Part shown: positions 1 to 64,000 of the stretch, piece by piece | Layout: each line of letters starts with the position of its first letter | How positions within the stretch are numbered: the first letter of the stretch is position 1 | Assembly: GCA_049519415.1 (NCBI GenBank) | Contig: JBEKQU010000007.1 | Span: 24,061 to 88,060 of the forward strand | Direction: 5' to 3' | From: Spirochaetia bacterium | GTDB lineage: Bacteria > Spirochaetota > Spirochaetia > SZUA-6 > Fen-1364 | Length of the DNA: 64,000 bases | Translations under genes and position numbers: made by a program | The notes under the pieces: generated by a model | Databases searched by the model: none | The model's input: the letters and a program-made list of their open reading frames with translations, nothing else | Told to the model about the DNA's origin: nothing

Positions 1-191
1 TTGAGCCTTCTGCGGCCGTTCGACGGACGGCGCTCCGCCTCCTGCGGGTTCACCCCCTCTGCGCGGCCGACGCCCTGCAACTTGCCGCGGCGCTCGCCGC
101 AGCGCAAGGCGACCCCTCCACGCTCGCGTTCATCTCCGGCGACGCCCGCCTGTCGGCCGCCGCCGACATCGAGGGCTTCCCGGTCACGTGA
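1..191 (+). CDS. 3' end of a PIN-domain (VapC-like) protein; translated C-terminus ...ADALQLAAALAAAQGDPSTLAFISGDARLSAAADIEGFPVT then TGA at 189-191
   Basis: Frame-3 translation read directly from the sequence. The D-x-L-x-AA ... FIS-D-x-L C-terminal pattern is typical of PIN toxins. The 5' part lies outside the window. Confidence 0.45.
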   Translation, partial: EPSAAVRRTALRLLRVHPLCAADALQLAAALAAAQGDPSTLAFISGDARLSAAADIEGFPVT

Positions 192-664
192 GCCCCTGCG
201 GCCTGGCGGTGTTCTTCAACTAAGGAGAGGAACCGGGCCCGCCGGAATTATGGGCCGCTGTATCGCTCCTCGTGTCGCCGCAGCGCCCTCGATGACCCTG
301 GCGAGGGCCGTCTGCGGGACTTTGACGTGCTGGTGGAACGCGCTTTGACGCGAAACGCGGGCCGGGGAGGGCGTCGTCAGGCATTTCGGAAGAGCAAGGG
401 AAGCGAACCGGGTCCCGAGACGAGATGGCAGACGTTGCAGCAGGCTCCCATCGACCCAACTGTTTGCAGGAACTTACAGCAGCTTGTAGTGAGTTGCAGA
501 GAGCCTCGCGCCGACCCGGGTTGAGATCGCTTTCCTGAACCGTAGGTCGGATGTTCGAGTCATCTCTGGGGCAAACGCTTCTCGACTGGAAATTCGGACC
601 CTTCTCCACCTCCACAACGTACCGGCCCCCTGCGGCGGCGCCTCCAGCACAAGCTTTCCGTGGC

Positions 665-1786
665 TCATGGTTTGAGCGGCCTCGCGCAGCTCTCCCTCAC
701 CTTCAGCTCGGGCGAGAGTAGCACCCGCGTTACCAGCAGGCCGCGGTTTCGAATCCGGTTCAGCAGCTGCTTCCCCGCATGCTTTCCAAGGTCGAACGTG
801 GGGCTGTGGACGGTAGTGAGCGGCGGCGCCGAGTGGGATGACAGCGAGATGTCGTCGAAGCCGATCACGCTCAGCTCCTCGGGTACCTTTCGAACGCCCT
901 TCACGCCGGCCATGGCGCCGAGGGCCAGCGTGTCACTCGCGCAGAATACAGCGGTGATGTCGGGTGCTTTATCCATGAGCGTACGAATGCCTTCCGATCC
1001 GTCCTGGGAAGTCCAGCCGTCCAGCGGCACGACGAGCTTATCGTCAAATGGGATCCTGTTTTCCTGGAGCGCTCGAAGGTAGCCGTCGAACCTGTCCTGG
1101 GCCGCAAGGGAGGCGGCAGGGCCACGCAGGCATCCGATCCGCCGATGCCCCAGCCCGATGAGATACGCAATCGCCTTGTGCGCGCCGCTCCTGTTGTTCA
1201 CCGCAAGCGAATCGAATCTCTGGTCGATATCGTCGACGCTGGGGTTGATCAGGACACAGGGAAGACCGCGCTCGTGGATATCGCCGACAAGCGAGGTCGA
1301 GCTCGCCTCTGCCAGGAGCACGCCGTCCACTTTTCCCTCCAGCCCTGCAACGATCTCCCGGTTCTCCTTGTCGTCGTCGTCGAGATAGGAGAACAGGAGA
1401 TGCCGCCGGGACTCGCGCAGTGTGCCCTGGATCCCCTCCATGACCTTGTAATAGTAAAAGTCGTCCTGGATGCTGCGCACCGGCACGTGCTGCCTGCCCA
1501 CAAGGAAACCGATCGTGCCCGTTTCGCTAGCCGTTGCCCTGTCCAGCCGGGCGTCCGCCGCGACGTAGGTCCCGCTGCCGACGGATCGGGTGACTAAACC
1601 GTCGTTCGCCAGGCCCAGAATGGTGTTGCGTGCGGTGGCACGGCTCACTCCATACATGAGCGTGAGCTCCCGTTCCGAGGGAACCTTGTCTCCCGGCGCG
1701 AGCTTCCCCGTGCGAATCTGCTCTAAAATGAGATCCTTGAGCTGCTTCACCAAGCTTCTGTCCGGCCTTCGTACGAGTTGTTTCAT
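665..1786 (-). CDS. Transcriptional regulator with GntR-type HTH N-terminus fused to a LacI/periplasmic-binding-protein-like sugar-binding domain
   Basis: 373-aa ORF. The N-terminus (ERELTLMYGVSRATARNTILGLANDGLV) is a GntR-type wHTH and the remainder resembles a LacI-type ligand domain. It is divergent from the ABC operon. An AGGAAG RBS precedes the ATG at 1786. Confidence 0.8.
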   Translation of the reverse strand: MKQLVRRPDRSLVKQLKDLILEQIRTGKLAPGDKVPSERELTLMYGVSRATARNTILGLANDGLVTRSVGSGTYVAADARLDRATASETGTIGFLVGRQHVPVRSIQDDFYYYKVMEGIQGTLRESRRHLLFSYLDDDDKENREIVAGLEGKVDGVLLAEASSTSLVGDIHERGLPCVLINPSVDDIDQRFDSLAVNNRSGAHKAIAYLIGLGHRRIGCLRGPAASLAAQDRFDGYLRALQENRIPFDDKLVVPLDGWTSQDGSEGIRTLMDKAPDITAVFCASDTLALGAMAGVKGVRKVPEELSVIGFDDISLSSHSAPPLTTVHSPTFDLGKHAGKQLLNRIRNRGLLVTRVLLSPELKVRESCARPLKP

Positions 1787-1809
1787 CGATTCGCTTCCTG
1801 TGACTAATG

Positions 1810-1890
1810 GTTATATCCACTCTCTCGGCTTCTGTCAAACAATAATTGGTTATAATCACTTGACAGAAGTGGTATACTAATGTTTTAAAT
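1810..1890. promoter_or_regulatory. Divergent promoter region. Inverted repeat TCTGTCAA (1831-1838) / TTGACAGA (1860-1867), each half carrying a TTGACA -35 box. Minus-strand promoter TTGACA-17-TATAAC drives the regulator. Plus-strand promoter TTGACA-N18/19-TTTAAAT drives the SBP operon.
   Basis: Read directly in the 154-nt intergenic region between the regulator (minus) and the SBP gene (plus). Confidence 0.45.
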
Positions 1891-1940
1891 ATGGTCCCAG
1901 AGTGGACCGTCCATTTCAAGATCAGAGGAGGAGATGTACG

Positions 1941-3173
1941 ATGAGAAAGCTCACACTGCTGGTTCCGATACTCATGATTGCTCTCGCGATGTCAGTGTTC
2001 GCCGGCGGCGCAAAAGAACAAACCGCGCAGGGCCCGGCAACGGTCAGTCTTGGCTACTCTGGCGGTGTCTGGATCGAGAAATATTTCGACCAGGTCCTGG
2101 CCGGTCTCGCTCAATCCATGCCGAACCTCCAGGTGAAGAAGGTGGTGTACCCCACCTATGATGACCTCTTGAACGGCCTCCCCACCCAGGTCGCTGCCAA
2201 GACCAACCCGGACGTTCTGTACTGGACCAACGAGCAGCTTGCCGATTACGTGAACAACGGCGTGCTCGCCCCGCTGGACACGCTCGTTCCGCAGACGCAC
2301 ATCGATTTGGGCGCTTTCTACAAGGGCCTGGTGCAGGGGTGGTCGATGAACGGCAAGCTTTATGGGATTCCGTTCAACGGGCAGAACTCCGCCATGGTCG
2401 TCAACCTCGACCTGCTGAAGAAGGCGGGCATCGACGGGCTTCCGAAGACTATCCAGGAACTCGGGCAGGACGCGGCCCTCGTCACGAAGACAGGCGCCAC
2501 GGGGCTCGTGATCCTCGACAACCTGTTCCATCTCTCCCAGTACGTCTACGCTTTCGGTGGAGGGTGGGGCAACGGGAAGACCATCAACACGCCGCAGAAC
2601 GCCCAGGCGCTGCAGTTCCTGGTGGACATGTTCACAAAGGACAAGTCCGCGGCCACCGCCAAGCAGCTCGGTGCGGCCTGGGATGGTGAAGCATTCGCCA
2701 AGGGCACGGTTGGATTCTCCACCGGCGGGCCGTGGTACATCGGCTACATGCAGCAGGCCGGACCGGACGTCCACTACCAGCTCATGCCCATCCCTACGGC
2801 CAGTGGAGGCACGGCGATGGTGACCTACGGAGGCGGGCTGTCGGTGTTCGCGAACGTGAAGGACACGCGCAGCGCCATCCGCCTGATCGAATACCTCACG
2901 AACGAAGAGAACATGAAGCTCATGGCCACCAGCGGTCTGAAGTACCTGCCTGCGCGCACCGCAGACATGGACCTGTACGTCTCCCAGGTGCCGGAGTTCG
3001 CTCCGCTGAAGACCGCCTTCTTCACCGGCACGGCGCTGGACTACCCGCCGGCAATCAAGGAGTTCGGTGACGAGCTGATCAAGGGCTTCGAACAGATGGT
3101 GTTCCAGCCGGAAGGAGGGCTTACCCCGCAAGCTCTCCTTTCCACGCTTCAGCAGAAGTACGGCATAAAGTAG
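1941..3173 (+). CDS. ABC transporter substrate-binding protein (extracellular solute-binding family 1, sugar/oligosaccharide)
   Basis: Signal-peptide-like N-terminus MRKLTLLVPILMIALAMSVFAGGA. AGGAGG RBS 6 nt before the ATG at 1941. CUT1-type SBP architecture followed by two permeases. Confidence 0.85.
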   Translation: MRKLTLLVPILMIALAMSVFAGGAKEQTAQGPATVSLGYSGGVWIEKYFDQVLAGLAQSMPNLQVKKVVYPTYDDLLNGLPTQVAAKTNPDVLYWTNEQLADYVNNGVLAPLDTLVPQTHIDLGAFYKGLVQGWSMNGKLYGIPFNGQNSAMVVNLDLLKKAGIDGLPKTIQELGQDAALVTKTGATGLVILDNLFHLSQYVYAFGGGWGNGKTINTPQNAQALQFLVDMFTKDKSAATAKQLGAAWDGEAFAKGTVGFSTGGPWYIGYMQQAGPDVHYQLMPIPTASGGTAMVTYGGGLSVFANVKDTRSAIRLIEYLTNEENMKLMATSGLKYLPARTADMDLYVSQVPEFAPLKTAFFTGTALDYPPAIKEFGDELIKGFEQMVFQPEGGLTPQALLSTLQQKYGIK

Positions 3174-3179
3174 CGGCGG

Positions 3180-4130
3180 ATGCCCGCCGCTACCTCCTCG
3201 CCGCCAGGAGCGTCCACGCTCTCCCGGCGGCCGCGCCGGAGCCGCGCACGGCGCGGGGATACCGCCTCTGCGTACATGCTCCTTGCGCCCGCTCTCGCGC
3301 TGCTGGCCGTCTGGTTTCTTTATCCCATCGTCTCGTCGTTCCTCCTGAGCATGCAGGAGGTAAACGTCTTTCACTATTCGCAGCGCACGTGGGTGGGCCT
3401 TGCCAACTTCCAGCGGCTTCTCTTCGATCCTGTATTCCGGTCCACAATCCGCATCACGCTTACGTTCGTGCTCATCGTGGTGCCGGCCCAGACCGTGCTC
3501 GCGCTTTTTACCGCTGTACTCGTGCAGGGATTGCGCCGGCTCAGAACTTTCTACCGGACGGCGCTGTTCGTGCCCTATGTCACCTCCACCGTCGCTGTGA
3601 CCGCCGTGTTCATGGACCTGTTCACCGTCCACTCCGCGCTGCCGGTCTTCTTCAGCAGGCTGGGCCTTGCGGACGTGAGCTGGTTTGCCGACGTGCACCT
3701 GGCCCTTCCTTTCCTGGCGATGATCTACGTCTGGATGAACCTGGGATTGTACATGGTGATCTTCCTCTCCGGCCTGCAGACCGTGCCGGCAGAGCTGTAC
3801 GAGGCAGCGCGTGTGGACGGGGCAGGGGCGGTGCATGAACTTCTCTTCATCACAGTCCCATCCCTGCGCCCCTTCATGCTCTTCGTGGTCATTTCAGGAA
3901 TGATCGGCGCGTTTCAGATCTTCGACCAGGCCTACGTAGTCTCCGGCGGAACCGTAATGGGAGGGCCGGCAGGCGCCACGAGCACCATCGTGATCTTCAT
4001 TTTTGCGCAGGCCTTCCGCTACAACAAGCTCGGCTCCGCGAGCGCCGCGGCTGTCCTGTTCCTCGTTGTCGTGTCCCTGGCGACCCTCGTCATGCGTCGG
4101 ATCTTCCGGGAGGAAACGCGTGCCGCATAG
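3180..4130 (+). CDS. Sugar ABC transporter permease (MalF/UgpA-like)
   Basis: Multiple hydrophobic TM segments and a permease motif region (EAARVDGAG). The start is uncertain: either ATG 3180 or ATG 3273. Confidence 0.8.
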   Translation: MPAATSSPPGASTLSRRPRRSRARRGDTASAYMLLAPALALLAVWFLYPIVSSFLLSMQEVNVFHYSQRTWVGLANFQRLLFDPVFRSTIRITLTFVLIVVPAQTVLALFTAVLVQGLRRLRTFYRTALFVPYVTSTVAVTAVFMDLFTVHSALPVFFSRLGLADVSWFADVHLALPFLAMIYVWMNLGLYMVIFLSGLQTVPAELYEAARVDGAGAVHELLFITVPSLRPFMLFVVISGMIGAFQIFDQAYVVSGGTVMGGPAGATSTIVIFIFAQAFRYNKLGSASAAAVLFLVVVSLATLVMRRIFREETRAA

Positions 4131-4950
4131 ATTTCCCGGCGCGCGCGCGCCAGTCGTCGCCGTGCGATACGTCGTCGTCTCTCTCGTGGCCGGCGTTCTG
4201 CTCCTGCCGCTGCTGTACGCGCTGTACGCCTCCTTCGAGCTGCCCAAGGACTATGGCAAGTTCGTAGGCCTCGGGGCGCTCACCACATGGAATTACGGGC
4301 AGATGGTGACCCTCGTACCGCTTCTCCGGTGGTACCTCAACACCATCATAGTCACGGCCATCATCATGGCAGGCAACTTTCTGGTGAACACTCCGGCTGG
4401 CTTCGCCCTGGCCCGCCTGAACTTCAAGGGCAAGCGCGCCGTGTTCGTCCTTATCCTCTCCATCATGATGGTTCCGCTCCAAGCGTACCTCATCCCGCTG
4501 TATCTCTTTGTGGCGCAGCTTGGCTGGCTGAACACCTACGCTTCCCTCACGGTGCCGTTCATCGTCTACTGCTTCTTCATCTTCCTGATGCGGCAGTACT
4601 TCTCCACCCTCCCGCGTGAATACGACGACGCGGCCGAGGTGGATGGCCTTGGGAAGATCGGAACGTTCCTCACAATCGGGCTTCCGCTCTCTGGGCCGGC
4701 GCTGGTGACCCAGATGGTTTTGGGCTTCACCCTGACGTGGAACAGCTTCCTCATCCCGGTCACCATGACCACGGACAAGTCGATGTTCGTGCTCACCGTG
4801 GGCCTGAACACTCTCAAGTCCCAGTACTACGACTTCCCCACGGTGACGATGGCCGGGGTGATCCTTCTCAGCGTGCCGGTGATCGCCGTCTTCGTGCTGT
4901 TCCAGCGCTCCATTGTGCCCAGCCTTGCCTCCAGCGGTGTGAAGGGATGA
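4120..4950 (+). CDS. Sugar ABC transporter permease (MalG/UgpE-like)
   Basis: GTG start at 4120 with a GGGAGG RBS upstream. TM-rich, with an EAA-like loop (DDAAEVDGLG). Confidence 0.8.
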   Translation: MPHRFPGARAPVVAVRYVVVSLVAGVLLLPLLYALYASFELPKDYGKFVGLGALTTWNYGQMVTLVPLLRWYLNTIIVTAIIMAGNFLVNTPAGFALARLNFKGKRAVFVLILSIMMVPLQAYLIPLYLFVAQLGWLNTYASLTVPFIVYCFFIFLMRQYFSTLPREYDDAAEVDGLGKIGTFLTIGLPLSGPALVTQMVLGFTLTWNSFLIPVTMTTDKSMFVLTVGLNTLKSQYYDFPTVTMAGVILLSVPVIAVFVLFQRSIVPSLASSGVKG

Positions 4951-7097
4951 TGAAGAGAAGCCTTGGTTTGCCGCGGGGGGCGCGGCTCCACTTTACGGAG
5001 GACATTGGCGAAGGCATCGGCTTGGAGCTCCGGCTCGGTACGCGGGTGGTTGCCTGGTGCCCGCATCCCGTCTCCGCCCAACTCTTTGCGCAAGGCCGGC
5101 TGGAATGGCACCGTTCGGGCTACTCCCATTGTGCGCCGGTGACTAACGGGATTGTCGCGCGCGGGGATCTGCACCTCGCCTCTTCACGCCTATTCTTCAC
5201 GGACCGATATACGCTGGGGGACGATCACATCAATCTTGCCCGGCGCGTGGAAGTACGAGGGGATTCAGCGGACCACGGATTTTTGAGCGCGCTCGAGTGG
5301 AACCTGCCGGACGCGGGAACCGATGACCAGTGGTTTGCGCCGGGGATCTGGTACGGCATTAACGATCGCGTCCCCCCGTATGCAATCGGTGCTCCTGCGG
5401 CGCGGCGAGCGCAGGAGAACGTGGTCTTCCGGGAGGACAGGCTGACGCTGCCTTTTGCGCTGCATTACGACGAGGCGAAGCGCATTTCCTTTGCAGTCTC
5501 GCACCTTGCGGCCGGAGGAGAGACAGTTGCGGCTGATGACGACGATGCTCCTCTCATCGACGGCAGGCTGTGCTTCGGCTCCTTCGGCATGACCCACGGC
5601 GGTCGGACGTTCGCGTTCTGGTTCCCTGGTACGGAAGGGGAGACAAGCTATCCGCCCATGTGGACGCTGGGCCGCGGAAACAACCAGAAAGATTCTCCCG
5701 TGAATCCCTTTCAGGGCAAGAGCACAACAGCAGGAGCGCGAACCTGGAGCTATCGCTTCCATCCCCTTCAGGACGGCTTCCGCCAGAACTGCCTCCTTCG
5801 CGTAGATTGCCGGCGTGCCTCGCGCTTCTCCGCTGCGAGCGACGCGCAGTGGAAGCGCGTCTCTGCAGCGTACAGGCCGCGCGCGCTGCGCGTGGACCTT
5901 GACCGCGTGGAACGCGTCAGTATCGGCCTGCTTGCGGGCATGACGGTGCGCGCGGGGGAAGCGACAGGCATCCCCACGTGGGTGGACTGCTTCGGCGGTA
6001 CTACAGGCAAACTGCAGAACACATTCGGCATCGGGTTTGTATCGCGCAACCTCGAAGCGGCATTCCTCCTGCTGCAATACGGACGCCGTCTGGGAAACTC
6101 CGACTTCGTTGCCCGGGGAACCGAGATCCTTGATTTCTGGACCGCGTGCAGCGGCCTGGGGCTCTCCCATACGGAATACGATCCCGGCACCCGGGCTTGG
6201 GTGGATGCCATGGAAGGCGACACTTCTGGGGTGTTCCTGCGCGATCAGTCCGATTCCCGCCGTGCCTGCCTCCAGGCATTGCAGCTCGAGAACGAGCATG
6301 GTGTTTCGCATCCCGCATGGCTGCAGTGGGCAAAGAGCTATGGCGACTGGCTCCTGGCGCATGAGGGGCCCCAACCAGTTTTTCAACGAGCGTACACGCT
6401 GGACGGAGCACCGATTGGTTCCACTCCATCAGATTGCTCCCATGTGATTCCCTTTCTGCTCGCGCTCGATCAAGTGGCGGGCACGACGACCTACACGCGG
6501 CTCGCGCTGAAGACAGCGCAATTCCTTTGGGAGAGATTCCACGCCGCCCGCATCTTCGTTGGAGGAACTCTGGACAACCCCAACTGCACTGACAAGGAAG
6601 CCGCGGCGCTCGCCTTCGAAGCATACCTCGGCCTCTTCGAGGCTACCGGCGCCCGCCGCTGGCTACATGCGGCGGAAGAGGCGGCCAGGGCCTGCGAAAC
6701 CTGGATCTTCCAGTGGAATATTCCCATGCCGGCTGACGATCCCGCGCGTTTCTTTCCTGCTGGTCGGACCACTGTGGGATTCCAGCTCATCACAACAGGC
6801 TTCTCCGCGTTCGACGTCTACCTCACGCGGAACGTGGGCGAGTTTGCGCGGCTTGCCCGGTCCACGGGAGACAGTCACTACCGCGACGTGGCGAAGATCC
6901 TTCTTCACAACACCAAGTGCATGGTCCAGCTCGAAAACGAATACGGCTATGCGCGGCCGGGCATGCAGATCGAGCACTGGTCAACGGGGCGCGGCCGAGG
7001 TTTCGGGCTCAACTCTGGATGGCTTCCATGGGTGACTACGAGCCACCTGGTCTCCATCAGCGCAGCCAGCGCGGAACTCTCCTTGAATGATCGATAA
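4947..7097 (+). CDS. Large uncharacterised protein (about 716 aa), possibly an (alpha/alpha)6-barrel glycoside hydrolase/lyase-like enzyme
   Basis: ATG at 4947 overlaps the permease stop (ATGA coupling). No family confidently recognised. Trp/Tyr/acidic-rich segments suggest a carbohydrate-active enzyme. Sits at the end of the ABC operon. Confidence 0.45.
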   Translation: MMKRSLGLPRGARLHFTEDIGEGIGLELRLGTRVVAWCPHPVSAQLFAQGRLEWHRSGYSHCAPVTNGIVARGDLHLASSRLFFTDRYTLGDDHINLARRVEVRGDSADHGFLSALEWNLPDAGTDDQWFAPGIWYGINDRVPPYAIGAPAARRAQENVVFREDRLTLPFALHYDEAKRISFAVSHLAAGGETVAADDDDAPLIDGRLCFGSFGMTHGGRTFAFWFPGTEGETSYPPMWTLGRGNNQKDSPVNPFQGKSTTAGARTWSYRFHPLQDGFRQNCLLRVDCRRASRFSAASDAQWKRVSAAYRPRALRVDLDRVERVSIGLLAGMTVRAGEATGIPTWVDCFGGTTGKLQNTFGIGFVSRNLEAAFLLLQYGRRLGNSDFVARGTEILDFWTACSGLGLSHTEYDPGTRAWVDAMEGDTSGVFLRDQSDSRRACLQALQLENEHGVSHPAWLQWAKSYGDWLLAHEGPQPVFQRAYTLDGAPIGSTPSDCSHVIPFLLALDQVAGTTTYTRLALKTAQFLWERFHAARIFVGGTLDNPNCTDKEAAALAFEAYLGLFEATGARRWLHAAEEAARACETWIFQWNIPMPADDPARFFPAGRTTVGFQLITTGFSAFDVYLTRNVGEFARLARSTGDSHYRDVAKILLHNTKCMVQLENEYGYARPGMQIEHWSTGRGRGFGLNSGWLPWVTTSHLVSISAASAELSLNDR

Positions 7098-7327
7098 ATG
7101 ATAGACAAATCAATTCCTGTCGGCTGGGCGCCGGCAGGGTGAGCGTGCCAGCGCCGGACCCCAGGGTCCCCCGGCGGGCGTGAATGGAGTGCCAGTCGAG
7201 GCGCTTTGAGCCGCAGGAGTCCCCCGATAATGGGTCGCGCCGCTTGGCTATGCACCATGTTGATAGCTTTTCTTGCCGGGAGGGCATGGTCCCACCAGGG
7301 GGGCGGAGCAGGGGATAGGGCAGGGTT

Positions 7328-7468
7328 TCAGTTCAGGGAGCTGGGATCGAGTCCCGGCGGTGCTCTGCCTATCTTGATGAGATGGCGCAGGATCTTGGCA
7401 GCCTCAGAAGGATTGGTGATGACCGCGATGAGCTTCATCTCGGATCCACACCGAGGGCAGATTAAGGG
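7328..7468 (-). mobile_element. IS91-family-like transposase C-terminal remnant (CPRCGSEMKLIAVITNPSEAAKILRHLIKIGRAPPGLDP)
   Basis: The zinc-finger CPxCG followed by ...IL.HLG..PP tail is characteristic of IS91/IS801 transposase C-termini. Only about 45 aa are present and it is fused in frame to unrelated upstream sequence. Confidence 0.4.
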
Positions 7469-8247
7469 ATCGAGCTCGTAGACGTCCGCGGTCTCGGAGC
7501 CCGCATACAAGCTAAAAAATTCGCTGGCATACGTCATGAAGAGCACGTCTTGCTCGTGGGTCATGGTCTTCTTGTCATACTGGTCCGGCAGCGACGGCCA
7601 CGTGCCGGAGTCACCGAACTTCAGCTTTGCAAGGGCTGCCTTCTGCGCCGCCGTGAGGGACGCCGCAATTTTCCATACAGAGCGGCCCGGCCGAGGCTGA
7701 GCGTCCCGTCTATCGCGTAGATGTCCCCGACCCAGGAGGTGACGGCCGGCTGGGAAAGCTGCGTGGCGCCGGTCGGGAACGTCCCCTCCATGTTCTGCCG
7801 GAACGCCTTGATGAGCACCAGGCGCTTGTCGGCCACCTGAGTGTAGAGGGGCGCCTGCTCGGCGGCGAGTGATTTCATGAGCGCCTTCTGATCATCGTCC
7901 AGGACGGCGAGGACGTTGTTGCAGATGTTCGTGAGGAACATCGAGTTGTGACCTGCCTGGCGTGCGTCGATGTCGCGCATGTACTGGAAACCGAAATAGT
8001 CGGCCACCTTGCCGGGAGGCATGAAGGTGTCGGCGCCGAACGTGCCGGTCAGGAAGGCGAGGCCGGAAAAGGAATACGTGTCGAGCTGTGCTTTCCACGA
8101 CGCCGCCTGCTCGAGGGTGTAGGCCTGGGCCGGCCCTGGCCCGGGGCCGCCGCCTTGCCATCTGCTTCGTCCGCCGCAGCACCCTCGTGAACTCACGGCG
8201 CCGCTCGCGACACTTGCTGTTGTGCTCGCAGAAAGCTTCTCCTTCAC
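7469..8247 (-). pseudogene. Frameshifted gene for a hypothetical protein. A coherent segment DTYSFSGLAFLTGTFGADTFMPPGKVADYFGFQYMRDIDARQAGHNSMFL... continues in another frame as ...AAQKAALAKLKFGDSGTWPSLPDQYDKKTMTHEQDVLFMTYASEFF...
   Basis: The ORF 8247..7621 ends in a low-complexity tail (RRPSRRRRRQPLQS). Translation of the adjacent frame continues protein-like sequence without a stop, so a frameshift near 7640 is inferred. Confidence 0.35.
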
Positions 8248-8390
8248 GCAGTTCAGGGGAGCCCTCAGGCAACGCGCGAGGTGACAATTCTAAAAAGTGC
8301 ACATGGATGCTCTCTTTGTACCGCCATATTCCTGGCTTATGCTTTTAGAATAAACTGGCAACATTCAATGAAGGCAAAAGGAAGAAGGGC

Positions 8391-9482
8391 ATGATGACTG
8401 AGGAGGCGCAAGCCAGGCAGGAAGCCTTCTGGAATCGCGAGCCTGCAGACAGGCCGGTGTGGGGGGTGAGCATCGGCTTCTTTCTGAACGAGGCATACCC
8501 TCGGGCCATGGCAAAGATCCCCCAGGGCCTCGTTCACCCGGACGACATTCCAATTGCAGAGATCCTGAAAGACTGCGACGAAAGGTTTGCTCTTCATCAG
8601 GGCCTCGGGGACTTCCCCTGCACGTGCGGCCCATTCTCCGGCATCCCCTGGCTTGAAGCGATCGCCGGCTGCCCTGTCATGGCGTCGCCGAGCAGCCTCT
8701 GGGCTGAGCCATGCTGCAATGACATCGGGGCCTGGCGCCCGCCGGGACCTGCCCGGCAAAGCGCGTGGGGACGTAAGCTGCTCGAGCTGATGGCCGCGCT
8801 GGTCAAGCACGCGGAGGGACGCTACCAGATATCTCCGGCCCTCATGCGGGGGCCTCTTGACATCCTGGCTGCACTGCGCGGTTCTTCCGGGCTCGTCCTC
8901 GACATGATCGACCATCCCGAGCGCGTCAACGCCGCGCTCGAGCATGGCGTCGGGATCTGGCAGGAGATCGGCCAGGCGCAGCTTGCCCTGCTGCCGCCAT
9001 CCCCGCAGGGGTACTTTGCGCTGGACGGCGCTCTTCGATCGTGGGCGCCAGACAAGCTGGTGTGGCTCCAGGAGGACGCGATGGCGCTGCTTTCCCCGGA
9101 TCTCTACCGCAGGCAGGTCCTTCCGCTCGACCGGAGACTCTCCGACGATTTCCGCTGCGTCGCTTTCCACCTGCATGGGTCCGCATTATGGGCGATAGAC
9201 GATCTGGTCGAAGTGCCGGGCATCGACGTGCTGGAGCTGAACCTCGAGGACGCAATGTGCGACGTTGAAGGCACGTTCGCGGGATGGAAGAAGATCCAGC
9301 AGCGCAAGCCTCTGGTGGTGTGGCGAAAGTACGGGAACGACTTCGGTTCATGGCTTAAGCGGATCTACAACGAGCTGCGACCCGATGGATTAAACATCCA
9401 GGTCAGCGTGCGCAACCGGGCCGAGGCAGAGGAAGTCATGGATGCGTTTCGCTCAGGCGACAATCGCCAAGACGATAGATGA
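8391..9482 (+). CDS. URO-D / MtaA-CmuA superfamily protein, paralog 1
   Basis: N-terminal ...REPADRPVWG motif and the C-terminal TIM-barrel signature VAFHLHGSALWAIDDLVEVPGIDVLELNLE. The Cys of the H-x-C-G zinc motif is replaced (HLHG). Confidence 0.6.
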   Translation: MMTEEAQARQEAFWNREPADRPVWGVSIGFFLNEAYPRAMAKIPQGLVHPDDIPIAEILKDCDERFALHQGLGDFPCTCGPFSGIPWLEAIAGCPVMASPSSLWAEPCCNDIGAWRPPGPARQSAWGRKLLELMAALVKHAEGRYQISPALMRGPLDILAALRGSSGLVLDMIDHPERVNAALEHGVGIWQEIGQAQLALLPPSPQGYFALDGALRSWAPDKLVWLQEDAMALLSPDLYRRQVLPLDRRLSDDFRCVAFHLHGSALWAIDDLVEVPGIDVLELNLEDAMCDVEGTFAGWKKIQQRKPLVVWRKYGNDFGSWLKRIYNELRPDGLNIQVSVRNRAEAEEVMDAFRSGDNRQDDR

Positions 9483-10687
9483 ACAGCGCAAAAGAAGGCG
9501 CAAGAGAAGCGCATGAACAGGGGAGACCATTTTCTGAGGACTTCCGCCGGCTTCCGATGGCTGAAATGCGGGCGATTGTCGCCCGGTTCGAGCGGAGAGT
9601 CGCGGCGGCGCAGGAATCACGCCCCTCAAACAAAGAGGAGGTGAAGAAGGCCGTCCGCAGGCAGGGCGCGCTGAATTGCCCGGTCTGGCTGAACACGCTG
9701 TCCTATGACGCGATCGTTCGCTATGGCGATGATCTGGCGGACCTGTTGTGCGAGTATCCGGATGATCTGATCTTCGTGGAAGCGTACGAGCAGTCGATCG
9801 GCTATCAGGGGCAGCGAGTTGACGCCCCCTTGCATCCGGTCGAGCTCCTGATGCAAGAGTCCCAGTGGAGCGACGAATGGGGGACTCAGTGGGGGCACGC
9901 CTTGGGAGGCGTGGGTCCGCATCCAATGGATTTCCCGATCAAGGACTGGGCGCAGCTCGATGAATACCTTGAAAAGCATTTCGCGAACCCGTACGCGCCG
10001 GGACGGATGGACGCGGCTGCCGCAATTGTCAATCGGTTCAAGCCTTTGCGGTATTGCGTCGGGACGCTCCCGTTCTCGATCAAAGCGCGGCTGTTCAACC
10101 TCAGGGGAACGGAGAACGTGCTGATGGACCTGTCGCTGAACGAGGCGGAGCTGAGGCGGCTGGCGGAGGCCGTGTGCGAATATTCGCGTGCGATGGTTCG
10201 CAACTGGGCCGGGCTGGGCGTCGATGCCGTGTTCCCGATGGACGATTGGGGCACGCAGAACGCGCTTCTCATTTCACCCGCAATGTGGCGCAGCTTCTTC
10301 AAGCCCTACTATAAGGCGATTTTCGATGAAGCGCACCAGGCGGGCCTGGACGTCTTCTATCATAGCTGCGGCAATATCATGGAAATCATCGGCGACCTGA
10401 TCGACATCGGCGTTGACGTGCTTCACCCCCTGCAGCCGGGCCCCCTAGATCTTCGTGAAGTTGCACGCCGCTTCGGGGGGAAGGTCTCTTTCTGCGGAGC
10501 CATCGATGTCCAGCGCTTGCTGCCCTCGGCTGAGCCTTCAGAGATCAGGAAAGAGATCCGCAGGATCATCGACACACTAGGATCGCCATTCGGGAACAGC
10601 TTCATCCCGGCGCCGGCTAATGTGCTTGGACCGGATATTCCCTTTCAAAATCTAAGGGCCATGTTCGAAGCCTGCCACGCACGTTGA
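9479..10687 (+). CDS. URO-D / MtaA-CmuA superfamily methyltransferase-like protein, paralog 2
   Basis: DDWGTQNALLISPAMWR ... FYHSCGNIMEIIGDLIDIGVDVLHPLQP (H-x-C-G motif). Start overlaps the stop of paralog 1 (ATGA). Close paralog of 44002..45165. Confidence 0.8.
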   Translation: MNSAKEGAREAHEQGRPFSEDFRRLPMAEMRAIVARFERRVAAAQESRPSNKEEVKKAVRRQGALNCPVWLNTLSYDAIVRYGDDLADLLCEYPDDLIFVEAYEQSIGYQGQRVDAPLHPVELLMQESQWSDEWGTQWGHALGGVGPHPMDFPIKDWAQLDEYLEKHFANPYAPGRMDAAAAIVNRFKPLRYCVGTLPFSIKARLFNLRGTENVLMDLSLNEAELRRLAEAVCEYSRAMVRNWAGLGVDAVFPMDDWGTQNALLISPAMWRSFFKPYYKAIFDEAHQAGLDVFYHSCGNIMEIIGDLIDIGVDVLHPLQPGPLDLREVARRFGGKVSFCGAIDVQRLLPSAEPSEIRKEIRRIIDTLGSPFGNSFIPAPANVLGPDIPFQNLRAMFEACHAR

Positions 10688-10716
10688 TAAATCATGCGGC
10701 CAACTGGCAGGCGCGT

Positions 10717-11817
10717 TTATTGTTGAGCGAATTTGCTGATGGTTTTCTGAGCTTTCGCGGCGATGAAAGCCCCGAGAAGGGCGTTGCCGTAGCCGTGCGG
10801 ATGCACTCCGTCGCACGCAACCTGCGTGGGTACGTCCACTTTGAATAGATGCTGCAGGGGTGCCGTATCGATCAGGTGGACTTTTGTATCGCCTTTTTCG
10901 TTTGAGATGGATACAGTATGCGCCAGCTCTTTCGCATGCCAGCCGAGCGGCGGCACAATGCAGAATACCAGGGCATTCGGACATGCTGTACGCAGGGAAG
11001 CAAGCCATAGCAGATACGCGTCAGTGACGTCCAAATGCCTCAAGGTGCCGGCCTCTCTTATAAAATCGTTCGAACCCATCGCGCAGAATATATAATCGGG
11101 TTCGGGGAGCAATTTCGAGTCGATGAGCCGGGAATAGTCCCTGCAATAATGATCCCAGGTGTCCGTCAATGGAGGCATTTGAAGATGCGTGATTACCATG
11201 CCCTGGCCCCCGGTGCCAAGCTGGCCGTATTCGCAGCCCAACGCGGCGCAGACAAGCGGGAACCAGGTGGTACGGGCATTGTTATGCGCCAGATTGCCGT
11301 AGAAATGGGTGTCTTTGTCCAGGGCAAGCAACTCTGAATACACCCCTTCCGTGAAGGAATCCCCATAGCAGATCGCGGTCCTCGGACGTCTTGGAACGGA
11401 AATAAGAGAGGCGCCGTCGTTCACTTCGAAACCGGCTATTCGCAGGCTGTACAGCGATGAGTCCCAGCGTTCCCGGGAGAGCATCGCCGAGCGAAAATAC
11501 AGGTCAATCCGATGCTGTGCCGGCGGATCTTCTCCATGATACAAGGGGATCACATAGTGCTCTTCCGTTTTTGAGAGCTGCTCGGAAACAAACGGCCCAA
11601 AATCAACAGAGTATTCGACCATCGGCATTGCAGTCGAAGCACAGCCGATATTTCCAGCGCCGCCGATAATGATGCCGATGTCGGAGGCGTTTTTAAATAC
11701 AGCCTTGATGTACGCCCCGGGCATGTTTGCTTCTATTTTTGCGTCTGGTCCAATTCCCGTTTTTTTCCAGACATAGGGCGCGAGCAGAATGTCTTCGCTG
11801 TCGATAGTGATCCGCAT
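10717..11817 (-). CDS. SGNH/GDSL-family hydrolase (putative carbohydrate esterase) with an N-terminal extra domain
   Basis: GDS motif (AICYGDSFTEGV) and D-x-x-H motif (CDGVHPHGYG). ATG at 11815-11817 sits 17 nt downstream of the permease gene. Lower GC than the surroundings. Confidence 0.7.
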   Translation of the reverse strand: MRITIDSEDILLAPYVWKKTGIGPDAKIEANMPGAYIKAVFKNASDIGIIIGGAGNIGCASTAMPMVEYSVDFGPFVSEQLSKTEEHYVIPLYHGEDPPAQHRIDLYFRSAMLSRERWDSSLYSLRIAGFEVNDGASLISVPRRPRTAICYGDSFTEGVYSELLALDKDTHFYGNLAHNNARTTWFPLVCAALGCEYGQLGTGGQGMVITHLQMPPLTDTWDHYCRDYSRLIDSKLLPEPDYIFCAMGSNDFIREAGTLRHLDVTDAYLLWLASLRTACPNALVFCIVPPLGWHAKELAHTVSISNEKGDTKVHLIDTAPLQHLFKVDVPTQVACDGVHPHGYGNALLGAFIAAKAQKTISKFAQQ

Positions 11818-11834
11818 CGTCCGGCTCGCGGTCT

Positions 11835-12674
11835 TCAGGCTTTCAACCCCGTGGTGGCCATGCCCTCGACAATCTGACGCTGGAAGAAAAAGTAAAAGAT
11901 GATCTGAGGAATCAGCATCATGATGACCGCACGCATCATGGCGGCCAGGTCCTGTCCGTATTGCTGCTTGAAAAAAGAAGCCGCAAGGGGAATGGTGAAA
12001 TTCTTGATGCTGCTCAAGAGAATCGATGCCAGGGTCCACTCGTTCCAGGCCCAGAGAAAGTTGAAAATGATCAGCGTCGCGATGATGGGCGCGATCAGCG
12101 GCACAACAATAGTGATGAAGATTCTCAAGACGCCGCAGCCGTCGATGATCCCCGCTTCCTCCAACTCGAGCGGGACTCCCTTCATTGCGCCGACGAAAAC
12201 AAGGGTGTTGAAGGGAATGGAACCGGCGATGTAGGGGAAAGGAAGTCCATAGATGCTGTTGGTGCCGATGCCCAGCGGTTTGAGGGTCAAGGCAATGGTA
12301 TAGACAGGGTACAGGATGATGAAAAGCGGAACCGCGGCGCCCAACAGGAACACGTAATAGAAGAAATTGCCGAACCCTTCATGCCGATGGTGGAGACGCG
12401 CGATGGCAAAAGAGCTCGGGAGGTTGATAAAGAGACAGCCGAGCGTTGTGATCGTTGTCACAATGAGGCTGTTCTTGAACAGGTTGCCCATGTTGGATTT
12501 GAGAAATGTATCGATGTACAAGGCGAAATCAAGTTTGGCGGGCAGTCCGAGAGGCTCATTGTAGATCGTGGTGTTGTTCTTGAAGGACAGAATGAAGCCC
12601 CAGATGAAGGGAAAAAACATGACAACGCAGATCAGGATGGCCCCGATGTAGATGATGATTCGTTTTGATTTCAT
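11835..12674 (-). CDS. Sugar ABC transporter permease (MalG-like)
   Basis: 279 aa, TM-rich, with an EAA loop (LEEAGIIDGCG). Lower-GC gene. Confidence 0.8.
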   Translation of the reverse strand: MKSKRIIIYIGAILICVVMFFPFIWGFILSFKNNTTIYNEPLGLPAKLDFALYIDTFLKSNMGNLFKNSLIVTTITTLGCLFINLPSSFAIARLHHRHEGFGNFFYYVFLLGAAVPLFIILYPVYTIALTLKPLGIGTNSIYGLPFPYIAGSIPFNTLVFVGAMKGVPLELEEAGIIDGCGVLRIFITIVVPLIAPIIATLIIFNFLWAWNEWTLASILLSSIKNFTIPLAASFFKQQYGQDLAAMMRAVIMMLIPQIIFYFFFQRQIVEGMATTGLKA

Positions 12675-12683
12675 CGTGTCCTC

Positions 12684-13559
12684 CTAATCCTCAATTCTTC
12701 TCGCGGTAATCCTCAGCGTTCCCACTGAAAACACCATGAGAATCACAAACATGAGAAAAGCGATCGAGGATGCATAGCCGGCCTGCCGCGCCCAGACAAG
12801 CCGCTCATACATATACGAAGCCACCGTATGAGAGTAGTAATTCGGTCCACCGTTGGTGAGAATATACACGGTCTGCAAACTCTGAATCGCATTAAGAACG
12901 ATATAGATGGTCACTATTTTCAAGGTTTCCTTCAGCATCGGTATCGTGATGAACCTGGTGTTTTGCCATCCCGAAGCTCCATCCATCTGTGAAGCCTCGA
13001 AAAGCTCCCGGGGAATCATCCTGAGTCCGGCCATGAACAATACCGAATAGAAGCCGAGGGCTTTCCAGCTTTCGATGACCGTGACCGTGTAGGGAGTCAA
13101 ATACTTTCCCCCGATCCATTGGAAGGCAAGCGCATCGAGGTGAACGGATTTCAGCAGTATGTTGAGGATCCCGATTCCCGGATCCACAATGAAGAACCAG
13201 ATTTGGGTGGTCAATATTGTTGACAGAATGTAAGGCGTGAAGCACAAAAGCTTCACGACATCACTTCCGCGAAATTTCATATTGATGAACATTCCCAGCA
13301 GAAAGGAAAAGGGAATGATGAGGATGAGCTCGCCAATCGTGATGATTGCAGAATTGCTGAGAGCAATCCGAAGATGAGTGTCGGCAAACATGCTCAGGTA
13401 ATTAGCCAGGCCAACGAAACGCCCCGGCATGAAGGTGGGCTTGTTCTGGAAAGAGATGAGAAGCGAATAGAAGATGGGATACACCGTGTAGACGCCGAAA
13501 AAGATCAGGACGGGAGTAAAGAAGAGAAGTTTGATCCACCGTTTGCAGTACTTGAACAT
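12684..13559 (-). CDS. Sugar ABC transporter permease (MalF-like)
   Basis: 291 aa, TM-rich, with an EAA loop (FEASQMDGASGW). Confidence 0.8.
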   Translation of the reverse strand: MFKYCKRWIKLLFFTPVLIFFGVYTVYPIFYSLLISFQNKPTFMPGRFVGLANYLSMFADTHLRIALSNSAIITIGELILIIPFSFLLGMFINMKFRGSDVVKLLCFTPYILSTILTTQIWFFIVDPGIGILNILLKSVHLDALAFQWIGGKYLTPYTVTVIESWKALGFYSVLFMAGLRMIPRELFEASQMDGASGWQNTRFITIPMLKETLKIVTIYIVLNAIQSLQTVYILTNGGPNYYSHTVASYMYERLVWARQAGYASSIAFLMFVILMVFSVGTLRITARRIED

Positions 13560-13699
13560 GCTTCAGCCTCCTTGAGCCTCTCTGCAAAACATGCTGAATA
13601 CAAACCGAGATCGTGCGTGAACAAAAGTCCCTGCCGAACAATCTCCCCTGGAGGGCATCGTTCGACAGGGACACATGAGAACGGAATCTGCCGCCTGGC

Positions 13700-15034
13700 C
13701 TACTTGCTCTTGCGCAGGTCCGCCAGCTTGCCGTTCACGACATCGATGGCAGCATCGATCTTCGCAAGCTCTCCGGGGATATCCTTGGCAGTCATGCTTC
13801 CGTTCATGAGGCTGTTTTCGAGGTTTCCTCTGATTGTGCCCCAGCCCTCTGTCCAAAGATCCGCGTTGGTGTCCCAGATCCGGTAGGACGCATAGTCTGA
13901 ATTATACGATGCGATGATGCTATTGTCCTGGATCAAGGCAATCTGCTGTTTCATGATGGCGCCCAGCTTGGATGCATCAAACTTGACGTTGACAGGGAGG
14001 ATGGATCCAAGGCTCAACGCCAGCGGGAAGCCCTGTGCAGAGTAGCGGAACTTGTTGAAATCCACGATCGCTTTAAGCTTGTCAGGGTCGCTCGCCACGT
14101 TCGCGCCAACTCCAAAGCCATTGGGAACCGCCCTGACCTTGACGTTCTGCTTGTACGGGGACTTGGGGAATGTGACGCCCCAGTTGAAGACGTAGTTCTT
14201 CTCCAGGGGCTGCCCGATGATTTTTCCGAGCTGGTCAGAGGGAAGGGTGATGGCTGCCGCCTTGCCGGAGTTGAAGAGGCTGCAGGCCTGATCGAAGGAC
14301 ATGGTGGAGTTATTCTGCGGGAAGGCGCCCAGGGCGTACAATTCCGCCTCGGAATAGTAGGCCTGTTTGAAATCAGCATCCTGGGCCCTCAATGTATGAG
14401 TCTTGAACACCTGATCCGCCTGGTCCCAGATGCCCCAGAGAACCAGCCAGTGCTCGAAGCCCCACACCGCCCAACCCTCTTTCGAGCCGTAGGCGAGGGT
14501 GACAACGCCGTTCCTCTTGAACACGGGCACATCGGCCTTGAGCTCCTCATAGGTGGTGGGAATCTTCAATCCGTACTTGTCGAAGAGAGCCTTGTTCCAG
14601 ACCCAGCCCTGCACCTGGCTCTCCGAGGGGTATGCCGCGATCCTGCCGTCTGGAGTTGTGATTTCAGTCAGGGCGCCTTTTACAAACGTTGCCTTGAAAG
14701 CGGCATCGTAGTAAGGGGTGAGATCAAGCAAGGATTGCGAGTTCATCAGGTAGTCGACAAAATGCGCTCCGTTGTCCCAGAACAAGTCGGGCAGGCTGTT
14801 GGATTGGACAAGGATCGGCATCTTCACCGGCATATCCGCATGATCGATGACCTGGTAATCGAATTCAATGTTCGGATGCGCCTTCACATACGCGTCAATG
14901 GCAACGCCGACCTGATCGGTTTCCTTGGCAAAGGGGGTCTGATACGTGATCGTAACCTTGGCTTGGGCAAATGACGGTATGCCGACAACAAGCATGCACA
15001 TTGCTACAAGAAACAACAAACCCAGTTTCTTCAT
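13700..15034 (-). CDS. ABC transporter substrate-binding protein (extracellular solute-binding family 1)
   Basis: Signal peptide MKKLGLLFLVAMCMLVVGIPSFAQA. AGGAGG RBS precedes the ATG at 15034. Confidence 0.85.
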   Translation of the reverse strand: MKKLGLLFLVAMCMLVVGIPSFAQAKVTITYQTPFAKETDQVGVAIDAYVKAHPNIEFDYQVIDHADMPVKMPILVQSNSLPDLFWDNGAHFVDYLMNSQSLLDLTPYYDAAFKATFVKGALTEITTPDGRIAAYPSESQVQGWVWNKALFDKYGLKIPTTYEELKADVPVFKRNGVVTLAYGSKEGWAVWGFEHWLVLWGIWDQADQVFKTHTLRAQDADFKQAYYSEAELYALGAFPQNNSTMSFDQACSLFNSGKAAAITLPSDQLGKIIGQPLEKNYVFNWGVTFPKSPYKQNVKVRAVPNGFGVGANVASDPDKLKAIVDFNKFRYSAQGFPLALSLGSILPVNVKFDASKLGAIMKQQIALIQDNSIIASYNSDYASYRIWDTNADLWTEGWGTIRGNLENSLMNGSMTAKDIPGELAKIDAAIDVVNGKLADLRKSK

Positions 15035-15199
15035 CTGTGGATCCTCCTGTTCTGGATGCCTGGTCGTCTACGACGACCGCTTTAAAAAGGCGTGTTCTAT
15101 GGCAGGTTTTTGCTGGCCTCCCGCCATATATCGATCTCGAATCGTCCTCCTTCTTTACGGATAGGTTGCTTCCTCATCAACGTGAGGTCATTTTCACGA

Positions 15200-15246
15200 G
15201 GAGTTTAGGACTGACCGTGGCGGTTGTCAATTGTTAACAAATCCTG
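15200..15246 (-). promoter_or_regulatory. Putative sigma70 promoter, TTGACA-17-TAAACT on the minus strand, with an adjacent palindromic TTGTTAACAA element (minus-strand read TTGTTAACAATTGACAAC)
   Basis: Read directly. Located upstream of the minus-strand ABC operon. A near-identical 19-mer recurs at 39611-39629. Confidence 0.4.
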
Positions 15247-15305
15247 ACTCAATAGAATTGTCCCCTGCACGCAGCCTGTGGGCCACGAAGGGCCATTGGC
15301 GTCGA

Positions 15306-16379
15306 TCATCGCCTGGCGGCCAGCTTCTTTCTGAATCCTTCCCTCTCCAGCACTTCCGGATTCAAGATATTGGGCGGAAGCTCGCCTTTCGACACGGCAA
15401 GCATTCCCTCGATGATGGGCTTGATCGTGGCCCGGCCGGCCTGACGGGTGGATGCCAGCCAGTGCGGCGTGAGCATGACATTGTCGAGCGACAGCAGGGG
15501 ACTCGCCAATGGAAGCGGCTCCGTTTCGAACACGTCCAACCCGGCGCCGGCAATGCGGTGTTCGCGCAGGAATCGAACCAGGGCCTCTTCGTCCACCATC
15601 TCCCCGCGCGCGACATTGATGAAATACGCGGTGGGCTTCATGAGACCCAGCTCCCGCTCGCCGATGAGCCTCCGCGTGCGCGCGTCCAGGCGGCCATTAA
15701 GGCTCACGTAGTCGGATTCCCGGAGCAGTTGATCAAGGCTGCTCACCAGGGCCACGCCGAGCTCTTTCGCCTGTATGGGATCCGCATGCGGGGAATAGGA
15801 GATGATGCGCATGTGGAACGGCGCGATCAGTCGTGCCAGCTCGCGTCCTGTCTGGCCGAACCCTACGATGCCGAGGGTCTGACCGGGCAGGTCGTCGCCG
15901 ACCGCTTCTGCTTGGAGCGCCCAGCGATATTCGCGCACGATCCGTTCTTGCAAAAAGAAGCGCCGGGAAAGGGCGAGAATGAAGATCATGGCCGCGGAGG
16001 CAGTCGAATGCGTCAACCCATGGGGTGAGTTGAACACGACGACGTCGTTCTCCGTACATGCCCTCAGGTCGATCTTGTCGTAGCCGATCCCCGCGCGTCC
16101 TATCGCCACGAGGTTGGCTGATCCCCGCGTGAAGGCGGATGCCTTTACGTATGGACGGCAGACCACGATGCCGTTGGCAGAAGCGACATGCTGCGGCTGT
16201 ATCTCCATGGAATAGAGGCGGTCCTGATAGGTGGGATCGTTCGCCTTCGGCCGCTGGTCTTCCAGGAATCCGTAGCGGATATGCGGCGTCTGGTCAAGAA
16301 GGTCCCACGCGAGCTCGGTGTTGGGCCTGCCCGTTTCGTCGCTCTGATCGCCGGTGAATTTCAGCTCGAAGTGCTTCAC
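15306..16379 (-). CDS. D-isomer-specific 2-hydroxyacid dehydrogenase family, NAD-binding (glyoxylate/hydroxypyruvate or 2-ketogluconate reductase-like)
   Basis: GIVGFGQTGRELARL Rossmann motif and a catalytic R/E/H region. GTG start at 16377-16379 preceded by a GGAGAG RBS directly after the stop of the upstream enolase-superfamily gene. Confidence 0.8.
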   Translation of the reverse strand: MKHFELKFTGDQSDETGRPNTELAWDLLDQTPHIRYGFLEDQRPKANDPTYQDRLYSMEIQPQHVASANGIVVCRPYVKASAFTRGSANLVAIGRAGIGYDKIDLRACTENDVVVFNSPHGLTHSTASAAMIFILALSRRFFLQERIVREYRWALQAEAVGDDLPGQTLGIVGFGQTGRELARLIAPFHMRIISYSPHADPIQAKELGVALVSSLDQLLRESDYVSLNGRLDARTRRLIGERELGLMKPTAYFINVARGEMVDEEALVRFLREHRIAGAGLDVFETEPLPLASPLLSLDNVMLTPHWLASTRQAGRATIKPIIEGMLAVSKGELPPNILNPEVLEREGFRKKLAARR

Positions 16380-16392
16380 GCGGCGCTCTCCG

Positions 16393-17559
16393 TTACTGCT
16401 TCTTCCCACGGACACCGAACCGCTTCTCCCATCCCTCCTTGTTTGCATCGAAATACGCATCGGGGTCGTAGGGATGCTCGCGCACGACTTCCAGGTTCAG
16501 GTCCAGTCCCAGGCCCGGCTTGTCCGGGAGCGACAGGTGCCCGTTTTGCGGATCGATGTCGGGATGCCAGGTGACCAGGTCCCGGGTCCAGGCCACATTG
16601 AACGGATCGAAGTGCTCCTGGATCAGAAAGTTGGGCACGCAGGCCGCAAGCTGCAGGCAGATCGCGGTGGCGACCGGACCTCCGCTCTGGTGCGGAGCGA
16701 TCCACGCGCCGCTGGCGCGGGCTATCTGTGCTACCGCAAGCGTGTTCATGATCCCGCCAAGGCACATGGGCTCCGGCTGGAATATACCGACATGTCCGCC
16801 CTTGGCGAGGGTCATGAACTTTCCCACACGTTCGAATTGCTCCCCTGTTGCCACGGGGATGGGACAGCGGGCGGCGATCTCGTTGGTAAGCTCCTCGCGT
16901 TCGGCCGTGGTCGGCTCCTCCCACCAGTACAGATCCAGCGGGAAAAGCCTGTGGGCGACTCGCAGCGCCTCGGGAGGCGTGAATCTGCAATGCACGTCGA
17001 TGAGGATCTTGAAGTCGCGGCCGAACCGGTCGCGAATGGCCTTCAGGATATCGTATGCCACCTGCAGGTTATTCTCATCGATGGTGCCCGACGCGGTGCC
17101 GAAGGGATCGATCTTCAGCGCACGGAAGCCTTTTCCCGCCGCCTTCACCGCCATGTCCAGGAAGGCTTCCGGTGTGCGTTCGGCGCGATACCATCCGTTG
17201 GCGTAGGCGAGGATGCTGTCCCTGAGCCGCCCGCCCAGCAGTTGATGGATCGGCACGCCGAGGGACTTGCCGAGAATGTCCCAACAGGCCACCTCGATGC
17301 CCGCTGCCGCAAGGCGATGGATGTGCCCGCCGTCCTGGATCGGCTCCAGAACTGCTCGCAGCACCGCGTTCACCTGCCGGGGGTCCCTGCCGATGGCAAA
17401 ATGAGCCAGCTCGTGGATGGCGGCTTCTGTGGTCTTGATGAAGCCGTTCATGGTCGCCTCGCCGATCCCGTAGAGGCCATCGTCCGTATGCACCTTCACG
17501 AACAGCCAGTTCTTCCATTCGGCGCTGACCGTGAAGGTCTCGATCCGTTCGATTTTCAT
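16393..17559 (-). CDS. Enolase-superfamily sugar-acid dehydratase (D-mannonate / D-galactonate dehydratase family, MR/MLE-type)
   Basis: MKIERIETFTV... N-terminal capping domain and KIDPFG...IDVHCRF...WWEEP barrel motifs typical of the ManD/GalD subgroup. Confidence 0.8.
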   Translation of the reverse strand: MKIERIETFTVSAEWKNWLFVKVHTDDGLYGIGEATMNGFIKTTEAAIHELAHFAIGRDPRQVNAVLRAVLEPIQDGGHIHRLAAAGIEVACWDILGKSLGVPIHQLLGGRLRDSILAYANGWYRAERTPEAFLDMAVKAAGKGFRALKIDPFGTASGTIDENNLQVAYDILKAIRDRFGRDFKILIDVHCRFTPPEALRVAHRLFPLDLYWWEEPTTAEREELTNEIAARCPIPVATGEQFERVGKFMTLAKGGHVGIFQPEPMCLGGIMNTLAVAQIARASGAWIAPHQSGGPVATAICLQLAACVPNFLIQEHFDPFNVAWTRDLVTWHPDIDPQNGHLSLPDKPGLGLDLNLEVVREHPYDPDAYFDANKEGWEKRFGVRGKKQ

Positions 17560-18224
17560 CCGTTTTCCCCCTGTTTCCCGAAGACCCCGTCCAGGTCCTC
17601 TTCCCGCATCAAGAGGACCCGCGACGGAGCCGCCTCCACTCCTTCGAGCTTGAGGGGAAGGGCGACCAGCAGGTAGTCTCCCGGCGCCACACTCGTGAGG
17701 TCCAGCATCTCTATGATGAGGCCGCCCGCGCCGCAGAAGGCGACGTGATTGGTGTCGCTCATCTCTCCATAGGGCCCGATGGAGAAACCGTCAATGCCGA
17801 GCACTTCGACGCCCGAATGAATGAGAACATCGATGGCCTCGTCGAGGAATGAGATATAGTCGGCCCCGAGCACGCCGGTGTGCAGTCGCGCGGAGTTCGC
17901 CGTCCTGAACAACGCCCTGCGGACAGGGGAAAAGCCCATCTCATCCAGCTCGGCCCGGCCGATATGGCCGGGGCCCCGGTGCTCGAAGACCCTGCAGGGT
18001 CCCATGAGCTTCCCGAGCTCGACCGCGTCAATGGTTTGCCCGTTCCTGCGGAAGTGCAGCGGCGCGTCGATATGAGTGCCCGAATGGGCGATCATATCGA
18101 GGCGGGTGGCGACGGTCTCATTCCCTCCGGGCAGGGGCTGATGCGTGACGGTGAACGCGGGCCGCTGTCCTCCCGGCCAGATCGGCGTGCGCGGCGAAAC
18201 GCCGATGCTTACATCGAAAATCAT
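17556..18224 (-). CDS. Cyclase-family metal-dependent hydrolase (kynurenine formamidase-like fold)
   Basis: HSGTHIDAPLHF motif. 222 aa. Confidence 0.7.
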   Translation of the reverse strand: MIFDVSIGVSPRTPIWPGGQRPAFTVTHQPLPGGNETVATRLDMIAHSGTHIDAPLHFRRNGQTIDAVELGKLMGPCRVFEHRGPGHIGRAELDEMGFSPVRRALFRTANSARLHTGVLGADYISFLDEAIDVLIHSGVEVLGIDGFSIGPYGEMSDTNHVAFCGAGGLIIEMLDLTSVAPGDYLLVALPLKLEGVEAAPSRVLLMREEDLDGVFGKQGENG

Positions 18225-18422
18225 GATTCTTTTCCTATACTCTCACGAGCGAAAAGGGTCAACGGGAAGCTCCCAGGGGCACTCCATAGAAATGTCAAGG
18301 CGCATCGCCCCCATGACAATTCTATCGAGTGAACCTGTTCGGCTTTTTGACCGCCGCGTGCGCGATTTGCTACGCTGCGGTGTGCTTTTGGAATCAATAA
18401 GGAAATCGGGAGGCACAGGAAA

Positions 18423-18881
18423 ATGATCGTAGCGAAACTCGAACGCGCGGCGCAGCAGACGGCTCTCACCCCGAAATTCGAGAAGGCATATCGCTTCCTC
18501 CTGGATGCAAAGGGTCGCACCCTGGCTGAAGGGAAAATCGAGATTGATGGCGACAGGGTCTACGCCATGGTCCAATCCTACGAGACCCAGCCGGGCGGGG
18601 AGCCGAAGTTCGAAGCGCACCGGAGATACGCCGACATTCAGTACATTACCGGCGGGGAAGAGCTCATCGGCTGGGCCCCGCTGGAGAAGATGACCGTAAC
18701 GCAGGAATACGACCAGGCCAAGGATGTTGCCCTTGGAAAGGTTGCATCAGCGGATGTGACATCAGTGCGGCTTTTCGCGGGAGAGCTCGGGGTATTCTAC
18801 CCCAGCGATGCGCACGCTCCCAAGCAGGCAGTGGGGAAGCCGGGGAAGGTGCACAAGATCGTCGTCAAGGTGGCGATGTGA
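18423..18881 (+). CDS. YhcH/YjgK/YiaL family protein (DUF386, sugar anomerase-like)
   Basis: 152 aa. MIVAKLE...KFEKAYRFLLD...FEAHRRYADIQYI pattern typical of this family. GGGAGG RBS. Confidence 0.7.
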   Translation: MIVAKLERAAQQTALTPKFEKAYRFLLDAKGRTLAEGKIEIDGDRVYAMVQSYETQPGGEPKFEAHRRYADIQYITGGEELIGWAPLEKMTVTQEYDQAKDVALGKVASADVTSVRLFAGELGVFYPSDAHAPKQAVGKPGKVHKIVVKVAM

Positions 18882-19929
18882 CAGTTTCGTAAATAGCGCA
18901 CGCGTTTTCCATCGGGGTATCGATCTCGAAAAAGTGCGTGGGCGCGACCACGCAGCCGCTCCCTCCGGAAGCCCTGACGATCCGGGCGGTCTCCCTGCGC
19001 ACATCGTCGGGGTTTCCGTGGGCAAGAACGCTCTGGAGTCCGATCATCCCGTGGAAGGTTATATGCCTGCCGAAATCCCTGAACAAACCCTCGGCATCCA
19101 TTCCTTCGGCCTCCACCTGGACCGTTTGGTAAATATCGAGGCCCATGTCGATCCACAGCGGCATATGGCGGCGGTTGGAGCCGCAGGAATGCAGCATGAC
19201 TTTCGCGCCGTACCTATGCCCGAGCTCTATGAAGGCCTTGAGCTTCGGCGCAAAGACTGACTTCCAGGAGTCGAGGCTCATAAGGGGACCGGCTTGCGTC
19301 CCATAGTCGTCCCCTATCCAGAGAATGTCGATTTTTCCCTTTGCCGTCTTCAGGCCTCGTTCGGCGACCTCCAGGAGGATCTCCTGCCGCCGCTCCATGA
19401 GCGCCAGTCCCACTGGATCCTCTGTGGCGACATCCATAAGAACCTGCTCCATGCCCCTCGCGAAAGAGGTTCCATTGATGAGGTCCATCAAGCCAGGGTG
19501 CCCGAAGACAACCACGTACTCGTCGCGGACCTTGTCGCACTGACGCTCCAATTCGGAGAAATTGAATAGATCCGGCGAGGGCCAGGGATAGGAGCTCACC
19601 TCGTCCATCGTCTCGATGCGGGCGAAAGGCCTGTATTCGACTTCATCGTAGCTTCCGAATGAGTTGACGACGGGCCTGCGGCGCACGCCCCACATGTCGG
19701 TGAAGAACCCCTTTTCGTCCTTGGGATAGGGTTTTCTGAAATCAGCGTGCGAGAGGTGCCTGAAATCGATGTCGAGCTTTCTGAGGGCCTGCTCGTAGTC
19801 CGCAACGCCGAGATGGCTTGCTATGCGCTTGGGGACCTGCCCTTCCGCGATGAAATCCATGGGCAGCCTGTCGCAGGCCTCGTGCCTCAGCGCTGATTCA
19901 AACCGCGCGCGATGATTCATGGGGCTCAT
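18865..19929 (-). CDS. URO-D / MtaA-CmuA superfamily methyltransferase-like protein, paralog 3
   Basis: N-terminal MNHRARFESALRHEACDRLPMDF and IGDDYGTQAGPLMSL ... VMLHSCGSNRRHMPLWIDMGLDIYQTVQ (H-x-C-G motif). The ATG at 19927-19929 overlaps the upstream stop. The ORF track's 140-aa N-terminal extension is read-through. Confidence 0.75.
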   Translation of the reverse strand: MSPMNHRARFESALRHEACDRLPMDFIAEGQVPKRIASHLGVADYEQALRKLDIDFRHLSHADFRKPYPKDEKGFFTDMWGVRRRPVVNSFGSYDEVEYRPFARIETMDEVSSYPWPSPDLFNFSELERQCDKVRDEYVVVFGHPGLMDLINGTSFARGMEQVLMDVATEDPVGLALMERRQEILLEVAERGLKTAKGKIDILWIGDDYGTQAGPLMSLDSWKSVFAPKLKAFIELGHRYGAKVMLHSCGSNRRHMPLWIDMGLDIYQTVQVEAEGMDAEGLFRDFGRHITFHGMIGLQSVLAHGNPDDVRRETARIVRASGGSGCVVAPTHFFEIDTPMENACAIYETVTSPP

Positions 19930-20897
19930 GGGGAACGCGCAGCTCCGAACTCCGCGAACGCCTCGAGCATGCAGTCGATATTCTCCCTCTTGCCGCCCAG
20001 CCCGAGGATGTCGGTGGGAATGAGCCCGATCAGCCCGCCTCCCCTGTTTCCCAGGCACTCGACCAGTTCCTTCACTTCGCGGCGGATATCTTCCCTGGTG
20101 CCTGAAATGCCGGTGGTCTGATAGCTCACGGGACATGCGAAGCAAATCTTCCCCGAGAAGTCCTCTCCCAGCCGGCGGATCCCGTTGATATTCGGCTGGC
20201 CAAGATTGAGGATGTCGACCCCTATTTCGATGAAATCGGGGATGATGTCGTAGATGTAGCCGCAGCAGTGAAAATACAGGTCCAGTCCGAGGGAATGAGC
20301 CAGCTCCACCTGCTGCCGATAGCGCGGCTTGAAGATCTCCCGCCACAGGGCGGGGGAAATCAGGAGACTCTCCTGGGTCCCCCAGTCATCAGCCAGGTGC
20401 ACCGCGCTGAATCCCTGGGCCGCAATGAGGGTGAAGAGTTTTTCCTCGAAGCCGAAGACGACATCGGCCAAATTCTCGACCAGCTCGCGGTCCACGTAGA
20501 GATCCTCGATCAAAGCGGAGAAGCCGCGAAGGAAGGTCATGATCGTGAAGCCCGATAGGACGAGATTTGCCTTATAATACTTATCAGGGCCGTACTGGGC
20601 CCGGGCGGTCCTCAGGTCTTCGAATCGAGTCGGATCATTGGGGTCCGGGGCCTGGTAGCGCTTCAGATCCTCGCGGCAGGCGATGATCGGGAACTTGGGC
20701 TGCCCCATGGTGAGGTCGTTTTCGAGGTGAGTCCACTCGAAACCCCATTCGGAGTGCAGCCTGTCAGGGCCGGTGTAGTTTTTCACCACCTCGACGTTCA
20801 CGATGTCCGACGTGGCCAGGTCGTAGGGATTGGAGAGCGGGATGCGCTCGGGGTTCTCGAATCGAACCGCTTTCCTGACCAGGTCCTTGCCGCTCAT
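19926..20897 (-). CDS. URO-D / MtaA-CmuA superfamily methyltransferase-like protein, paralog 4
   Basis: ADDWGTQESLLISPALWR ... LYFHCCGYIYDIIPDFIEIGVDILNLGQP (H-C-C-G variant of the zinc motif). Confidence 0.8.
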   Translation of the reverse strand: MSGKDLVRKAVRFENPERIPLSNPYDLATSDIVNVEVVKNYTGPDRLHSEWGFEWTHLENDLTMGQPKFPIIACREDLKRYQAPDPNDPTRFEDLRTARAQYGPDKYYKANLVLSGFTIMTFLRGFSALIEDLYVDRELVENLADVVFGFEEKLFTLIAAQGFSAVHLADDWGTQESLLISPALWREIFKPRYRQQVELAHSLGLDLYFHCCGYIYDIIPDFIEIGVDILNLGQPNINGIRRLGEDFSGKICFACPVSYQTTGISGTREDIRREVKELVECLGNRGGGLIGLIPTDILGLGGKRENIDCMLEAFAEFGAARSP

Positions 20898-20900
20898 TTT

Positions 20901-22100
20901 TCACCGCCCCAAGAGCGCGGCGGTCTCCCTGGCCACCACTATTTCCTCATCAGTGGGCACGACCCAGACGGGGATCTTCGAATCCTTTGCGGAGATGGGA
21001 GCTTCCTTTTTTATGGTCCGCTTGTTGATCTCCTCATCCAGGATGATGCCGAACTCCTGGAGCCCTTCCAGCACGCGGCTTCGGATATAAGGGCTGGACT
21101 CCCCGGTCCCCGCGGCGAAGGTGATGACATCCACATGCCCGAGGATGAGCATCATGCTGCCCAGGTACTTGCGCACCTGGTATACGTACGTGTCGATGGC
21201 CAGGCGAGCCCGTTCGTGGCCCCGCTCCGCCGCTGTCTGGAGATCCCTCATGTCGAAGCCCATGCCGGAGATCGATGCGATTCCCGCCTGGCTCATCATC
21301 CTGTCCACGATCTCCTTTGGCGTCCCTTCGCCTTTGGACCAGAGGTAGGGAATGAGAAAACCGTCCATGTCCGAGCTTCTCACCGACATGGGAACGCCGG
21401 TATTCATTGTAAAGCCCGCTGTCCCGTCGATCGTTTTTCCTCCGCGGATGGCGACCACCGATGAGCTTCCCCCGAGGTGGAGCTGGACCGCATTGAACTC
21501 TCGGGCGTCCTTGCCGAGTATCTGCGCCATGCGGCCGTTCACGAAAAAATGGCTTGCCCCGTGTCCCATACTGCGCCGCACATCGTACTTCTGCGTCCAG
21601 TCCCAGGGGATCGGATAGATGCGCGCGTACTCGGGCCATCCCTGGAAAAAGAAGGTCTCGAAGAGGCCGATCAGCGGTTTGCCCGGCGCCGCCGTCCTGA
21701 AGGCCCGCACCGCGTCCACGACGAGCCGGTTGTGCATGGGGCAGATGTAGTCCGCGAACTCTTCCATGCCGGCGAGGACTTCGTCCGTCATTTCCCGGCA
21801 GCCCGTGATCCCCTTGGCGCAGACCGGCTTGAATCCCACCGCGTCCAGCGCGGCCAGGTCGCGGAGAGCTCCATCGGCTTTTTCCGTGAGCTTCCGCAGG
21901 GATACGTCAATGGCCTCCGAGGAGTTTCTCACGGGGAGGGTCTGTTCCTTTGATGCGCCGTCGCGGTTCGTCCAGGCCACGTGAGCGTCGGTTTCTCCGA
22001 CCCTCTCGACGAGGACCCTGGCAAGGGTGTTCTCCGAAGGCATCTCAATGAGCCTGCACTTCAGGGTGGAGCTTCCGACGTTGGCCACGAGTATCTTCAT
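20901..22100 (-). CDS. ackA: Acetate/propionate kinase family (acetate kinase)
   Basis: MKILVANVGSSTLKCRL N-terminus. AGGTGG RBS precedes the ATG at 22100. About 400 aa. Confidence 0.85.
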   Translation of the reverse strand: MKILVANVGSSTLKCRLIEMPSENTLARVLVERVGETDAHVAWTNRDGASKEQTLPVRNSSEAIDVSLRKLTEKADGALRDLAALDAVGFKPVCAKGITGCREMTDEVLAGMEEFADYICPMHNRLVVDAVRAFRTAAPGKPLIGLFETFFFQGWPEYARIYPIPWDWTQKYDVRRSMGHGASHFFVNGRMAQILGKDAREFNAVQLHLGGSSSVVAIRGGKTIDGTAGFTMNTGVPMSVRSSDMDGFLIPYLWSKGEGTPKEIVDRMMSQAGIASISGMGFDMRDLQTAAERGHERARLAIDTYVYQVRKYLGSMMLILGHVDVITFAAGTGESSPYIRSRVLEGLQEFGIILDEEINKRTIKKEAPISAKDSKIPVWVVPTDEEIVVARETAALLGR

Positions 22101-23113
22101 TTTTCCACCTGTGCGGCCGTGAAGGCGATGTTGATGAGGCACTCTTCCACCGTCGCGCCGCGGGAATGATCGGTAACAAGGCCCTGGATTCCCAGGAAGG
22201 TGGCGCCGGCAAGATGCCCGTTGCCCATGAGCATCATGCCCTTGCCCGCCATGTTGCCGCTCTGAAGGTCGGGCCAGATGAGGACATTCGCTTTTCCCGC
22301 CACTGCTGAGGGCCGTTTCACCTTTTTGGCCGCGACGTAGGGGGATATCGCGGCGTCGAGCTGGAACTCGCCGTCGATAAGGATGTCGGGTCTCCGCGTC
22401 CTGACCATGTCGAGGGCGCGCACCACCCGGTCGACTTCCTCATGCCGGGCCGAGCCAAGAGTGGAGAAGGAGAGCATTGCAACGCGCGGATTGTCGGGCA
22501 TGATGGTCTTCGCCTTGTCCGCCGCGAGAATCGCGATGTCGGCAAGCTCCTCCGAGCTGGGCCGGGGGAGAATCGTTCCGTCAGCGCAGGCGAAGACCAG
22601 ATTGTCCCCGAGCGGCGTTGAGGTGAAGAGGATGACGGCGAGGGCCGTCATCTTTGTGAACCCTTTCTTCATTCCCAAGATCCGGATGGCAGGCCGCGCG
22701 AGATCCGCCGTGGAATAGTGGACGCCCGAGCAGACCCCGTCGATCTCCCCCCGCTTATGGAGCATGCAGGAGAAGGCCGCTGGATCACGGACGATGCCTT
22801 CGATCTCCTTCCTGCTGAGCCCCTCCTTTGCGCGGAGCGCGGCGTACTCATCGACCATTGAATCCAATCCGCTGTATTTTTCAGGGTCGATGATCCTGAT
22901 TTCGCCCAACTCGCATCCCTCCCGGACCGCGATGGCGCGTATCGCGTCCCGGGAGCCGGTCAGGATGGGGTCCAGCCATCCCTGCCGGCGCACTTCAAGG
23001 GCCGCCGCGAGGTATCGCGCGTCGAACGGGGCGTCGGGTATGGCAATCTTCGCCTTGCTCGACGATGCCCGTTCGATGAGAAACCGGACGTAGGGATGCT
23101 CGAGGGCGCCCAT
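22097..23113 (-). CDS. pta: Phosphate acetyltransferase / phosphate butyryltransferase (short-form Pta)
   Basis: 338 aa, with the Pta/Ptb fold motifs (..MLSFST.GS...). Start overlaps the ackA-upstream arrangement (ATGA coupling). Confidence 0.8.
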   Translation of the reverse strand: MGALEHPYVRFLIERASSSKAKIAIPDAPFDARYLAAALEVRRQGWLDPILTGSRDAIRAIAVREGCELGEIRIIDPEKYSGLDSMVDEYAALRAKEGLSRKEIEGIVRDPAAFSCMLHKRGEIDGVCSGVHYSTADLARPAIRILGMKKGFTKMTALAVILFTSTPLGDNLVFACADGTILPRPSSEELADIAILAADKAKTIMPDNPRVAMLSFSTLGSARHEEVDRVVRALDMVRTRRPDILIDGEFQLDAAISPYVAAKKVKRPSAVAGKANVLIWPDLQSGNMAGKGMMLMGNGHLAGATFLGIQGLVTDHSRGATVEECLINIAFTAAQVEK

Positions 23114-23118
23114 CGCGC

Positions 23119-24354
23119 TTATGTGCCGGATACTGAGTCCACGAATCTCCTGAATTCGTCCACCGTGACGAGCCGCTTCTCCCGGATCGCCAGATCCTTG
23201 ACCATTTCGAGCACCTGTTCCTGCTTCTCCTTGTCCAGCGTGCGTCCGATCTCCCTGAGGAACCGCTCGATGCTGTAGGTGCCGCTCTTCTTGCCCAGCG
23301 CGAAGCGCCAGCCGGGCTGGCCGACGAGCTCGGGCTGAATGGAGGCGGCAATGAAGGGATCACCGGCTTTTGCCGCGTTCTCGAAGAACATGACCCCAAT
23401 GCCCGATTCCACTATGAAAACGTCGCGACCGACGATCGGCCGGTTGGGGGGAAGCGGATGGTCGTTGGTGAGCTTGCAGATGAATTTGCTCGTCTCCACG
23501 AATTTTTCCGTCTTGACGTGCGTTTCTACGCCATAGAGGCACTTGAGCGAGAGCACGACGTCCTCCAGCGGTGTGTTGCCCGCGCCCTCGCCGATGCCCG
23601 ATACCGCGACGTGCGCGACGTCGGCTCCCGCCGCGATGGCCGCGAGGGTGTTCGCCGCTCCAAGTCCGAAGTGCATGTGCATATGCGCCTCTATCGGGGT
23701 GGTCGGGAAGCGCTTCTTCACTTTCGTCACCATCTGGAAGACGGATTGCGGATGCACGCACCCGAAGGTGTCGGCCATGACAAAGGCGTCCATCTTGCCG
23801 CCCTGCCGAATTTCGTCAACGGTGTCCAGAAGGCTGTTGATCTCCGTGCGCGTGCCGTCAATGGTGAAGAAGGAGACGTACATGCCATACTCTTTCGCCG
23901 CTATGGTTGCCTCGATCGCCGCCTTCTTGACCCAATCCATGGTCTTGCCGTAGGCCCGTTCAACGAAGATCGGGTTGCAGGCTATCTCGAGCACGGCGCC
24001 TTTGCAGCCGGCCTTTTTCGCCATCTCGATGTCCGAGCGTATGCAGCGGCAGAAGGCGAAAATCTCCGGGCCGAGGTTGAGGTCGACGATCGCCTTCACG
24101 GCGTCGGCATCCCCCTGCGACACGGCCGGCATCCCCGCCTCGATCCTGTCCACCCCGAGCTCGGCCAGCTTCTTGGCGATCGCGACCTTGTCATCGCGGC
24201 TGAAGACGACGCCGGTCTGCTGCTCGCCCTCGCGGAGGGTGACGTCGTGTATCTTGACCTTGGGGTTGATCCTGAAGGGCTTCGTGACCTCCGGGTAGAA
24301 ATCCCACGGGCTCACGTACCACTGCTCTTTCCTGAACTTCGAATACTCGATCAT
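23119..24354 (-). CDS. DRE-TIM metallolyase (HMGL-like pyruvate carboxyltransferase domain; 4-hydroxy-2-oxoacid aldolase / homocitrate-synthase-like)
   Basis: IHDVTLREGEQ and H-x-H (AHMHMHFGLG) metal-binding motifs of the HMGL-like family. 411 aa. Confidence 0.7.
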   Translation of the reverse strand: MIEYSKFRKEQWYVSPWDFYPEVTKPFRINPKVKIHDVTLREGEQQTGVVFSRDDKVAIAKKLAELGVDRIEAGMPAVSQGDADAVKAIVDLNLGPEIFAFCRCIRSDIEMAKKAGCKGAVLEIACNPIFVERAYGKTMDWVKKAAIEATIAAKEYGMYVSFFTIDGTRTEINSLLDTVDEIRQGGKMDAFVMADTFGCVHPQSVFQMVTKVKKRFPTTPIEAHMHMHFGLGAANTLAAIAAGADVAHVAVSGIGEGAGNTPLEDVVLSLKCLYGVETHVKTEKFVETSKFICKLTNDHPLPPNRPIVGRDVFIVESGIGVMFFENAAKAGDPFIAASIQPELVGQPGWRFALGKKSGTYSIERFLREIGRTLDKEKQEQVLEMVKDLAIREKRLVTVDEFRRFVDSVSGT

Positions 24355-24457
24355 CTCCTCCTCCTTGCTTCGGTCCGGGAGCTCCGGCCGCGTTTTTTTC
24401 GCGTTCGGTATATCATCCGATCATGCCGATCCGCAACGCCAGGACTTCAAAACTCTT

Positions 24458-25948
24458 TTATTTTGTCACTCGTGGTGATGAAGCGCGGCGCGCCTGCCCG
24501 CCGCTCATGTAGACCGCTTTTCGATTGACAAAAAACTCCAGCCCTGAGACGTCATTCTCGGGAAGCCCGAAGCCGGATTCCTTCCAGCCGCCGAAGGGAA
24601 GGGACGGGTCCTTGATGCCGGTATTGATGTTCACGTGCGCCAGCCCTGCCTCGATGCCGTCGACGTAGGCGAGGGCCGCGGTGAGATCTCGGGTGAAAAT
24701 CGCGGAGGAAAGTCCGTACGATGAATCATTGGCAAGGCGCAGCGCATCCTCGAGGCTGGAGAAGGGAGTCACGGCCAGGACGGGGCCAAATACCTCCTCG
24801 CGGAAAAGTGACATCGCGGGGGTCACGTCAGCGAACAGGGTCGGGCGGATGAAGTAGCCGTCGGGCAGGTCCGCGGAGCCGCCGCCCGCTGCCTTCACGG
24901 TAAGGCGCCGTGCACCCTGGCTTTCCGCAAGAGCGATCGCCTCCATGATCCTTCCGTATTGGGCCGGCCCCGCAACGGGCCCCATGTCGGTTGATTCGTT
25001 CAGCGGGTCGCCCACCTTCATGGCATCGCAGCGAGCGCGGAGCGAATCGAGGAAACGATCGTAGACGGCGGCGTGCACGAGGATGCGGCTCGTCGATGTG
25101 CACCACTGGCCCGAGCAGGCAAAGCCCGCCACCATGGCCGCGGCGCCCGCCGCCTCCAGATCCGCGTCATCCATCACGATGAGCGCGTTCTTTCCGCCCA
25201 GCTCAAGCTGCGTGCGAACGAGGCGGGCGCCGGCTTTGCGCTGAATCGACCTGCCGACCTCCGTGGACCCCGTGAAGGTGATGGCCTTTACCCGTGGGTC
25301 CTCCACCAGAGCGTCTCCCAATGCCGCGCCCGACCCCGTCACGGAGTTGAAAACGCCGGGCGGGAACCCCGCCTGGAGGAAAAGCTCAGCCAGAAAGATG
25401 CCCGACCACGGGGTGAAGCTTGCAGGCTTGAAGACCACGGTATTGCCGGTAAGGAGGGCGGGGAGCGCCTTGCGGCAAACTACGTTCACGGGAAAATTCC
25501 AGGGGCATATCACTGCCGCGACGCCGAGCGCATGGTACTGAACCCAACCTGTCATGCCCCGGGTTCCCGTGGGCAGCGTATGGCCGAAAAAGCGCGAGAC
25601 CTGCTGCTGGTGATACGTACCCTCGGCCAGGGCGGAGCTCACCTCGGTGCTCGCTTCACGAAATGTCTTTCCGTTCTCCAGCGCAACAATCCGCGCGAGC
25701 TCCTCGCCGCGTATTGCCAGCAGCGCCAGAAACCGTCCCACCGCGTCTTGCCGGTCGCGCACCGGTGTTTCGCGCCATGCCGGGAAGGCGGCCTGCGCGG
25801 CGTCGACCGCAAAGGCAATGTCAGACGGATCGGATGCCTGAAACAGTCCGAGCACGGAGCCTTTGAGGGAAGGATTCTCGTCCTCGAACGTCCTCCCCGT
25901 CCGGCTCGCCGCCCAATTCCCTCCAATGAGGTTGCGATGAGTTTCCAC
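24458..25948 (-). CDS. NAD(P)-dependent aldehyde dehydrogenase
   Basis: NLIGGNW N-terminus, catalytic Cys region (GFACSGQWCTSTSR) and GGWKESGFG motif. 496 aa. Confidence 0.85.
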   Translation of the reverse strand: METHRNLIGGNWAASRTGRTFEDENPSLKGSVLGLFQASDPSDIAFAVDAAQAAFPAWRETPVRDRQDAVGRFLALLAIRGEELARIVALENGKTFREASTEVSSALAEGTYHQQQVSRFFGHTLPTGTRGMTGWVQYHALGVAAVICPWNFPVNVVCRKALPALLTGNTVVFKPASFTPWSGIFLAELFLQAGFPPGVFNSVTGSGAALGDALVEDPRVKAITFTGSTEVGRSIQRKAGARLVRTQLELGGKNALIVMDDADLEAAGAAAMVAGFACSGQWCTSTSRILVHAAVYDRFLDSLRARCDAMKVGDPLNESTDMGPVAGPAQYGRIMEAIALAESQGARRLTVKAAGGGSADLPDGYFIRPTLFADVTPAMSLFREEVFGPVLAVTPFSSLEDALRLANDSSYGLSSAIFTRDLTAALAYVDGIEAGLAHVNINTGIKDPSLPFGGWKESGFGLPENDVSGLEFFVNRKAVYMSGGQARRASSPRVTK

Positions 25949-25972
25949 TGTGCCGCCCTTCCTGATGACGCC

Positions 25973-26746
25973 TCACGAACTGTGGAGAAAGCACCCGCCC
26001 TGGGTCATCAGGACCACGCGGGTTGCGGGGGATACGCGTGCGCACTCGGCTACGAATGCCGCGGGATCTCCGCCATGCTGTATGAATGTCCAGAAGTGGC
26101 ACGGGATGACCACGGCAGCTCCCACGTCGCGCGTGAGGGCCGCCGCATCCCCGGCTCCCATGTTTCCGTAAGCGCCGTTGATGGCAGGGATGATCACCTG
26201 GGGTTTCAGCGACGCCACCTCAGCCATCCTGGCGGGACGGTACGCGGTATCTCCGGTGAAATAAACCCGTAGAAAGCCGAAGTCCAGAACAAATCCGACC
26301 GCGTCGGGGGCCAGATCCCCATGGTCGGCGTACACGGCGCGCACCGTGACAAACCCCAGCTCCGCCTCGCGCCCCTCCCGCACCTCGGTGATGCGTCCCT
26401 TGTTGATCCCCAGGCCAAGAAGCCTCCTGACGGTCTCCGCGGGCGCAACGAAATGCGCCCTGGTTTTCTTCGCGATAACGGGAATGGCGTCGATGTCAAG
26501 GTGATCCTCATGGTGATGGGTGAGGAGCACCGCATCGGCGCGAACCTCGGCGGGCGAGACGACTCCCGCCATGATGCGCTTGAAACCCGCGAGCCGCTCC
26601 ACGCTGTCCGTGAGGTAGGGGTCCACGTATGCGATTTTCCCGTCAGGGGTCTTGAAAACGAAACCCGCCTGACCCAGCCAGAAGATGCCGACGCTCCGCG
26701 CCGGCACCGAGAGGCGCTGAATGGATTTCGCGACGTCGGTGGTCAA
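25973..26746 (-). CDS. MBL-fold metallo-hydrolase (UlaG-like lactonase/hydrolase)
   Basis: HHHEDHLD (H-x-H-x-D-H) motif. 257 aa. Confidence 0.7.
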   Translation of the reverse strand: MTTDVAKSIQRLSVPARSVGIFWLGQAGFVFKTPDGKIAYVDPYLTDSVERLAGFKRIMAGVVSPAEVRADAVLLTHHHEDHLDIDAIPVIAKKTRAHFVAPAETVRRLLGLGINKGRITEVREGREAELGFVTVRAVYADHGDLAPDAVGFVLDFGFLRVYFTGDTAYRPARMAEVASLKPQVIIPAINGAYGNMGAGDAAALTRDVGAAVVIPCHFWTFIQHGGDPAAFVAECARVSPATRVVLMTQGGCFLHSS

Positions 26747-27417
26747 GAAACTTCTATCTCCTTCGGGTGGGTTTCCTGGTAGGTCTCAATAAGGTGGGCG
26801 TACGCGGTGTCCAAATGCTCCTGGAGGATGCTCGTGCATCTCTCGGCGTCTCGCCTGTGAAGTGCGTCCAGAAACTCCTTGTGCGTGGCATTGGCTACCC
26901 GAAAGTTTTCTATGGCAAACGCATTTCTCGAATAGATGAGAAACCAGATCTGCGTCTTGATGCTCTGCCACAGGGAAAGGAGACGGTTATGCCCGGAGAT
27001 TTTCACAAACTCCTCATGAAACCGCAGATCGAGATCCACCGCCTCGTGCAGCGAGAACTCGTGATTCATGCATTCATCAAGCGCTTCGATCCCCTCCTGG
27101 AGCCGCGCAAAATCGATGACCCGCGCTCTCTCCATGACATAGCGCAGGGCCAGCAGTTCGAGGGCCAGACGGAGGCTATGGACTTCCTCCACATCGTTCA
27201 CCGTCATGCTGACGACGGTGGCGCTGCGGTTGGGCTCCCGGACGATGAGCCCCTCGTGCTCAAGCTGGTTGAGCGCGTCGCGCACCGGACCGCGGCTGGT
27301 TTTCATCATGGCCGAGATCGCTTGTTCGAGTATCCTTTCCCCTGGCTTGATGTTGCCGGTGAGGATTTCCAGACGGAGTTTTCTCACGACCTCGTCGGCC
27401 AGAGAGCTCCTTTCCAC
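26743..27417 (-). CDS. GntR-family transcriptional regulator, FadR/FCD subfamily
   Basis: N-terminal wHTH (ERILEQAISAMMKTSRGPVRDALNQLEHEGLI) plus a C-terminal all-helical FCD domain. 224 aa. Translationally coupled within the long minus-strand operon. Confidence 0.8.
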   Translation of the reverse strand: MERSSLADEVVRKLRLEILTGNIKPGERILEQAISAMMKTSRGPVRDALNQLEHEGLIVREPNRSATVVSMTVNDVEEVHSLRLALELLALRYVMERARVIDFARLQEGIEALDECMNHEFSLHEAVDLDLRFHEEFVKISGHNRLLSLWQSIKTQIWFLIYSRNAFAIENFRVANATHKEFLDALHRRDAERCTSILQEHLDTAYAHLIETYQETHPKEIEVS

Positions 27418-27479
27418 TGGTGTGAGCAGGGACGGTTTTGCGCGGACTCTTATGGAGCTATTGATAATGCCCCCCTCTC

Positions 27480-28577
27480 TCAGCGTGCGGTTCCGCTTCG
27501 CTTTACGTCATCGCCCATAAAAAGCCCCTCGATGTCAAGCGAATAATCCTCCGCGAGGCCCCGCAGGCTGGTGAGCACGTCGGGAGGCAGGGACACGCCC
27601 TCTTTCAGCGCCCTTTCCCTGTTCTCCCACTCCCTCTCTCCCGGCAGATAGATGCGATCCGCGCCCCGCGCTTTCGGCGCGCCCCGTATTTCCAGGATCA
27701 ACTGGTCCATCCGGTTCCCGAACTCCTCCGCGGAAAGGAAGATGCCGACGTCGATTGCGATGAATGAGAGGGATTGGTTTACGGGCTCCCCCCCCATGAC
27801 CCAGCTCACCAAGCCCTTTCCGAAGGCGCCTCCTGCTAGAATACCGGTGAGGATCTCGATCATCAGGGCAATGCCGTATCCTTTGTGTCCCGCCATGGGC
27901 AGGAGGGCCCCGACCCGCGGATAGCCGCTGGGGTCCGTTGTGGGAAGACCCTCCTCGTCGATGAGCCAGCCCTCCGGAATTTTCTTGCCTGCGGCCTGCG
28001 CGGCATAGACCTTGCCGGCCGCGACGACGCTGGTGGCGATATCGAGAAAAACGGTTTTTTCATTTCGGGCCGGAGCCGCGTACGCTATCGGGTTGGTCCC
28101 CAGGACCGGGACCTTCGAGCCGGGCACGGCAACGCCCGCGTCCACGTTGCACATGCTGATGCCGAACATTTTCTCCCGCGCCGCCATATTCGCGTAATAA
28201 CCCGCGGCGCCGTAATGACCGCTATTCCTCACCGCGACGTATGCGATCCCGGTGCTCCGCGCCTTTTCAATGGCCTTGCGCATGGCAATGGCGGCGCTTA
28301 CCATGGGCATGGATCTGTGGCCGTCGAAGATCGCCCACGAAGGGCCTTCGGAGAGAAGCTCCGACGACGCGTGGAGGTCCATCTTTCCGTCGCGGAAGTT
28401 CTTCATGAGCGGCCGCAGCTGCTTGGTTCCATGGGTGTGAACGCCCCAGGTATCCGTTGTCACAAGGACATCGGCGGCAATCCTGGCGTCCCCCTCCGAC
28501 ATGCCGGCCTTTCTCATGGCCTGCACGCAGAATCCTTCAAGAGCGCTCACGCGCACTTTTGCATGGACATCTGCCAT
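27480..28577 (-). CDS. Ldh_2-family (malate/L-lactate dehydrogenase 2, YiaK / ureidoglycolate-dehydrogenase-like) NAD(P)H-dependent 2-keto-acid reductase
   Basis: 365 aa with family-typical GHKG and H-x-G motifs (GHKGYGIALMIEIL). Confidence 0.75.
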   Translation of the reverse strand: MADVHAKVRVSALEGFCVQAMRKAGMSEGDARIAADVLVTTDTWGVHTHGTKQLRPLMKNFRDGKMDLHASSELLSEGPSWAIFDGHRSMPMVSAAIAMRKAIEKARSTGIAYVAVRNSGHYGAAGYYANMAAREKMFGISMCNVDAGVAVPGSKVPVLGTNPIAYAAPARNEKTVFLDIATSVVAAGKVYAAQAAGKKIPEGWLIDEEGLPTTDPSGYPRVGALLPMAGHKGYGIALMIEILTGILAGGAFGKGLVSWVMGGEPVNQSLSFIAIDVGIFLSAEEFGNRMDQLILEIRGAPKARGADRIYLPGEREWENRERALKEGVSLPPDVLTSLRGLAEDYSLDIEGLFMGDDVKRSGTAR

Positions 28578-28717
28578 TCAAGCGGCTCCCCGCAGGATCA
28601 CAGGCGACACCATCGGACTTCCTCTCCAGCGCTCGGGAAAACGCGGCCCTCGTATCGCGATAAAAGCATACAATGAGTACGCCATCAACCCTACGAATGT
28701 CAAACGCGCTTATGGCG

Positions 28718-28745
28718 ACTCTTTAGAAATGACCCTTGCCCGGTA
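28718..28745. repeat. 26-nt motif, copy A: GACTCTTTAGAAATGACCCTTGCCCGG (minus-strand read CATTTCTAAAGAGT), 130 nt upstream of the first gene of the long minus-strand operon
   Basis: Near-identical to 48453..48480 (ACTCTTTAGAAATG then NCCCTNG..CCCGG). Both are followed 20-37 nt later, on the minus strand, by TTCGTAGG. Confidence 0.5.
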
Positions 28746-28800
28746 GAAGGGGATTGCATATCCTGACCGAACAGCCCAGGAATCACAAGGAGAAGAAATC

Positions 28801-29619
28801 ATGGCTCGCACGATTCTGGACATGTTCGATTTACACGGCCGTGTGGCGCTGGTGTCCGGCGGTGCGCAGGGAATGGGGCGCGCAATGGCCCTTGCCTTCG
28901 CCGAGGCAGGAGCGGACCTGGTGCTGCCTAGCCATTCCAATGTAGCAGGGGTTGAGGATACGGCTGAGCAGGCGCGAAAGCTCGGGAGGCGAGCGGTCGT
29001 CGTGCCGGGAGATATGACGGACGTGGGTCAGATCCGCTCCGTATTCAAGGCGCTGGACAGGGAGTTCGGCAGGATCGACATTCTCGGCGCTGTAGCGGGC
29101 CCCGGGTTCCGCGCCTCCGCGGAGGACATCGAGCTTGACAAGTTTCAGCAGGTCATATACGGGCTGACGACCGCCCGGTTCTGCTGCTGCCAGGAGGCGG
29201 GACGCCGAATGCTGAAGCAGGGCCGTGGAAGCATCATCAACATCGGGTCGCTGGCATCCGTCACGGCGCTGGGGCGCGGAAACTTCGCCTACAGCGTGGG
29301 CATGGGCGCCGTGGCGATGCTGACGCGAGAGCTGAGCACCGAATGGTGCAGCCGCGGGGTCCGGGTCAACGCCATCCTGCCGGGGCAGGTCACCAATCCC
29401 GGCCTCCAGGCATATTGGGCGGCCGACCCGGCGGTCAAGGAGACAATGCTGCGCGGTATTCCCATGGGAAGATTCGGCGCCCCCGACGACATCAAGGGAG
29501 TGGCGCTCCTTCTTGCCTCCGATGCCTCGGCCTGGATGACGGGAGCACTGATCCCCTTCGATGGGGGAAACCTCGCAATGAACGCCGGCGGTTCGGCCGG
29601 TCCGTACAAGGCGCCGTAG
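28801..29619 (+). CDS. SDR-family oxidoreductase (gluconate-5-dehydrogenase / KduD-like)
   Basis: GGAQGMG Rossmann motif and a Y-x-x-x-K catalytic region. 272 aa. AAGGAGAAG RBS. Confidence 0.8.
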   Translation: MARTILDMFDLHGRVALVSGGAQGMGRAMALAFAEAGADLVLPSHSNVAGVEDTAEQARKLGRRAVVVPGDMTDVGQIRSVFKALDREFGRIDILGAVAGPGFRASAEDIELDKFQQVIYGLTTARFCCCQEAGRRMLKQGRGSIINIGSLASVTALGRGNFAYSVGMGAVAMLTRELSTEWCSRGVRVNAILPGQVTNPGLQAYWAADPAVKETMLRGIPMGRFGAPDDIKGVALLLASDASAWMTGALIPFDGGNLAMNAGGSAGPYKAP

Positions 29620-29652
29620 TCCGCGCCGCGGCAGGGGAGGGAGGGTTTTTCG

Positions 29653-30657
29653 ATGACGGTGAAAAAGAGCGCGGCAATCGGCAAAGATCAGATGCTCGCG
29701 CTATATCGCACCATGCTCTTGATTCGCCGCACTGAAGAGCAACTGGTGAAGCTGTACGCGGCAGGGAAGATCTACGGCGGCGTGCACACGTACATTGGGG
29801 AAGAAGCCGTCGCTGCGGGGGTGTGCGCTCATCTCGGCAACAACGATGCCGTGTTCAGCACGCACCGCGGCCATGGCCACGCGCTTGCCAAAGGCATGGC
29901 CCCCCGAGAGCTGATAGCGGAGCTGCTGGGCCGCGCGACGGGCTGCTCCGGCGGTCGCGGGGGTAGCATGCACCTGTTCAAACCGGAGATAGGGTTCATG
30001 GGATCGAGCGGGATCGTCGGACCCTGCATCACGCTGGCAGCCGGAAGCGCGTATGCGGCAAAACTGCTTAAGGCTGACCGGGTCAGCGTGGCTTTCTTTG
30101 GCGATGGCGCGACCAACAATGGCGCATTCCACGAGGGGATCAACATGGCGGCTGCCTGGGGACTGCCGGTCCTTTTCGTGTGCGAGAACAACCTGTACGC
30201 TACCGAGGTCCCTTATGCGGCGGTCACGAAAAATCCCAACCCGGCGACACGCGCGGCGGCGTATGGCCTGCCGGGCCTCGCCGTTGACGGCAATGACGTG
30301 ATGGCCGTCTATCAGGCCGCTGGAGAAGCCGTGCGCAGGGCCAGATCCGGGGAAGGGCCGACCCTCCTGGAGTGCAAGACCTATCGAACGCGCGCCCACT
30401 CAGAAGGAATGCGTGACGCGGGCTACAGGACCCAGGAGGAGATCGCGGAATGGAAGGCTCGTGACCCGATCAAGGCATGGGGGGGAAAGCTTCTTGCGGG
30501 CGGGATTGCGGCCCAAGCGGAGCTGGATTCTATTGACGCGGAGCTGAAAGCGCTTGCGGAGGAAGCGGCGAGCTTTGCCCTGGCAAGCCCGATGCCCGAT
30601 CCCGCCACGGTCACCCAACACGTGTATGCGACAGAGCAGGCAGGCCAGAATGCGTGA
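29653..30657 (+). CDS. Thiamine-diphosphate-dependent 2-oxoacid dehydrogenase E1 alpha subunit (PDH / acetoin / BCKDH-type)
   Basis: TPP-binding region GDGATNNGAFHEGINMAAAWGLPVLFVCENN. 334 aa. Confidence 0.85.
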   Translation: MTVKKSAAIGKDQMLALYRTMLLIRRTEEQLVKLYAAGKIYGGVHTYIGEEAVAAGVCAHLGNNDAVFSTHRGHGHALAKGMAPRELIAELLGRATGCSGGRGGSMHLFKPEIGFMGSSGIVGPCITLAAGSAYAAKLLKADRVSVAFFGDGATNNGAFHEGINMAAAWGLPVLFVCENNLYATEVPYAAVTKNPNPATRAAAYGLPGLAVDGNDVMAVYQAAGEAVRRARSGEGPTLLECKTYRTRAHSEGMRDAGYRTQEEIAEWKARDPIKAWGGKLLAGGIAAQAELDSIDAELKALAEEAASFALASPMPDPATVTQHVYATEQAGQNA

Positions 30658-31627
30658 AATGACATTTATGGACGCCGCCCGCGAAGGGCTGGCGGAGGAG
30701 ATGGCGCGCGACCCGGCCATTTTCGTGGTCGGCGAAGGGATCGGCGTCCGCGGCGGCAATTTCAACACGACTGTCGGTCTGTACGACCTCTACGGTCCGG
30801 AGCGGCTGCGCGACACGCCGATCAGCGAGCGCGGATTCACGGGAATCTGCATAGGCGCCGCGGCGTCGGGAGCCCGCCCGGTGGTGGATTTCATGTTCAT
30901 TGATTTCCTCACCGATGCATTCGGGGACATGTTCAACCAGATGGCCAAGCTCCAGTGGATGAGCGGCGGCCGGCTGAAGATGCCCATCGTGGTGCGCGGT
31001 TGCGTTGGCGCTGCGCCTTCGAACGCGGCTCACCACTCGGGAAACTATTACCCGTTCTTCATGCATGTCCCCGGTTTCCGGGTTGTCATGCCCGCCACGC
31101 CGGCCGACGCAAAAGGACTGCTCAAGACCGCCATCCGCAGCGACGACCCCGTGCTCTTCCTGGAGCACAAGAACCTGCTTTCCCTCAAGGGCCCGGTGCC
31201 CGACGGCGAGCACCTGGTCCCCTTCGGGAAGGCATCCGTTTCCCGGGAAGGGAAGGACCTCACGGTAGTGGGTGTCGCGTTCATGGTGAAAAAGGCGTTG
31301 GAAGCGGCGGAGCTCCTGGCAAAGGAGGGGATCTCAGTGGAGGTGATCGACCCTCGCACCCTGGCTCCCCTGGACATCGACACCGTTCTGTCATCGGTGC
31401 GCAAGACCGGACGCCTCCTGGTGGTCGACGAGGACTTCGCGCCATGCGGCGTGGCTTCAGAGATCGCCATGCAGGTGATGGAGAAGGGGTTCGACGATCT
31501 GGACGCTCCCGTAAAACGGCTCAATGGGCTCTTCTGTCCCGCGCCCTACAGCCCGGCCCTGATGACCAACCTCATCCCCACAACCAGCGCCATCGTCCAG
31601 GCGCTGCGCGACCTTCTGGCCGAATGA
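30650..31627 (+). CDS. 2-oxoacid dehydrogenase E1 beta subunit (transketolase-like)
   Basis: MREMTFMDAAREGLAEEMARDPAIFVVGEGIG... Start overlaps the alpha-subunit stop by 8 nt. Confidence 0.85.
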   Translation: MREMTFMDAAREGLAEEMARDPAIFVVGEGIGVRGGNFNTTVGLYDLYGPERLRDTPISERGFTGICIGAAASGARPVVDFMFIDFLTDAFGDMFNQMAKLQWMSGGRLKMPIVVRGCVGAAPSNAAHHSGNYYPFFMHVPGFRVVMPATPADAKGLLKTAIRSDDPVLFLEHKNLLSLKGPVPDGEHLVPFGKASVSREGKDLTVVGVAFMVKKALEAAELLAKEGISVEVIDPRTLAPLDIDTVLSSVRKTGRLLVVDEDFAPCGVASEIAMQVMEKGFDDLDAPVKRLNGLFCPAPYSPALMTNLIPTTSAIVQALRDLLAE

Positions 31628-31641
31628 ATCGGGGGTAATCA

Positions 31642-32910
31642 ATGGCGTTCGAAGTGGTAATGCCCCGTCTGGGCTGGAACATGGAAGAGGGCGCCGTTGC
31701 GGGCTGGCGCAAGAAGGATGGCGATCCTGTCACCGCAGGGGAAATCCTCTTCGAGGTTGAAAGCGACAAGGCCGTCCAGGAGGTCGAGGCCATGGAGAGC
31801 GGGGTGCTGCGCATCCCGGCCGAATCCCCCCCGCTGGGCACGCAGGTGCCGGTCGGCACGCTGCTCGCATGGCTGGTGAAACCCGGGGAGCAATTGGCCT
31901 CCAGCGCTGCCAACGCGCCGCAAGGCCCTGTACCGATCATTGCGGCCCCTCCCGTACCCGTAAGCAGCCCTGCCGGGTCGCAACCGGGCGACGCGCCGCG
32001 CCCGCTGGCAGGGAAGCGCACACGCATCAGCCCCCGGGCCAAGCGGGCGGCCTTTGAGCTCGGCGTGGATTGGACGCCGCTTTCCGGCAGCGGGAGCTCC
32101 GGCCGAATCCTTGAACGGGACGTGCGGCAGGCAGCGGCTGCCGCCAAGCGCGCGCCGGCCCTTGCGGTGAGCGCTGTCCGGGTTCCCGAGGCAGTCCCCG
32201 TGCCCGGCACCGGCTCCCAGGAGGTGCTCCGGATCTCCTCCGTTCGGCGATTGACCGCGGAGCGGATGTCGGCCGGCGCCCACACCACGGCGCCTGTCAC
32301 GTTGACCACTGAAGCGGATGCAACGGACCTCGTGCGCCTCCGCGGCCGGCTCAAGGGCGAGAGCGCGCCCGCCGCGCCTTCCTATAACGATCTTCTCGCG
32401 AAGATTGCCGCGCACGCGCTTGTTGAACATCCCGAGCTCAACGCACGGTTCGAGGGGGATGCGATCGTCCGATCGGCATCCGTGAACATAGCGATCGCGG
32501 TCGACACAGACCGCGGACTGCTTGCCCCTGTCGTGCGCGACGTGCAAGCCAAGTCGCTGCGCCAGGTGGCGCGTGAGTCGGCAGAGTTGATCCGGCGTGC
32601 GCGGGCCGGCCAGGTACGCCCGGAAGAGCTGCGCGGCGGCACATTCACCATCACCAACCTCGGCATGTACGAGATTAATTCATTCACTCCCATCATCAAT
32701 CTGCCTGAATGCGCCATCCTGGGAGTGGGAAGGATCGTGGCGAAGCAGGTGGTGACGGATGCTGAAGCCGGGCAGGTTGCGATCCGCCGCATGGTCGTCC
32801 TGAGCCTCACCTTCGACCATCGCCTGGTGGATGGGGCGCCGGCGGCGCGTTTTCTGCAAGGGATCAAGCGATATGTCGAAGATCCGTATCTCTGGCTCGC
32901 AGGCATATGA
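31642..32910 (+). CDS. Dihydrolipoamide acyltransferase E2 (lipoyl domain, subunit-binding domain and catalytic domain)
   Basis: Lipoyl-lysine motif VESDKAV, PSBD (ISPRAKRAAFELGVD) and catalytic DHRLVDG. Confidence 0.85.
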   Translation: MAFEVVMPRLGWNMEEGAVAGWRKKDGDPVTAGEILFEVESDKAVQEVEAMESGVLRIPAESPPLGTQVPVGTLLAWLVKPGEQLASSAANAPQGPVPIIAAPPVPVSSPAGSQPGDAPRPLAGKRTRISPRAKRAAFELGVDWTPLSGSGSSGRILERDVRQAAAAAKRAPALAVSAVRVPEAVPVPGTGSQEVLRISSVRRLTAERMSAGAHTTAPVTLTTEADATDLVRLRGRLKGESAPAAPSYNDLLAKIAAHALVEHPELNARFEGDAIVRSASVNIAIAVDTDRGLLAPVVRDVQAKSLRQVARESAELIRRARAGQVRPEELRGGTFTITNLGMYEINSFTPIINLPECAILGVGRIVAKQVVTDAEAGQVAIRRMVVLSLTFDHRLVDGAPAARFLQGIKRYVEDPYLWLAGI

Positions 32911-32978
32911 CCCGCGCCGGCTGATACGGCAAAACGGGTGCGGGACATGTGCACTAAATCACGAAGGAGGGGGAATCA

Positions 32979-33764
32979 GTGAGATTCGCTCGAATACGCA
33001 CAAGCGATGGGAAAGCAGTGCACGCTGTTATCGAAGGCGGAAAAGCGCAGCCCATCGCGGGAGACATCTTCGGGAAGTGGAAAAGGGCGGGGAGAGCACT
33101 CCCGCTGCAAAAGGTGAAACTGCTCGCCCCAATTGTCCCGGTGGACCTGCTGTGCTTTGGCTCGAACTACAAGGCCCACGCCGAGGAGTCGGGGGGCGAT
33201 CTTCCCAAAGCGCCGATAGTGTTCCTCAAGGCCACGTCCTCTGTCACTGACACCGAAGCGCCCATCATCATTCCTCCGATCGCCCCTTCCCAGGTGGACT
33301 ACGAGGCGGAGCTGGCGGTGATCATCGGCGCCCGGGCGCGGAATGTCAGTCGTGAAGACGCGCTGAAATACGTTTTCGGCTACACCTGCGCCAACGATGT
33401 AAGCGCGCGCGACGCCCAGCACGCCGACAGCCAGTGGGCTCGGGGGAAATCCTTCGATACCTTCTGCCCGCTGGGGCCCTGGATCGAAACGGAGCTGAAT
33501 CCACGGAACCAGCGGATACAGGGCAGGCTCAACGGCCGCATCATGCAGGACGCCACCCTGTCGCTGCTGATTTTCGATGTGGCCTACCTTGTCAGCTACC
33601 TCTCGCAGGGCATGACGCTGCTTCCGGGGGCCGTGCTTCTCACCGGCACGCCCTCCGGCTGCGGTTTTGCCCAGAACCCCGCTGTGTATATGAAGCCGGG
33701 GGATGTGTTCGAAGTGGAAATCGACGGGATCGGAACACTCCGAAATCCTGTAGCAAGCGCATGA
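32979..33764 (+). CDS. Fumarylacetoacetate-hydrolase (FAH) family protein (2-keto-3-deoxy sugar-acid dehydratase/hydrolase or 2-keto-4-pentenoate hydratase type)
   Basis: 261 aa with the FAH-fold metal-binding motif region (YEAELAVIIG ... DVSARD). GTG start with an AGGAGGGGG RBS. Confidence 0.75.
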   Translation: MRFARIRTSDGKAVHAVIEGGKAQPIAGDIFGKWKRAGRALPLQKVKLLAPIVPVDLLCFGSNYKAHAEESGGDLPKAPIVFLKATSSVTDTEAPIIIPPIAPSQVDYEAELAVIIGARARNVSREDALKYVFGYTCANDVSARDAQHADSQWARGKSFDTFCPLGPWIETELNPRNQRIQGRLNGRIMQDATLSLLIFDVAYLVSYLSQGMTLLPGAVLLTGTPSGCGFAQNPAVYMKPGDVFEVEIDGIGTLRNPVASA

Positions 33765-33775
33765 AGGAGAAGATC

Positions 33776-34741
33776 ATGAAGGTAGCCATTACAGACTATG
33801 CTTTCGAAACGCTGGAAATCGAAAAATCGATTCTGGAACCGCTGGGATGCCGGATCGTCGATCAGAAATCGGGCAAAGACGTGGCAAAACTCATGGCGCT
33901 GGTGAAGGATGCAGACTACGTCATCACCCAGTTCGCTCCCGTCAACGCCGAGGTGATCGGCGCCATGCAGAAATGCAAGGTAATAGTGCGCTACGGCATT
34001 GGCGTGGACAATGTCAATCTTGAGGCGGCCGCGGCCCGCAAGATTCCCGTGTGCAATGTGCCCGACTTCTGCACGGACGAGGTTGCCGACCACGCGCTTG
34101 CCATGATCCTGGAAATGACCCGGAGGGTCGCTGAGAACGGGACAAAGGTGCGCTCGGGAGGGTGGGGTCTCGCTGTTGCTCTGGAGTCAATGAAGACGCT
34201 CAGGGACATGACCGTAGGCATCGTGGCCTTTGGCCGCATAGGCCGTGAGGTCGCGCTCCGGTTGAAGCCCTTCAAGTGCCGCATCCTGGTCACGGACCCC
34301 GTGGTGCCTGCTTCCCGCATCAGGGAGGAAGGGTTCACGCCTGTTTCCCTTGACGAGCTGCTGGCGCAGAGCGATCTGATCACGCTGCACTGCCCCAGCA
34401 CCGAACAGACCCGGTACATGATCAATGCTCAAAGAATTTCCCAGATGAAGCGCGGAGTGCTCCTGGTCAATGTTTCGCGCGGCACCCTCGTGAAGACCGA
34501 CGACCTCGTCGCCGCTCTGCAGAGCGGGACCATCGCCGCCGCGGCGATGGATGTCACGGATCCCGAGCCCATCAGCCCCGACAGCCCGCTGGTGAAGATG
34601 CCCAACGTCATGATCAACTCGCACGTCGCTTCGGCCAGCGTTGCCTCGGCGAAGAAGCTGAGAACGGACGCCGCGCAGACTGTTGCAATCGCTGTACGGG
34701 GCGGCACGCTTCCGAATATCGTGAATGGCGTCAGGGGCTAG
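33776..34741 (+). CDS. D-isomer-specific 2-hydroxyacid dehydrogenase
   Basis: MKVAITDYAF..., GIVAFGRIGREVALR Rossmann motif and catalytic H. AAGGAGA RBS before the ATG at 33776. Confidence 0.8.
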   Translation: MKVAITDYAFETLEIEKSILEPLGCRIVDQKSGKDVAKLMALVKDADYVITQFAPVNAEVIGAMQKCKVIVRYGIGVDNVNLEAAAARKIPVCNVPDFCTDEVADHALAMILEMTRRVAENGTKVRSGGWGLAVALESMKTLRDMTVGIVAFGRIGREVALRLKPFKCRILVTDPVVPASRIREEGFTPVSLDELLAQSDLITLHCPSTEQTRYMINAQRISQMKRGVLLVNVSRGTLVKTDDLVAALQSGTIAAAAMDVTDPEPISPDSPLVKMPNVMINSHVASASVASAKKLRTDAAQTVAIAVRGGTLPNIVNGVRG

Positions 34742-35808
34742 AGCGCGGGCTCCCGCCTTTTAGGCGCCTGAACTTCCACGAGCATTTTGATCTTCGTCTC
34801 GCTCTTCTCGTTCGCCGTCTTCATGGCGTTTATCGCGGCGTCAAAGGGGATCCGGTGGGTGATGAGCGGCTTCAGGCTCATCTTCCGCTGTGCCATGATT
34901 TCGATCACCTGTTCGGCAAGGCCGAACTCTCCCATGATGCCCTGCAACTGCACTTCCTTGAAAACCAGCGCATCGATGTTGAAGCCGTTCAGAGCTGTCT
35001 CGAAAAAGCCGATCAGGGCGATGATCCCCCGTTGCGCAACGACACTCAGACACTGGCTGACGGTCTGGATGTTTCCGGAGGTCTCCAGCACGGCATCAAC
35101 GCCCTTTCCCGCCGTATGCTTCTTCACGAAGCCGGCGAGATCTTCTTCGGTGACATTCACGACAGCATCCGCTCCCATGGCTTTGCCAACGGCAAGCTTG
35201 CTGGGCTTCCTGCCGCTCAGGAGAACCCTGCCGGCGCCCTTGCTCTTCACCAGGGCGAGCGCGGCAAGGCCGATGGGACCGGTGCCGACGATCAGCACGC
35301 TGGTGGAGGGGGTGATGCCGATCTTCTGCACGCCGGCAAGCGCGATGGAGGCAGGCTCTATGAGAGCGGCCTCGTCAAGGTCAATGGAATCAGGCAGCGC
35401 ATGCATGTGCCGTTCCGGTATGAGCATGTACTCTGCAAACGACCCGGGCCAGTGATTGACGGTCCCCAGGGACCTGCCATTTTGGCATTTGCCGAGCTCA
35501 CCCCTGAGGCAATACTCGCAGGTTCCGCAGGTGACGGCGGTGTCGGACACGACCCGGTCTCCCGGCGTGAAGCGTGTCACGCCCGAGCCGACCTGCTCCA
35601 CGATCCCCGACCATTCATGCCCTATGCGCACCGGGTAGGTGATCAGGCCTTCCCGGATCAGGCTCATGTTCCCGCTCAGAATGGCCAGGTCAGTGCCGCA
35701 GATTCCGGCCCAGGCCACGCGGGTGAGAACATCTCCCGGCCCTATGACGGGCTTGGGGGTTTCCACCATCCGGATGTTTCCCGGGGATTCGATGACGATC
35801 GCCTTCAT
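34738..35808 (-). CDS. Zinc-binding MDR alcohol dehydrogenase (sorbitol / L-idonate / threonine dehydrogenase family)
   Basis: GHEWSGIVEQVG zinc-site motif, structural zinc cysteines (CGTCEYC) and GTGPIGLAA Rossmann motif. Confidence 0.85.
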   Translation of the reverse strand: MKAIVIESPGNIRMVETPKPVIGPGDVLTRVAWAGICGTDLAILSGNMSLIREGLITYPVRIGHEWSGIVEQVGSGVTRFTPGDRVVSDTAVTCGTCEYCLRGELGKCQNGRSLGTVNHWPGSFAEYMLIPERHMHALPDSIDLDEAALIEPASIALAGVQKIGITPSTSVLIVGTGPIGLAALALVKSKGAGRVLLSGRKPSKLAVGKAMGADAVVNVTEEDLAGFVKKHTAGKGVDAVLETSGNIQTVSQCLSVVAQRGIIALIGFFETALNGFNIDALVFKEVQLQGIMGEFGLAEQVIEIMAQRKMSLKPLITHRIPFDAAINAMKTANEKSETKIKMLVEVQAPKRREPAL

Positions 35809-35825
35809 GTTCCCGCCCTATTTAC

Positions 35826-36638
35826 TCAGATTCCCGGCACGTATCCCTTGCCGTACCGGGCAGGCTCCTGGTCGCGGAAACCGCTGTTGAGGGAAAACCA
35901 CGCGGTTGTGCCGCCGTCGACGACGATGGTCTGACCGACGATGTACCGGGCAGCATCCGACGCAAGGAAAACAGCGACCTTTCCGATATCAGAGGGCTGT
36001 CCTTCGAAGCCCGCCGGTATCAACTTTCCCACCGCCTTCGCATCGAGATTGGCGATGAGCTTGTGATGGTTCTCCACCTCCGTGGGTCCAGGAGCAATGC
36101 CGTTGACCCGGATGCCCCGGGGCGCCAGCTCGATGGCGAGCGCCCTGGTGAAGGAAACCATGGCCCCCCGGGTCCCCGCGTACACCGTATGCTCGAGCCT
36201 GCCCCCGAAGGCGTGAATGGAGGAGATGTTGATGATGGCCGCGCCTTTGGCTGCCAGAAGCGCCGGCAGCAGCTCCTGGGTGAGAAAAAAAGGCGCTCTG
36301 ACGTTCACCGCGTAGAGTATCTCGAACTGTTCCGGCGTCACCGTCTCCAGGAGCCTGTTCATCGTGATGCCCGCGCTGTTCACCAGGACATCGATACCTC
36401 CGAGAAATGCCAGGGCCTCTTTCGCCAGCCCTCGCACATCCTCCAGGCGGGTGAAGTCTGCGCTGAATGCGGCTGCGTTTCCGCCGCTGGCGAGGATTTC
36501 ATCCACCGCCTTTTTCGCGCCCTCACCGCTATGGGAGTAGTGCAACGCAACCAAGGCCCCCGCCTTGGCGAACTCGAGCGCTATTCCCTTGCCGATGCCG
36601 GTGCCGGATCCCGTGACGAGAACGCGTTTCCCTTTCAT
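35826..36638 (-). CDS. SDR-family oxidoreductase (KduD / 2-deoxy-D-gluconate 3-dehydrogenase-like)
   Basis: VLVTGSGTGIGKGIA Rossmann motif. 270 aa. Confidence 0.8.
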   Translation of the reverse strand: MKGKRVLVTGSGTGIGKGIALEFAKAGALVALHYSHSGEGAKKAVDEILASGGNAAAFSADFTRLEDVRGLAKEALAFLGGIDVLVNSAGITMNRLLETVTPEQFEILYAVNVRAPFFLTQELLPALLAAKGAAIINISSIHAFGGRLEHTVYAGTRGAMVSFTRALAIELAPRGIRVNGIAPGPTEVENHHKLIANLDAKAVGKLIPAGFEGQPSDIGKVAVFLASDAARYIVGQTIVVDGGTTAWFSLNSGFRDQEPARYGKGYVPGI

Positions 36639-36645
36639 GACGCGC

Positions 36646-37683
36646 CTACCTTTGAACCCTTCCGGACGCGTCCCCGCCCATCAAGGCCTCGACTTCCCTG
36701 ACCGAAACCAGGTTGAAGTCGCCAACGATCGAGTGCTTGAGGCAGGAGGCTGCGGCCGCAAAGTCCACGCAGTGCTGCCCGTCAAACCCGGACAGCAAGC
36801 CATAGATGAGGCCGCCGGTGAACGAGTCGCCGCCGCCGACCCTGTCAACGACCGGATTCAGCTCGTATTTCCGGCTGAGGTAGTGCGCAGCGCCATCGTA
36901 GAGCAGCCCGGCCCAGCCGTTCACGGAGGCGGATACGCTCTCGCGCAGGGTGGTGGCGACGTGGGCGAAATGAAAACGCCGCGCAAGCTGCTCAGCCACC
37001 TGTTTGTACGACTCTCCCGCCAGCCTGCCGTGTGCCGCGTCGCTTCCCTCCGGCTTGATTCCGAAGACCTTTTCAGAGTCTTCCTCATTGCCGACGAGCA
37101 CGTCGACATACCGCATCAACCGCGACATGACACGGTTGGCCTCCTGAGGGCTCCAGAGCTTTGCGCGGTAATTCAGGTCGCAGCTTACGGTGAGCCCATG
37201 CTTTTTTGCCGCCGAAAGCCCGTCTTCCAGGACGCGCTGCACGTTCTCGCCGAGCGCCGGCGCGGTGCCGGAAAAGTGGAACCAATCCTTTCCCGAGCAG
37301 ATGGTCTCCCAGTCGTAGTCCTCCGGCTTCGACTCGCGAATCGCGCTGTGCGAGCGGTCGTAAATGATCTTCGAGGCTCGCTGCGCGGCGCCGGTCTCCA
37401 GGTAGAACAGGCCCAGCCTTTCGCCGCCCCGCGCAATGAAGTCCGTGTTCACCCGGAAACGGCTGAGGTAGTTGATGCATGCCTGGCCGATCTCGTTGTC
37501 CGGCACCTTTGAGACGGCATAGGCTTCCATCCCGAAGTTCACGAGCGACACGGCGGCGTTGGCTTCCGCGCCCGTATAGCGCGCCTCAAAATCGTCAGCC
37601 TGCACGAAACGCCCGACGCCCCGGGGGGCAAGTCTCAGGAGCAGCTCTCCGAAGGCGACGATTTTTTTCTTCTTCCCTTCCAT
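36646..37683 (-). CDS. kdgK: 2-dehydro-3-deoxygluconokinase (PfkB family), copy 1
   Basis: MEGKKKKIVAFGELLLRL N-terminus and C-terminal DRVGGGDSFTGG anion-hole motif. ATG at 37681-37683 overlaps the eda stop. The ORF track's 115-aa upstream extension is read-through. Confidence 0.85.
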   Translation of the reverse strand: MEGKKKKIVAFGELLLRLAPRGVGRFVQADDFEARYTGAEANAAVSLVNFGMEAYAVSKVPDNEIGQACINYLSRFRVNTDFIARGGERLGLFYLETGAAQRASKIIYDRSHSAIRESKPEDYDWETICSGKDWFHFSGTAPALGENVQRVLEDGLSAAKKHGLTVSCDLNYRAKLWSPQEANRVMSRLMRYVDVLVGNEEDSEKVFGIKPEGSDAAHGRLAGESYKQVAEQLARRFHFAHVATTLRESVSASVNGWAGLLYDGAAHYLSRKYELNPVVDRVGGGDSFTGGLIYGLLSGFDGQHCVDFAAAASCLKHSIVGDFNLVSVREVEALMGGDASGRVQR

Positions 37684-38339
37684 CACTGGCCCCTGCGCGC
37701 GTCGGCCACGATTTTGATGAAGTTTCGGGCGTTCTCCGTCATGACGTTGAACTGACGGTTCTTGAGCGCGGCGGGATCGACAAGCGCCTTCCCGACGCCC
37801 ACGGCCACCGCCCCGGCTTTTATGTACTCGGGGGCGGTCTTTGTATCGACGTTGCCCGTCACCAGCATCCGGATGTGCGGCAGCGGCCCCTTGAGGTCCT
37901 GAAAATAGCCCGGCGTGCCGAGCCGTCCCGGGAAGATCTTCACGACGTCGGCTCCCGCTTTCCACGCGGTGACGATCTCTGTGGGAGTGACGCACCCCGG
38001 CATGACCGCGGTGTCGTAGAGCTTGCACATGTCCACCATGTCGCGATCGAAGCAGGGCCCGACAACGAAGCTCGCGCCCGCCAGGATGGCCATGCGCGCG
38101 GTTGTCGCGTCCAGCACGGTGCCCGCGCCGATGAAAACCTCGTCGCCGAGCTGCCTGCTCGCCGCGGCCACGATCTCAAGCGCGCCGGGCACGGTCATGG
38201 TGATCTCCACCAATCGGACGCCGCCCTTGCCCATGGCACGGGCAACCTCGAGGAGGTCCGTCGGGTCGTCGACGCGTATCACGGCCACGACCCCTGTTTC
38301 CGCAAGCGTCCGCAGGACTAGCTGTTTTGCTGATGCCAT
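37683..38339 (-). CDS. eda: KDPG / KHG aldolase
   Basis: 218 aa with a typical Eda fold and a catalytic-lysine region (GADVVKIFPG). Confidence 0.85.
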   Translation of the reverse strand: MASAKQLVLRTLAETGVVAVIRVDDPTDLLEVARAMGKGGVRLVEITMTVPGALEIVAAASRQLGDEVFIGAGTVLDATTARMAILAGASFVVGPCFDRDMVDMCKLYDTAVMPGCVTPTEIVTAWKAGADVVKIFPGRLGTPGYFQDLKGPLPHIRMLVTGNVDTKTAPEYIKAGAVAVGVGKALVDPAALKNRQFNVMTENARNFIKIVADARRGQ

Positions 38340-38370
38340 CTCCGTTCCTCACTTCCTGAAGCGCGGTTTC

Positions 38371-39534
38371 TCACACCGCCAATTTATCGGTCCGCCGACC
38401 CGGGGAGGGAATCTCCTCAAAAGTCAATTCAGTGCCCTTGTAAAGAAAATGGAGGGAGCCGTCAAGCCATTCAGAAACCACGATTTTCTGGATGGGTTCA
38501 CGAATGATCGCACACCCGCTCCGCGGGCGAAACCGCCTGTGATTGTGATCGACCACCAGGTCCGGTCCGACCCTATGCTCCTGCTGCGTGCAGAATATCG
38601 ATCGAAGGTCTGTGCCGTCGACGATCGGCACATGATAGTCGGCGGGGCATGGGGTGCACGTCGCGAAAAGCGCGTTCAGCTTGTCGTCGAGGGGGCCTTG
38701 CATCATCGCGTTGACTCCCTCGAAGGTTGCCGCCGATGAGCCTCGCAGCTCGCTCTCCAGGAACCCCATCAACGGCTTCAGATCGAGCAGCACGGTCCTT
38801 GCCTGGGGAGGATTCAGCGCTCCCACATCGATTCCCAGTCTTTCGCAGGAGCGCGCGAAAGGCGTGCGCTGTTCATCGCCCGCGAGCTGCTCTTCGAGCG
38901 TGGGATGACGGTTTTCGCAGAGCACGAACCTTCTCGCGCAGCGAAGCGCCGCGGGAATTCCATGCCGATCTATCCAGATCCAGAGGAGGCGCATCGCGGC
39001 CGCGCTGGATTCTTCCGGCGCGGCCAGCCACAGGCTTCTGGAGGTCGCCTCATCGCGTATGCACAGAAGGCAGGCCGTGGGAAGCTCCGCGATGATCGAA
39101 CCCGACCGGATGGCCACCAGTGTCAGAACCTCGCCGAAACCCCTCCCTGAGCGGTTTGCCCGCGGCGTCATTATCCTGTTCCTGCTCAGCTTCCATAAAT
39201 CGCTCTCGATGAGCCATCGACGGAGGGTCTCATGGTCTATTACGATGCCGCTCTTTTCGAGCTCTTCCGCGAATTGTGTCGGCCCGAGGCCTGGGGCGTG
39301 TTTCCGGTATTTTCCCAGTATCTCTTCCTTGAATACATCAGGGAAGGCTCTGTTCGATGGCTTGCCCCTGTTGCCGTGGGCGAGACCCTGTTCACCTTCC
39401 TCGCGGAAGCGCTTCCAGATTCTTTTGACCTGTCGGGAGGAGAGCGCCAGGATCCTGCTTGCCTGGTCAAGCGTCAATGTGCGGTTGCTCACCCTGTTGA
39501 GCACCATGCACCTTCTGTTCTCATTCTCTCTCAC
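38371..39534 (-). CDS. ISNCY (IS1202-group)-like transposase, possibly degenerate
   Basis: N-terminal HTH region ...RRCMVLNRVSNRTLTLDQASRILALSSRQVKRIW..HGNRGKPSNRAF... aligns with ISNCY transposase N-termini. The segment expected to carry the first DDE Asp reads LVAIRSGS / CIRDEAT, so acidic residues may be substituted. Start ambiguous: GTG 39534 or ATG 39507 (the ORF track starts at TTG 39618). Confidence 0.55.
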   Translation of the reverse strand: MRENENRRCMVLNRVSNRTLTLDQASRILALSSRQVKRIWKRFREEGEQGLAHGNRGKPSNRAFPDVFKEEILGKYRKHAPGLGPTQFAEELEKSGIVIDHETLRRWLIESDLWKLSRNRIMTPRANRSGRGFGEVLTLVAIRSGSIIAELPTACLLCIRDEATSRSLWLAAPEESSAAAMRLLWIWIDRHGIPAALRCARRFVLCENRHPTLEEQLAGDEQRTPFARSCERLGIDVGALNPPQARTVLLDLKPLMGFLESELRGSSAATFEGVNAMMQGPLDDKLNALFATCTPCPADYHVPIVDGTDLRSIFCTQQEHRVGPDLVVDHNHRRFRPRSGCAIIREPIQKIVVSEWLDGSLHFLYKGTELTFEEIPSPGRRTDKLAV

Positions 39535-39559
39535 GGTGAAACCCCCTTTTCGCTTTTGG

Positions 39560-39630
39560 AGATTCTTCCGCTGAAGCCGTACTGTTTGCAGGATATATTG
39601 GCAACAGTTAGTTGTCAACTGTTAACAAAA
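39560..39630 (-). promoter_or_regulatory. Putative promoter TTGACA-N16-TATATC with an adjacent TTGTTAACA element (minus-strand read TTGTTAACAGTTGACAAC). Second copy of the 15228 motif.
   Basis: Read directly. The AT-rich region 39630-39729 follows. This is either the displaced native promoter of the eda-kdgK operon or the IS-end promoter. Confidence 0.35.
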
Positions 39631-39729
39631 TATTTTTTCTTGAGGACAATAAATGGGGTTTTCTATAATAATTCTTTATATAGTAAGAAATAAGATATAA
39701 AGAGACGGCTGCATGGGCAAAGCTTAAGG

Positions 39730-40773
39730 TCAGCGCTGGATTCTCCCCGATGCATCACCCCCCATCAAAGCAAGCACTTCATCGAATGTCACGAGGTTGA
39801 AATCCCCATGAATGGTGTGCTTCAGGCAGGAGGCCGCGGTGGCGAACTCGACGCTTTCCTGCAGGTCCTGGCCCGTGAGAAGTCCGTAGATAATGCCCGA
39901 TGAATAGGCATCCCCGCCGCCGATCCTGTCGACGATGTAGTCCATGTGGTACTTGCGGCTGGTGTAGAACCGTTTGCCGTCGTAAAGCATGCCTGACCAG
40001 TTGTTCGCGGTGGCGGACAGGCTCTCGCGCAGCGAGATGGAAACGTAGTCCAGGTGGAACCTCTCGTGGAGCTGGGCAGCCACGTCCTCATAGCCGCGCT
40101 CGCTGATCTTTCCCCCCTTGACGTCGCTTCCCCGCGCCGCTATCCCGAAGACCGTTTCCGCCTCTTCTTCATTGGTGAAAAGAATGTCAACGTATTCCAT
40201 CAAGCCGGACATGACCTCCCGGGCTTTCTCCGGGGACCAGAGCTTCCTGCGGAAATTCAGATCGCAGCTGATCGTCACGCCCTTCTTTTTCCCCGCGACG
40301 CACGCTTCCTTCGTGATGGCCGCGACGCTGTCCGCCAGTGCGGGAGTGATCCCCGTGAAGTGGAACCAGTGCTTGCCTTCGAAGACGGAGTTCCAGTCGA
40401 TGTCCCCGGAGCGCAGCTCCGTGATCGAGCTGCCCTTGCGGTTGTACAGGAACGTGGAGGGCCTCTGCGCCGCTCCGGTCTCCACGAAATAGATGCCCAG
40501 CCGATACCCGTTTTTCCTGACGTAGTCGAGGTTAAGCCCGAACTGGCGCACGTAGTTCAGGCAGGCCTGGCCGACCGCGTTGTCGGGGACGCTGGAGACC
40601 AGGAAGCTTTCGATCCCGAAAGCCTCCAGGGCGACACCGAGGTTCGCTTCGGCCCCGCTGTAGATGACATTGAACTCCCGCGCCTGCACGATGCGCTCGT
40701 GCTGCTTGGTCGACAGGCGCATCATGAGCTCGCCGAACAGAACGACCTTTTTATCCGATGCGATCTTCTTCAT
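39730..40773 (-). CDS. kdgK: 2-dehydro-3-deoxygluconokinase (PfkB family), copy 2
   Basis: 347 aa, collinear with copy 1 (DRIGGGDAYSSG, identical GDFNLV..EV.ALMGGDASGR.QR tail). Confidence 0.85.
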   Translation of the reverse strand: MKKIASDKKVVLFGELMMRLSTKQHERIVQAREFNVIYSGAEANLGVALEAFGIESFLVSSVPDNAVGQACLNYVRQFGLNLDYVRKNGYRLGIYFVETGAAQRPSTFLYNRKGSSITELRSGDIDWNSVFEGKHWFHFTGITPALADSVAAITKEACVAGKKKGVTISCDLNFRRKLWSPEKAREVMSGLMEYVDILFTNEEEAETVFGIAARGSDVKGGKISERGYEDVAAQLHERFHLDYVSISLRESLSATANNWSGMLYDGKRFYTSRKYHMDYIVDRIGGGDAYSSGIIYGLLTGQDLQESVEFATAASCLKHTIHGDFNLVTFDEVLALMGGDASGRIQR

Positions 40774-40782
40774 GGCATCACC

Positions 40783-41673
40783 CTATTTTCCCAGAAGCTG
40801 CTCGATGGCCTGCTTCTGCTGCACACCAACCGGCTCCAGGGGCGACATCGCCCTGCCTGAACCGCTTCCTAGGAGGGAGGCGGCATACTTGATACCCGAA
40901 AGCCAATTGGTCCCGCCCGTCACCAGCGGAGCGCGCATCCGCATCATCTCATCATGAATGCGCGCCGCGCCGGCCCAGTCTTTGCGCTCCGCGGCCTCGA
41001 ATGCCTGGATGAAAATCGCGGGGATGATGTTTCCGCAGCCCGGCACGAGGCCGGCGGCTCCCGCCCGCAGCTCCTCCAGCATGGTCACCTCGTCGCCCCC
41101 GAGCACGGAAATTCCGACCTCGCCCCCGCGGCGCACCAAGTCACGGAAGTATGCCATGTCCCCAGAGCTTTCCTTGCAATGCCGAAGCCACCCGCGCCTG
41201 CCCATCTCGCAGAGCGTGTCGACCGCGATGCTCGTCCCGGTGCACTGGGGAATGTTGTACGCGATCATCTCCATGTTCCCGCCCGCCTCCCGCGCTTCTC
41301 CAAAGAGCCGCAGGTGTTCTGACTCCGCGCGGGCGGCAAGGTAGAAGGTCTGCGTAACGACGAAATGGGAATAGCCGATGGCGCGGAGCGCTTTGACCTT
41401 CTCCCGGACCCGGCGGCTCGACGTGTCCATGACGCCGCCCAGAAGCGGCATCCGCCCTTTCACCTCATCGAAGGCGATTTCCGTCATTCGCTGCCATTGG
41501 TCGGAGGGGAGGAGGGGGCCTTCCCCGGCGCTTCCGCCCACAAAGAGGCCGTGCACGCCGGCTTCAGCAAGACGGCGGATCAGCCGGCGCAGGCCGGCTT
41601 CATCGACTTTTTCCTCCGCATCCAGGGGCGTGATGATGGGAACTACTACGCCGCGTAAAGTGCTTGTCTGCAT
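40783..41673 (-). CDS. DHDPS/NAL-family class I aldolase (2-keto-3-deoxy sugar-acid aldolase or N-acetylneuraminate-lyase-like)
   Basis: 296 aa with a YNIP motif region (IAYNIPQCTG) and a Schiff-base Lys context (CKESSGD). Confidence 0.75.
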   Translation of the reverse strand: MQTSTLRGVVVPIITPLDAEEKVDEAGLRRLIRRLAEAGVHGLFVGGSAGEGPLLPSDQWQRMTEIAFDEVKGRMPLLGGVMDTSSRRVREKVKALRAIGYSHFVVTQTFYLAARAESEHLRLFGEAREAGGNMEMIAYNIPQCTGTSIAVDTLCEMGRRGWLRHCKESSGDMAYFRDLVRRGGEVGISVLGGDEVTMLEELRAGAAGLVPGCGNIIPAIFIQAFEAAERKDWAGAARIHDEMMRMRAPLVTGGTNWLSGIKYAASLLGSGSGRAMSPLEPVGVQQKQAIEQLLGK

Positions 41674-41700
41674 TTCTGCTTCCTTTCCTTATTCACGCTG

Positions 41701-42846
41701 TCATAGTGCTAATGGGTAGCACCCTGCTCTGGCGACTTCATCGCACATGGCGACGATGTTCGCGGGCGGCACATCCGGCTGGATGCAGTGCACAGCGGCT
41801 GCCACGTAGCCGCCTCCGGGGGCAAGGTCGCGGATCCGGCGTCGGACCTCCCCGCGAACCTCCTCCGTCGTGCCGTACGGCATCACCCGCTGGGTATCGA
41901 TTGCGCCGCAGAAGGCGAGCCTTTTTCCGAACTCGCGCTTCAGACGCGCGGTGTCGGCCAGGTCCGGCGCGGACACTTGCACGGGGTTCAGCAGGTCCAC
42001 CCCGATATCCACCAGGTCGTCGATCAGGGCATAGACGTTGCCGCAGGAGTGGAAGAAGATCTTTGCCCTGGTGTTTTCCCTGATAGCGGCCAGCACCTCG
42101 GCCTGATGAGGCTTGATGAGCCGGCGATAGTCGGGCGGAGACATCAAGGTCGAGTCCTGCGTTCCCAGGTCGTCGCCCGTGATCACGACATCCACGTACG
42201 CGCCCGCCTGGCGAAAAAGCTCTCGAAGATAGGGAAGGGCGAGCTCCTTGATGCGGCCCAGCAATGCCAGAAAGAAATCCTGGTCGGCCGCAAGGTCCAT
42301 CAAGCACTCCGCCACTCCGCGCAGCATGTAGAGCTGCTCGAACAGGGTGGTGCCGGTCAGGAGCACGCTCGCGAAGCCGGCCTCCTGGATTGCCCGGCAG
42401 CGATCGGCAAGCCCGGCAAACCGTGACGCCGGCAGAAGGTCCGGCCACGGGTAGCGGTCCAGATCGTCCAGGGAGGCGTTTCGCAGCGGGGGATCGGTGA
42501 TCTCGAAGTACTGGGTGCCGGCGCGCTTCCGCCACGCGCAGCCCCAATCATCCACGATGCAGTCATCGGTGCTCCGCATGCCGTGGTGAGACAGAGCGGG
42601 GCCCGGCATGACGGGACGGCCGTCGGAGCCGAGCGTGCGCATGACCTCCTCATCCATCCATACGTACTGCAGGGGCTGGGAGAGCCAGCGGCATTCCCCG
42701 GCTTGAACGCCGAGATGCTCCTTGAGTTTCGGGTAGCCCGGGCCCAGCACGGTGGTGGCGCCGGATGTGCCGATGAACAGAGGCACCCGGTCAGGCTCCT
42801 CATGGTTCAAGGCCATCATGACGCGCTCCCTTGGGGACATGCTCAT
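41701..42846 (-). CDS. URO-D / MtaA-CmuA superfamily methyltransferase-like protein, paralog 5
   Basis: N-terminal MSMSPRERVMMALNHEEPDRVPLF and GDDLGTQDSTLMSP ... FFHSCGNVYALIDDLVDIGVDLLNPVQ. Confidence 0.8.
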   Translation of the reverse strand: MSMSPRERVMMALNHEEPDRVPLFIGTSGATTVLGPGYPKLKEHLGVQAGECRWLSQPLQYVWMDEEVMRTLGSDGRPVMPGPALSHHGMRSTDDCIVDDWGCAWRKRAGTQYFEITDPPLRNASLDDLDRYPWPDLLPASRFAGLADRCRAIQEAGFASVLLTGTTLFEQLYMLRGVAECLMDLAADQDFFLALLGRIKELALPYLRELFRQAGAYVDVVITGDDLGTQDSTLMSPPDYRRLIKPHQAEVLAAIRENTRAKIFFHSCGNVYALIDDLVDIGVDLLNPVQVSAPDLADTARLKREFGKRLAFCGAIDTQRVMPYGTTEEVRGEVRRRIRDLAPGGGYVAAAVHCIQPDVPPANIVAMCDEVARAGCYPLAL

Positions 42847-42876
42847 CCGTTCAGCCCTCCCCGCGACGCATCGGCA

Positions 42877-43992
42877 TCAGTAGGTCCCCCTCTGGAGGCC
42901 CTTTTCGACAAAGTGCCGATAGGTCTCGTACTTCACATTGCTGGACACGCTGTGGTCCACCTGCAGCACGTATCCGCTGCCTGCCATAGCGCCGGGAAGT
43001 TTTTTCTCCAGCTCGGCGTCGACCGCCGCGAGATCATTGGTTTCCAGCACCCGTTCGTCCATGCCGCCGATCAAAGCGATTCGCGCGCCGAAATCCCGCT
43101 TCAGTTTCAAAAGGTCCATGCCGGCCTTGGTCTCTATCGGCTGCAGGCAGTCGATCCCCGCCTCGATGAGGTGGGGAACGAGCGCTTCCACGAATCCATC
43201 GCAGTGCAGGACCACGGGCAGCTTCCTGCTGTGGGCGAAATCGAAAAGGCGCTTGTGCGCCGGAAACAGGATCTCCCGGTACATCAGCGGGGACATGAAG
43301 GGCGTGTTCTTGTATCCCAGGTCGTCCCACACCCACAGCCCGTCCGGCATCCCTTCGCGGGCAAAGAGAATTTCGAGGAGGCGGATGGTGATGTCGGCAT
43401 ACACGGCGGCCATCCGGCGCACCCACTCTCCGTCGGCAGCCATGCCCATGAGCAGGTATTCGTGGCCGCACATTGGCGACATCAGGTCGAAGGCGCCCAC
43501 CACGCCGCACGTCATGAACCGGCAATCGCGCGCGCATTTCGCGCGCAGCTGCCGGTAGCGATCGAAATCGATGCGCCGCTCGTAGGTCCGCTCGTCGAGC
43601 AGCCAGGGCTCGATGCTTTTTTCCCAACCCTCCCGATCCTTCACTGAAAAATCCACGTGCTCGGGCGCGCCGGAACCATTCTTCAGCCAGCGGAGAAGCG
43701 CTCCATTCCCATCACGCACCAGTTTCGCGCTGCTCGTCTCCTCTACGACGTCCTCAGCGGCGTCCACGTCGGCCACAAGGTTGATCGTTTTCCAGGACAT
43801 CGGGGTGATCTCGCCGCCGGTCCTCCTCACATCGAGCCCGAAATGATCGCTCACCATTTCCGGTTTTTCAAACCATCCCTGGTCGGCCCAGCCGCGGGCT
43901 GTTTCCTGCCAGAAAACCTCGAAAAGTCCCACGCGATCCACCGGCAGGTGGAGGAGGATCCGGGAAAAACGCTCCTTGCTCGTCAGCGGCAT
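42877..43992 (-). CDS. URO-D / MtaA-CmuA superfamily methyltransferase-like protein, paralog 6
   Basis: MPLTSKERFSRILLHLPVDRVGLF and WDDLGYKNTPFMSP ... VVLHCDGFVEALVPHLIEAGIDCLQPIE (H-C-D-G variant). Confidence 0.75.
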   Translation of the reverse strand: MPLTSKERFSRILLHLPVDRVGLFEVFWQETARGWADQGWFEKPEMVSDHFGLDVRRTGGEITPMSWKTINLVADVDAAEDVVEETSSAKLVRDGNGALLRWLKNGSGAPEHVDFSVKDREGWEKSIEPWLLDERTYERRIDFDRYRQLRAKCARDCRFMTCGVVGAFDLMSPMCGHEYLLMGMAADGEWVRRMAAVYADITIRLLEILFAREGMPDGLWVWDDLGYKNTPFMSPLMYREILFPAHKRLFDFAHSRKLPVVLHCDGFVEALVPHLIEAGIDCLQPIETKAGMDLLKLKRDFGARIALIGGMDERVLETNDLAAVDAELEKKLPGAMAGSGYVLQVDHSVSSNVKYETYRHFVEKGLQRGTY

Positions 43993-44001
43993 GCGATTCC
44001 C

Positions 44002-45165
44002 CTATGCCGCGTGGCAGGCTTCGAAGAGCGCGCGGAGGTTTTCCAGCGGGATCTCCGGAGTCATGATATTGGCGGGGGCAACGATGAGCGCGTTGCCGAA
44101 CGGAGCGCCGAGGGTTTCGATGGTCCGGCGGACCTCTTCCCGAATCTGTTCCGGCGTGTGGGTAGCCAGCCGCTGGTCGTCGATGCCGCCGAAGAAGGCC
44201 ACCTTCCCCCCGAACTGTCGGGCAACCTCTTTCTGGTCCATGGCTCCCGGCTGGATGGGGTCGAGCACGTCGACGCCCAGAGTGATCAGGTCGGGGACGA
44301 TCGCCATGACGTTTCCGCAGCTGTGAAACATCACGTCCATGCCGTGGCGATGGATTTCCTCGAATATCGTCCGGTAGTGTTCCGCGAAAAAGCTCCGCCA
44401 CATCTCCAGGGAAAGCATGAGAGAGGTCTGGGTGCCCCAATCATCGGTGAGATAGACGGAATCGGCTCCCATCTCCGCCCATCCGCGGATCACGTGCAGA
44501 AGAGAGCGTGCTATCGCATCGCCCAGTTTCCGAACCTCCCGCTCATTGGTGTAGAAATCCATGAGCAGGTTCTGCATTCCCCGCACCGCCTGCAGCCGCT
44601 CGAAGAGGGCCAGGTGAATGATCCCCCCACAGTATTTCGACTGACCGTGCGTCGTGAAAACAGGCCGTGCACCGTCAAGCCTGCCCGCTGCGCGGGGGTC
44701 GGGGATGCCATGCGCCAGATACTCGTCAAGCTGGGACCAATCCTTCAGGGGGTGATCCACGGGAGTCGCTCCGACCCCGCCGAACGCGTGGCCCCAGCGG
44801 GTGCCCCATTCATCAGCCCACTCGGCGGACTGCGTCAAAACTCGGAGGGGATCAATGCGGCCTCTGAGGTCGTGCGGCTGGTAGCCGATGCTGCTCTCGT
44901 AGGGCGCGGTCATGATCAGGTCGTCCGGATACTCGCAGAAAAGGTCTGCCAGCGCGTCTCCGTGACGGAGGACGATATCCAGGGACAGACGCTTTATGCG
45001 CACCGGGCAGCGCGGGGCGCCTTGTCTGCGGATGGCGCGGCGCACCATTTCCCTGGTCGGAGGGTACGAGAGCTGGGCATCGCTCACGCGCTTCTCGAAT
45101 CGGGCAACGATGTTCCCGACTTCCGAAAGGGGCAGCAGGCGAAAGTCCTCGCTTTCAGTCATCAC
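44002..45165 (-). CDS. URO-D / MtaA-CmuA superfamily methyltransferase-like protein, paralog 7
   Basis: TDDWGTQTSLMLSLEMWR ... VMFHSCGNVMAIVPDLITLGVDVLDPIQ. Close paralog of 9479..10687. Confidence 0.8.
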   Translation of the reverse strand: MMTESEDFRLLPLSEVGNIVARFEKRVSDAQLSYPPTREMVRRAIRRQGAPRCPVRIKRLSLDIVLRHGDALADLFCEYPDDLIMTAPYESSIGYQPHDLRGRIDPLRVLTQSAEWADEWGTRWGHAFGGVGATPVDHPLKDWSQLDEYLAHGIPDPRAAGRLDGARPVFTTHGQSKYCGGIIHLALFERLQAVRGMQNLLMDFYTNEREVRKLGDAIARSLLHVIRGWAEMGADSVYLTDDWGTQTSLMLSLEMWRSFFAEHYRTIFEEIHRHGMDVMFHSCGNVMAIVPDLITLGVDVLDPIQPGAMDQKEVARQFGGKVAFFGGIDDQRLATHTPEQIREEVRRTIETLGAPFGNALIVAPANIMTPEIPLENLRALFEACHAA

Positions 45166-45186
45166 ATTTCTCCTTGCTTGCGCGAT

Positions 45187-45969
45187 TTACCAGACTGTAT
45201 AGCCGCCGTCGATGGTGAGCACGCCTCCGGTCATGAAGGAGGAGGCGTCCGATGCCAGAAAGATGATGGCGCCCTTCAGCTCATCCAGCCGCCCATAACG
45301 TCCCATTGGGGTGTTGCGGAGGTTTCGCTCGTAGACCTCGGGGATCCTGGCGCTCGCCGCCGTCTGGTCGGTCATGATGTAGCCGGGCGCAAGGGCGTTC
45401 ACGCGAACGCCGGCTCCCGCCCATTCCGCGGCCATGCCGCGCGTCAGGTGGGCCACTCCGGCCTTTGCGACGCAGTAGGTGACGTTGTGGCGCGGGGTGA
45501 TGTTGCTGATGACAAAGGAGTTGATGGAAGCGATGTTGATGATGCTCCCCCTGCCCGCCTCCCTCATGCGCGCGGCCACCCTTTTGCCCACGTAGAACAT
45601 GCTGGAAAGGTTTGTGTCGATGATTTTTCTCCAGAGGTCATCTCCCACCTCCTCCAGCGGGCACCCTTCCGAGGGCATGGCCGCATTGTTGACCAGAACG
45701 TCGATCCTGCCGTACCGGGCGATGACCTCCGCGATGAAGGAGTCGATCTCCCCCGAGACAGTGACGTCGACCCGTGAGAAGAGCGCTTCCCTGCCCAGAA
45801 GGGAGAGCTCCGCGCGCGTCCGCTCACCCTCCTCCTTCAAGAGGTCGCAGAAGGCAATCGCGGCTCCGGCTTCCGCCAGCGCGAGCGCATGCTGCCGTCC
45901 AAGCCCCCGCGCTCCACCGGTCACGATGGCGACGCGGTCCTTCAGGCTGAACAAGTCCAGGGCGTTCAT
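45187..45969 (-). CDS. SDR-family oxidoreductase
   Basis: RVAIVTGGARGLG Rossmann motif and Y-x-x-x-K (YCVAKAG). Start at MNALDLF (ATG 45967-45969). Confidence 0.8.
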   Translation of the reverse strand: MNALDLFSLKDRVAIVTGGARGLGRQHALALAEAGAAIAFCDLLKEEGERTRAELSLLGREALFSRVDVTVSGEIDSFIAEVIARYGRIDVLVNNAAMPSEGCPLEEVGDDLWRKIIDTNLSSMFYVGKRVAARMREAGRGSIINIASINSFVISNITPRHNVTYCVAKAGVAHLTRGMAAEWAGAGVRVNALAPGYIMTDQTAASARIPEVYERNLRNTPMGRYGRLDELKGAIIFLASDASSFMTGGVLTIDGGYTVW

Positions 45970-45970
45970 C

Positions 45971-46651
45971 TCATTTCCCCGCCGAGGGCCAGGTGGTTTT
46001 CCCGAACGCACCCTCCCAATCCGTCATGAACCCCCGCATGCGCTTCTCCGTGTAAGGGTGTTCGAACAGCAAGGCCAGGTACTCGAACCGCAAGGTGCAG
46101 ATGTCGGTTCCCGCCACGGCGAACTGCCCGAATGATCTGGGGTAACGGCCGCAGGAAAGAATCTTTGTGGGGAAGCCGTAGTTATCGTAGATTTTCCGCA
46201 CCGGCGCCACAAGCTCCACTTCCTGGTCCAGGGCCTGGTCGAGCGGTCCGTTGAAGATGGCCACGATATCGGCTCCCGACTTTCCCGCGAGGTATGCCTG
46301 GGCAACCGAGGAAACGAGCGTCACCGCTATCCTGATGCCGCGGACTTCCTTCTTGAGCCGCAGCAGCGCCTGGATGCCCGCAATGCTCATGGGAAGCTTG
46401 ACGATGATCTTTTCTGAAAAACCGTGGAGCCACTGCGCCTGTGCGATGAGACTCTCCCTGTCTTCCCAGCCGATGGCTTGGCAGAGGACAGGCCCCGGCG
46501 ACGCATCGAGGACCTTCCCAAGAATCGCCGTGGGGTCGCGGCCGCCCCCTTTGGCGATCAGGGTCGGGTTTGTGGTGACTCCGTCCAGCACCCCCCATTC
46601 CGTTGCTTTTCCGATCTCCTGGGGGTCAGAGCTGTCGAGAAAAAGCTGCAT
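45971..46651 (-). CDS. Fructose-6-phosphate aldolase / transaldolase-family protein (FSA/TalC-like)
   Basis: MQLFLDSSDPQEI...GVTTNPTLIA N-terminus and C-terminal DWEGAFG, matching FSA. 226 aa. Confidence 0.75.
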   Translation of the reverse strand: MQLFLDSSDPQEIGKATEWGVLDGVTTNPTLIAKGGGRDPTAILGKVLDASPGPVLCQAIGWEDRESLIAQAQWLHGFSEKIIVKLPMSIAGIQALLRLKKEVRGIRIAVTLVSSVAQAYLAGKSGADIVAIFNGPLDQALDQEVELVAPVRKIYDNYGFPTKILSCGRYPRSFGQFAVAGTDICTLRFEYLALLFEHPYTEKRMRGFMTDWEGAFGKTTWPSAGK

Positions 46652-46666
46652 GGAATTTCCTCCTCT

Positions 46667-48391
46667 TCATGCAAACAGGTCTTCGGCAAGCTCACACAGG
46701 TGAGATTCTACGCGTGTGTGGTACTCGCGGTAAAACCCCTCGGCCAGGGTATAGAACATCTCCCTGTTGATGAATCGGCCCGACGCGTCGCGCCGACCGG
46801 GGAATGCGAAGAAGTACTGGCGGAAAACCTCGTGCGACGGCGAGGGGGACGGTTTTTCCAAGGATGCATATTCGGAAAGGCACTGGGCGGCAAGCGGTGA
46901 GCCGTTTTCCGCCTCGACCCGCGCATAGTCGAACGCGTCCGTCCACCAGCGAAGGAAGATATCGGGATAATAATCCCGGACCGCCTCCGCGAAGATGAAG
47001 TGCAGATGGGGAGAGATCTTATAATGCAGTTTTCCTTTTGTTGCGCGGCGTATGGCGCGGCGCGCGCCTCTGGAAAGGTCATCAGCGGAGTGGATGTCCA
47101 GCAGGGAGCCCGTTTCCTCGGCGATGTGGTACAGGGACTCCACCCGCGCCTGCAGCCCGGGGAATCCGTCCGCCAGCCTGTAGTCGAATCCTTTTTCAAC
47201 GCCGAAGTTCGGGGCGATATGCGTGACGGGCAGCCCGCGGCGGGCCAGCTCTCTGGCAACGAAGACCACTTCCTCTTCCTCGCTGATGCAGCTGGGGCCC
47301 GGGATCTCCGGAGGATGTTCGTCGAAGGAGAACTCCAGGTCGAAGGGGATTCCCTCACGCAGGGCTGAGATGCGCTGGACCAGCGCCGAAACAGATTCCA
47401 GGGAGCGCCAGTACTTTCCAACGCAACGGCCCACGATATCGCTGTCGAGCAGGTACCGGCGTGCTCCAATCTGGACCGGCTCCCGATGATACAAGAGGAT
47501 GTCGCGGCGTTCCTTTTCACCCGTTACCGTCTGGCCGAGGATCAGCTCCCCCTCGCCCCTGCGTCCCATTGATGAAAAAGAGAGAACGTCGGCAACGTCC
47601 ATGGTGAAGAAGGTGTAATAGCGGGCTGCCTCGACTACGCGCGCGGCATTCTGGAGACCGGTATCCGCGCGCTTCACCTGGATGTGGTCTGCGTCCGCTC
47701 CGTAGACAAGGGGCTTCCCGTGCCGGAGGGCCGCCAGCACTCCGGCAACCCATAGCCCTTCGAAGGTGCTTCCCGTGTAGCCGCTTTCAATCATGCCAAA
47801 GCCGCTGGCATAGTTGCGCACGGGTTCCCTGCCGCTTTTCAGGTCTTCGAGAAGATTGAGCTCGCGGACGGAGTTCTGAATGGCGTTTGCGGGAAACCCT
47901 GCGCGGTCCATTGCCGCGAATATTCCCGGCCATACCCGGGTGGTCAGACGCGTGCCGATCCCGAGCCGTGGAACCCGGCCGAGCGCTCGCGGTGCGTTTT
48001 TCGGTTTTAACAGGCGACAGAACCTGTCGATGATTCCGGCGTCCGTCGGATATGACGCAAGCATCCTGCCGCCTTCCAGCGAGGTCTTGAAGAACGGTTC
48101 ACCCAGCAACGACTCACTGTCAGGGTTCCCCGTCTGAATAAAGACCATCTGCCCGTCTTTCAACTCGGCGAGGAAATATGCCTGTGCCCCGCGTTTGACG
48201 ATCGAGCTCACCGCGGGTCCGCGATCCTCATGAATCCCGGGAGTGGTCCCGGAAAACGCGCTGTCGTGCGCCAAGGACCAGTCCTTCTGGCCCTCGATAA
48301 TGGCCCGGCGGGCTGCTCCCACGTCCCATGTCGCCGTGTCGAGCACGGCAGGGCTTATGGCGGGATTAATGTCGAGCTTCCCGAAAACCAT
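46667..48391 (-). CDS. Putative tagaturonate/fructuronate epimerase (UxaE-like). Tentative call.
   Basis: Segments LPVTHIAPNFGVEKG and IHSADDLS...LHYKISPHLHFIFAEA resemble the UxaE pattern (APNF... / FHSGSDK...HVKTAG..). GGAGGAG RBS precedes the ATG at 48391. The first 22 aa of the ORF track are read-through. Confidence 0.4.
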   Translation of the reverse strand: MVFGKLDINPAISPAVLDTATWDVGAARRAIIEGQKDWSLAHDSAFSGTTPGIHEDRGPAVSSIVKRGAQAYFLAELKDGQMVFIQTGNPDSESLLGEPFFKTSLEGGRMLASYPTDAGIIDRFCRLLKPKNAPRALGRVPRLGIGTRLTTRVWPGIFAAMDRAGFPANAIQNSVRELNLLEDLKSGREPVRNYASGFGMIESGYTGSTFEGLWVAGVLAALRHGKPLVYGADADHIQVKRADTGLQNAARVVEAARYYTFFTMDVADVLSFSSMGRRGEGELILGQTVTGEKERRDILLYHREPVQIGARRYLLDSDIVGRCVGKYWRSLESVSALVQRISALREGIPFDLEFSFDEHPPEIPGPSCISEEEEVVFVARELARRGLPVTHIAPNFGVEKGFDYRLADGFPGLQARVESLYHIAEETGSLLDIHSADDLSRGARRAIRRATKGKLHYKISPHLHFIFAEAVRDYYPDIFLRWWTDAFDYARVEAENGSPLAAQCLSEYASLEKPSPSPSHEVFRQYFFAFPGRRDASGRFINREMFYTLAEGFYREYHTRVESHLCELAEDLFA

Positions 48392-48452
48392 TTCTGCTCC
48401 TCCGGCACATCCTACGAACAAATGGCTCGCCCTGAGGAGCGGGCGGACCAGC

Positions 48453-48480
48453 AACACTCTTTAGAAATGTCCCTGTGGCC
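48453..48480. repeat. 26-nt motif, copy B: ACACTCTTTAGAAATGTCCCTGTGGCCCGG. Overlaps the TAA stop of the GH63-like gene and sits 69 nt upstream of the UxaE-like start.
   Basis: Compare 28718..28745. On the minus strand it is followed 37 nt later by TTCGTAGG and then the RBS. Confidence 0.5.
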
Positions 48481-50452
48481 CGGCTGCGCGAGGCCCTGGG
48501 GCTCTCCTGCCCGCGCTTTCAGGGCCGTGCTCTGTATCCTCCATGTACCCCGCCTCCATGAGGGAGATCAGTCCCAAAAGGCCGCTCCACGTGTAGAGCT
48601 TTTCGCTCTCCGTCTTGTCATCGCAGCCGATGCCCAGCTCCGCATTGTAGTTCTCATGCACGTGTCGCTTCTCGCGCCACTCTTTCAGAAGAAGATTTTT
48701 CGATTTCTCCGCCAGGTCCTGCTGTGCCTTCTTCATCCCGTACCTTCTCAGTCCGAGGTAGGTATGGAAATTCATCGGCGCCCAGATCCTGCCCCGCCAG
48801 TAGTACTGATCCTTGTAACCGGGATCATTTCGCGGGGAGCTGGGGAGGATCCATTCACCCCAGAATTCCTCTGGATTGTAAAAATGGTCGTTCACCATTC
48901 GCTCGGCCTGTTTTTTTGTTGCCACGCCGGCGAGCATCGGGTAAAAGTTCGAAGGCGAGATTCGATAGCTTGCCTTGCCCGTGTCGGTGTGCCGATTGAG
49001 GAAGATGCCGGTCTTTTCATCCCAGAGCGTCCTGAGGCTTTTCGCGCAAGATTCAGAACGAGCGCGGAGCTCAGCCGCCTCGGCTCCCTTTCCCAGGACA
49101 AGGGCGATCTCCGTCAGCGCATCACAATCCGCGATATAGAGGCTGGTATGGCCGACATCGGCCAGCTCCATCATGCCCTTTTCCTTGTTGAAGACAACGT
49201 CGTCCCACATGGTCGAATTGTCAATGCCCGATTCGCGGTCCGCGGAGAACTTGTCATTCACGCCGTTCAACTCGAAGTAATGGTCGTACACGACCTGAAT
49301 TGGGTTCGAACCCCACGCCAGGAGACCCTCCGCGATCATGCGTTTTTTCGCGCGCCATCGGTTCCAGTCCAGCAGGTCGGCGAACACTTCCTCCAGGAGC
49401 CATGCATCGCCGAATCGGTGGTAGAAATCCCGGATCATTGTCGAGCCCAGGGGGGGCGCCGACATGTACATTGTGCAGAAACCTATCCCTGTCGCCGCAA
49501 AGGGGACGAAACCCTCCGTGGTCTTTTCCTTGATCATCCCGATGATGTTGGCATAGGCCAGGTCCTTGTTGTCGAGTGACGCAAGGTAGGCATGGTAGAA
49601 GAGATCCTGCGCAGCGAGGTAGCCGCCGAAGTTCCGGTCAATGTCCCACGTTCTATTGATCGTGGTCAGCACCCGGTCTTTTTTCGGCTCGTAGAGCGTG
49701 GCCCAGGCAAGGCAGCTCTGCATTGCGTCATACACTTCGCGCAGGTCGCCGTATTTGTCCTTGCGGTCATTATGCTCCTGCTTTTTGCGGGCAATGACGG
49801 ATGTGATCTCCTGCACGCTCATTTTCCTGCCTGTCGATATCCCGATTTCTTCATCCAATCTCAGGGAGGCGTACGGCGTCTGGCATGCGACATAGGGGTC
49901 AGGCGTCCAGGCCTTGGTGGTGAACACCTTTACTTCTCGTTGGGGAAGCCTGGCCGTTATGACCTCCCCCTCGGCCGCAATGCTCCCCGCGCGATTCCAG
50001 AGGATTCCGCTCTCGATGACCAGGGTTGCGGGATACCTTTGGTTTCTGATCGGAGTGACCAGCACGACAAGCTCGTCCTTCACGGTGGCGGTTTGGACGT
50101 TGATTTCCATGGCGCGCCAGCAGAGCTTCAGTTCCGTGAAGCTTCCATCATACGCGTGAGCCAGCGGCGTTACCTCTTCGACGAGCTCTCCACCGCGATA
50201 CAATAGATTGGGATCGACAGGAGGCTGGTACCGCCCGATCAGGGTTTCCTTCAGGTATCTGCCGGCCGTATATTCTTTCAGGCAGATATTGAGCGCGAAA
50301 CCTTCAGGCATGAGCACGTGGGACAACACGCTTCGCACATTCCAGGTGTTCCAGCCTTTTGCCAGCCCTTCGAGCATGTCCCTGTATTCTTCCATAACGA
50401 GCATTCTCCCGCCAGAAACTGCAGTTTCCCTCAATGACAAGATGGATTTCAA
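48461..50452 (-). CDS. Glycoside hydrolase family 63-like six-hairpin enzyme (processing alpha-glucosidase / mannosylglycerate-hydrolase-like)
   Basis: 663 aa. The C-terminal (alpha/alpha)6 region carries YYWRGRIWAPMNFHTYLGL, resembling the GH63/GH37 W-R-G-P-I-W signature. N-terminal beta-domain. Lower GC than neighbouring genes. Confidence 0.5.
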   Translation of the reverse strand: MKSILSLRETAVSGGRMLVMEEYRDMLEGLAKGWNTWNVRSVLSHVLMPEGFALNICLKEYTAGRYLKETLIGRYQPPVDPNLLYRGGELVEEVTPLAHAYDGSFTELKLCWRAMEINVQTATVKDELVVLVTPIRNQRYPATLVIESGILWNRAGSIAAEGEVITARLPQREVKVFTTKAWTPDPYVACQTPYASLRLDEEIGISTGRKMSVQEITSVIARKKQEHNDRKDKYGDLREVYDAMQSCLAWATLYEPKKDRVLTTINRTWDIDRNFGGYLAAQDLFYHAYLASLDNKDLAYANIIGMIKEKTTEGFVPFAATGIGFCTMYMSAPPLGSTMIRDFYHRFGDAWLLEEVFADLLDWNRWRAKKRMIAEGLLAWGSNPIQVVYDHYFELNGVNDKFSADRESGIDNSTMWDDVVFNKEKGMMELADVGHTSLYIADCDALTEIALVLGKGAEAAELRARSESCAKSLRTLWDEKTGIFLNRHTDTGKASYRISPSNFYPMLAGVATKKQAERMVNDHFYNPEEFWGEWILPSSPRNDPGYKDQYYWRGRIWAPMNFHTYLGLRRYGMKKAQQDLAEKSKNLLLKEWREKRHVHENYNAELGIGCDDKTESEKLYTWSGLLGLISLMEAGYMEDTEHGPESAGRRAPGPRAAGPQGHF

Positions 50453-50510
50453 CCCGTTCGCGCTCCGGCAGCGCGGGGGCTCTCGGGTGTGGATGCGCGC
50501 GGGTGCGCCC

Positions 50511-50801
50511 TCAGAGTGAGACGTTGGAGCGGTTTATTTCATAGTGGCTCCAGACCTGCCGCGGCTTTCCCCCGTTGATCAGGATGAGCTGGGGCGTCTC
50601 ATGCGCGATGCCGTAGGTTTCCGCGACCCAATTGGACAGGTCGCGCTGCTCCCGCACATTGATCCAGTAGATGGGCAGCGCGGTCTTCATGGCTTTCACC
50701 TCCTGACTGGCGGAGGCGGATATCGGGCACGCGGTGGAATGCTTGAAGACCAGGCAGTCCTCGGGCAGCTTTTTTTCGCTCATCGGCACAATCGCGCTCA
50801 T
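50511..50801 (-). CDS. YtxJ-like monothiol thioredoxin-fold protein (DUF2847, bacillithiol-system-type)
   Basis: FKHSTACPIS motif (T-C-P-I-S active site of YtxJ). Start chosen at MSAIVPMSEKK. Confidence 0.6.
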   Translation of the reverse strand: MSAIVPMSEKKLPEDCLVFKHSTACPISASASQEVKAMKTALPIYWINVREQRDLSNWVAETYGIAHETPQLILINGGKPRQVWSHYEINRSNVSL

Positions 50802-50915
50802 GTCATATCCTCGGGGACTCACGATACCTTTCGATCCCGCGCACAGTCAAGCGTGGGGGCCTGATTTTTGATTGACGCGCGGCGCTCATTTATTTATCCT
50901 AGTCAAGGAATATCC

Positions 50916-51092
50916 ATGAAGCAGGTCACCATTCGCCTCGAGCTCCGCGTATCGGAGGAAATGAACGAGTTCCTCCAGATGGAAGCCCAGTCACGGAAGC
51001 TGAGCTTCGAGGGGCTCATGCTCATGTACATCGATGAGCGGATGAAGAAGGATCGGCAGGACAAGCTTCACGCGGGCCCGGGCCGGGCCTGA
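50916..51092 (+). CDS. Small ribbon-helix-helix-like protein (58 aa), candidate regulator or antitoxin-like
   Basis: [45 protein letters not shown] is a beta-strand then two helices, typical of a CopG/Arc fold. AAGGA RBS. Sits immediately upstream of the hut operon. Confidence 0.4.
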
Positions 51093-51199
51093 GCCCGCTT
51101 GCTCCCTTTGCCTTCTGCCGCGGCATTTTCCCCATCCTTTCACGTGAGCTCGCGCCCACGACGGTTTTCAGGTTATACTGTCAACGGGGGGAGGCGTGC

Positions 51200-52926
<1,727 letters not shown>

Positions 52927-52930
<4 letters not shown>

Positions 52931-53841
52931 GCCGGAAGCTCGTCGAGTGCGTGCCTAACTACAGCGAGGGCAGAAGAGAGCGGGTCATGGACGCCATTGT
53001 GGCGCCGTTCCGCGACAGGCCGGGCGTTCACCTGCTCGATCATCGCGCCGATCCCGACCACAACAGGCTCGTGGTGAGCCTCGTGGGCGAGCCGGAGCCG
53101 ATCCAGGAATCGCTTCTGGAATCAGCCCGGACCGCGGTCGACGCAATCGATCTCCGGGTCCATACCGGCGCTCATCCACGGATCGGGGCCGTGGATGTGA
53201 TACCGTTCGTCCCGGTCCGGGGCATCACGATGGACGAATGTGTTTCGCTGGCGCGCGGGTTCGCCGAACGCTATGCCCGGGCCACTGGAGTACCCGTGTA
53301 TCTCTACGAGCATGCGGCATTGCGGCCGGAGCGGCGGAAACTGGAAAATGTCAGAAGGGGGCAGTTCGAAGCCCTTGTCAGAGAGATCGCGAACCCCGAA
53401 AGGACACCGGACTTCGGGGCGCCCGTGATCCACCCCAGCGCCGGCGCAACGGCCATCGGCGCCCGGCCCTTCCTGATCGCCTTTAACATCAACCTGCAGA
53501 GCAGTGACATCAATGCGGCGCGTGACATCGCCAGAGCAATCCGCGCCTCCGGCGGCGGTCTCTCCCATGTCAAGGCCATGGGCATCGAGCTGGCCGAGCG
53601 CGGCATGGTGCAGGTGAGCATCAATGTCACGGAGTATCGCGTCAATCCCCTTCATGAGGTTCTTGAGAGGGCGCGCGCCGAGGCTTCGCGCAGGGGCATC
53701 CTGGTCGCGGAGACCGAGATCTACGGCCTGGTGCCGGCCGAGGCATTGGTCGCGACAGCGGAGCATGCCCTGCAGCTGGCAGGATTCAATGCATCCCAGG
53801 TGCTCGACCTGCGGCTGCTCGACTTGATGGAGAAGGCATAG
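52927..53841 (+). CDS. ftcD: Glutamate formimidoyltransferase (FtcD formiminotransferase domain as a stand-alone protein)
   Basis: [19 protein letters not shown]-terminus is canonical for the formiminotransferase domain. ATGA overlap with hutU. Confidence 0.85.
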
Positions 53842-53842
53842 G

Positions 53843-55135
53843 ATGCCTCTGGCGCTTTTCCGCAACGCCCGGATCGCCACGCCGGTGGACAGCGGTCACC
53901 CGGCAGCCGGGCCCGCCCAGGGGAGATTGGCGCGGTGGGACAGGGGCGCGCTTCTTTGCCGGGACGGCGGAATCGTTGCCGTGGGAGACGAGACCGGGGT
54001 GCTCGGCGCCTTGGACCCGGCAGCCAGGCGCGACGTGCGGATCGAAATCGACTGCGGCGGCAGGTGCATGATTCCGGGCTTTGTGGATCCTCACACGCAC
54101 CTTTGTTTTCTTTCGCCCCGGGAGCGTGAGTTTCTTTCCCGGCTGGACGGCGCGGACTATCTATCGATCCTTGAAAAGGGCGGGGGAATCCTCTCTTCCG
54201 TCGAATCGGTTCGATCCTGCTCAGAGGAAGAGCTATTCGGCGCCACACGGAACCGGGCGCTTTCCGCGCTTCATCTCGGGACGACGACCGTCGAGATCAA
54301 GAGCGGATACGGGCTTTCCCTGGAATCGGAGTTGAAGCAGCTGCGCGTCATTGCCAGGCTGGGTCGTGAGACCCCGATCTCCGTCGTTCCGACATTCATG
54401 GCCGCCCACGCGGTACCGCCGGAGTTTGCGGGCCGGGCGGAGGAATATGTCGAGTTCATTGCGGCGGAAATGCTGCCCCGGGTGGCGGCCTCGGGCATGG
54501 CACGGTTCTGCGATGTCTTCTGCGAGCAAGGGGCCTTCAGCCCCGAGCAGGCGCGCCGCATTCTGGAGGCCGCGCGCGCGGCAGGCCTTGGGCTCAAGCT
54601 GCATGCCGACGAGCTTCACGACATGAGCGCGGCCGGCCTAGCGGCCCAAATGGGCGCGATCTCCGCGGACCATCTTCTTGCAGCTTCGGACCGGGGCCTG
54701 CGCGCCATGGCGGAGGCAGGGGTGATCGCCGTGCTCCTCCCACTGACCGCGTTCAGCATGCGCAGGCCATATGCCCGGGCCCGCGCCATGATCGAGATGG
54801 GCCTTGCCGTCGCGATCGCCACGGACTGCAACCCGGGCTCCTCCTGCATCGAGTCCATGCCTTTCTGCTTTGGGATTTCCGTTGTGCAGATGGGAATGTC
54901 CGTGCCCGAGGCGCTCACCGCATCGACGCTGAACGCGGCATACGCCTTGGGAATCGGAGCCGCCGCCGGGAGCATCACGCCGGGCAAAAGCGCGGACTTC
55001 CTCCTTCTGGAGGGGGAGACTCCCGGAATCCTCGCCTTTAGAACCGGGGCCCCCGTTGTGACGGATGTGTACAAGGCCGGGAAAAGAGTGTGGCGTTCGG
55101 CTGCTGAGGAGGCCGCGCCTCGGGAGGTTCCGTGA
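53843..55135 (+). CDS. hutI: Imidazolonepropionase
   Basis: Amidohydrolase metal-binding motif IPGFVDPHTHL. 430 aa. Confidence 0.9.
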   Translation: MPLALFRNARIATPVDSGHPAAGPAQGRLARWDRGALLCRDGGIVAVGDETGVLGALDPAARRDVRIEIDCGGRCMIPGFVDPHTHLCFLSPREREFLSRLDGADYLSILEKGGGILSSVESVRSCSEEELFGATRNRALSALHLGTTTVEIKSGYGLSLESELKQLRVIARLGRETPISVVPTFMAAHAVPPEFAGRAEEYVEFIAAEMLPRVAASGMARFCDVFCEQGAFSPEQARRILEAARAAGLGLKLHADELHDMSAAGLAAQMGAISADHLLAASDRGLRAMAEAGVIAVLLPLTAFSMRRPYARARAMIEMGLAVAIATDCNPGSSCIESMPFCFGISVVQMGMSVPEALTASTLNAAYALGIGAAAGSITPGKSADFLLLEGETPGILAFRTGAPVVTDVYKAGKRVWRSAAEEAAPREVP

Positions 55136-55746
55136 AGCTCATCGAACGGTCCGTCGAAAGCTTGCTGGGGGAGCTTGCATCCGTTTCTCCGGCTCCCGGC
55201 GGAGGAAGCGCCGCGGCACTGGCCGGCGCCATGGCCGCGTCCCTGTGCTGCATGGTCTGCCGGGTCACGCTCGGCAAGAAGAGCCTGGCGGATTCGTGGC
55301 CGGAGATGAAGGAAGCGCTGGAGAACGCGGAGCTGCTCGGCGCAAGGCTTCGGCGGCTCGTTGACGAGGATGCCGACGCCTTCACGGCTGTCGTTGCCGC
55401 CCGGAAGCTGCCTCAAGAAGACGCCCAGGACGCGATCGTTCATTCCGCGCGCGTGCCGCTGGAAACGCTGGAGACGCTGGCGCGGTTGGCCGGGATCGTG
55501 GAGCGCGTTGCGCGCAAAGGAAATCCCTCCTGCGTCACCGACGCCGGCTCAGCCGGAGCGATGGTGCGGGCGGGCGCGCTCTCAGCCGCGTACAATGTGC
55601 GCGTGAATCTGCCCGACATCTCCGACGAGTCGCTCAGGCGTTCTATCGCGGCTGGCGCGCTCGCCGCGCTCGCCGCGGTGGAGGAGGCGGCAGGCGGGGT
55701 GGAGCACGCGCTCGAGCAAAGCCTGGGGAAATGGAGCACGGTATGA
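55132..55746 (+). CDS. Formimidoyltetrahydrofolate cyclodeaminase (FtcD cyclodeaminase domain as a stand-alone protein)
   Basis: 204 aa. MKLIERSVESLLGELASVSPAPGGGSAAALAGAMAASLCCMV is the typical cyclodeaminase N-terminus. GTGA overlap with hutI. Confidence 0.8.
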   Translation: MKLIERSVESLLGELASVSPAPGGGSAAALAGAMAASLCCMVCRVTLGKKSLADSWPEMKEALENAELLGARLRRLVDEDADAFTAVVAARKLPQEDAQDAIVHSARVPLETLETLARLAGIVERVARKGNPSCVTDAGSAGAMVRAGALSAAYNVRVNLPDISDESLRRSIAAGALAALAAVEEAAGGVEHALEQSLGKWSTV

Positions 55747-57272
55747 CGGAATGCGTGATCGGCGACGGTCCCCTCTCCATTGATGCCCTTGGGGCCATTG
55801 CGCGCGGAGGGGCGAAGGTGGAGCTTTCGCCCGGCGCGCGGCAGCGCGTCATCGATGCGCGGCGTCTTGTTGAAAAATGGGTGCGCGAGGGCCGGGCCGT
55901 CTACGGCGTAACCACCGGCTTCGGCGCCCTGTGCGACGTGGCCATCGCCCAGGAGCAGACCAGGCCGCTTCAGGAGAACATCCTCATGAGCCACGCGGCC
56001 GGCGTCGGGGATCCCTTTCCCGCCGACATCGTGCGCGCCATCATGGCGGTGCGCATCCAGGACCTGTCCAAGGGGCGGGCGGGGCTGCGGCTGCAGACCC
56101 TCCAGGCGCTCGTGGATCTGCTGAACTCGGGCGTTGTCCCGGTGGTGCCGGAGAAGGGTTCCGTCGGCGCGAGCGGCGACCTGGCGCCCATGGCCCACCT
56201 GGCGCTGGTGCTCATTGCAAAAGGTGATGCCTTCTATCGCGGCCAGAGGATGCCCGGCGGGGAGGCGCTCGCCGCCGCGGGCCTCTCGCCGGTCCACCTG
56301 GAAGCGGGCGAGGGGCTGGCGCTCATCAACGGCACGCAGGTCATGGCCGCGATCACGGCCCTTGCCGTGCTCGACGCGGAGCGTCTTGCGCGCACCGCGG
56401 ACATTGCCTGCTCCATCAGCCTTGAAGTGCTCATGGGCACCAACGTGCAGTTCGATCCCCGGATCCATCGCGCCCGTCCCCATCCCGGCCAGATTGCCGC
56501 GGCCGACAACATGTACCGCATCACCAGGGACAGCGCCATCATGTCGTCGCACAAGGAGTGCGGCAGGATCCAGGACGCCTACACCCTGCGCTGCTCCCCG
56601 CAGGTGCATGGGGCCAGCCGCGACGCGGCCAGCCACGTGAAGCGCGTGGTGGAGATCGAGCTGGATTCCGCCACCACCAACCCGCTCATCTTCCCCGAGA
56701 CCGGCGAGTTCCTTCTGGGGGGCAACTTCCACGGACAGCCGCTCGCTCTTGCAGCCGACTACCTCTGCATGGCCGCGGCCGAGCTGGCCAACATCTCGGA
56801 GCGCAGGATCGAGCGCCTGGTCAATCCGCAGCTCAGCGGACTTCCCGCTTTCCTCGTGAACGATTCGGGCCTGAACTCGGGGTTCATGATTGCCCAGTAC
56901 ACCGCCGCGGCCCTCGTGTCGGAAAACAAGGTCCTGGCTCATCCCGCCTGCGTGGACTCCATTCCCACGTCGGCGAACAAGGAGGACCATGTCAGCATGG
57001 GCGCCATATCGGCGCGCAAGTGCCGCAGCATCATCTCCAATGCGGAGGCGGTGATCGCAATCGAGCTTCTCTGCGGGTGCCAGGCCGTGGACCTCCTGAC
57101 AAAGGGAAGGCCGGGGCGCGGCACCGAGGCGGCGTACAAAACATGCCGGCATACAATTCCCGTTCTGGATCGCGATCGCGAGCTGCATCGGGATATCGAG
57201 GCCATGACCGCGCTGGTGAGGTCGGGCGACATCGTGCGCAGCGTGGAGGAAGCGGTCGGCGCGCTGGGCTAG
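55743..57272 (+). CDS. hutH: Histidine ammonia-lyase
   Basis: MIO-forming Ala-Ser-Gly triad (GSVGASGDLAPMAHLA). ATGA overlap with the upstream gene. Confidence 0.9.
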   Translation: MTECVIGDGPLSIDALGAIARGGAKVELSPGARQRVIDARRLVEKWVREGRAVYGVTTGFGALCDVAIAQEQTRPLQENILMSHAAGVGDPFPADIVRAIMAVRIQDLSKGRAGLRLQTLQALVDLLNSGVVPVVPEKGSVGASGDLAPMAHLALVLIAKGDAFYRGQRMPGGEALAAAGLSPVHLEAGEGLALINGTQVMAAITALAVLDAERLARTADIACSISLEVLMGTNVQFDPRIHRARPHPGQIAAADNMYRITRDSAIMSSHKECGRIQDAYTLRCSPQVHGASRDAASHVKRVVEIELDSATTNPLIFPETGEFLLGGNFHGQPLALAADYLCMAAAELANISERRIERLVNPQLSGLPAFLVNDSGLNSGFMIAQYTAAALVSENKVLAHPACVDSIPTSANKEDHVSMGAISARKCRSIISNAEAVIAIELLCGCQAVDLLTKGRPGRGTEAAYKTCRHTIPVLDRDRELHRDIEAMTALVRSGDIVRSVEEAVGALG

Positions 57273-57273
57273 C

Positions 57274-60200
57274 TCAGCGGCTCATGTATGTGACATACGC
57301 GGATTGCACCCTGTTGAAACGCTCCGTGAGAGCGGAGAGAAGCTGTTCCGCTGTCGCGCCGCTGCCCATCATGAGCCGGGCGAGGGCGCGCAGCTGCGCT
57401 GGGTCGCGGGGAAGGCTGTGCGTCTGCCTGTCCTCGTAGATCTGGAGGAAATGCTCGACCCGGCGCAGGAAAAGGTAATCGGCCGAGAGCTGCTCGACGA
57501 TGGGGAGGGGCAGGATTCCGGCATCGGCCAGCGCCCGAAGAGCGGGCAAGGTTCCGCCGCCGAGGAGCCGGGGGTGATCGTGCGCATGCACGAGCTGCAA
57601 GCCCTGCGCCAGGAACTCGACGTCGCGAAGCCCGCCCAGGCCCGTCTTGATGTCCGTCGGGTTGAGGATGCTGCGGGAAAGGGCGCGTATGGCTTGCCTG
57701 CGCAGCCGGTCGATGGTGGATGCAACCTCCCCCTGCGCGTGGGGCGCGAGGAGCAGATTGCGCACGGAATCGAGGAAAGCCTGGCCTACGGCTAGATTGC
57801 CGGCCACGGGACGCGCCTTCAGGAGCGCCTGCAGCTCCCACAGCGCCGCCCTGCGCGTGTAGTAGTCGGTGAGCGCTGAGAGCGTGAAGACAAGCTGCCC
57901 CGAGCTGCCATAGGGACGGAGGCGCAGGTCCACGCGGTATGCATAGCCCTCCGTGGTATGGGCGGAAAGATCGGCCCGGAGGGCTTCCATGATCCGCGTG
58001 GCCGGCTCCTCGGGATCGTGGTCCCCGTCCCCCGTGCACAGCCCCAGCAAATCGATGTCCGAGCTGTAATTCAGCTCCCTTCCGCCGAGCTTGCCAAAGG
58101 CGATCACGCAGAAGCCCAGCACCCGGCCCGCATTCTCCCTCCCGGAGCCGTCGTGCTCCTGGGACCGGATGCGCGCCAGTGCCGCGGCGATCACTCCGTC
58201 GGCCAGATCGGAGATTTCCTCCATGATCCGCTGCGTCGGCGTGCCCAGGCAGATGTCGCGCGCGCCGATGCGCAGGATCTCCCTTCGGCGGAACCGGCGC
58301 ACGAGATCTCTCCATTCGTCGCGCCCGGCTGTCCGAGCCGAGAGCGCGGCAAGCTCCTCGGCGATCTCCGCGCTGGTTCGCGGGGCGTGGATGACCTCCT
58401 GCCTGCCGATGGAATCCAGGAGGCGGGGATCGCGCACCAGCGTGTCGGCCAGGAACTGGCTCGCGGAGAATATGCTTAAGAGTATCTCCAGGCGCATGGG
58501 CTGGGAGAGCATCTGTGCCAGGTGCGCCTGGGGGTCGGGAAGCGCGTGGAGGAACCTCTCCCAGTTGTTGAGCGCCATGTCCGGGTCCGGCCTGCGCGCG
58601 AGCACGTCGCATGCCAGGATGGCCAGCCGGGCAAAAAGCATTCTCCGCTCCGCTTCCCCGCCGATACGGCGGAGGTTGTGCAGGGCCCGGGCCGGATCTG
58701 AGAATCCACGGTTCGCCAGCGCCTGATGCGCGAGTGTTTCAGGCACGGTGTCGGAGAGCACGAGGTCCGCCACGGTCACGACGGGCGCGCCGGGGATGCT
58801 GTCCCTGCCGAAGTGGCGCTCCACAAAGGCGCGAACGGCCGCCGTGTGCGCCTCGAAGTCCAGGTGCAGCTTCTGCGCGGGGGTGCTCTGCGGCTCCGCG
58901 CCATAACCCATGCGGCGCGCGAGGTGCAGGTACTCGTCGGAATCCAGCTTGGGCAGGACGAGATCCCGCGCCGATCCGCGCAGCATGCGCAGGCCATTGA
59001 TGAGCCTTCGAAAGAATCGGTAGGCGGTCACCAGCTCCGCGGCGTCCTCCCTCTCCACCACCCCGATGGAGGCCAGGGCCGCGAGCGCCTCGTGGATCCG
59101 GGGGGTGCGCAGCGCCGGTTCCGCCGCGCCGCGCAGCACCTGGAGGATCTGCACCGCGTACTCCAGGTCCACCAGCGCGCCGGGGCTGAACTTCGCGTTC
59201 AATCCCTGCGCCGTTTTTTCCTGGACCTGCCGGGCGCGCAGCTCCCGCAGCTCGGCCAGGTTGATGCTCTGCGCCGAGTAGACCATCTCGTCGCGCAGCC
59301 TCTCGATCTGGCCGCCGAAGGCGCCGTCTCCTCCCACGGCGCGCAGCCGGACCAATGACAGCCTCTCGTATGAATGCGCCGGGCCTCCGCGGGCATAGTA
59401 GGTGCAGAAGCTCTCCAGGCTGCACGCAAGGGGGCCCGCGGCGCCGTACGGCCGCAGCCGAAGATCGATGTGAAAGATCCCCTCCCGCTTGGCGTGCACC
59501 AGCCTCAGGATCTCGCGCACCATCCGGTCGAAGAACTCCGCGTTCTCTATGCGCTCGGGCCCGGCAGTGGACCCGCTGTCGCTGTAGGCGAACATGATCT
59601 CGATGTCTGACGCGTATCCCAGGGCCACTCCGCCCAGCTTTCCCAGTCCCACCACGGCGTAACGCACCGGCAGCCCCGCAACGGTGTGCGGCTCCCCGAA
59701 CCGGCGCGCAAGCGCGTCCCATGCATGCGCCGCGGCGGCATTTACCACGCACTCGGCGAGCGCCGTGAGACGCCGGCTCAGGAGGAGGAAATCGGATTCG
59801 AACGCATCCGCCTCAGTCGAACGGCGCGAGGTGAGGATGTGGTCCAGGTCGAAGAGGTAGATTTCCCTGTCCTTGAAATCGTTCAGGCGCCGCGCGAACT
59901 CTTCCGTGTCCCCGGCGCCCGCCAGGACCGCGGACAAGCGATCGGGAAGCAGCTCCAGCGGCTCTGAGAAATGCGCGCCGCCCATGTGCGGCGCGAGCAT
60001 GGGGAGCAGCTCCTCGTATTGCAGCCGCACGAAGTCCTCCCAGAGGAAGGTGCTCGCGCCGAGCAGCTGCGCGAGGTCGCGGAGCACGGCCTGGTCGGAG
60101 AGCATCTGCACCCACTTCCCCTGCCGGGGCATCATGAGCACGTCCTTCACGAGCTGCTCGAACCGCAAAAGCGCCGCGAGGGGATCGGGCGCGCTCCCCA

Positions 60201-61026
60201 GGAAGGAGGTGAACTGTTTGGTGAGCAGCACGGAAAGCTTGATCCGGTCTATGCGCGCGGGGTCCTCGATGCCTTGGCCGGCCGCGTCCACGAACTCAAA
60301 CTCGTCCTCGATCCTCCCCCCCTCGGTGCGGATGGTGACGCACTCTATGGACACCTCCTGGAGAGTGAGGGCGGTGGAGAAGGTGAAGAGGAAGAAGGGG
60401 GTATCCTGGGAGAGCACGCGCATGCGCGTATGGCCCTGCGCGGAGCCGCTCACCTCTATCTGTACGGGGTAGAGGACCGAGCCCGCGGAGATCGTGATCT
60501 CCCCAATGGCGCTTGCCGCCAGCTCGTTGACGATCTGCCGCGCCCGGGCCGGGGCCTCTCCGCCGCGCTCCATCAGGCCGAAGACCTGCTCCAGCCGTTC
60601 GCGCAGGCGCGTCGGCCACGAGTCGTCCCATTGACGCGCCGTGACGGTGCCGGTGAAATGGTCCACGATGCGCCTTCGTCTCAATCCGATATCCATCGGC
60701 GTGTCCGCGGAGGGGGGAGCCCAGGTGAAGATATCCCCGGCGTTGATGTCAAAGCCCAGGGAAGACAGGATCCCCACGATGGCGGAGAATGCGCCCGGAT
60801 GATCGAATGCAAGCACCGTGCACGTGAGCCCGCCACCCCGTTCCCGGCCGACCCGCAGCGTCACCGGGCATTCAGGGCCAAGGAGCGCAAGCCCTTCCAC
60901 GTGTGTCGCGATCTCTTCCTCCGAGAACCGCTGGAAGTACCGGGCATCGAGCCGCGTCAGGTGTTCCCTGACAAGGCGCGGGTCCATGTTCAAAAGAAGG
61001 GGGTTGTCGGGTTGGATTTCCGGCAT
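57274..61026 (-). CDS. GlnE-like double nucleotidyltransferase (glutamine-synthetase adenylyltransferase/deadenylylase type) with two N-terminal ACT-like domains
   Basis: 1250 aa. Two GlnE-type NT cores (GKLGGVALGYASDIEI...HIDLRLRPYGAAG and GKLGGRELNYSSDIDL...RVDLRLRPYGSSG). Two upstream ACT-like segments (TCTVLAFDHPGAFSAIVGILSSLGFDINAGDIFT and TRMRVLSQDTPFFLFTFSTALTLQEVSIECVTIRT). Confidence 0.7.
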   Translation of the reverse strand: MPEIQPDNPLLLNMDPRLVREHLTRLDARYFQRFSEEEIATHVEGLALLGPECPVTLRVGRERGGGLTCTVLAFDHPGAFSAIVGILSSLGFDINAGDIFTWAPPSADTPMDIGLRRRRIVDHFTGTVTARQWDDSWPTRLRERLEQVFGLMERGGEAPARARQIVNELAASAIGEITISAGSVLYPVQIEVSGSAQGHTRMRVLSQDTPFFLFTFSTALTLQEVSIECVTIRTEGGRIEDEFEFVDAAGQGIEDPARIDRIKLSVLLTKQFTSFLGSAPDPLAALLRFEQLVKDVLMMPRQGKWVQMLSDQAVLRDLAQLLGASTFLWEDFVRLQYEELLPMLAPHMGGAHFSEPLELLPDRLSAVLAGAGDTEEFARRLNDFKDREIYLFDLDHILTSRRSTEADAFESDFLLLSRRLTALAECVVNAAAAHAWDALARRFGEPHTVAGLPVRYAVVGLGKLGGVALGYASDIEIMFAYSDSGSTAGPERIENAEFFDRMVREILRLVHAKREGIFHIDLRLRPYGAAGPLACSLESFCTYYARGGPAHSYERLSLVRLRAVGGDGAFGGQIERLRDEMVYSAQSINLAELRELRARQVQEKTAQGLNAKFSPGALVDLEYAVQILQVLRGAAEPALRTPRIHEALAALASIGVVEREDAAELVTAYRFFRRLINGLRMLRGSARDLVLPKLDSDEYLHLARRMGYGAEPQSTPAQKLHLDFEAHTAAVRAFVERHFGRDSIPGAPVVTVADLVLSDTVPETLAHQALANRGFSDPARALHNLRRIGGEAERRMLFARLAILACDVLARRPDPDMALNNWERFLHALPDPQAHLAQMLSQPMRLEILLSIFSASQFLADTLVRDPRLLDSIGRQEVIHAPRTSAEIAEELAALSARTAGRDEWRDLVRRFRRREILRIGARDICLGTPTQRIMEEISDLADGVIAAALARIRSQEHDGSGRENAGRVLGFCVIAFGKLGGRELNYSSDIDLLGLCTGDGDHDPEEPATRIMEALRADLSAHTTEGYAYRVDLRLRPYGSSGQLVFTLSALTDYYTRRAALWELQALLKARPVAGNLAVGQAFLDSVRNLLLAPHAQGEVASTIDRLRRQAIRALSRSILNPTDIKTGLGGLRDVEFLAQGLQLVHAHDHPRLLGGGTLPALRALADAGILPLPIVEQLSADYLFLRRVEHFLQIYEDRQTHSLPRDPAQLRALARLMMGSGATAEQLLSALTERFNRVQSAYVTYMSR

Positions 61027-61029
61027 AGA

Positions 61030-61080
61030 AAACTCTAAAAAATGATAGCAGAAATGCAGCCGCCTGCCGGCGGCGGCTGC
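61030..61080 (-). terminator. Putative intrinsic terminator: 9-bp GC stem (GCAGCCGCC / GGCGGCTGC, 7-nt loop) followed on the minus strand by a T-rich tract (ATTTCTGCTATCATTTTTTAG)
   Basis: Read directly. Lies downstream of the minus-strand lipoprotein gene. Confidence 0.4.
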
Positions 61081-61119
61081 CTCCTTGCCCCGTGCCTCAC
61101 CATCCAGACGACATCGTTT

Positions 61120-62169
61120 TCACCGGTATGACTCGATCAGGAAATCATCGAAATCAGCGGAATAACCGGACATCGGCGTCTGTGTGTCGTCCACGATGTA
61201 ATTATAGAAGACCACAGCTCCGCCGGAGATCGGCGTTAGATCGGTAATGCTGACCGTACCGATTGTGGTTGTCCCCGTGGAGTTTTTTATCCGTGCCGTA
61301 ATTGTCGACCCGCTGGTTTCTATTTCGAAAATGTACCAGTTCCCTGGGGGCACCGAGTCAGTAACATCGTACATCGCTGGAATTGGCGAAGCAACGTCGT
61401 TTTCTCCATCCGTCCGGGCGAGTTTCAGGAAAAGGTGGTCGGTCTCACTATCAAATACCAAAGAAGTATAGTATCCCTCGTAGGTGATCTGTGTGTTTAT
61501 CTCGAGTCCGAGAAACTCTTTCGGCGATTCTGGATGGCCGCCCGTGTCGATAATTGCTTTCACTGAGACGCGCAATGGCTTCGCGTAGTCAACAGCACCC
61601 TTGTAGACTGCGCCCGCCCCTTGGCTTTGGCCCTCGATTGTTGTCGTAAAGACCGAGTGAACCTGATTGTTGTGGATTGTAATTTCGTCGGTACCAGACC
61701 CCATTGTCGTCCAGTCAGCGCCCAAATCCCTGCCGGTGGTATCCGCGCGGTTGAAGTTGTCTAGGAACACGGTCGTCCATGCCGGCGCAGGGGTTGGCTC
61801 CGTCACCGTCACCGCGCAGGTCGCGGTCTTGCCGCCATCCGCTGTTTCCACCGTGATTGTTGCGCTTCCCGCCGCCATCCCTGTTACCAGCCCTGAAGAG
61901 CTCACCGTGGCGCAATTTGCGGCGCTCGTTGACCATGTCACGGCCGCGTTGGTAGCGTTTGATGGCTCAACCGTCGCGGTCAGCTGCTGCGTACCTCCAA
62001 CATCAAGCGACGCGGTCGTCGGACTCACGCTCACCCCTGTTACCGCAACATTCACTGGAGTATCTACCGGGGGACATCCCGCCAACGTGAGAGCAATGAC
62101 AACAATCATGGGGAATACCATCCATGCACTTTTCAATGAAATTCTTTGTCGTTGGGTGTTTTCCATATT
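61120..62169 (-). CDS. Lipoprotein with a bacterial Ig-like (Big_2) domain and a C-terminal beta-rich domain
   Basis: Signal peptide with lipobox (MVFPMIVVIALTLAGC) and a Big_2-like segment (VTGVSVSPTTASLDVGGTQQLTATVEPSNATNAAVTWSTS). Visibly lower GC (about 50%). Start at MENTQ (62169) or upstream at 62199. Confidence 0.65.
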   Translation of the reverse strand, partial: NMENTQRQRISLKSAWMVFPMIVVIALTLAGCPPVDTPVNVAVTGVSVSPTTASLDVGGTQQLTATVEPSNATNAAVTWSTSAANCATVSSSGLVTGMAAGSATITVETADGGKTATCAVTVTEPTPAPAWTTVFLDNFNRADTTGRDLGADWTTMGSGTDEITIHNNQVHSVFTTTIEGQSQGAGAVYKGAVDYAKPLRVSVKAIIDTGGHPESPKEFLGLEINTQITYEGYYTSLVFDSETDHLFLKLARTDGENDVASPIPAMYDVTDSVPPGNWYIFEIETSGSTITARIKNSTGTTTIGTVSITDLTPISGGAVVFYNYIVDDTQTPMSGYSADFDDFLIESYR

Positions 62170-62235
62170 ACTACTTCCTCCTAGCCGGTGGTTTATCACA
62201 TTTTTTTATATCGTTGCTCACATTCACTATCCTGT

Positions 62236-62262
62236 CAAGGATTTTCATAAAGCAAATCCTTG
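62236..62262. promoter_or_regulatory. Perfect 9-bp inverted repeat CAAGGATTT-N9-AAATCCTTG in the divergent intergenic region. Downstream TTGACA-N18-ATGAAT is a candidate promoter for URO-D paralog 8.
   Basis: Read directly from the sequence. Confidence 0.35.
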
Positions 62263-62340
62263 GAGCCATGCCCCGGTTGCCGCCTGCCGGCAGTGTTGAC
62301 ACAATCGCTGACACGTGACATGAATCCCCGGGAGAGAAGT

Positions 62341-63405
62341 ATGCCGAAAGATTCAATGAGCCCAAGAGAGAGATGGCTCGCGGTCCTGACGCGAAAGTCC
62401 CCCGACAGGGTGCCCATGGATTACTGGGCAACGGAGGAGGCAACGCGCGGGCTGCTGAAGCATCTTGGCTGCGCCGATGAATTGGCCTTGTTCCACCGGC
62501 TGCACATCGACAAGCCGCTGACAGTCGGACCGCGCTACACCGGACCGGCGATTCCCGGCGATTCGGACGAGTTCGGCTGCCGCTACAGGGACGTGCGGTA
62601 CGGCACGGGGAGCTACCGGGAATGCGTCCATCACCCCCTGGCCGAATACGAAACCTTGGAGGATGTGAAGAAGGGGTATCGATGGCCCAGCCCGGACTGG
62701 TGGGACTACTCGGGCATCCCGGACCAGACGGCCGCGCGAAGCGGCTTTCCCGTGCAGGGCGGCGGCTCCGAGCCGTTCCTGATCTACAAGAACCTCCGCG
62801 GAGATGAGCGTGCGTTCATGGACCTCGTGGAAAAACCGGACATCGCCCATTGGTGCCTGGACAGGCTGTTCGATCTTGCATGCGAAAACTCCCGGCGCAT
62901 TTACGAGGCAATCCCCGGCAGGGTGACCCTCTCCTACGTGGCCGAGGACATGGGGTCCCAGGACGGCCTCATGTTCTCCCCAGCGCAGATCCGCCAATTC
63001 TTCATACCCCGGATGAAGCGGATCATCGACTTGGCGCACCAGGCCGGCGCGTTCGTGTTCCACCATAATGACGGAGGGGTGCGGCGCATCATCCCCGACA
63101 TGATAGAGGCGGGGATCGATGTGCTGAACCCGATACAGTGGCGGTGCGGGGGCATGGAGCGCGAAGGGCTGAAGAAGGATTTCGGGGACCGGCTCATTTT
63201 CCACGGCGCGGTGGACAATCAACGGACCCTGCCGTTCGGCACGGTGGATGATGTCCGGCAGGAGGTGCAGGACAACCTGCGGATCCTCGGCGCCGGAGGA
63301 GGCTATATCCTCGGGCCGTGCCACAACATCCAGGCCGTGAGCCCCCCGCAAAACATCGTGGCCCTGTACGAAACCGGCTATGCGCTAGGATACACGAGGG
63401 GATGA
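62341..63405 (+). CDS. URO-D / MtaA-CmuA superfamily protein, paralog 8
   Basis: MSPRERWLAVLTRKSPDRVPMDYW N-terminus and AEDMGSQDGLMFSP ... FVFHHNDGGVRRIIPDMIEAGIDVLNPIQ. The zinc-motif Cys is absent (HHNDG). Confidence 0.7.
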   Translation: MPKDSMSPRERWLAVLTRKSPDRVPMDYWATEEATRGLLKHLGCADELALFHRLHIDKPLTVGPRYTGPAIPGDSDEFGCRYRDVRYGTGSYRECVHHPLAEYETLEDVKKGYRWPSPDWWDYSGIPDQTAARSGFPVQGGGSEPFLIYKNLRGDERAFMDLVEKPDIAHWCLDRLFDLACENSRRIYEAIPGRVTLSYVAEDMGSQDGLMFSPAQIRQFFIPRMKRIIDLAHQAGAFVFHHNDGGVRRIIPDMIEAGIDVLNPIQWRCGGMEREGLKKDFGDRLIFHGAVDNQRTLPFGTVDDVRQEVQDNLRILGAGGGYILGPCHNIQAVSPPQNIVALYETGYALGYTRG

Positions 63406-63412
63406 GGAACAA

Positions 63413-64000
63413 GTGGCCGCCGGCATCGTCATTATAGGCGAGCCGCCGTTTGCCCGGGATGCATCCGGCCGGCTTTTGTCCCGGATCGCGACGGCATTCC
63501 CCAAGCATGATGCGCTCGTCACCCTCCCCGGCATGCATGTGACTCAGCGGCAGGCGTTCCTGGATTATCTTTCGCAGCGGCTGCGCGGGGAGGGCAGGCC
63601 GCCGCTGTCCCGGCAGGAGCAGGATGCGGAATGGCAGGATGCGGTGGACCTGATCGTGGAGAACGACGCCATCCACATCAGGCCGGATCCAGAGAACTTG
63701 CCCCTCGCGTTTCTCGCTGACGAGATGCTGCAGAGGCTCTTCCCCAAGCACACGATACGCTTCCTCGGGGTGCTCAACGCCACGGTGCGCGACGCCATCA
63801 GGCAGCGCGGCGAGCTGTGGAGGATCACACCCCTGCCCAAGACTCCTGAGGAGATGCGCGAGATGATCGAATCGGCGCGCGTCGGGATCGGCGGCCGGGA
63901 AATCTACTATTACAGCACGGTCACGGGCGTGCGCTACCTCACCTGCCAGAAGCTCGAAGAGATCGGCGGGTTGGACGACGAGTCGCTGCGCGGCCAGCTG
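63413..64000 (+). CDS. Hypothetical protein, 5' part (runs off the window end)
   Basis: GTG at 63413 after a GAGGA RBS. 196 codons with no stop to the window end and strong GC3 bias in this frame. No family recognised. Confidence 0.45.
   Translation, partial: MAAGIVIIGEPPFARDASGRLLSRIATAFPKHDALVTLPGMHVTQRQAFLDYLSQRLRGEGRPPLSRQEQDAEWQDAVDLIVENDAIHIRPDPENLPLAFLADEMLQRLFPKHTIRFLGVLNATVRDAIRQRGELWRITPLPKTPEEMREMIESARVGIGGREIYYYSTVTGVRYLTCQKLEEIGGLDDESLRGQL

Follow-up and report, generated by a model that had tools for sequence, protein, structure and literature searches.

What role do eight divergent genes of the URO-D fold play in a stretch of bacterial DNA rich in carbohydrate genes? The sequence analysed here (64,000 nucleotides, hereafter the window) comes from an uncultured spirochaete-like bacterium, and some of the eight genes (U1–U8) lie within sugar-breakdown operons. 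Eight superfamily members in ~52 genes is far above chance; no further URO-D copy was found in the window.

Eight divergent members of the URO-D superfamily

The initial annotation had reported eight open reading frames and placed them all in the URO-D superfamily. Every one is present at the positions in Table 1, where separate gene calls on identical metagenome contigs concur, and the superfamily placement holds, through Pfam for seven and through profile comparison and predicted structure for U1. The PF01208 gathering score (23.9 bits) is passed by seven of the eight, with scores of 38.6–95.7 bits. U1 has no Pfam match and matches no NCBIfam model. Its family profile is colinear with that of the U5 family (hhalign E 1.4e-4, probability 52%, 255 columns), and some of its homologues of ~50% identity carry PF01208. 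The AlphaFold (AF2) model of U1 (pLDDT 92.7) finds MtaA (4AY7) as its best Foldseek match (E 1e-10), with UroDs next. By these profile and model comparisons, U1 belongs to the URO-D fold. U2 and U7 are sister paralogs (53% identity, pairwise BLAST).

Table 1 Features of the window in coordinate order.
Feature	Positions	Strand	Description
Sugar ABC transporter	1902-7097	+	Upstream of U1-U2; solute-binding protein, two permeases, then an uncharacterised ~716-aa gene
U1	8391-9482	+	Very divergent URO-D fold; H-L-H-G; 4 nt overlap with U2
U2	9479-10687	+	PF01208 90.3 bits; HSCG; N-terminal extension of ~110 aa
Two co-directional gene groups	10717-18224	-	Convergent on U1-U2; 271-nt gap at 15035-15305. 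Upstream group: cyclase-family protein, enolase-superfamily (MR_MLE) dehydratase-like gene, 2-hydroxyacid dehydrogenase. Downstream group: solute-binding protein, two ABC permeases, GDSL esterase-like gene
U3	18865-19929	-	PF01208 38.6 bits; HSCG; barrel-end His (..APTHFF..)
U4	19926-20897	-	PF01208 38.9 bits; HCCG
Genes co-transcribed with U4-U3	20901-25948	-	Aldehyde dehydrogenase, HMGL-like aldolase, phosphotransacetylase, acetate kinase
Minus-strand genes	within 25973-34741	-	MBL-fold protein, GntR/FCD regulator, Ldh_2 dehydrogenase
Plus-strand genes	within 25973-34741	+	SDR, 2-oxoacid dehydrogenase E1 alpha, E1 beta and E2, FAA-family hydrolase (32979-33764), 2-hydroxyacid dehydrogenase
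U5-U7 operon, downstream part	34738-41673	-	Listed 5' to 3' along the transcript, from high to low coordinates: DHDPS-like aldolase, KDG/KDGal-kinase-like PfkB, inserted transposase-like HTH gene (38371-39618), Eda (KDPG aldolase; 37683-38339), second like kinase, SDR, Zn-dependent alcohol dehydrogenase
U5	41701-42846	-	Best-studied paralog; HSCG and invariant H353-C354
U6	42877-43992	-	H-C-D-G, an H-x-D-G variant
U7	44002-45165	-	PF01208 95.7 bits; HSCG; GTG start
U5-U7 operon, upstream part	45187-50452	-	GH63-like glycoside hydrolase, UxaE-family epimerase, FSA/transaldolase-like protein, KduD/gluconate-5-dehydrogenase-like SDR
U8	62341-63405	+	H-N-D-G; ..PCHNIQ..; outside sugar operons

That these are ordinary uroporphyrinogen decarboxylases (HemE) has a negligible chance of being right, even though automatic annotation gives them that name and they match PF01208. 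As had been claimed, they are not HemE: scores with the TIGR01464 hemE equivalog model (cut-off 302.95 bits) do not exceed 33.7 bits, a tenfold failure, and four paralogs lack any match to it. The Pfam matches start only at profile positions 93-160, so that the N-terminal third of the profile, where the substrate-binding residues of UroD lie, is left unmatched. HemE also lacks the H-x-[C/D/H]-G motif of the paralogs, and no haem-synthesis genes lie near any of the eight copies. The methyltransferase side of the superfamily is favoured instead, as MtaA-type NCBIfam models outscore hemE in every scoring paralog and MtaA is the top structural match. Assignment to the MtaA/CmuA family proper did not survive. 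The paralogs score 23-54 bits with TIGR01463 (maximum 53.5; cut-off 235.4), and because the curated models score so far under their cut-offs, none is a bona fide MtaA/CmuA. MtaA (PDB 4AY7) is the closest solved structure, yet it is only 17-19% identical; the paralogs exceed it by 40-110 aa in their N-terminal regions, and a methanogenic/CoM context is absent around them. No solved O-demethylase MT-I was among the structural fold matches.

Carbohydrate context in the window and across phyla

All eight genes had been placed inside sugar-acid operons. This description fits U3-U4 and U5-U6-U7; U1-U2 form their own overlapping two-gene unit flanked by two sugar ABC-transporter operons, and U8 neighbours GlnE, a Big_2-domain gene and a 649-aa gene of no assigned function. 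Gene calls on the identical contigs give the order Aldedh-HMGL-PTA-AckA-U4-U3, with U3 last. The U5-U7 operon contains no obvious sugar-acid dehydratase, a gap that the metal-binding barrels of the paralogs could in principle fill and that counts against the demethylase function proposed below.

U5 orthologues (50-79% identical) occur in Spirochaetota, Planctomycetota, Verrucomicrobiota, Lentisphaerota, Chloroflexota and Acidobacteriota. Across 79 U5 loci the recurrent neighbours are Ldh_2 (37), SDR (33), Eda (28), 2-Hacid_dh (27), PfkB (23), FAA hydrolase (22), GH36-like (19), DHDPS (14) and UxaE (12), and RhaT, fucose isomerase, KduI and sugar ABC transporters are also encoded at these loci. 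U6 is the most frequent URO-D partner of U5 (26 of the 79 loci, identity up to 86%), and U4 orthologues (66-74% identity) frequently adjoin U6/U5 in other phyla. The gene set at 25973-34741 is likewise found again beside U5 orthologues in other phyla. U1-U8 belong to large, uncharacterised clades embedded in carbohydrate catabolism.

Motif and putative metal ligands

Six paralogs had been credited with H-x-C-G. Five carry it (U2, U3, U5 and U7 as HSCG, U4 as HCCG); the sixth, U6, aligns as H-x-D-G, and the conserved residue in its orthologues is Asp, not Cys. U1 and U8 lack the Cys, with U1 reading H-L-H-G and the motif of U8, previously given as HHNDG, corrected to H-N-D-G. In U1, H260 and H262 are invariant across 29 homologues. 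The common motif is H-x-[Cys/Asp/His]-G rather than H-x-C-G.

Reading H-x-C-G as a fixed zinc signature is not tenable, as Cys and Asp are split 38:38 at this position within the U5 orthologous group, and relatives adjoining a corrinoid protein have H-T-D-G. Given this interchange, absence of the Cys is no mark of lost function. The second MtaA ligand varies among Cys, Asp and His in the paralogs, and the position of the third Cys ligand of MtaA is occupied by His (U3, U5, U6, U8), Asn (U2, U7) or Asp (U4). Lack of conservation of this third Cys also counts against the function proposed below.

Corrinoid and tetrahydrofolate links in relatives

The claim that the 64 kb encode no cobalamin-binding protein was borne out: an HMM of seven corrinoid proteins run against the six-frame translation, tblastn and Pfam scans of the genes all found none. 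Neither a corrinoid protein nor a pterin-binding methyltransferase (MT-II), MTHFR or FTHFS is encoded in the window or the 10 kb past its left end. No RACo-type activator was found among the Pfam-scanned genes (a set excluding five genes labelled from the contig record, the transposase-like gene and the second permease), and a search for a cobalamin riboswitch found none. These absences count against the function proposed below.

Such partners do occur beside relatives. At a Planctomycetaceae locus (L031), whose U5 is 60% identical and nested inside the U5 orthologous group, the order is U6-U5-CP-MTHFR-Pterin_bind-FTHFS on a single strand with gaps of 38-229 nt, where CP is a corrinoid protein (PF02310+PF02607). 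An Anaerolineales locus (L054; U5 57% identical) has a co-directional sugar-catabolism run (GH, Amidohydro_2 lactonase-like, SDRs, U5, D-lyxose isomerase, DHDPS, FGGY kinase, second URO-D, 2-Hacid_dh) that ends in a corrinoid protein, and at a third locus (L071) MTHFR and FTHFS lie 2-5 kb away from U5. In a sister clade (40-46% identical) a corrinoid-protein gene is directly upstream at four loci (L080, L081, L084, L085). U8-like proteins (45-48% identity) are encoded adjacent to a corrinoid-protein gene (L100) or near one together with MTHFR and MT-II (L102). One fusion protein (P0297) carries B12-binding_2 and B12-binding domains together with a domain that resembles U5 (39% identity over 385 aa). 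In a search centred on corrinoid proteins, ~30 of 80 metagenome loci have URO-D paralogs beside the corrinoid-protein gene.

These links are sparse around U5 itself. A corrinoid-protein gene lies within ~10 kb at only 7 of 79 U5-centred loci, and in the main U5 orthologous group only 2-3 of ~66 loci show a corrinoid or THF link. Both figures count against the function proposed below, which otherwise depends on an unlinked partner. The CP/MT-II/MTHFR/FTHFS module is also found alone, for example beside MurB and OprB (L099), so an unlinked partner is normal. Of the options first raised, a corrinoid partner whose gene lies elsewhere is favoured by the L031 and L054 links, the sister-clade and U8-like arrangements, the fusion and the stand-alone modules. 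From these comparisons of sequence and gene order, we infer that this genome may have a corrinoid protein, which would be encoded outside the window.

Proposed function and alternatives

We put at about 0.5 the probability that the paralogs are substrate-specific methyltransferase-I (MT-I) components, predicted to move methyl groups from O-methylated sugars or uronates to a corrinoid protein whose gene lies elsewhere. Each enzyme, of the UroD-superfamily MT-I type, would bind a sugar or sugar acid that is methylated, with 3-O-methylrhamnose, 2-O-methylfucose, 4-O-methylglucuronate, other O-methyl hexoses and methyl-esterified uronates as candidates. A divalent metal, probably Zn2+, would be coordinated by H-x-[Cys/Asp/His]-G where one barrel strand ends and by a His (in U5 also a Cys) where the last strand ends, and would polarise the O-CH3 bond. 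The methyl group would pass to cob(I) of the small corrinoid protein and, through a pterin-binding MT-II, to tetrahydrofolate, and then on to MTHFR and FTHFS. The neighbouring genes would supply the dehydrogenase, KDG-kinase and Eda/DHDPS-aldolase routes that the demethylated sugar then follows. Multiple paralogs per operon might reflect distinct sugar or position specificities, or heterodimers such as U5/U6. O-demethylation of methyl sugars is what we infer from gene context; the direction of methyl transfer, the sugars, the metal and the corrinoid protein of this genome are putative in the same sense. Counting against this proposal, alkyl methyl ethers are far poorer substrates than aryl ethers for cob(I) attack. 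We found no corrinoid-dependent sugar demethylase described in the literature. If the proposal is true, this would be O2-free sugar demethylation, a route not found described, with the methyl conserved as methyl-THF.

The paralogs may alternatively be corrinoid-independent, metal-dependent enzymes acting on sugars or sugar acids, with corrinoid links confined to some branches. Candidate activities are a sugar-acid dehydratase, an isomerase/epimerase, a decarboxylase, or a beta-eliminase releasing methanol from 4-O-methyl-uronates. Although we consider this unlikely, it would account for the ~90% of U5 loci without a corrinoid-protein gene within 10 kb and for an operon that has 2-keto-3-deoxy acid kinases and aldolases but no recognisable dehydratase. 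The Cys/Asp/His swap is also easier to reconcile with a Lewis-acid site than with one for thiolate alkylation, and the KduI and KduD-like neighbours suggest 4-deoxy-uronate chemistry. However, L031, L054 and L071 all fall within the same U5 orthologous group, the URO-D::B12 fusion exists at 39% identity, relatives adjoining a corrinoid protein share the H-x-D-G/H motifs, and the substrate-binding third of UroD is unmatched. We know of no dehydratase or eliminase of the URO-D fold, and nothing points to the decarboxylation of sugar acids that had been offered earlier as an alternative.

Less probable again are corrinoid-dependent MT-Is for non-sugar donors (lignin- or peat-derived methoxylated aromatics, methanol, methylamines or methylthiols), with proximity to sugar genes a product of how densely such genes fill these genomes. 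Characterised UroD-superfamily MT-Is do use aryl methyl ethers, haloalkanes and methylthiols (PMC13222342, PMC10418091), the names of many contigs appear to refer to peat or fen, and U8 and some sister-clade loci lie outside a sugar context. Against this, such paralogs are repeatedly co-transcribed with genes for glycoside hydrolases, sugar transporters, kinases and aldolases in at least six phyla, aromatic-catabolism genes were not seen nearby, and the corrinoid-protein gene of L054 shares its co-directional run with sugar-catabolism genes. Transfer in the MtaA (MT-II) direction, from a methyl-corrinoid loaded by methyl-THF to a thiol or other acceptor, appears improbable. MtaA is the closest solved structure and the L031 cluster (FTHFS, MTHFR, Pterin_bind, CP) can be read as synthetic, like a split MetH, but the setting is catabolic, the MtaA/CmuA models are far under their cut-offs, the Cys-rich thiol-activating site is lost (Cys:Asp 38:38, third Cys absent), and up to three paralogs per operon suits substrate-specific MT-Is better.

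Relation to known systems

The UroD-superfamily MT-Is described so far take methyl groups from aryl methyl ethers and haloalkanes, zinc being present in some and absent from others, and the substrates of many clades are still uncharacterised (PMC13222342, PMC10418091). The paralogs share their superfamily with MtvB, OdmB, VdmB, MtoB and CdmB, MT-Is of three-component corrinoid O-demethylases and dehalogenases (PMC13222342), to which we liken them by description rather than by sequence. In those systems, many substrate-specific paralogs work alongside a small corrinoid protein that is a distinct component, as well as a pterin-binding MT-II and an activator (PMC13222342); similarly, orthologues or relatives of the window proteins occur with genes for a corrinoid protein, Pterin_bind, MTHFR and FTHFS. 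MtvB-type systems act on aryl methyl ethers or haloalkanes in acetogens and methanogens, whereas the paralogs occur in sugar and sugar-acid operons of Spirochaetota, PVC bacteria, Chloroflexota and Acidobacteriota, with the corrinoid-protein gene mostly unlinked. CmuA, a chloromethane methyltransferase reported as an early branch of the superfamily (PMC13222342), combines an MT-I domain with a corrinoid-binding domain; P0297 is fused alike, whereas the window proteins are single-domain.

The only sugar demethylation that we found described is by cytochrome P450. The 6-O-methyl-D-galactose demethylase of marine Bacteroidota, encoded within polysaccharide-utilisation genes, has the same role as proposed here, clearing a methyl ether that stands in the way of sugar catabolism (PMC6292453, PMC10033563). 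It is an unrelated protein that requires O2 and releases formaldehyde, whereas the proposed system would be O2-independent and would keep the methyl as methyl-THF.

The eight paralogs and their family assignment

The window has a G+C content of ~62% and holds ~52 genes. All eight ORFs that the initial annotation had assigned to the URO-D superfamily (U1–U8) were found at the positions claimed, with the same gene boundaries in independent calls on identical metagenome contigs (JGI 3300038451, SRR13021960, and others); no ninth URO-D copy is present in the window. Seven of the eight pass PF01208 (URO-D), scoring 38.6–95.7 bits against a gathering score of 23.9. The remaining paralog, U1, has no Pfam or NCBIfam match, and its homologs are mostly labeled 'hypothetical', with several at ~50% identity carrying PF01208. 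Over 255 columns, a U1-family profile (29 sequences) is colinear with that of the U5 family (hhalign E 1.4e-4, probability 52%), which places AFHLHGS of the U1 family on FFHSCGN of the U5 family. The best match of the U1 AlphaFold model (pLDDT 92.7) is MtaA (4AY7, E 1.2e-10), with UroDs next. The fold is a UroD/MtaA-type (beta/alpha)8 barrel, and superfamily membership is established for seven paralogs by PF01208 and for U1 via the profile alignment and predicted structure. Judging from the low pairwise identities (53% for U2 and U7, 22–37% for all remaining pairs), the paralogs are old.

Within the superfamily, both named families fit poorly. The hemE equivalog model TIGR01464 gives a best score of 33.7 bits (U7) vs a cut-off of 302.95, and zero matches to U1, U3, U4, U6, and U8 at E <= 0.01. 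The PF01208 alignments begin at profile positions 93–160 of 346, so that the N-terminal, substrate-binding third of the UroD profile is unmatched, and no hem (heme/tetrapyrrole biosynthesis) genes are found among the annotated window genes. HemE identity was rejected on these three grounds, in agreement with the initial annotation. Its description of the proteins as MtaA/CmuA-family paralogs survives at the level of the superfamily and fails for the family proper. Three models were used here (TIGR01463, MtaA NF040654, and MtbA NF041608): TIGR01463 scores are 23–54 bits against a cut-off of 235.4, and the MtaA_Meth model reaches at most 49.7 bits, where the MtaA/MtbA equivalog cut-offs are 400–600. 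MtaA is the closest solved structure to the paralogs.

Coordinates of the URO-D paralogs and other window features
Feature	Position	Strand	Remark
716-aa protein (JGI call)	4737-7097		final gene of a sugar ABC-transporter operon; no Pfam match
U1	8391-9482	+	
U2	9479-10687	+	
DUF386 (YhcH/YjgK-like) gene	18423-18881	+	convergent with U3; 3' overlap of 17 nt
U3	18865-19929	-	
U4	19926-20897	-	
Most of the recurrent U5-neighbor families	25,973-50,452		
2-Oxoacid/acetoin-type dehydrogenase genes	29653-32910	+	E1 alpha, E1 beta, lipoyl-E2; E3 gene absent
FAA-family hydrolase gene	32979-33764	+	between the E2 and 2-hydroxyacid dehydrogenase genes
2-Hydroxyacid dehydrogenase ORF (mechanical call)	33434-34741		overlaps the FAA-family hydrolase gene; 5' end probably over-extended
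Transposase-like HTH_28/29/32 gene	38371-39618	-	inserted between the KDG-kinase and Eda genes
U5	41701-42846	-	
U6	42877-43992	-	
U7	44002-45165	-	
Histidine-utilization cluster	51200-57272	+	urocanase, FTCD, imidazolonepropionase, histidine ammonia-lyase
U8	62341-63405	+	
649-aa gene	63413-64000, onward on L095:3386-5335		starts 8 nt past U8

The U5-type family is very large. Among 1.84 billion cluster representatives there are 10,699, 5,243, and 1,189 U5 relatives at E <= 1e-3, 1e-10, and 1e-30, respectively, each counted as a 50%-identity cluster. Among species-representative genomes, the closest U5 orthologs come from Spirochaetia MAGs (79–71% identity), followed at 50–68% by Planctomycetota, Verrucomicrobiota, Lentisphaerota, Kiritimatiellia, Chloroflexota, Acidobacteriota, and others. 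Carriers are nearly all MAGs; the sole cultured carrier found is Desulfosarcina widdelii PP31 (44% identity).

A putative metal site

The zinc site of MtaA/MT2 is His-x-Cys ... Cys. The H-x-C-G motif, initially counted in six paralogs, is present in five (U2, U3, U4, U5, and U7), where it aligns with HICG of MtaA. The H-C-D-G of U6 had been miscounted and aligns with the H-N-D-G of U8 as H-x-D-G, and U1 has H-L-H-G. At the position of MtaA's third Cys, at the end of the last strand, His is found in U3, U5, U6, and U8, Asn in U2 and U7, and Asp in U4; a Cys lies beside this position only in U5 (C354) and in U8, where it precedes the His (..PCHNIQ..).

Seven residues (His266, Gly269, Asp226, His353, Cys354, Gln356, and Asp358) are invariant in 76 U5-group members (>=50% identity), and position 268 is Cys in 38 of the 76 (HSCG) and Asp in 38 (HSDG). 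Asp268 is carried by Chloroflexota, Acidobacteriota, and some Planctomycetota and Verrucomicrobiota, and Cys268 by Spirochaetota members, window U5, and many PVC members (loci L008–L086 of those fetched from other genomes and metagenomes). U6 orthologs conserve His, Asp, and Gly and not Cys, and in the U1 family both motif His residues are invariant. The common feature is thus H-x-[Cys/Asp/His]-G, located where one barrel strand ends. In the U5 model the motif residues sit at or just past the C-terminal ends of strands 262–266 and 347–351 (secondary-structure listing), a predicted position on the catalytic face of the barrel. That Cys, Asp, and His replace one another speaks for a putative Lewis-acid metal site over a Cys-rich site that activates thiols, as in MtaA and MetE. 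Relatives encoded directly beside corrinoid protein (CP) genes carry H-T-D-G, and absence of the Cys therefore does not equate to absence of corrinoid-linked function.

Carbohydrate gene context

Placement inside sugar-acid operons, initially proposed for all eight genes, holds for U3–U4 and U5–U6–U7 and not for U8 or U1–U2. The U1–U2 genes form their own overlapping pair, flanked by two sugar ABC-transporter operons. U3–U4 close an operon of aldehyde dehydrogenase, HMGL-like aldolase, phosphotransacetylase, acetate kinase, U4, and U3; the adjoining genes encode DUF386, a cyclase-family protein, a dehydratase-like member of the enolase superfamily, a 2-hydroxyacid dehydrogenase, a sugar ABC transporter, and a GDSL esterase. 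In the U5–U7 operon, genes for a GH63-like hydrolase, a UxaE-family epimerase, an FSA/transaldolase-like protein, and a KduD-like SDR precede U7, U6, and U5; after these come a DHDPS-like aldolase, a KDG/KDGal-kinase-like PfkB, a transposase-like insertion, Eda, another kinase, a further SDR, and a Zn-dependent alcohol dehydrogenase.

U8 lies among GlnE, a Big_2-domain gene, and the 649-aa gene, with no sugar operon. The 649-aa gene probably shares a transcript with U8, matches nothing in Pfam or among PDB sequences, and has no homologs in the fetched loci. It was considered as a corrinoid activator and is not recognizable as one, lacking an Fe-S Cys pattern as well as those matches.

Neighborhoods of U5 were compared by clustering ORFs within 9 kb of the gene in 79 loci of other genomes, with antisense shadow ORFs removed. 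The recurrent families are Ldh_2 (37/79 loci), SDR (33), Eda (28), 2-Hacid_dh (27), U6 (26), PfkB (23), FAA-family hydrolase (22), GH36-like (19), DHDPS and MBL (14 each), UxaE and E2 of 2-oxoacid dehydrogenase (12 each), and TAL/FSA (11). Most of these also occur in the window, and one locus (L068) has the same gene order as the window. On annotated contigs, U5- and U1-type genes are surrounded by RhaT, fucose isomerase and FGGY kinase, CBM9, KduI, transketolase, and sugar ABC transporters. Because the same neighbor families recur around U5/U1-type genes elsewhere, the tie to deoxy-sugar/uronate-type catabolism is robust across phyla and is no accident of one genome.

Corrinoid and folate links in relatives

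The 64 kb contain no cobalamin-binding protein, as had been noted from the sequence: a CP HMM built from seven bona fide CPs was blank in six-frame translation. A tblastn of the window with CP, pterin-binding methyltransferase, MTHFR, and FTHFS returned zero matches, and no Pterin_bind gene for the pterin-binding, methyl-corrinoid:THF methyltransferase (MT-II) is present in the window. A CP gene is likewise missing from the 10 kb on the left flank, which contain toxin-antitoxin genes, GH18, an esterase, and an ABC-2 transporter. Rfam detects no cobalamin riboswitch or any other RNA family in the window and seven key loci, and no RACo/RamA-type activator appears among the Pfam-annotated genes of the window, L031, L054, and L099, as judged by Pfam labels.

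Some relatives in other genomes do have such partners. In a Planctomycetaceae MAG (L031), a U5 that is 60% identical and nested in the main orthologous group (neighbor-joining tree) belongs to the one-strand series U6, U5, CP, MTHFR, Pterin_bind methyltransferase, and FTHFS, with gaps of 38–229 nt; the CP is PF02607+PF02310, with GDLHDIGKN and SALLTTT. In an Anaerolineales MAG (L054), U5 (57% identical, H-S-D-G) lies in a co-directional sugar operon, preceded by HpcH aldolase, SDR, GHL6/fucosidase-like hydrolase, Amidohydro_2 lactonase-type protein, and SDR, and followed by D-lyxose isomerase, DHDPS, FGGY kinase, a second URO-D, aldose-epimerase-like protein, and 2-Hacid_dh; the last gene identified in the run is a CP gene. 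A third locus (L071, 52% identity) has MTHFR and FTHFS 2–5 kb from U5. In a sister clade (40–46% identity) the CP gene is directly upstream of and abuts the URO-D gene in L080, L081, L084, and L085. In a 648-aa protein (P0297), a U5-like domain (39% identity over 385 aa; FFHSCG, AAVHNIQ) is naturally joined to B12-binding_2 and B12-binding domains, an architecture shared with CmuA.

A search started from the CP yielded 80 metagenome loci, ~30 of them with URO-D paralogs next to the CP gene. Two have U8-like proteins with U8's own motifs, one 48% identical with an adjacent CP gene (L100) and one 45% identical with MTHFR and MT-II nearby (L102). A Pterin_bind gene adjoins the CP gene in L031, L099, L102, L105, and L114. 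The CP/MT-II/MTHFR/FTHFS module recurs without an adjoining URO-D gene in L098, L099 (between MurB and an OprB porin), L103, L105, L106, and L114. A shared, unlinked corrinoid/THF module is therefore a normal arrangement, and the window's genome would need one. Only 7 of 79 U5 loci have a CP gene within ~10 kb, and only 2–3 of ~66 loci in the main U5 group have a corrinoid or THF link. Such counts alone are weak evidence, and the argument draws its strength from gene order in the L031 and L054 operons, the fusion, and the sister clades.

The MTHFR of the compact CP module has a DUF5981 C-terminal domain (L098, L099, L102, L103, L105, L106, and L114). The contexts of the module are non-acetogen-looking, and in L106 its neighbors are genes for an enolase-superfamily dehydratase and DHDPS. 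The compact module may be a general methyl-oxidation hub.

Proposed function and alternatives

We put at roughly 0.5 the probability that the paralogs are substrate-specific methyltransferases (MT-I) acting with an unlinked CP on methylated sugars or uronates. The wider proposal, somewhat less probable and put forward tentatively, is that the paralog clades are the missing O2-independent sugar demethylases, as metal-dependent MT-Is served by a shared, unlinked CP/MT-II/THF module. The MT-I would strip methyl ethers (or methyl esters) off sugars or uronates onto the shared CP, and the methyl group would pass from the CP to MT-II and the THF module. A sugar methyl ether is a poor leaving group and would need metal coordination of its ether oxygen, a role that the conserved metal-type motif would fit. 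In MtaB, zinc coordinates the methanol oxygen. Uronate methyl esters would be much easier substrates than methyl ethers, and they match the surrounding UxaE, KduD-like, KDG-kinase, and Eda genes together with the esterase neighbors.

The main rival, a corrinoid-independent metal enzyme of sugar-acid metabolism, draws on the absence of a recognizable dehydratase from the U5–U7 operon; set beside the CP-linked operons and the fusion, we regard it as unlikely. We infer the sugar substrate from gene context only, and an MT-I for non-sugar methyl donors is a still less likely reading, set against the recurrence of sugar-catabolic neighbors across phyla. For an MtaA-like MT-II, the structural proximity to MtaA is the point in favor. 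The demethylating (MT-I) direction is preferred because of the catabolic setting, the many paralogs, a metal site unlike that of MtaA, and the fact that L031 encodes a pterin-binding MT-II of its own, and the MT-II direction is correspondingly improbable. The share left to HemE is vanishingly small, the superfamily fold being offset by the family tests and gene context. The notion that an A-type and a B-type paralog pair up as MT-I and MT-II was also rejected: the conserved partner of U5 is U6 and not a U2/U4/U7-type protein, and L031 already has a pterin-binding MT-II.

For the preferred MT-I reading, the closest known systems are the three-component corrinoid O-demethylases/dehalogenases (MtvB, OdmB, VdmB, MtoB, and CdmB), whose MT-I is also of the UroD superfamily. 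In those systems the MT-I works with a separate CP, an MT-II, and an activator; the window paralogs have no CP or MT-II gene in view. The enzyme system would be known, with a substrate class predicted to be new and a genomic organization that appears new. O-methyl sugars include 6-O-methylgalactose in porphyran, 4-O-methylglucuronate in xylan, and 2-O-methylfucose and 2-O-methylxylose in rhamnogalacturonan-II, and their O-methyl groups stop normal catabolic enzymes. MT-Is of the MtvB/OdmB/VdmB/MtoB/CdmB type contain zinc in some cases and none in others, and include many clades without known substrate (PMC13222342). 3-O-Methylrhamnose is found in moss and fern arabinogalactan proteins (PMC12209756). 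A P450 demethylates 6-O-methylgalactose in an O2-dependent reaction (PMC6292453, PMC10033563). This P450 is the only functional analog that we found described, and it cannot operate in anoxic peat, sediment, or gut, whereas the proposed URO-D route would be O2-independent. A literature search, with subscription journals mostly outside its scope, returned no paper that describes a corrinoid-dependent demethylation of sugars or URO-D proteins encoded in sugar operons.

If true, the proposal would fill a gap in the anoxic removal of sugar methyl groups and give a function to thousands of genes mislabeled 'uroporphyrinogen decarboxylase'. Methylated-glycan breakdown would be predicted to require B12, with sugar-borne methyl groups entering folate-linked C1 metabolism, acetogenesis or formate, and not methanol or formaldehyde. 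The degradation of polysaccharides by Spirochaetota, PVC bacteria, Chloroflexota, and Acidobacteriota would then be tied to B12 supply and C1 metabolism. At present the sugar-demethylase hypothesis derives entirely from comparative genomics.

Other features of the window

The histidine-utilization cluster appears unrelated to the URO-D paralogs; its FTCD (glutamate formiminotransferase) step uses tetrahydrofolate and is the sole folate-linked function in the window. The FAA-family hydrolase is 44% identical to a Planctomycete U5-neighbor FAH. The E1/E2 set recurs beside U5-/U1-type genes in several phyla (L068, L071, L087, and L094), and some loci have a fusion of E1 alpha and beta that carries the lipoyl domain. 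The 716-aa protein could be an unclassified glycoside hydrolase. The transposase-like gene encodes 387 aa, compared with 378 aa called on a second contig (L002), and the insertion is present in the population.

Follow-up and report, generated by a model that had tools for sequence, protein, structure and literature searches.

A catalytically inactivated IS1202-family transposase upstream of eda in Spirochaetota as a candidate regulator of sugar-acid genes

A 19-nt promoter-like sequence occurs at two places in the 64-kb stretch of DNA analysed here (hereafter the window): one copy precedes an ABC transporter operon, and the other lies just beyond an ISNCY-like transposase gene located upstream of eda, hereafter called X. 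This arrangement raises the question of whether X is an insertion sequence (IS) that has come between a regulated promoter and the eda-kdgK-SDR-ADH operon, as proposed in a first-pass annotation, or whether the promoter belongs to X itself.

Two copies of a 19-mer at predicted promoters

Exactly two copies of the 19-mer were found in the window when both strands were searched with up to 3 mismatches, and two matches by chance were obtained in 0/100 dinucleotide-preserving shuffles (mean 0.01); these counts of motif copies in the source DNA cover the 64-kb window. Copy 1 (15223-15241, minus strand) reads GTTGTCAATTGTTAACAAA on the plus strand and TTTGTTAACAATTGACAAC on the minus strand, and includes a core 16-mer, TGTTAACAATTGACAA (15224-15239). 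Copy 2 (39611-39629, minus strand; core 16-mer at 39612-39627) reads GTTGTCAACTGTTAACAAA and TTTGTTAACAGTTGACAAC, respectively, with one mismatch to copy 1. The first-pass annotation had recognized both copies and their single difference, but its position for copy 1, 15228, has to be moved five bases to the left. The likeness of the two copies is limited to 19 nt, and a longer repeat around them was dropped as a candidate for this reason.

Read on the minus strand, each copy is TGTTAACA(A/G)TTGACAA, and a -10-like hexamer follows after 17 nt. The 8-bp core TGTTAACA, which has no further occurrence in the 64 kb, is the only part that is palindromic in both copies; the 10-bp palindrome TTGTTAACAA is perfect in copy 1 only, copy 2 having TTGTTAACAG. 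The perfect palindrome abutting TTGACA, as first described, is thus retained for the 8-bp core but not, in copy 2, for the 10-bp version.

A consensus scan predicted a sigma-70-type promoter at each copy, namely P_ABC (15202-15230, minus strand), with a -35 hexamer TTGACA (15230-15225), a 17-nt spacer and a -10 hexamer TAAACT (15207-15202), and P_X (39590-39618, minus strand), with a -35 hexamer TTGACA (39618-39613), a 17-nt spacer and a -10 hexamer TATCCT (39595-39590). Transcription would accordingly start near 15195 and 39583 (minus strand), respectively. The two 17-nt spacers agree with the plausible -10 reported earlier at 16-17 nt. The TTGACA-17-TAnnnT layout of copy 1 is repeated in the orthologous promoters of six related loci (L093, L095, L007, L008, L010 and L011), and -35 and -10 hexamers of sigma-70 type are kept in 7 P_X and 7 P_ABC spacers. 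The first-pass prediction of promoter/operator-type elements, each having a -35 and a -10, is supported for both copies, the one in front of the ABC/esterase operon and the one in front of X.

Copy 1 precedes the ABC operon (10717-15034, minus strand), as the first-pass annotation had indicated, at a distance of 189 nt. This operon encodes an SBP_bac_1 protein (13700-15034), two BPD_transp_1 permeases (12684-13559; 11835-12674) and a GDSL-like hydrolase (10717-11817), and no Rfam riboswitch was matched in its 5'UTR at E values up to 1. The GTG start of X is 77 nt, and an ATG start 104 nt, downstream of copy 2; a kdgK paralogue, kdgK2 (39730-40773, minus strand), which is the last gene of an UxaE...DHDPS-kdgK2 operon, ends 100 nt upstream of this copy.

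Position, active-site loss and constraint of gene X

Gene X (38371-39534, minus strand) encodes a DDE-dead, transposase-derived HTH protein of 387 aa from the GTG at 39534 (378 aa from the ATG at 39507 according to the source pipeline). It is the first cistron of an operon continuing, on the same strand, with eda (37683-38339), kdgK1 (36646-37683), a gene for an SDR (35826-36638) and a gene for a Zn-ADH (34738-35808). The gaps of this operon (34738-38339 after X) are short: 31 nt between the stop of X and eda, as already reported, then 0, 7 and 17 nt.

The exact X protein is confined to one locus, in 3 assemblies, and is encoded by a single copy. A search with X retrieved 629 homologues, and those with 35-77% identity hold a conserved position in Spirochaetota, in most lineages directly upstream of eda-kdgK. 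Indeed, orthologues with 77, 70, 52, 50 and 43% identity are encoded immediately upstream of eda-kdgK (L004, L005, L007, L008/L009, L010, L111), and an orthologue with 49% identity (L011) is directly followed by kdgK1, without eda. The position of X in L018 and L112 differs from this arrangement; in L018, which represents the 35% lineage, X and an SBP operon are divergently oriented.

The ancestor of X was an IS1202-family (ISTde1-type) transposase. Homology to the transposases of this group, with 30-42% identity, spans the whole of X, which shares their N-terminal HTH, RNase-H-like core and C-terminal beta domain. The NCBIfam model ISNCY_2 aligns over the full length of X with 167 bits, below the cutoff of 250, and the Pfam rve domain was not matched in X. 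The AF2 model of X (mean pLDDT 81) has its best PDB fold matches among the IstA, TnsB and MuA transposases and retroviral integrases, and a PDB sequence search gave a weak match to the N-terminal region of TnsB (E 0.002). The active relatives are multi-copy elements of ~1.57 kb with 16-17-bp target site duplications and TGT tips, and fit the published description of the ISTde1 subgroup (formerly ISNCY) of the IS1202 family (bioRxiv 10.1101/2022.12.17.520857).

In contrast to these elements, X lacks the D, D and E residues, terminal repeats and a target duplication, and is single-copy, syntenic and under purifying selection. In the aligned members of the syntenic X clade, the catalytic positions have changed from D to A/S, from D to A/Q and from E to L/H, two deeply diverged members being less clear; the active relatives keep VQxDGS, LYxD(R/K)K and GRVER at these sites. 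By inspection, the X proteins of L010, L011, L018 and L111 are also without active-site motifs. All X homologues of the syntenic clade keep the HTH domain. X has a dN/dS of 0.17-0.33, which indicates purifying selection, with a dS close to those of eda and kdgK, and the HTH region is its most constrained part (dN/dS 0.07-0.26). Furthermore, no IS-type ends or boxes were detected around X (the nhmmer IS-end profile matches nothing in the spacer of X), and the far side of X, where 31 nt are available before eda, has no inverted copy of the motif even when 3 mismatches are allowed. To judge from these sequence comparisons, X is a long-immobile gene, vertically inherited in a Spirochaetota clade.

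An IS-end-type box and the conserved 19-mer across related loci

Each end of the active relatives carries one or two 19-nt boxes, and their IRR tip is TTGACA. A box of this type, GGGGACAATTCTATTGAGT, is present at P_ABC (15247-15265, minus strand), where it matches both the subterminal repeats of active IS1202-family ends and the nhmmer IS-end profile. This box, GGGGACAWTTCTAYYGAGT, has the same sequence as the repeat that the transposase binds in the ends of active IS elements; 7 nt separate it from the 16-mer core downstream, 5 nt from the 19-mer and 16-17 nt from the -35. The window contains 7 box matches with up to 5 mismatches, against 1.1 expected and a maximum of 3 in 30 shuffles, and 6/7 are located at promoter regions. 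In brief, these include: a box GGTGACAATTCTAAAAAGT (8280-8298, plus strand), followed by N16, TTTGTA, N17 and TATGCT in the divergent spacer upstream of the 363-aa/URO-D operon, with an orthologous site in L095 (9944); a back-to-back pair (18281-18330; 18299-18281 on the minus strand and 18312-18330 on the plus strand) in the spacer between the Cyclase-MR_MLE-2-Hacid_dh operon and the DUF386 gene, each box being 16-18 nt from TTGACC; a box AGGGTCATTTCTAAAGAGT (28718-28736, minus strand), followed after 14 nt by TTGACA, upstream of the Ldh_2 gene; and a box AGGGACATTTCTAAAGAGT (48456-48474, minus strand), 65 nt before UxaE, with which the UxaE...kdgK2 operon begins, an identical 19-mer being present in L009. 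All boxes face a downstream -35, and the distance is mostly 13-18 nt, most often 16, at these regulon promoters; in those IS ends that were studied closely, the terminal box is 1 nt and the subterminal box 27 nt away from it.

Every related genome examined also has the box, both at promoters orthologous to those of the window and at further ones. Upstream of the SBP operon, it is present with 0-1 mismatch in L007, L008, L010, L011, L093 and L095, despite diverged flanks. A position weight matrix of the box, whose enrichment in the window is partly circular since the window matches were in its training set, gave matches outside that set in L009, L111 and L112. No box is present at P_X itself. 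The homology of P_X to active IS left ends was rejected as a candidate, the nhmmer profile having matched no P_X and only the P_ABC box; the similar distance from tip to start (~93 versus 97 nt) remains either a bare coincidence or a faint trace. An interpretation of P_ABC as a solo IS end or insertion scar was also rejected, since its box is 16-17 nt from TTGACA, compared with 1 or 27 nt in IS ends, and since the site is unlike the tip, duplication and TCAA geometry of insertions.

At P_X, the 19-mer motif is conserved in 10/11 lineages with a readable upstream region, and the rest of the spacer is not conserved; in an alignment of 7 orthologous P_X spacers, no block is invariant other than the TGTTAACA core, the TTGACA -35 and the -10. 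The distance from the motif to the start of X is fixed at 92-96 nt in all lineages. L112, a deep lineage whose contig looks error-ridden, has X without the motif. Variants of the motif include a three-heptamer version at the P_X of L018 and L111, and TGTTGACAGTTGACAAC at the P_X of L081. The metagenome-assembled genome JBKQPS01 has the non-palindromic TGTTGACA at both sites, P_X (L081) and P_ABC (L093), because of which the palindrome reading of the core is weak.

The core TGTTAACA is present at both P_X and P_ABC in the window and also in L004 plus L095, which are probably one genome because they come from the same sample. The ABC promoters of distant lineages keep the box and have a degenerate left heptamer (AATCTCAG or TGATTACAG replacing TGTTAACAA); the likeness of copy 1 to copy 2 is therefore specific to the sublineage of the window, and could result from gene conversion or convergence. 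The sequence CA(A/G)TTGACAA is common to all P_X and P_ABC promoters, including those without the left heptamer, and this heptamer is absent from the other six box promoters of the window. L007 has an extra TGTTAACA inside the spacer of another putative promoter. A search of metagenomes for perfect matches to the 19-mer, with the variable base written as R, gave 14, which is about the chance expectation; the contigs concerned have 27-43% GC and are without X, SBP, eda, kdgK1/2, DHDPS and GntR genes, and the scanned collection evidently lacks the source species.

A proposed regulatory role for X and alternative explanations

The explanation that we favour, with moderate confidence, is that a domesticated transposase, X, now serves as a transcription factor, copy 2 being the promoter of X itself and copy 1 that of a linked sugar ABC operon. 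The 19-mer would then be a conserved promoter module with the core TG-TT(A/G)ACA-R-TTGACA-R, composed of a -35 hexamer, a second, -35-like heptamer before it and a -10 17 nt after it. The HTH domain that X has kept could bind the boxes, whose centre would be near -61 from the predicted start, a position like that of class I activators; genes for sugar acids (KDG/uronate) would in this way form a regulon under the control of X. A second operator may be provided by the heptamer repeat, which is found at P_X and, in the sublineage of the window, at P_ABC; it would most likely serve autoregulation by X, and what binds it is the least certain step. Transposases often repress their own promoter by binding the left end, as in IS1 (InsA), IS911, IS30 and IS21; such autorepression is a model for X at P_X, and the active relatives end in a perfect outward TTGACA, although P_X and P_ABC are not intact IS ends. 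Because P_X has no box and the 16-mer is unlike IS ends, the evidence linking X to the 19-mer consists of their constant co-occurrence and of one co-variation event. What the sequences show directly is the conservation, the synteny, the DDE loss, the purifying selection and the identity, enrichment and placement of the box; we infer DNA binding by X, the direction of regulation and the binder of the 16-mer.

An interruption of the eda operon by an ISNCY-type IS, recently inserted downstream of a regulated promoter (copy 2), was suggested by the homology of X to ISNCY/IS1202-family transposases, its place 31 nt upstream of eda and the motif just beyond it. This is very improbable. Indeed, X occupies an unchanged position in lineages whose identity falls to 43-50%, with a dS like that of its neighbours (its synteny extends to homologues of 35-50% identity), the three DDE residues are all lost, the gene is single-copy, and neither IS-type ends nor boxes surround it, the gap to eda being only 31 nt. 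Nor does the promoter look cut off from its operon, as had been suggested: the motif, at its fixed distance from the start and conserved together with X, is the predicted promoter of X, the first cistron. The IS-end promoters offered as an alternative in the first-pass annotation are nearer to the truth, since the box beside copy 1 is identical to an IS subterminal repeat, although the 19-mer itself is unlike active IS ends. It is, however, hardly credible that the motif represents the terminal inverted repeats of an IS present in many copies, whose ends would carry TGTTAACARTTGACA, so that copy 1 would be a solitary end and copy 2 would belong to a resident element as its left end. The IS-type box beside copy 1, the TTGACA of the active IRR tip and the start of the P_X block at TG, 92-96 nt upstream of the start codon as compared with ~97 nt for the TGT tip of active relatives, are in line with such an origin, but the ends of more than 50 active relatives are unlike the 16-mer, the IS-end profile has no match at P_X, no inverted partner lies downstream of X, and the 14 exact metagenome matches equal chance and come without the query genes. 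A multi-copy terminal repeat with no link to sugar-acid operons, the outcome that would have counted against the first-pass annotation, is not what was found; in every lineage, the motif goes with sugar-acid operons.

A conventional regulator binding the 16-mer as an operator overlapping the -35, with X having another role or none, is unlikely. TGT-N2-ACA cores are typical of GntR/FadR-type operators, and the core of the 16-mer fits them; P_X is without an IS-type box, and GntR/FCD genes are encoded near the SBP operon in L095, L096 and L111 as well as inside the window, whose products could bind either element. The first-pass annotation referred to two GntR-type regulators in the window; one GntR/FCD gene was located (26746-27429, minus strand), and no TGTTAACA-type second operator was found upstream of it, the two occurrences of TGTTAACA in the window being those of the 19-mer copies. 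The TGT-Nx-ACA dyad is perfect in most lineages but is not conserved as a GntR/FadR-type operator feature: in one genome it is broken to TGTTGACA at both sites while the tandem-heptamer structure is kept, and the three heptamers of L018 and L111 alter any dyad spacing. Furthermore, L096, which has an adjacent GntR gene, has a different repeated site, TGTTGACAATATAC, and L007 and L008 have no GntR gene within 8 kb of X. The idea of a GntR operator is weakened because the palindrome is not kept in that genome and the GntR/FCD gene has no site upstream. It is also improbable that the 19-mer is merely a strong promoter (a consensus -35 with a -35-like or UP-like heptamer, read by RNA polymerase) without a dedicated factor, its two copies being alike because strong promoters resemble each other in this lineage or through gene conversion. 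CA(A/G)TTGACAA at all P_X and P_ABC promoters, even those without the left heptamer, the -10 at 17 nt in both copies and the plain -35 TG+TTGACA of L096 are consistent with this explanation. However, TGTT(A/G)ACA is invariant at dS >1 in otherwise unalignable spacers, which exceeds what is usual upstream of a -35; the identical A-to-G change occurs at both sites of one genome; the other box promoters of the window lack the left heptamer, which is therefore not a general promoter feature; and the extra TGTTAACA of L007 lies inside the spacer of a different putative promoter.

Extending the favoured explanation, we regard as an even call that an IS1202-family DDE transposase was domesticated into the regulator of a multi-operon uronate/KDG regulon through IS-end 19-bp boxes, with autoregulation through the 19-mer as a tandem heptamer TTRACAR, which resembles the IS tip TTGACA. 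If this is true, SETMAR- or FHY3-type networks would have a counterpart in prokaryotes. SETMAR/Hsmar1, FHY3/FAR1 and ZBED are eukaryotic transposase-derived transcription factors which bind relics of their own terminal repeats. X resembles them in its logic: the transposase keeps its DNA-binding domain, its catalysis has been lost or no longer matters, and sites derived from the transposon ends are dispersed among host promoters. It differs in being bacterial, of IS1202-family origin, the first cistron of a catabolic operon and known from sequence alone, with boxes at a fixed distance from sigma-70-type -35 hexamers. As in a domesticated-transposase regulator, catalysis is lost with the HTH constrained, the host locus is fixed, and end-derived sites lie at host promoters.

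Among prokaryotes, the only cases of domestication known to us are HUH-type RAYTs and RNA-guided TnpB derivatives. The TnpB-derived TldR regulators are domesticated and RNA-guided, whereas X would recognize a 19-bp box by a classical HTH. RAYT/TnpA-REP proteins with REP sequences are domesticated prokaryotic transposon proteins (PMC3333891); they are catalytically competent HUH/Y1 enzymes acting on REP hairpins, in contrast to X, with its DDE fold and dead site. Both groups share with X a transposon protein fixed in a bacterial chromosome and acting, for X as proposed here, on dispersed cognate DNA elements. A full-text literature search returned no described bacterial DDE-transposase-derived regulator, an absence that is not proof.

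Textbook accounts of regulatory innovation in eukaryotes include the domestication of transposases into transcription factors, with relics of transposon ends serving as the cis-regulatory network. The X locus could be a directly testable bacterial case, combining a dead-DDE protein under purifying selection with a 19-bp candidate site equal to that of active IS ends, present at at least six candidate target promoters in one 64-kb stretch, and with a conserved promoter module at X. If the model is true, searches for the box (and for TGTTRACARTTGACAR) would find boxes at sugar-acid promoters only where X is present. Genes like X are labelled 'transposase' and masked as mobile DNA, and the reconstruction of operons and regulons then goes wrong, as in the earlier reading of this locus.

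Two copies of a 19-mer and gene X

The first-pass annotation described a two-copy 19-mer, and both copies are indeed present in the window: copy 1 at 15223-15241 (GTTGTCAATTGTTAACAAA), five bases to the left of the start reported there (15228), and copy 2 at 39611-39629 (GTTGTCAACTGTTAACAAA). No further match with up to 3 mismatches occurs in the window, none of 100 shuffles gave two matches, and the two copies are alike over the 19 nt only. On the minus strand both read TTTGTTAACA(A/G)TTGACAAC, and the 8-mer TGTTAACA is found within the window at these copies only. The proposed promoter/operator nature of the copies was borne out, a consensus scan recovering the predicted -35 and -10 boxes (TTGACA-17-TAAACT in copy 1; TTGACA-17-TATCCT in copy 2). 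The 10-bp palindrome, described as perfect, is so in copy 1 but not in copy 2. On the main point the earlier reading fails, since no promoter has been separated from its operon by an IS: the supposed insertion, X (38371-39534, minus strand), is a long-fixed, DDE-dead gene, domesticated from an IS1202-family transposase, and the 19-mer is its own predicted promoter module. In the sublineage of the window the 19-mer is also the predicted promoter module of an ABC operon.

Copy 2 sits between kdgK2 and X, and X is followed by a 31-nt gap and then by eda, kdgK1, SDR and Zn-ADH. The exact X protein was found in three assemblies, at this locus every time. Of 629 homologues, those nearest to X (88-42% identity) are single-copy on long contigs, and the contigs that bear remoter ones measure about 1.5 kb, as expected of multi-copy IS elements. 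Homologues at 77, 70, 52 and 50% identity are each directly upstream of eda-kdgK. The clade, confined to Spirochaetota MAGs in a genome scan, keeps the order SBP (the SBP_bac_1 gene, minus strand), eda2-kdgK2-X-eda1-kdgK1, with the exception of related locus L011, which is devoid of eda1. In L111 (X 43% identical) the order is X-eda-kdgK-DHDPS, and in L018 (35%, a Treponemataceae MAG) X is divergent to an SBP operon. By these comparisons, X is not a recent insertion. The two eda-kdgK pairs flanking X clade-wide (window 36646-40773; L009, L010, L011, L005) are of ancient divergence, kdgK1 and kdgK2 being 52-55% identical; kdgK2 is apparently fragmented in L007.

Pfam matches of X are limited to HTH families, without an rve domain, and with 167 bits it stays below the NCBIfam ISNCY_2 cutoff (250). 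Aligned to active relatives (motifs VQxDGS, LYxD(R/K)K and GRVER), members of the syntenic clade have their catalytic residues replaced by A/S, A/Q and L/H, respectively; the active-site motifs are likewise absent from L010, L011, L018 and L111. Nearly all invariant columns fall within the N-terminal 115 residues. Pairwise dN/dS is 0.17-0.33 for X versus 0.09-0.23 for eda and kdgK, and the dS of X is similar to that of its neighbours, with which it therefore co-diverged. The HTH region has the lowest dN/dS (0.07-0.26), and the dead core and C-terminal domain are still constrained (0.21-0.37). X is thus catalytically dead by its sequence, yet constrained. Its AF2 model (mean pLDDT 81) comprises two three-helix bundles joined by a disordered linker that carries the conserved motif GNRGxPSNRAF, followed by an RNase-H-like core and a beta domain; in the PDB the model comes closest to IstA, TnsB, MuA and retroviral integrases. 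The start codon is probably GTG 39534, since synonymous changes occur in the nine codons before the ATG and a ribosome-binding site (AAGGGGG) precedes these codons.

Predicted promoters of X and of the ABC operon

Across seven orthologous X spacers, invariance is limited to three blocks, TGTTAACA, TTGACA and TAnnnT 17 nt downstream, the remainder being unalignable. The conserved block begins, in all lineages, 92-96 nt ahead of the start codon. A three-heptamer version, TG-TTAACAA-TTAACA(A/T)-TTGACA(A/G), is present in L018 and L111, and L081 reads TGTTGACAGTTGACAAC. Of the 11 lineages examined, 10 have the motif together with X; the motif is absent from L112 (X 42% identical), a contig full of fragmented genes. 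Copy 2 is, on this conservation, the predicted promoter of X (P_X). An extra copy (TGTTAACAGTTAGCAA) lies far from X in L007 (1203-1218); read on the opposite strand, it falls within the spacer of a good promoter (TTGCTA-17-TATAGT), at a place where no gene is called.

A spacer of 271 nt separates a 2-hydroxyacid dehydrogenase gene from the minus-strand ABC operon, which codes for SBP_bac_1, two permeases and a GDSL-like hydrolase; copy 1 lies within this spacer. At SBP orthologues of 80% and 79% identity the upstream genes differ and the promoter module is kept: L095 carries the exact 16-mer core of the 19-mer and L093 carries TGTTGACATTTGACAA, both with a -10 at 17 nt. The window, L093 and L095 share a 19-nt box, GGGGACA(A/T)TTCTAT(T/C)GAGT, 7 nt upstream of the 16-mer; this sequence is also the subterminal repeat in the ends of active IS copies. 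An IS-end profile matches these three spacers (E 2e-6 to 5e-5) and none of the P_X spacers. Copy 1 is accordingly read as the predicted ABC-operon promoter (P_ABC) carrying an IS-end box. In distant lineages, SBP promoters have the box at 0-1 mismatch, then 16-17 nt and TTGACAA, with a second, divergent box facing eda2; the left heptamer (the -35-like repeat before the -35) is degenerate (AATCTCAG or TGATTACAG), and the full resemblance of the two copies is therefore a trait of the window's sublineage.

The 5'UTR of the ABC operon, about 160 nt long (15035-15200, minus strand) and aligned with L093, L095, L007 and L008, has three conserved features: (i) a hairpin (CCTCACGTTGATGAGG) with compensatory changes in distant lineages, (ii) a conserved GGAAAGGAGGGAG and (iii) a hairpin GGTCGTCG...CGACGACC adjoining the ribosome-binding site. 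It has no match in Rfam and may be an unclassified leader or attenuator. The ABC/GDSL operon (10000-15000) has a G+C content of 50-56%, versus about 62% around it, and SBP proteins of identical sequence come from at least five different samples. L096 (SBP orthologue, 75%) has no IS-type box; a different site, TGTTGACAATATAC(A/C), is repeated there three times (4307, 4416, 5926), around the SBP promoter and a neighbouring GntR/FCD gene, which suggests a regulator replacement in that lineage.

IS-end boxes and active relatives

A search of the window with the IS consensus (up to 5 mismatches; null of 30 shuffles) gave 7 box matches against 1.1 expected (shuffle maximum 3), 6 of them at promoter regions. 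Given by the strand-specific 5' ends of the boxes, these lie upstream of a 363-aa/URO-D operon (8280, plus), the ABC operon (15265, minus), a Cyclase-MR_MLE-2-Hacid_dh operon (18299, minus), DUF386 (18312, plus), Ldh_2 (28736, minus) and the UxaE...kdgK2 operon (48474, minus), the boxes at 18299 and 18312 being back-to-back. A -35-like hexamer follows 14-18 nt after the box in five of the six; none is clear after 48474. The same arrangement occurs in related loci, including sites outside the PWM building set (L009 1309 and 19999, five in L111, two in L112), a few spacings being wider (up to 22-23 nt), and all boxes are oriented toward the -35. The P_ABC box is centred at about -61 from the predicted start, a geometry that would place it at a classical class-I activator position. 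At least seven paralogues of URO-D (PF01208) lie within sugar-acid catabolic operons (about 8391-10687, 18865-20897 and 41701-46000), several directly behind box promoters, an unusual setting for this family.

Active relatives, present as multi-copy sets in MAGs of Hydrogenedentota, Acidobacteriota and others, measure about 1.57 kb and have 16-17-bp target duplications. Their left end has the sequence TGT(C/T)(G/A)nnACTCnnTGATAATGTC(C/A)CC and then a second box; their right end has GGGGACATTTCTA(A/T)CGAGT, optionally 7 nt and another box, then the tip (C/T)TTGACA. In their 16-17-bp repeats and TGT tips they match the ISTde1 subgroup of the IS1202 family, for which both traits are described (bioRxiv 10.1101/2022.12.17.520857). 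None of the ends examined resembles the 19-mer. Target preference in the active copies (L012-L087; e.g. L012 9880-9930 and 11440-11510) is one-sided, with (T/G)CAA, in many cases TGTCAA, directly abutting the left duplication on its 5' side (TCAA in 15 and GCAA in 5 of 31 copies). This target resembles the elements' own IRL tip, and the L057 copy is inserted 16 bp from the right end of another copy. Clearly delimited right ends (L012, L029, L041 and other active copies) all stop in (C/T)TTGACA, a perfect outward-facing -35; abutted right and left ends would read TTGACA-N16-TAATGT, a potential circle-junction promoter.

Candidate binders of the box and the 16-mer

Most parsimoniously, X would bind the box, because the box is identical to the repeat used by the ancestral transposase family at its ends, X keeps the DNA-binding domain of that family under its strongest constraint, and the 21-kb core cluster encodes no other HTH protein. 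The candidate binder of the 16-mer is less clear. The main alternative candidate is the GntR/FCD regulator (26746-27429), in whose upstream region the 16-mer site is absent. In the MAG JBKQPS01, both P_X (L081) and P_ABC (L093) have TGTTGACA, which breaks the dyad at both sites, weakening the palindrome reading, and keeps two TTRACA hexamers 7 bp apart. This concerted change suggests either a common binder or gene conversion. Since the heptamers resemble the IS tip TTGACA and active relatives insert next to (T/G)CAA, the protein family of X may, speculatively, have a second recognition activity for TTGACA/TGTCAA-like sequences.

Taken with its surroundings, X points to a transposase-derived transcription factor that would act via IS-end-derived operators on sugar-acid catabolism. 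No description of such a bacterial system was found in the literature searched; its nearest analogues include eukaryotic transposase-derived factors and, among prokaryotes, RAYT/REP (PMC3333891) and TnpB-derived regulators.

Follow-up and report, generated by a model that had tools for sequence, protein, structure and literature searches.

A conserved module of a LeuA-like protein, a phosphotransacylase and an altered relative of acetate kinase in a bacterial sugar-acid breakdown operon

Introduction

In Enterococcus faecalis the ptb-buk-bkd operon gains ATP by joining a 2-oxoacid dehydrogenase complex to a phosphotransacylase and a kinase, and in the Tdh/Kbl pair (threonine dehydrogenase and 2-amino-3-ketobutyrate CoA ligase) oxidation to a β-keto compound is followed by CoA cleavage to an acyl-CoA. 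Both use other protein families for C-C cleavage than the locus described here, and neither has a LeuA-like enzyme. The Route III non-phosphorylative deoxyhexose/pentose pathway relies on an L-KDR/L-KDF 4-dehydrogenase and an FAH-family 2,4-diketo-3-deoxy-acid hydrolase (PMC6336799); it has no LeuA-like enzyme, phosphotransacylase (PTA) or kinase, and no energy is conserved when the diketo acid is hydrolysed. In the microcompartment fucose/rhamnose pathway of Planctomycetota and Verrucomicrobiota, lactaldehyde is converted through lactyl-CoA and lactyl-phosphate to lactate (PMC8857213).

The locus analysed here lies in a 64,000-nucleotide stretch of DNA (the window), whose genes have their nearest named relatives in Planctomycetota and Verrucomicrobiota MAGs. 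It contains an operon of nine minus-strand genes for sugar-acid breakdown, three of which, encoding a LeuA-like protein, a phosphotransacylase and an altered relative of acetate kinase (the trio), constitute a previously uncharacterised unit present in many bacterial phyla.

Results

The operon and its surroundings

The intergenic distances in the operon, from the first gene to the last, are 62, -4, 24, 103, 5, -4, 3 and -4 nt, and rest on start codons picked by ribosome-binding-site context. The 62 nt lie between Ldh_2 and the GntR/FCD gene, whose end shares 4 nt with the MBL start; pta starts 5 nt past the LeuA-like stop, the kinase gene overlaps pta (ATGA), and the last gene begins at ATG 19929, in overlap with the stop of the gene before it. 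An earlier note on this DNA had given a gene order, strand and coordinates that match the nine open reading frames found, and its gaps of 103 and 62 nt and its stop/start overlaps were reproduced, with three overlaps of the ATGA type. It had spoken of ten genes, but its own list holds nine, nine are present, and the contig gene calls agree. Independent gene calls on metagenome contigs with identical sequence give the same nine genes and a convergent plus-strand DUF386 gene, which bounds the operon, closed at 18865.

Table 1. Features of the operon and its neighbourhood in the window.
Feature	Coordinates	Strand	Family assignment and remarks
Downstream genes: cyclase-family hydrolase, enolase-superfamily (galactonate-dehydratase-like) dehydratase, D-2-hydroxyacid dehydrogenase, ABC solute-binding protein	13700..18224	-	
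Convergent DUF386 (YhcH/YjgK/YiaL) gene	18423..18881	+	PF04074, 134.6 bits; also called on contigs L001-L004
URO-D/MtaA-superfamily protein, paralogue b (last gene of operon)	18865..19929	-	PF01208, 37.2 bits
URO-D/MtaA-superfamily protein, paralogue a	19926..20897	-	PF01208, 38.9 bits
Acetate-kinase-family kinase, distinct clade, 399 aa	20901..22100	-	PF00871, 287 bits
Phosphotransacylase (PTA_PTB), Pta type, 338 aa	22097..23113	-	PF01515, 255 bits
LeuA/homocitrate-synthase-like DRE-TIM protein, 411 aa (first gene of trio)	23119..24354	-	HMGL-like
Classical non-acylating NAD(P)+ aldehyde dehydrogenase (ALDH)	24458..25948	-	PF00171, 515 bits
Metallo-beta-lactamase-fold (MBL) hydrolase, candidate lactonase	25973..26746	-	Lactamase_B_2 and Lactamase_B_3
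GntR/FCD transcription regulator	26743..27417	-	PF00392 and PF07729
Ldh_2-family 2-hydroxyacid/2-oxoacid oxidoreductase (first gene of operon)	27480..28577	-	PF02615, 383 bits
Divergent operon: SDR (KduD/gluconate-5-DH-like), PDH-type E1 alpha, E1 beta, E2, FAH-family hydrolase, second D-2-hydroxyacid dehydrogenase	28801..34741	+	

Promoters or terminators between the genes had been named as evidence that would speak against a single transcript. Promoter-like consensus sites (2 found, 2.5 expected) and terminator-like sites (10 found, 8.5 expected) are not enriched, and no minus-strand terminator-like site lies in the intergenic gaps of the operon; an Rfam search gave no match. The cluster appears to be one tightly packed unit, as had been claimed, and the best explanation of the gene arrangement is that the nine genes would form one catabolic transcription unit within a larger oxidative, non-phosphorylative sugar/sugar-acid island.

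The best NCBIfam matches of the Ldh_2 protein are sulfolactate and ureidoglycolate dehydrogenases, both under cut-off. Its counterpart in an Armatimonadota locus (L005) is 55% identical, and that of the MBL hydrolase, which is UlaG-like and PRK00685-like, is 41% identical. Beside the trio the same locus has E1 alpha, E1 beta and FAH proteins 54%, 47% and 49% identical to the window copies. The divergent E1 alpha, E1 beta and E2 of the window score as PDH components, E1 beta passing the cut-off, and the H-x-x-E dyad of the FAH hydrolase is intact in the window copy, the only copy checked. The surroundings consist of non-phosphorylative sugar-acid pathway genes, in line with the setting proposed earlier; a scan of 49 ORFs of the window brought up no microcompartment shell gene. 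The URO-D paralogues, neither of which has a PDB sequence relative, share the packed operon with pta-ackA as had been observed, but their association with the trio is not conserved: in related loci URO-D genes are absent after ackA, and FAH or ALDH occupies that position. The pair are lineage-specific passengers.

The earlier note had also raised the question whether the ALDH is CoA-acylating. Sequence comparison identifies it as an ordinary non-acylating enzyme: the hydrolytic Glu (in ELGGK) and the Cys (in GQWC) are present, its closest relatives in PDB and NCBIfam are non-acylating, and it therefore cannot feed Pta. Only 2 of 83 related loci have an ALDH next to the trio.

The LeuA-like protein

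The label of DRE-TIM aldolase formerly given to this protein is imprecise, since isopropylmalate/citramalate/homocitrate synthase models score 305 bits and the 4-hydroxy-2-oxovalerate aldolase model 77 bits, every score lying under the curated cut-offs. Its nearest kin over the full length, by sequence and by fold, are HCS, IPMS and MAMS; the top Foldseek matches of its AlphaFold model (pLDDT 91.8) are 6ktq and 6e1j, and HMG-CoA lyase is also among the fold matches. Assignment as a DmpG-type 4-hydroxy-2-oxoacid aldolase was rejected on account of this kinship, the missing DmpG_comm domain and the Gln that replaces the catalytic His after RDG.

The metal and 2-oxoacid site is retained; residues kept are, in MAMS/window numbering, R89/R41, D90/E42, Q93/Q45, T257/T196, H288/H224 and H290/H226, and four others are lost family-wide (in the window E227 to I165, H388 to G320, H383 to V315 and Y399 to F334). 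The Glu-Tyr-His catalytic triad is missing in all 82 relatives examined, Glu227 being replaced by Ile, Tyr399 by a variable residue and His388 by Gly, Val or Ile. Two new residues, E123 and C104, are near-invariant (81/82 sequences), Glu123 lines the pocket, Gln45 is invariant, and the LeuA-type C-terminal subdomains are retained and conserved. In MAMS the mutants H388A, H388D, H388E, H388Q, E227A, E227D and Y399S are inactive, and Gln93 adjoins the CoA thiol (PMC11532901); the water used in hydrolysis may be activated by Glu227 or His388 (PMC8468904). By these residues the LeuA-like enzyme is predicted still to bind a 2-oxoacid and to have lost the machinery to enolise acetyl-CoA, and it probably binds CoA, a prediction drawn only from the retained subdomains and Gln45. 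Glu123 could stand in for the lost base and so preserve a Claisen condensation.

The phosphotransacylase and the kinase

The phosphotransacylase scores 250.6 against NF007233, under the cut-off of 310; Ser309 and Arg310 are kept and Asp316 is changed to Glu. The kinase scores 282.4 against TIGR00016, under the cut-off of 293.4, and carries the substitutions H90F, R91K, D148E and N211G while keeping N7, H180, R241 and E384. All 31 module-linked kinase copies have F90, K91, E148 and G211. Among the 108 closest homologues, whose identity goes down to 39%, 107 combine F90/K91/G211 with either Glu or Asp at position 148. These residues and the score place the protein in a deep separate clade of the acetate-kinase family, and not with canonical acetate kinase as the name ackA had implied. 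Most members have a small, hydrophobic acyl pocket (V93, A/V122, F179, P/A232), in which a basic residue for a second carboxylate is missing.

Conservation of the trio

In 52 of 74 related loci the gene directly after the LeuA-like one is a PTA_PTB gene, and an AckA-like gene occupies the +2 position in 30 of 73. The trio spans Acidobacteriota, Armatimonadota, Verrucomicrobiota and Acidimicrobiia, and its PTA slot is filled by two non-orthologous PTA types. On one metagenome contig (L090) it occurs twice, in tandem, the copies of the three genes being 65.6%, 64.5% and 62.4% identical. The adjacency conserved across phyla and this block duplication tie the DRE-TIM-fold gene functionally to pta-ack. 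The earlier note is therefore confirmed in part: its link to Pta-Ack and its sugar-acid setting hold, whereas its route through an aldolase and an acylating ALDH does not.

Genes for 2-hydroxyacid oxidation (Ldh_2, 2-Hacid_dh, LutB, GlcD/GlcF-like) recur near the trio, glyoxylate-reductase-like 2-Hacid_dh genes among them. Genuine DmpFG pairs adjoin it in L005, L011 and L090. In L008, L010, L012, L090 and L092 the LeuA-like gene is immediately preceded by a cyclase gene. Aldehyde-oxidising enzymes near the LeuA-like gene are ALDH (window, L010, L073), DmpF (in the three DmpFG loci) and Mo-hydroxylase (about 10 loci). An FAH gene is found within the fetched flanks of 20 of 83 loci, and in most Acidobacteriota the trio lies amid housekeeping genes, with no sugar-acid genes nearby. 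No PTA lies within 10 kb of the LeuA-like gene in 22 of 74 loci; in some of these it adjoins Mo-hydroxylase or glycolate-oxidase genes, so that a glyoxylate-condensing or aldolase role fits equally well.

Discussion

What reaction, then, could join a LeuA-like enzyme to a phosphotransacylase and a kinase? We propose that the dehydrogenase, lactonase and enolase-type dehydratase of the island would convert a sugar to a 2-keto-3-deoxy acid, which the SDR would oxidise to a 2,4-diketo-3-deoxy acid. Alongside simple hydrolysis by FAH, the LeuA-like enzyme would cleave this β-diketone with CoA as the nucleophile, giving a metal-bound pyruvate enolate and a 2-hydroxyacyl-CoA (e.g. lactyl-, glycolyl- or glyceryl-CoA). 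PTA would convert the thioester to an acyl phosphate, from which the AckA-like kinase would yield ATP and free the hydroxy acid for oxidation by Ldh_2 or the 2-hydroxyacid dehydrogenases, while the divergently encoded PDH-type E1/E2 would turn pyruvate into acetyl-CoA. The trio is quite likely an acyl-CoA/acyl-phosphate unit, and the chances that it runs in the ATP-yielding direction appear evenly balanced; the specific thiolytic reaction and its acyl group are doubtful, and the whole scheme is put forward tentatively, as somewhat less probable than its opposite. Against thiolysis stand the Acidobacteriota trios, mostly devoid of sugar-acid neighbours, and the PTA-free loci. Moreover, the window FAH hydrolase with its intact dyad could cleave the same diketo acid, which would make thiolysis redundant.

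The trio could instead be assimilatory, the kinase and PTA activating acetate or another short free acid to its CoA ester. The LeuA-like enzyme would then be a malate- or citramalate-synthase analogue that uses Glu123 as substitute base and condenses this ester with glyoxylate, pyruvate or another 2-oxoacid, supplied by 2-hydroxyacid dehydrogenases, Ldh_2 or glycolate oxidase. In fold and 2-oxoacid site it does match Claisen synthases, Gln45 corresponds to the CoA-thiol neighbour of MAMS, the new Glu123 lines the pocket, and glyoxylate-reductase-like genes recur. In glc operons malate synthase sits beside the glycolate oxidase genes, and this position is held by the LeuA-like gene in two Chloroflexi loci (L088 and L089), where GlcF-like and GlcD genes follow it. 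We nevertheless consider this unlikely, since all three triad residues needed according to mutagenesis are missing family-wide, acetyl-CoA is a central metabolite for which a dedicated, diverged kinase clade should be unneeded and whose supply leaves the tandem duplication of the whole trio unexplained, and the rest of the window, L005 and L090 are catabolic, including the acyl-CoA-producing DmpFG. No more probable is a simpler arrangement, in which Pta and the AckA-like kinase only turn PDH-derived acetyl-CoA into acetate and ATP, and the LeuA-like protein is a metal-dependent 2-keto-3-deoxy sugar-acid aldolase whose aldehyde product is oxidised by the non-acylating ALDH. The PDH-type scores, the E1 genes beside the trio in L005 too, the aldehyde-oxidising neighbours in several contexts and the missing acetyl-CoA-enolising triad all suit it; however, most of the loci with PTA directly after the LeuA-like gene have neither E1/E2 nor aldehyde dehydrogenase nearby, the C-terminal subdomains, from which the CoA site of MAMS is built, are retained, the kinase is non-canonical, and the block duplication takes in all three genes.

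It is very unlikely, finally, that the kinase and PTA make the CoA ester of a hydroxy-dicarboxylate (malate or citramalate) at the cost of ATP, which the LeuA-like enzyme, without thioester hydrolysis, would reversibly convert to acetyl-CoA and a 2-oxoacid, like malyl- or citramalyl-CoA lyase. Such a trio would need nothing beyond ATP and CoA, which would account for the stand-alone operons amid housekeeping genes, and DRE-TIM enzymes acting as citramalyl-CoA or HMG-CoA lyases exist, the latter among the fold matches here. Loss of Glu227 and His388 would preserve the thioester. Yet the kinase pocket offers most members no basic residue for a second carboxylate, retro-Claisen cleavage also requires acid/base groups equivalent to the lost triad, and such a lyase would be unlinked to the sugar-acid genes of the window, L005 and L090.

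The thiolytic scheme has partial counterparts among known systems. With Route III the island shares SDR dehydrogenases, a lactonase candidate, an enolase-type dehydratase, the FAH hydrolase with its dyad, an ABC transporter and a regulator, although no island component reaches an equivalog cut-off. The proposed passage from acyl-CoA through acyl-phosphate to acid and ATP, the sugar-derived hydroxyacyl group and the broad lineage recall the microcompartment pathway; there the thioester comes from an acylating ALDH inside a shell, whereas here the ALDH is non-acylating and the LeuA-like enzyme is the conserved partner. The simpler arrangement with acetate as product would resemble ptb-buk-bkd. 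In DmpG/DmpF a DRE-TIM enzyme releases pyruvate and the other fragment becomes an acyl-CoA, the role proposed for the LeuA-like enzyme, but this protein lacks the DmpG features named above and is only about 25% similar to DmpG, and the window holds no DmpF-type partner dehydrogenase. With LeuA, homocitrate synthase, citramalate synthase and MAMS it shares the full-length fold, the C-terminal subdomains, the Arg, Asp/Glu and His-x-His site and the CoA-thiol Gln; it differs from them in the replaced triad, in the new Glu123 and Cys104, and in being partnered with PTA and a kinase instead of leucine or lysine biosynthesis genes.

Results

Layout and boundaries of the operon

The Pfam assignments of the minus-strand ORFs between 28577 and 18865 agree with the gene order proposed in the earlier note, running Ldh_2, GntR with FCD, metallo-beta-lactamase fold, Aldedh, HMGL-like, PTA_PTB, Acetate_kinase and two weak URO-D matches; the interval holds nine ORFs and not ten. 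The gaps depend on the start codons, which were picked by ribosome-binding-site context, and amount in order to 62, -4, 24, 103, 5, -4, 3 and -4 nt, in agreement with the gaps of 103 nt and 62 nt reported previously; three overlaps of the ATGA type are confirmed. Independent gene calls from four metagenome contigs encoding an identical LeuA-like protein give the same nine-gene map. Judged from this layout, the nine genes are likely to be co-transcribed. A convergent gene encoding DUF386 bounds the operon and overlaps the last URO-D gene at its 3' end.

Promoter and terminator consensus sites are not enriched in 17500-29500, and the gaps contain no minus-strand terminator-like site; the promoter consensus was that of sigma-70, which may not fit the host lineage, making this weak evidence either way. 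The Rfam scan of 17000-30000 gave no match. A GntR operator was sought as inverted repeats in the intergenic gaps and in the divergent promoter region, where only an unconvincing 11-nt imperfect palindrome (28623-28638) was found. Another inverted repeat, at 18274-18337 (27-nt arms, 81% complementary, 10-nt spacer), lies where the cyclase and DUF386 genes diverge and could serve as an operator or form a structured leader.

Features of the window discussed in the text (window coordinates)
Feature	Coordinates	Strand	Content or position
LeuA-like gene	23119-24354	-	operon, trio
PTA gene	22097-23113	-	operon, trio
AckA-like kinase gene	20901-22100	-	operon, trio
Divergent operon	28801-34741	+	SDR, E1 alpha, E1 beta, E2, FAH, D-2-hydroxyacid dehydrogenase
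DUF386 gene	18423-18881	+	convergent
URO-D/MtaA-superfamily paralogue	9479-10687	+	
URO-D/MtaA-superfamily paralogue	18865-19929	-	operon
URO-D/MtaA-superfamily paralogue	19926-20897	-	operon
URO-D/MtaA-superfamily paralogue	41701-42846	-	
URO-D/MtaA-superfamily paralogue	42877-43992	-	
URO-D/MtaA-superfamily paralogue	44002-45165	-	

The LeuA-like protein

The protein of 411 aa that had been described as a 4-hydroxy-2-oxoacid-type aldolase matches PF00682 (HMGL-like) at 225.8 bits, and scores 305 bits with the isopropylmalate/citramalate/homocitrate synthase models as against 77 with DmpG aldolase. It lacks the DmpG_comm domain (PF07836), its motif is REGEQ with Gln45 in place of the catalytic His of RDGxH, the aldolase models give 70-77 bits where cut-offs are 229-286, and no DmpF gene was found among the window ORFs scanned. 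It also stays under every curated NCBIfam cut-off (305.8 vs 517 and 305.3 vs 484.75; NifV 277.8 vs 462.9). Among solved structures, homocitrate synthase 6ktq, IPMS 3rmj and MAMS 6e1j are the nearest. The AlphaFold model (pLDDT 91.8) is aligned by Foldseek with 6ktq and 6e1j across 386-408 columns, which suggests that the C-terminal subdomains are included, and the HCS_D2 match is weak (23.6 bits, cut-off 27).

The metal/2-oxoacid site is kept, with R41, E42, T196, H224 and H226 corresponding to R89, D90, T257, H288 and H290 of MAMS, all of them invariant or almost invariant across the 82 sequences of the family. Q45, the equivalent of the Gln beside the CoA thiol, is kept as well. On the other hand, the MAMS triad Glu227-Tyr399-His388 is replaced by I165, F334 (a variable position) and G320, and the equivalent of His383 is V315. 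The MAMS mutants H388A, H388D, H388E, H388Q, E227A, E227D and Y399S are all inactive (PMC11532901). This signature of kept and lost residues is common to 81-82 of the 82 members, from many phyla, and near-invariant Glu123 and Cys104 (81/82) are without counterpart in the synthases. The loss of the triad, together with a signature that is family-wide, indicates at the level of sequence that these proteins are a distinct, conserved subfamily; the canonical acetyl-CoA Claisen condensation is almost certainly not their reaction.

The AckA-like kinase and PTA

The AckA-like kinase matches PF00871 at 287 bits and falls short of the TIGR00016 cut-off (282.4 vs 293.4). In M. thermophila numbering, it keeps N7, H180, R241 and E384, whereas F90, K91, E148 and G211, present in all 31 module-linked kinases, are H, R, D and N in the AckA of M. 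thermophila and T. maritima. Work on M. thermophila reportedly found the active-site residues Arg91, Asp148 and Asn211 to be essential. Among the 108 closest full-length homologues, drawn from a collection of 5.8 billion proteins and reaching down to 39% identity, F90/K91/G211 occur in 107, and position 148 is Glu (102) or Asp (5). These family-wide changes and the score under the cut-off place the kinase, by its sequence, in a deep, separate clade of the acetate-kinase family that appears altered where the phosphoryl/carboxylate site is lined.

The window PTA has the PTA_PTB fold with catalytic Ser309 and Arg310 and CoA-binding Arg87 and Arg133; Asp316 is changed to Glu, and the NF007233 score is 250.6 (cut-off 310).

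Conservation and neighbours of the trio

Homologues of the LeuA-like protein, 45-92% identical, are present both in metagenomes and in MAGs that bear the labels Acidobacteriota, Armatimonadota, Abditibacteriota, Verrucomicrobiota, Planctomycetota, Acidimicrobiia, Chloroflexota and Thermoanaerobacterales. OZ253547.1, OX638355.1 and OZ244973.1 are examples of complete genomes with the trio. Neighbours were counted by a same-strand downstream walk with phmmer; the high GC of the DNA gives antisense ORFs that mislead greedy longest-ORF calling. PTA_PTB is the next gene in 52 of the 74 loci with enough downstream sequence, and is followed by an acetate-kinase-family gene in 30 of 73, while in 22/74 the LeuA-like gene is without PTA within 10 kb. 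The same trio arrangement is returned by the search from the kinase side. Two non-orthologous PTA types occupy the same slot, a Pta-like type of ~338 aa in PVC bacteria and Armatimonadota and a Ptb-like type of ~305 aa in Acidobacteriota, both keeping the Ser-Arg catalytic pair, which suggests that phosphotransacylase activity itself is maintained by selection.

The related contig L090 (718-9457) encodes, in order, a cyclase, the trio twice in tandem, a third kinase, FAH, DmpF, DmpG and LutB. Its trio copies are 65.6% (LeuA-like), 64.5% (PTA) and 62.4% (kinase) identical, the pattern that would be expected from block duplication and divergence of three genes. The second and third kinases carry a short deletion near positions 232-234, in the acyl pocket. 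On another related contig, L092, a single 581-aa gene call (1056-2801) combines HMGL-like and PTA_PTB domains; this contig has many fragmented genes and the fusion is probably a frameshift artefact, but if real it would be further evidence of the LeuA-like protein and PTA acting together.

The next most frequent neighbour is the FAH family (20/83 loci), often straight after the kinase. Genes for 2-hydroxyacid oxidation also recur, namely Ldh_2 (window and the Armatimonadota locus L005), D-2-hydroxyacid dehydrogenases (at least nine loci), LutB (L090, L092) and GlcD/GlcF-like genes (Chloroflexi loci L088 and L089). Ten gene families are common to L005 and the window, with identities of 59%, 58% and 52% for the trio, 55% for SDR, 36% for 2-Hacid_dh, 55% for Ldh_2, 49% for FAH, 41% for MBL, 47% for E1 beta and 54% for E1 alpha; RhaT and DmpFG are additionally present in L005. 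At 16225-18525 of L005, what comes after E1 beta and E1 alpha is just a 94-aa protein with a lipoyl domain, and an E2 catalytic domain is missing. In the majority of Acidobacteriota, housekeeping genes surround the trio, whether FAH accompanies it or not, and no single regulator type is conserved with it across the related loci.

Two other neighbourhoods were observed. In the Chloroflexi MAGs (L088, 11309-13964, and L089), Fer4/CCG (GlcF-like) and FAD-oxidase (GlcD-like) genes come after the LeuA-like gene and replace PTA, a connection of the family with the oxidation of glycolate or D-lactate. In some ten Acidobacteriota loci without PTA (L047, L050, L065, L069, L072, L077, L079, L083, L086 and L087), the LeuA-like gene adjoins a ~930-aa molybdenum hydroxylase/aldehyde oxidase with a fused 2Fe-2S domain, and this is a second context for the family.

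The sugar-acid island

The whole operon is a recognisable kind of sugar-acid catabolic island. In the divergent operon, the SDR resembles KduD/gluconate-5-dehydrogenase, the E1 alpha, E1 beta and E2 subunits are PDH-type (E1 beta 355 bits, cut-off 321), and the D-2-hydroxyacid dehydrogenase is a second one. An acetoin dehydrogenase role for E1/E2 was rejected (PDH models 282 bits vs 79 for the acetoin E2 model). The best model for the FAH-family protein is 2,4-didehydro-3-deoxy-L-rhamnonate hydrolase, and its H-x-x-E dyad is present. Downstream on the minus strand are a cyclase-family hydrolase, a galactonate-dehydratase-like enzyme of the enolase superfamily, a glyoxylate-reductase-like dehydrogenase and ABC transporter genes. 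NCBIfam typing of the SDRs adjoining the module gives generic gluconate-5-DH/KduD-like assignments only, from which the substrate was not identified.

The ALDH was checked for a CoA-acylating character. It possesses the ELGGK general-base Glu and the GQWC catalytic Cys and its closest relatives are non-acylating; the best matches are alpha-ketoglutaric semialdehyde DH, betaine-aldehyde DH (BADH), SSADH and lactaldehyde DH (AldA), and the MMSDH model ranks 22nd (295 bits, cut-off 448.5). It adjoins the trio in just 2 of 83 related loci. Degradation of sulfoquinovose/sulfolactate, considered owing to the sulfolactate-DH match of Ldh_2 and Xsc-Pta logic, was discarded: the Ldh_2 score of 257 is far under the cut-off of 500 and no Xsc or sulfo-lyase was found.

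The URO-D pair, described earlier as co-transcribed methyltransferase-like genes, is not conserved beside the trio in related loci, and with no corrinoid protein in the scanned ORFs a methyltransferase role within the pathway was set aside. A PDB sequence search with the two operon proteins gave no match. The six paralogues of the window are 24-53% identical mutually and dispersed in sugar-utilisation clusters with ABC transporters, PfkB kinases, a DHDPS-type aldolase and SDRs; an H-(S/C)-(C/D)-G motif is present in all six and DDWGTQ in most.

Other features of the window

A histidine-utilisation-like block (urocanase, glutamate formiminotransferase, amidohydrolase; 51200-55135) lies inside the highest-GC stretch, 52-60 kb (0.665-0.68 vs ~0.62 elsewhere). 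A protein with transposase-like HTH_32 and HTH_28 domains is encoded at 38371-39618, with a local GC dip of 0.58, and GC is lower (0.51-0.56) in 10000-14000, spanning a GDSL-lipase-like gene and ABC permeases. Both of these segments may have been acquired.

Discussion

The trio is a module that is widespread and marked by clear signatures in sequence, but uncharacterised and wrongly annotated. The earlier proposal was right to couple a DRE-TIM-fold enzyme to Pta-Ack for substrate-level phosphorylation, but it misjudged which type of enzyme this is, what the ALDH does and whether the URO-D genes matter. Our literature search (the trio; DRE-TIM with phosphotransacetylase; rhamnose/FAH/acetate kinase) found no description of the module.

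The three proteins probably form one acyl-CoA/acyl-phosphate unit, in which the LeuA-like enzyme would make or use a thioester, and PTA and the kinase would interconvert it with free acid and ATP. The catabolic, ATP-yielding direction is favoured, at what we regard as an even chance, because the rest of the window, L005 and L090 are catabolic, because the acyl-CoA-producing DmpFG is co-located, and because a dedicated, diverged kinase and a duplicated trio are ill-suited to the mere supply of ordinary acetyl-CoA. It is also favoured by the accepted precedent of PVC bacteria, in which lactyl-CoA is converted through lactyl-phosphate to lactate (PMC8857213).

What the LeuA-like enzyme does is a more delicate question. 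We infer, tentatively, thiolytic cleavage of a 2,4-diketo-3-deoxy acid: the 2,4-diketo-3-deoxy acid of Route III would be cleaved with CoA to pyruvate and hydroxyacyl-CoA, the retained metal/2-oxoacid site could stabilise the pyruvate enolate as leaving group, and a dedicated phosphotransacylase and the new kinase clade would convert the hydroxyacyl thioester to ATP. The loss of the carbon-acid-deprotonating triad fits thiolysis, as do the kept CoA-side Gln, the apparently kept C-terminal subdomains, the polar pocket (E123, S/N127, T/V192) and the recurrence of FAH-type acylpyruvate enzymes and hydroxy-acid oxidation genes near the trio; an intact FAH hydrolase within the same island is a real objection. 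As a whole, this reading, in which a LeuA-fold metalloenzyme cleaves such sugar acids or other acylpyruvates and PTA and kinase turn the thioester into ATP, is possible but rather unlikely. We consider unlikely also a glyoxylate- or pyruvate-condensing synthase with Glu123 as new base, towards which the GlcDF neighbours in Chloroflexi point, and find it similarly doubtful that the protein is simply an aldolase, in which case Pta and the kinase would serve the PDH-type complex alone. A lyase of the malyl- or citramalyl-CoA type, its substrate acid being activated by kinase and PTA, is very improbable.

If thiolysis by the LeuA-like enzyme is true, the trio would be an unrecognised route to ATP by substrate-level phosphorylation in at least four phyla, and an energy-conserving version of hydrolytic Route III: oxidative sugar-acid pathways, in which the energy of a C-C hydrolysis is believed to be lost, would obtain one ATP from each sugar. 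This would be relevant to energy-limited bacteria of soil, sediment and peat, among them Acidobacteriota, Armatimonadota and the PVC group. The DRE-TIM metallolyase superfamily would acquire a new reaction type and the acetate-kinase family a new substrate class, and the routine annotation of hundreds of genes as 'isopropylmalate/homocitrate/citramalate synthase' and 'acetate kinase' would be corrected. Natural enzymes that form or consume glycolyl- or lactyl-CoA and the corresponding acyl phosphates are wanted for synthetic carbon fixation and formate/glycolate assimilation. Should the proposed reaction prove wrong, enzymology would still have a clean target in the residue signatures and in a trio that is conserved and duplicated.

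Two known systems invite comparison. The PV-BMC fucose/rhamnose pathway has BMC-H/BMC-P shell genes and an acylating ALDH, whereas the window ALDH is non-acylating and the 49 window ORFs scanned gave no match to the shell families (PF00936, PF03319). In Route III, the 2-keto-3-deoxy acid is oxidised to the 2,4-diketo acid and hydrolysed to pyruvate and lactate or glycolate (PMC6336799). The scores of the window candidates for its steps are all below the equivalog cut-offs (LRA6 183 vs 500, galactonate dehydratase 254 vs 311), and the sugar is therefore not identifiable from them; all five superfamilies of that route are present in the window: sugar 1-dehydrogenase, lactonase, acid-sugar dehydratase, KD-acid 4-dehydrogenase and FAH-type hydrolase.
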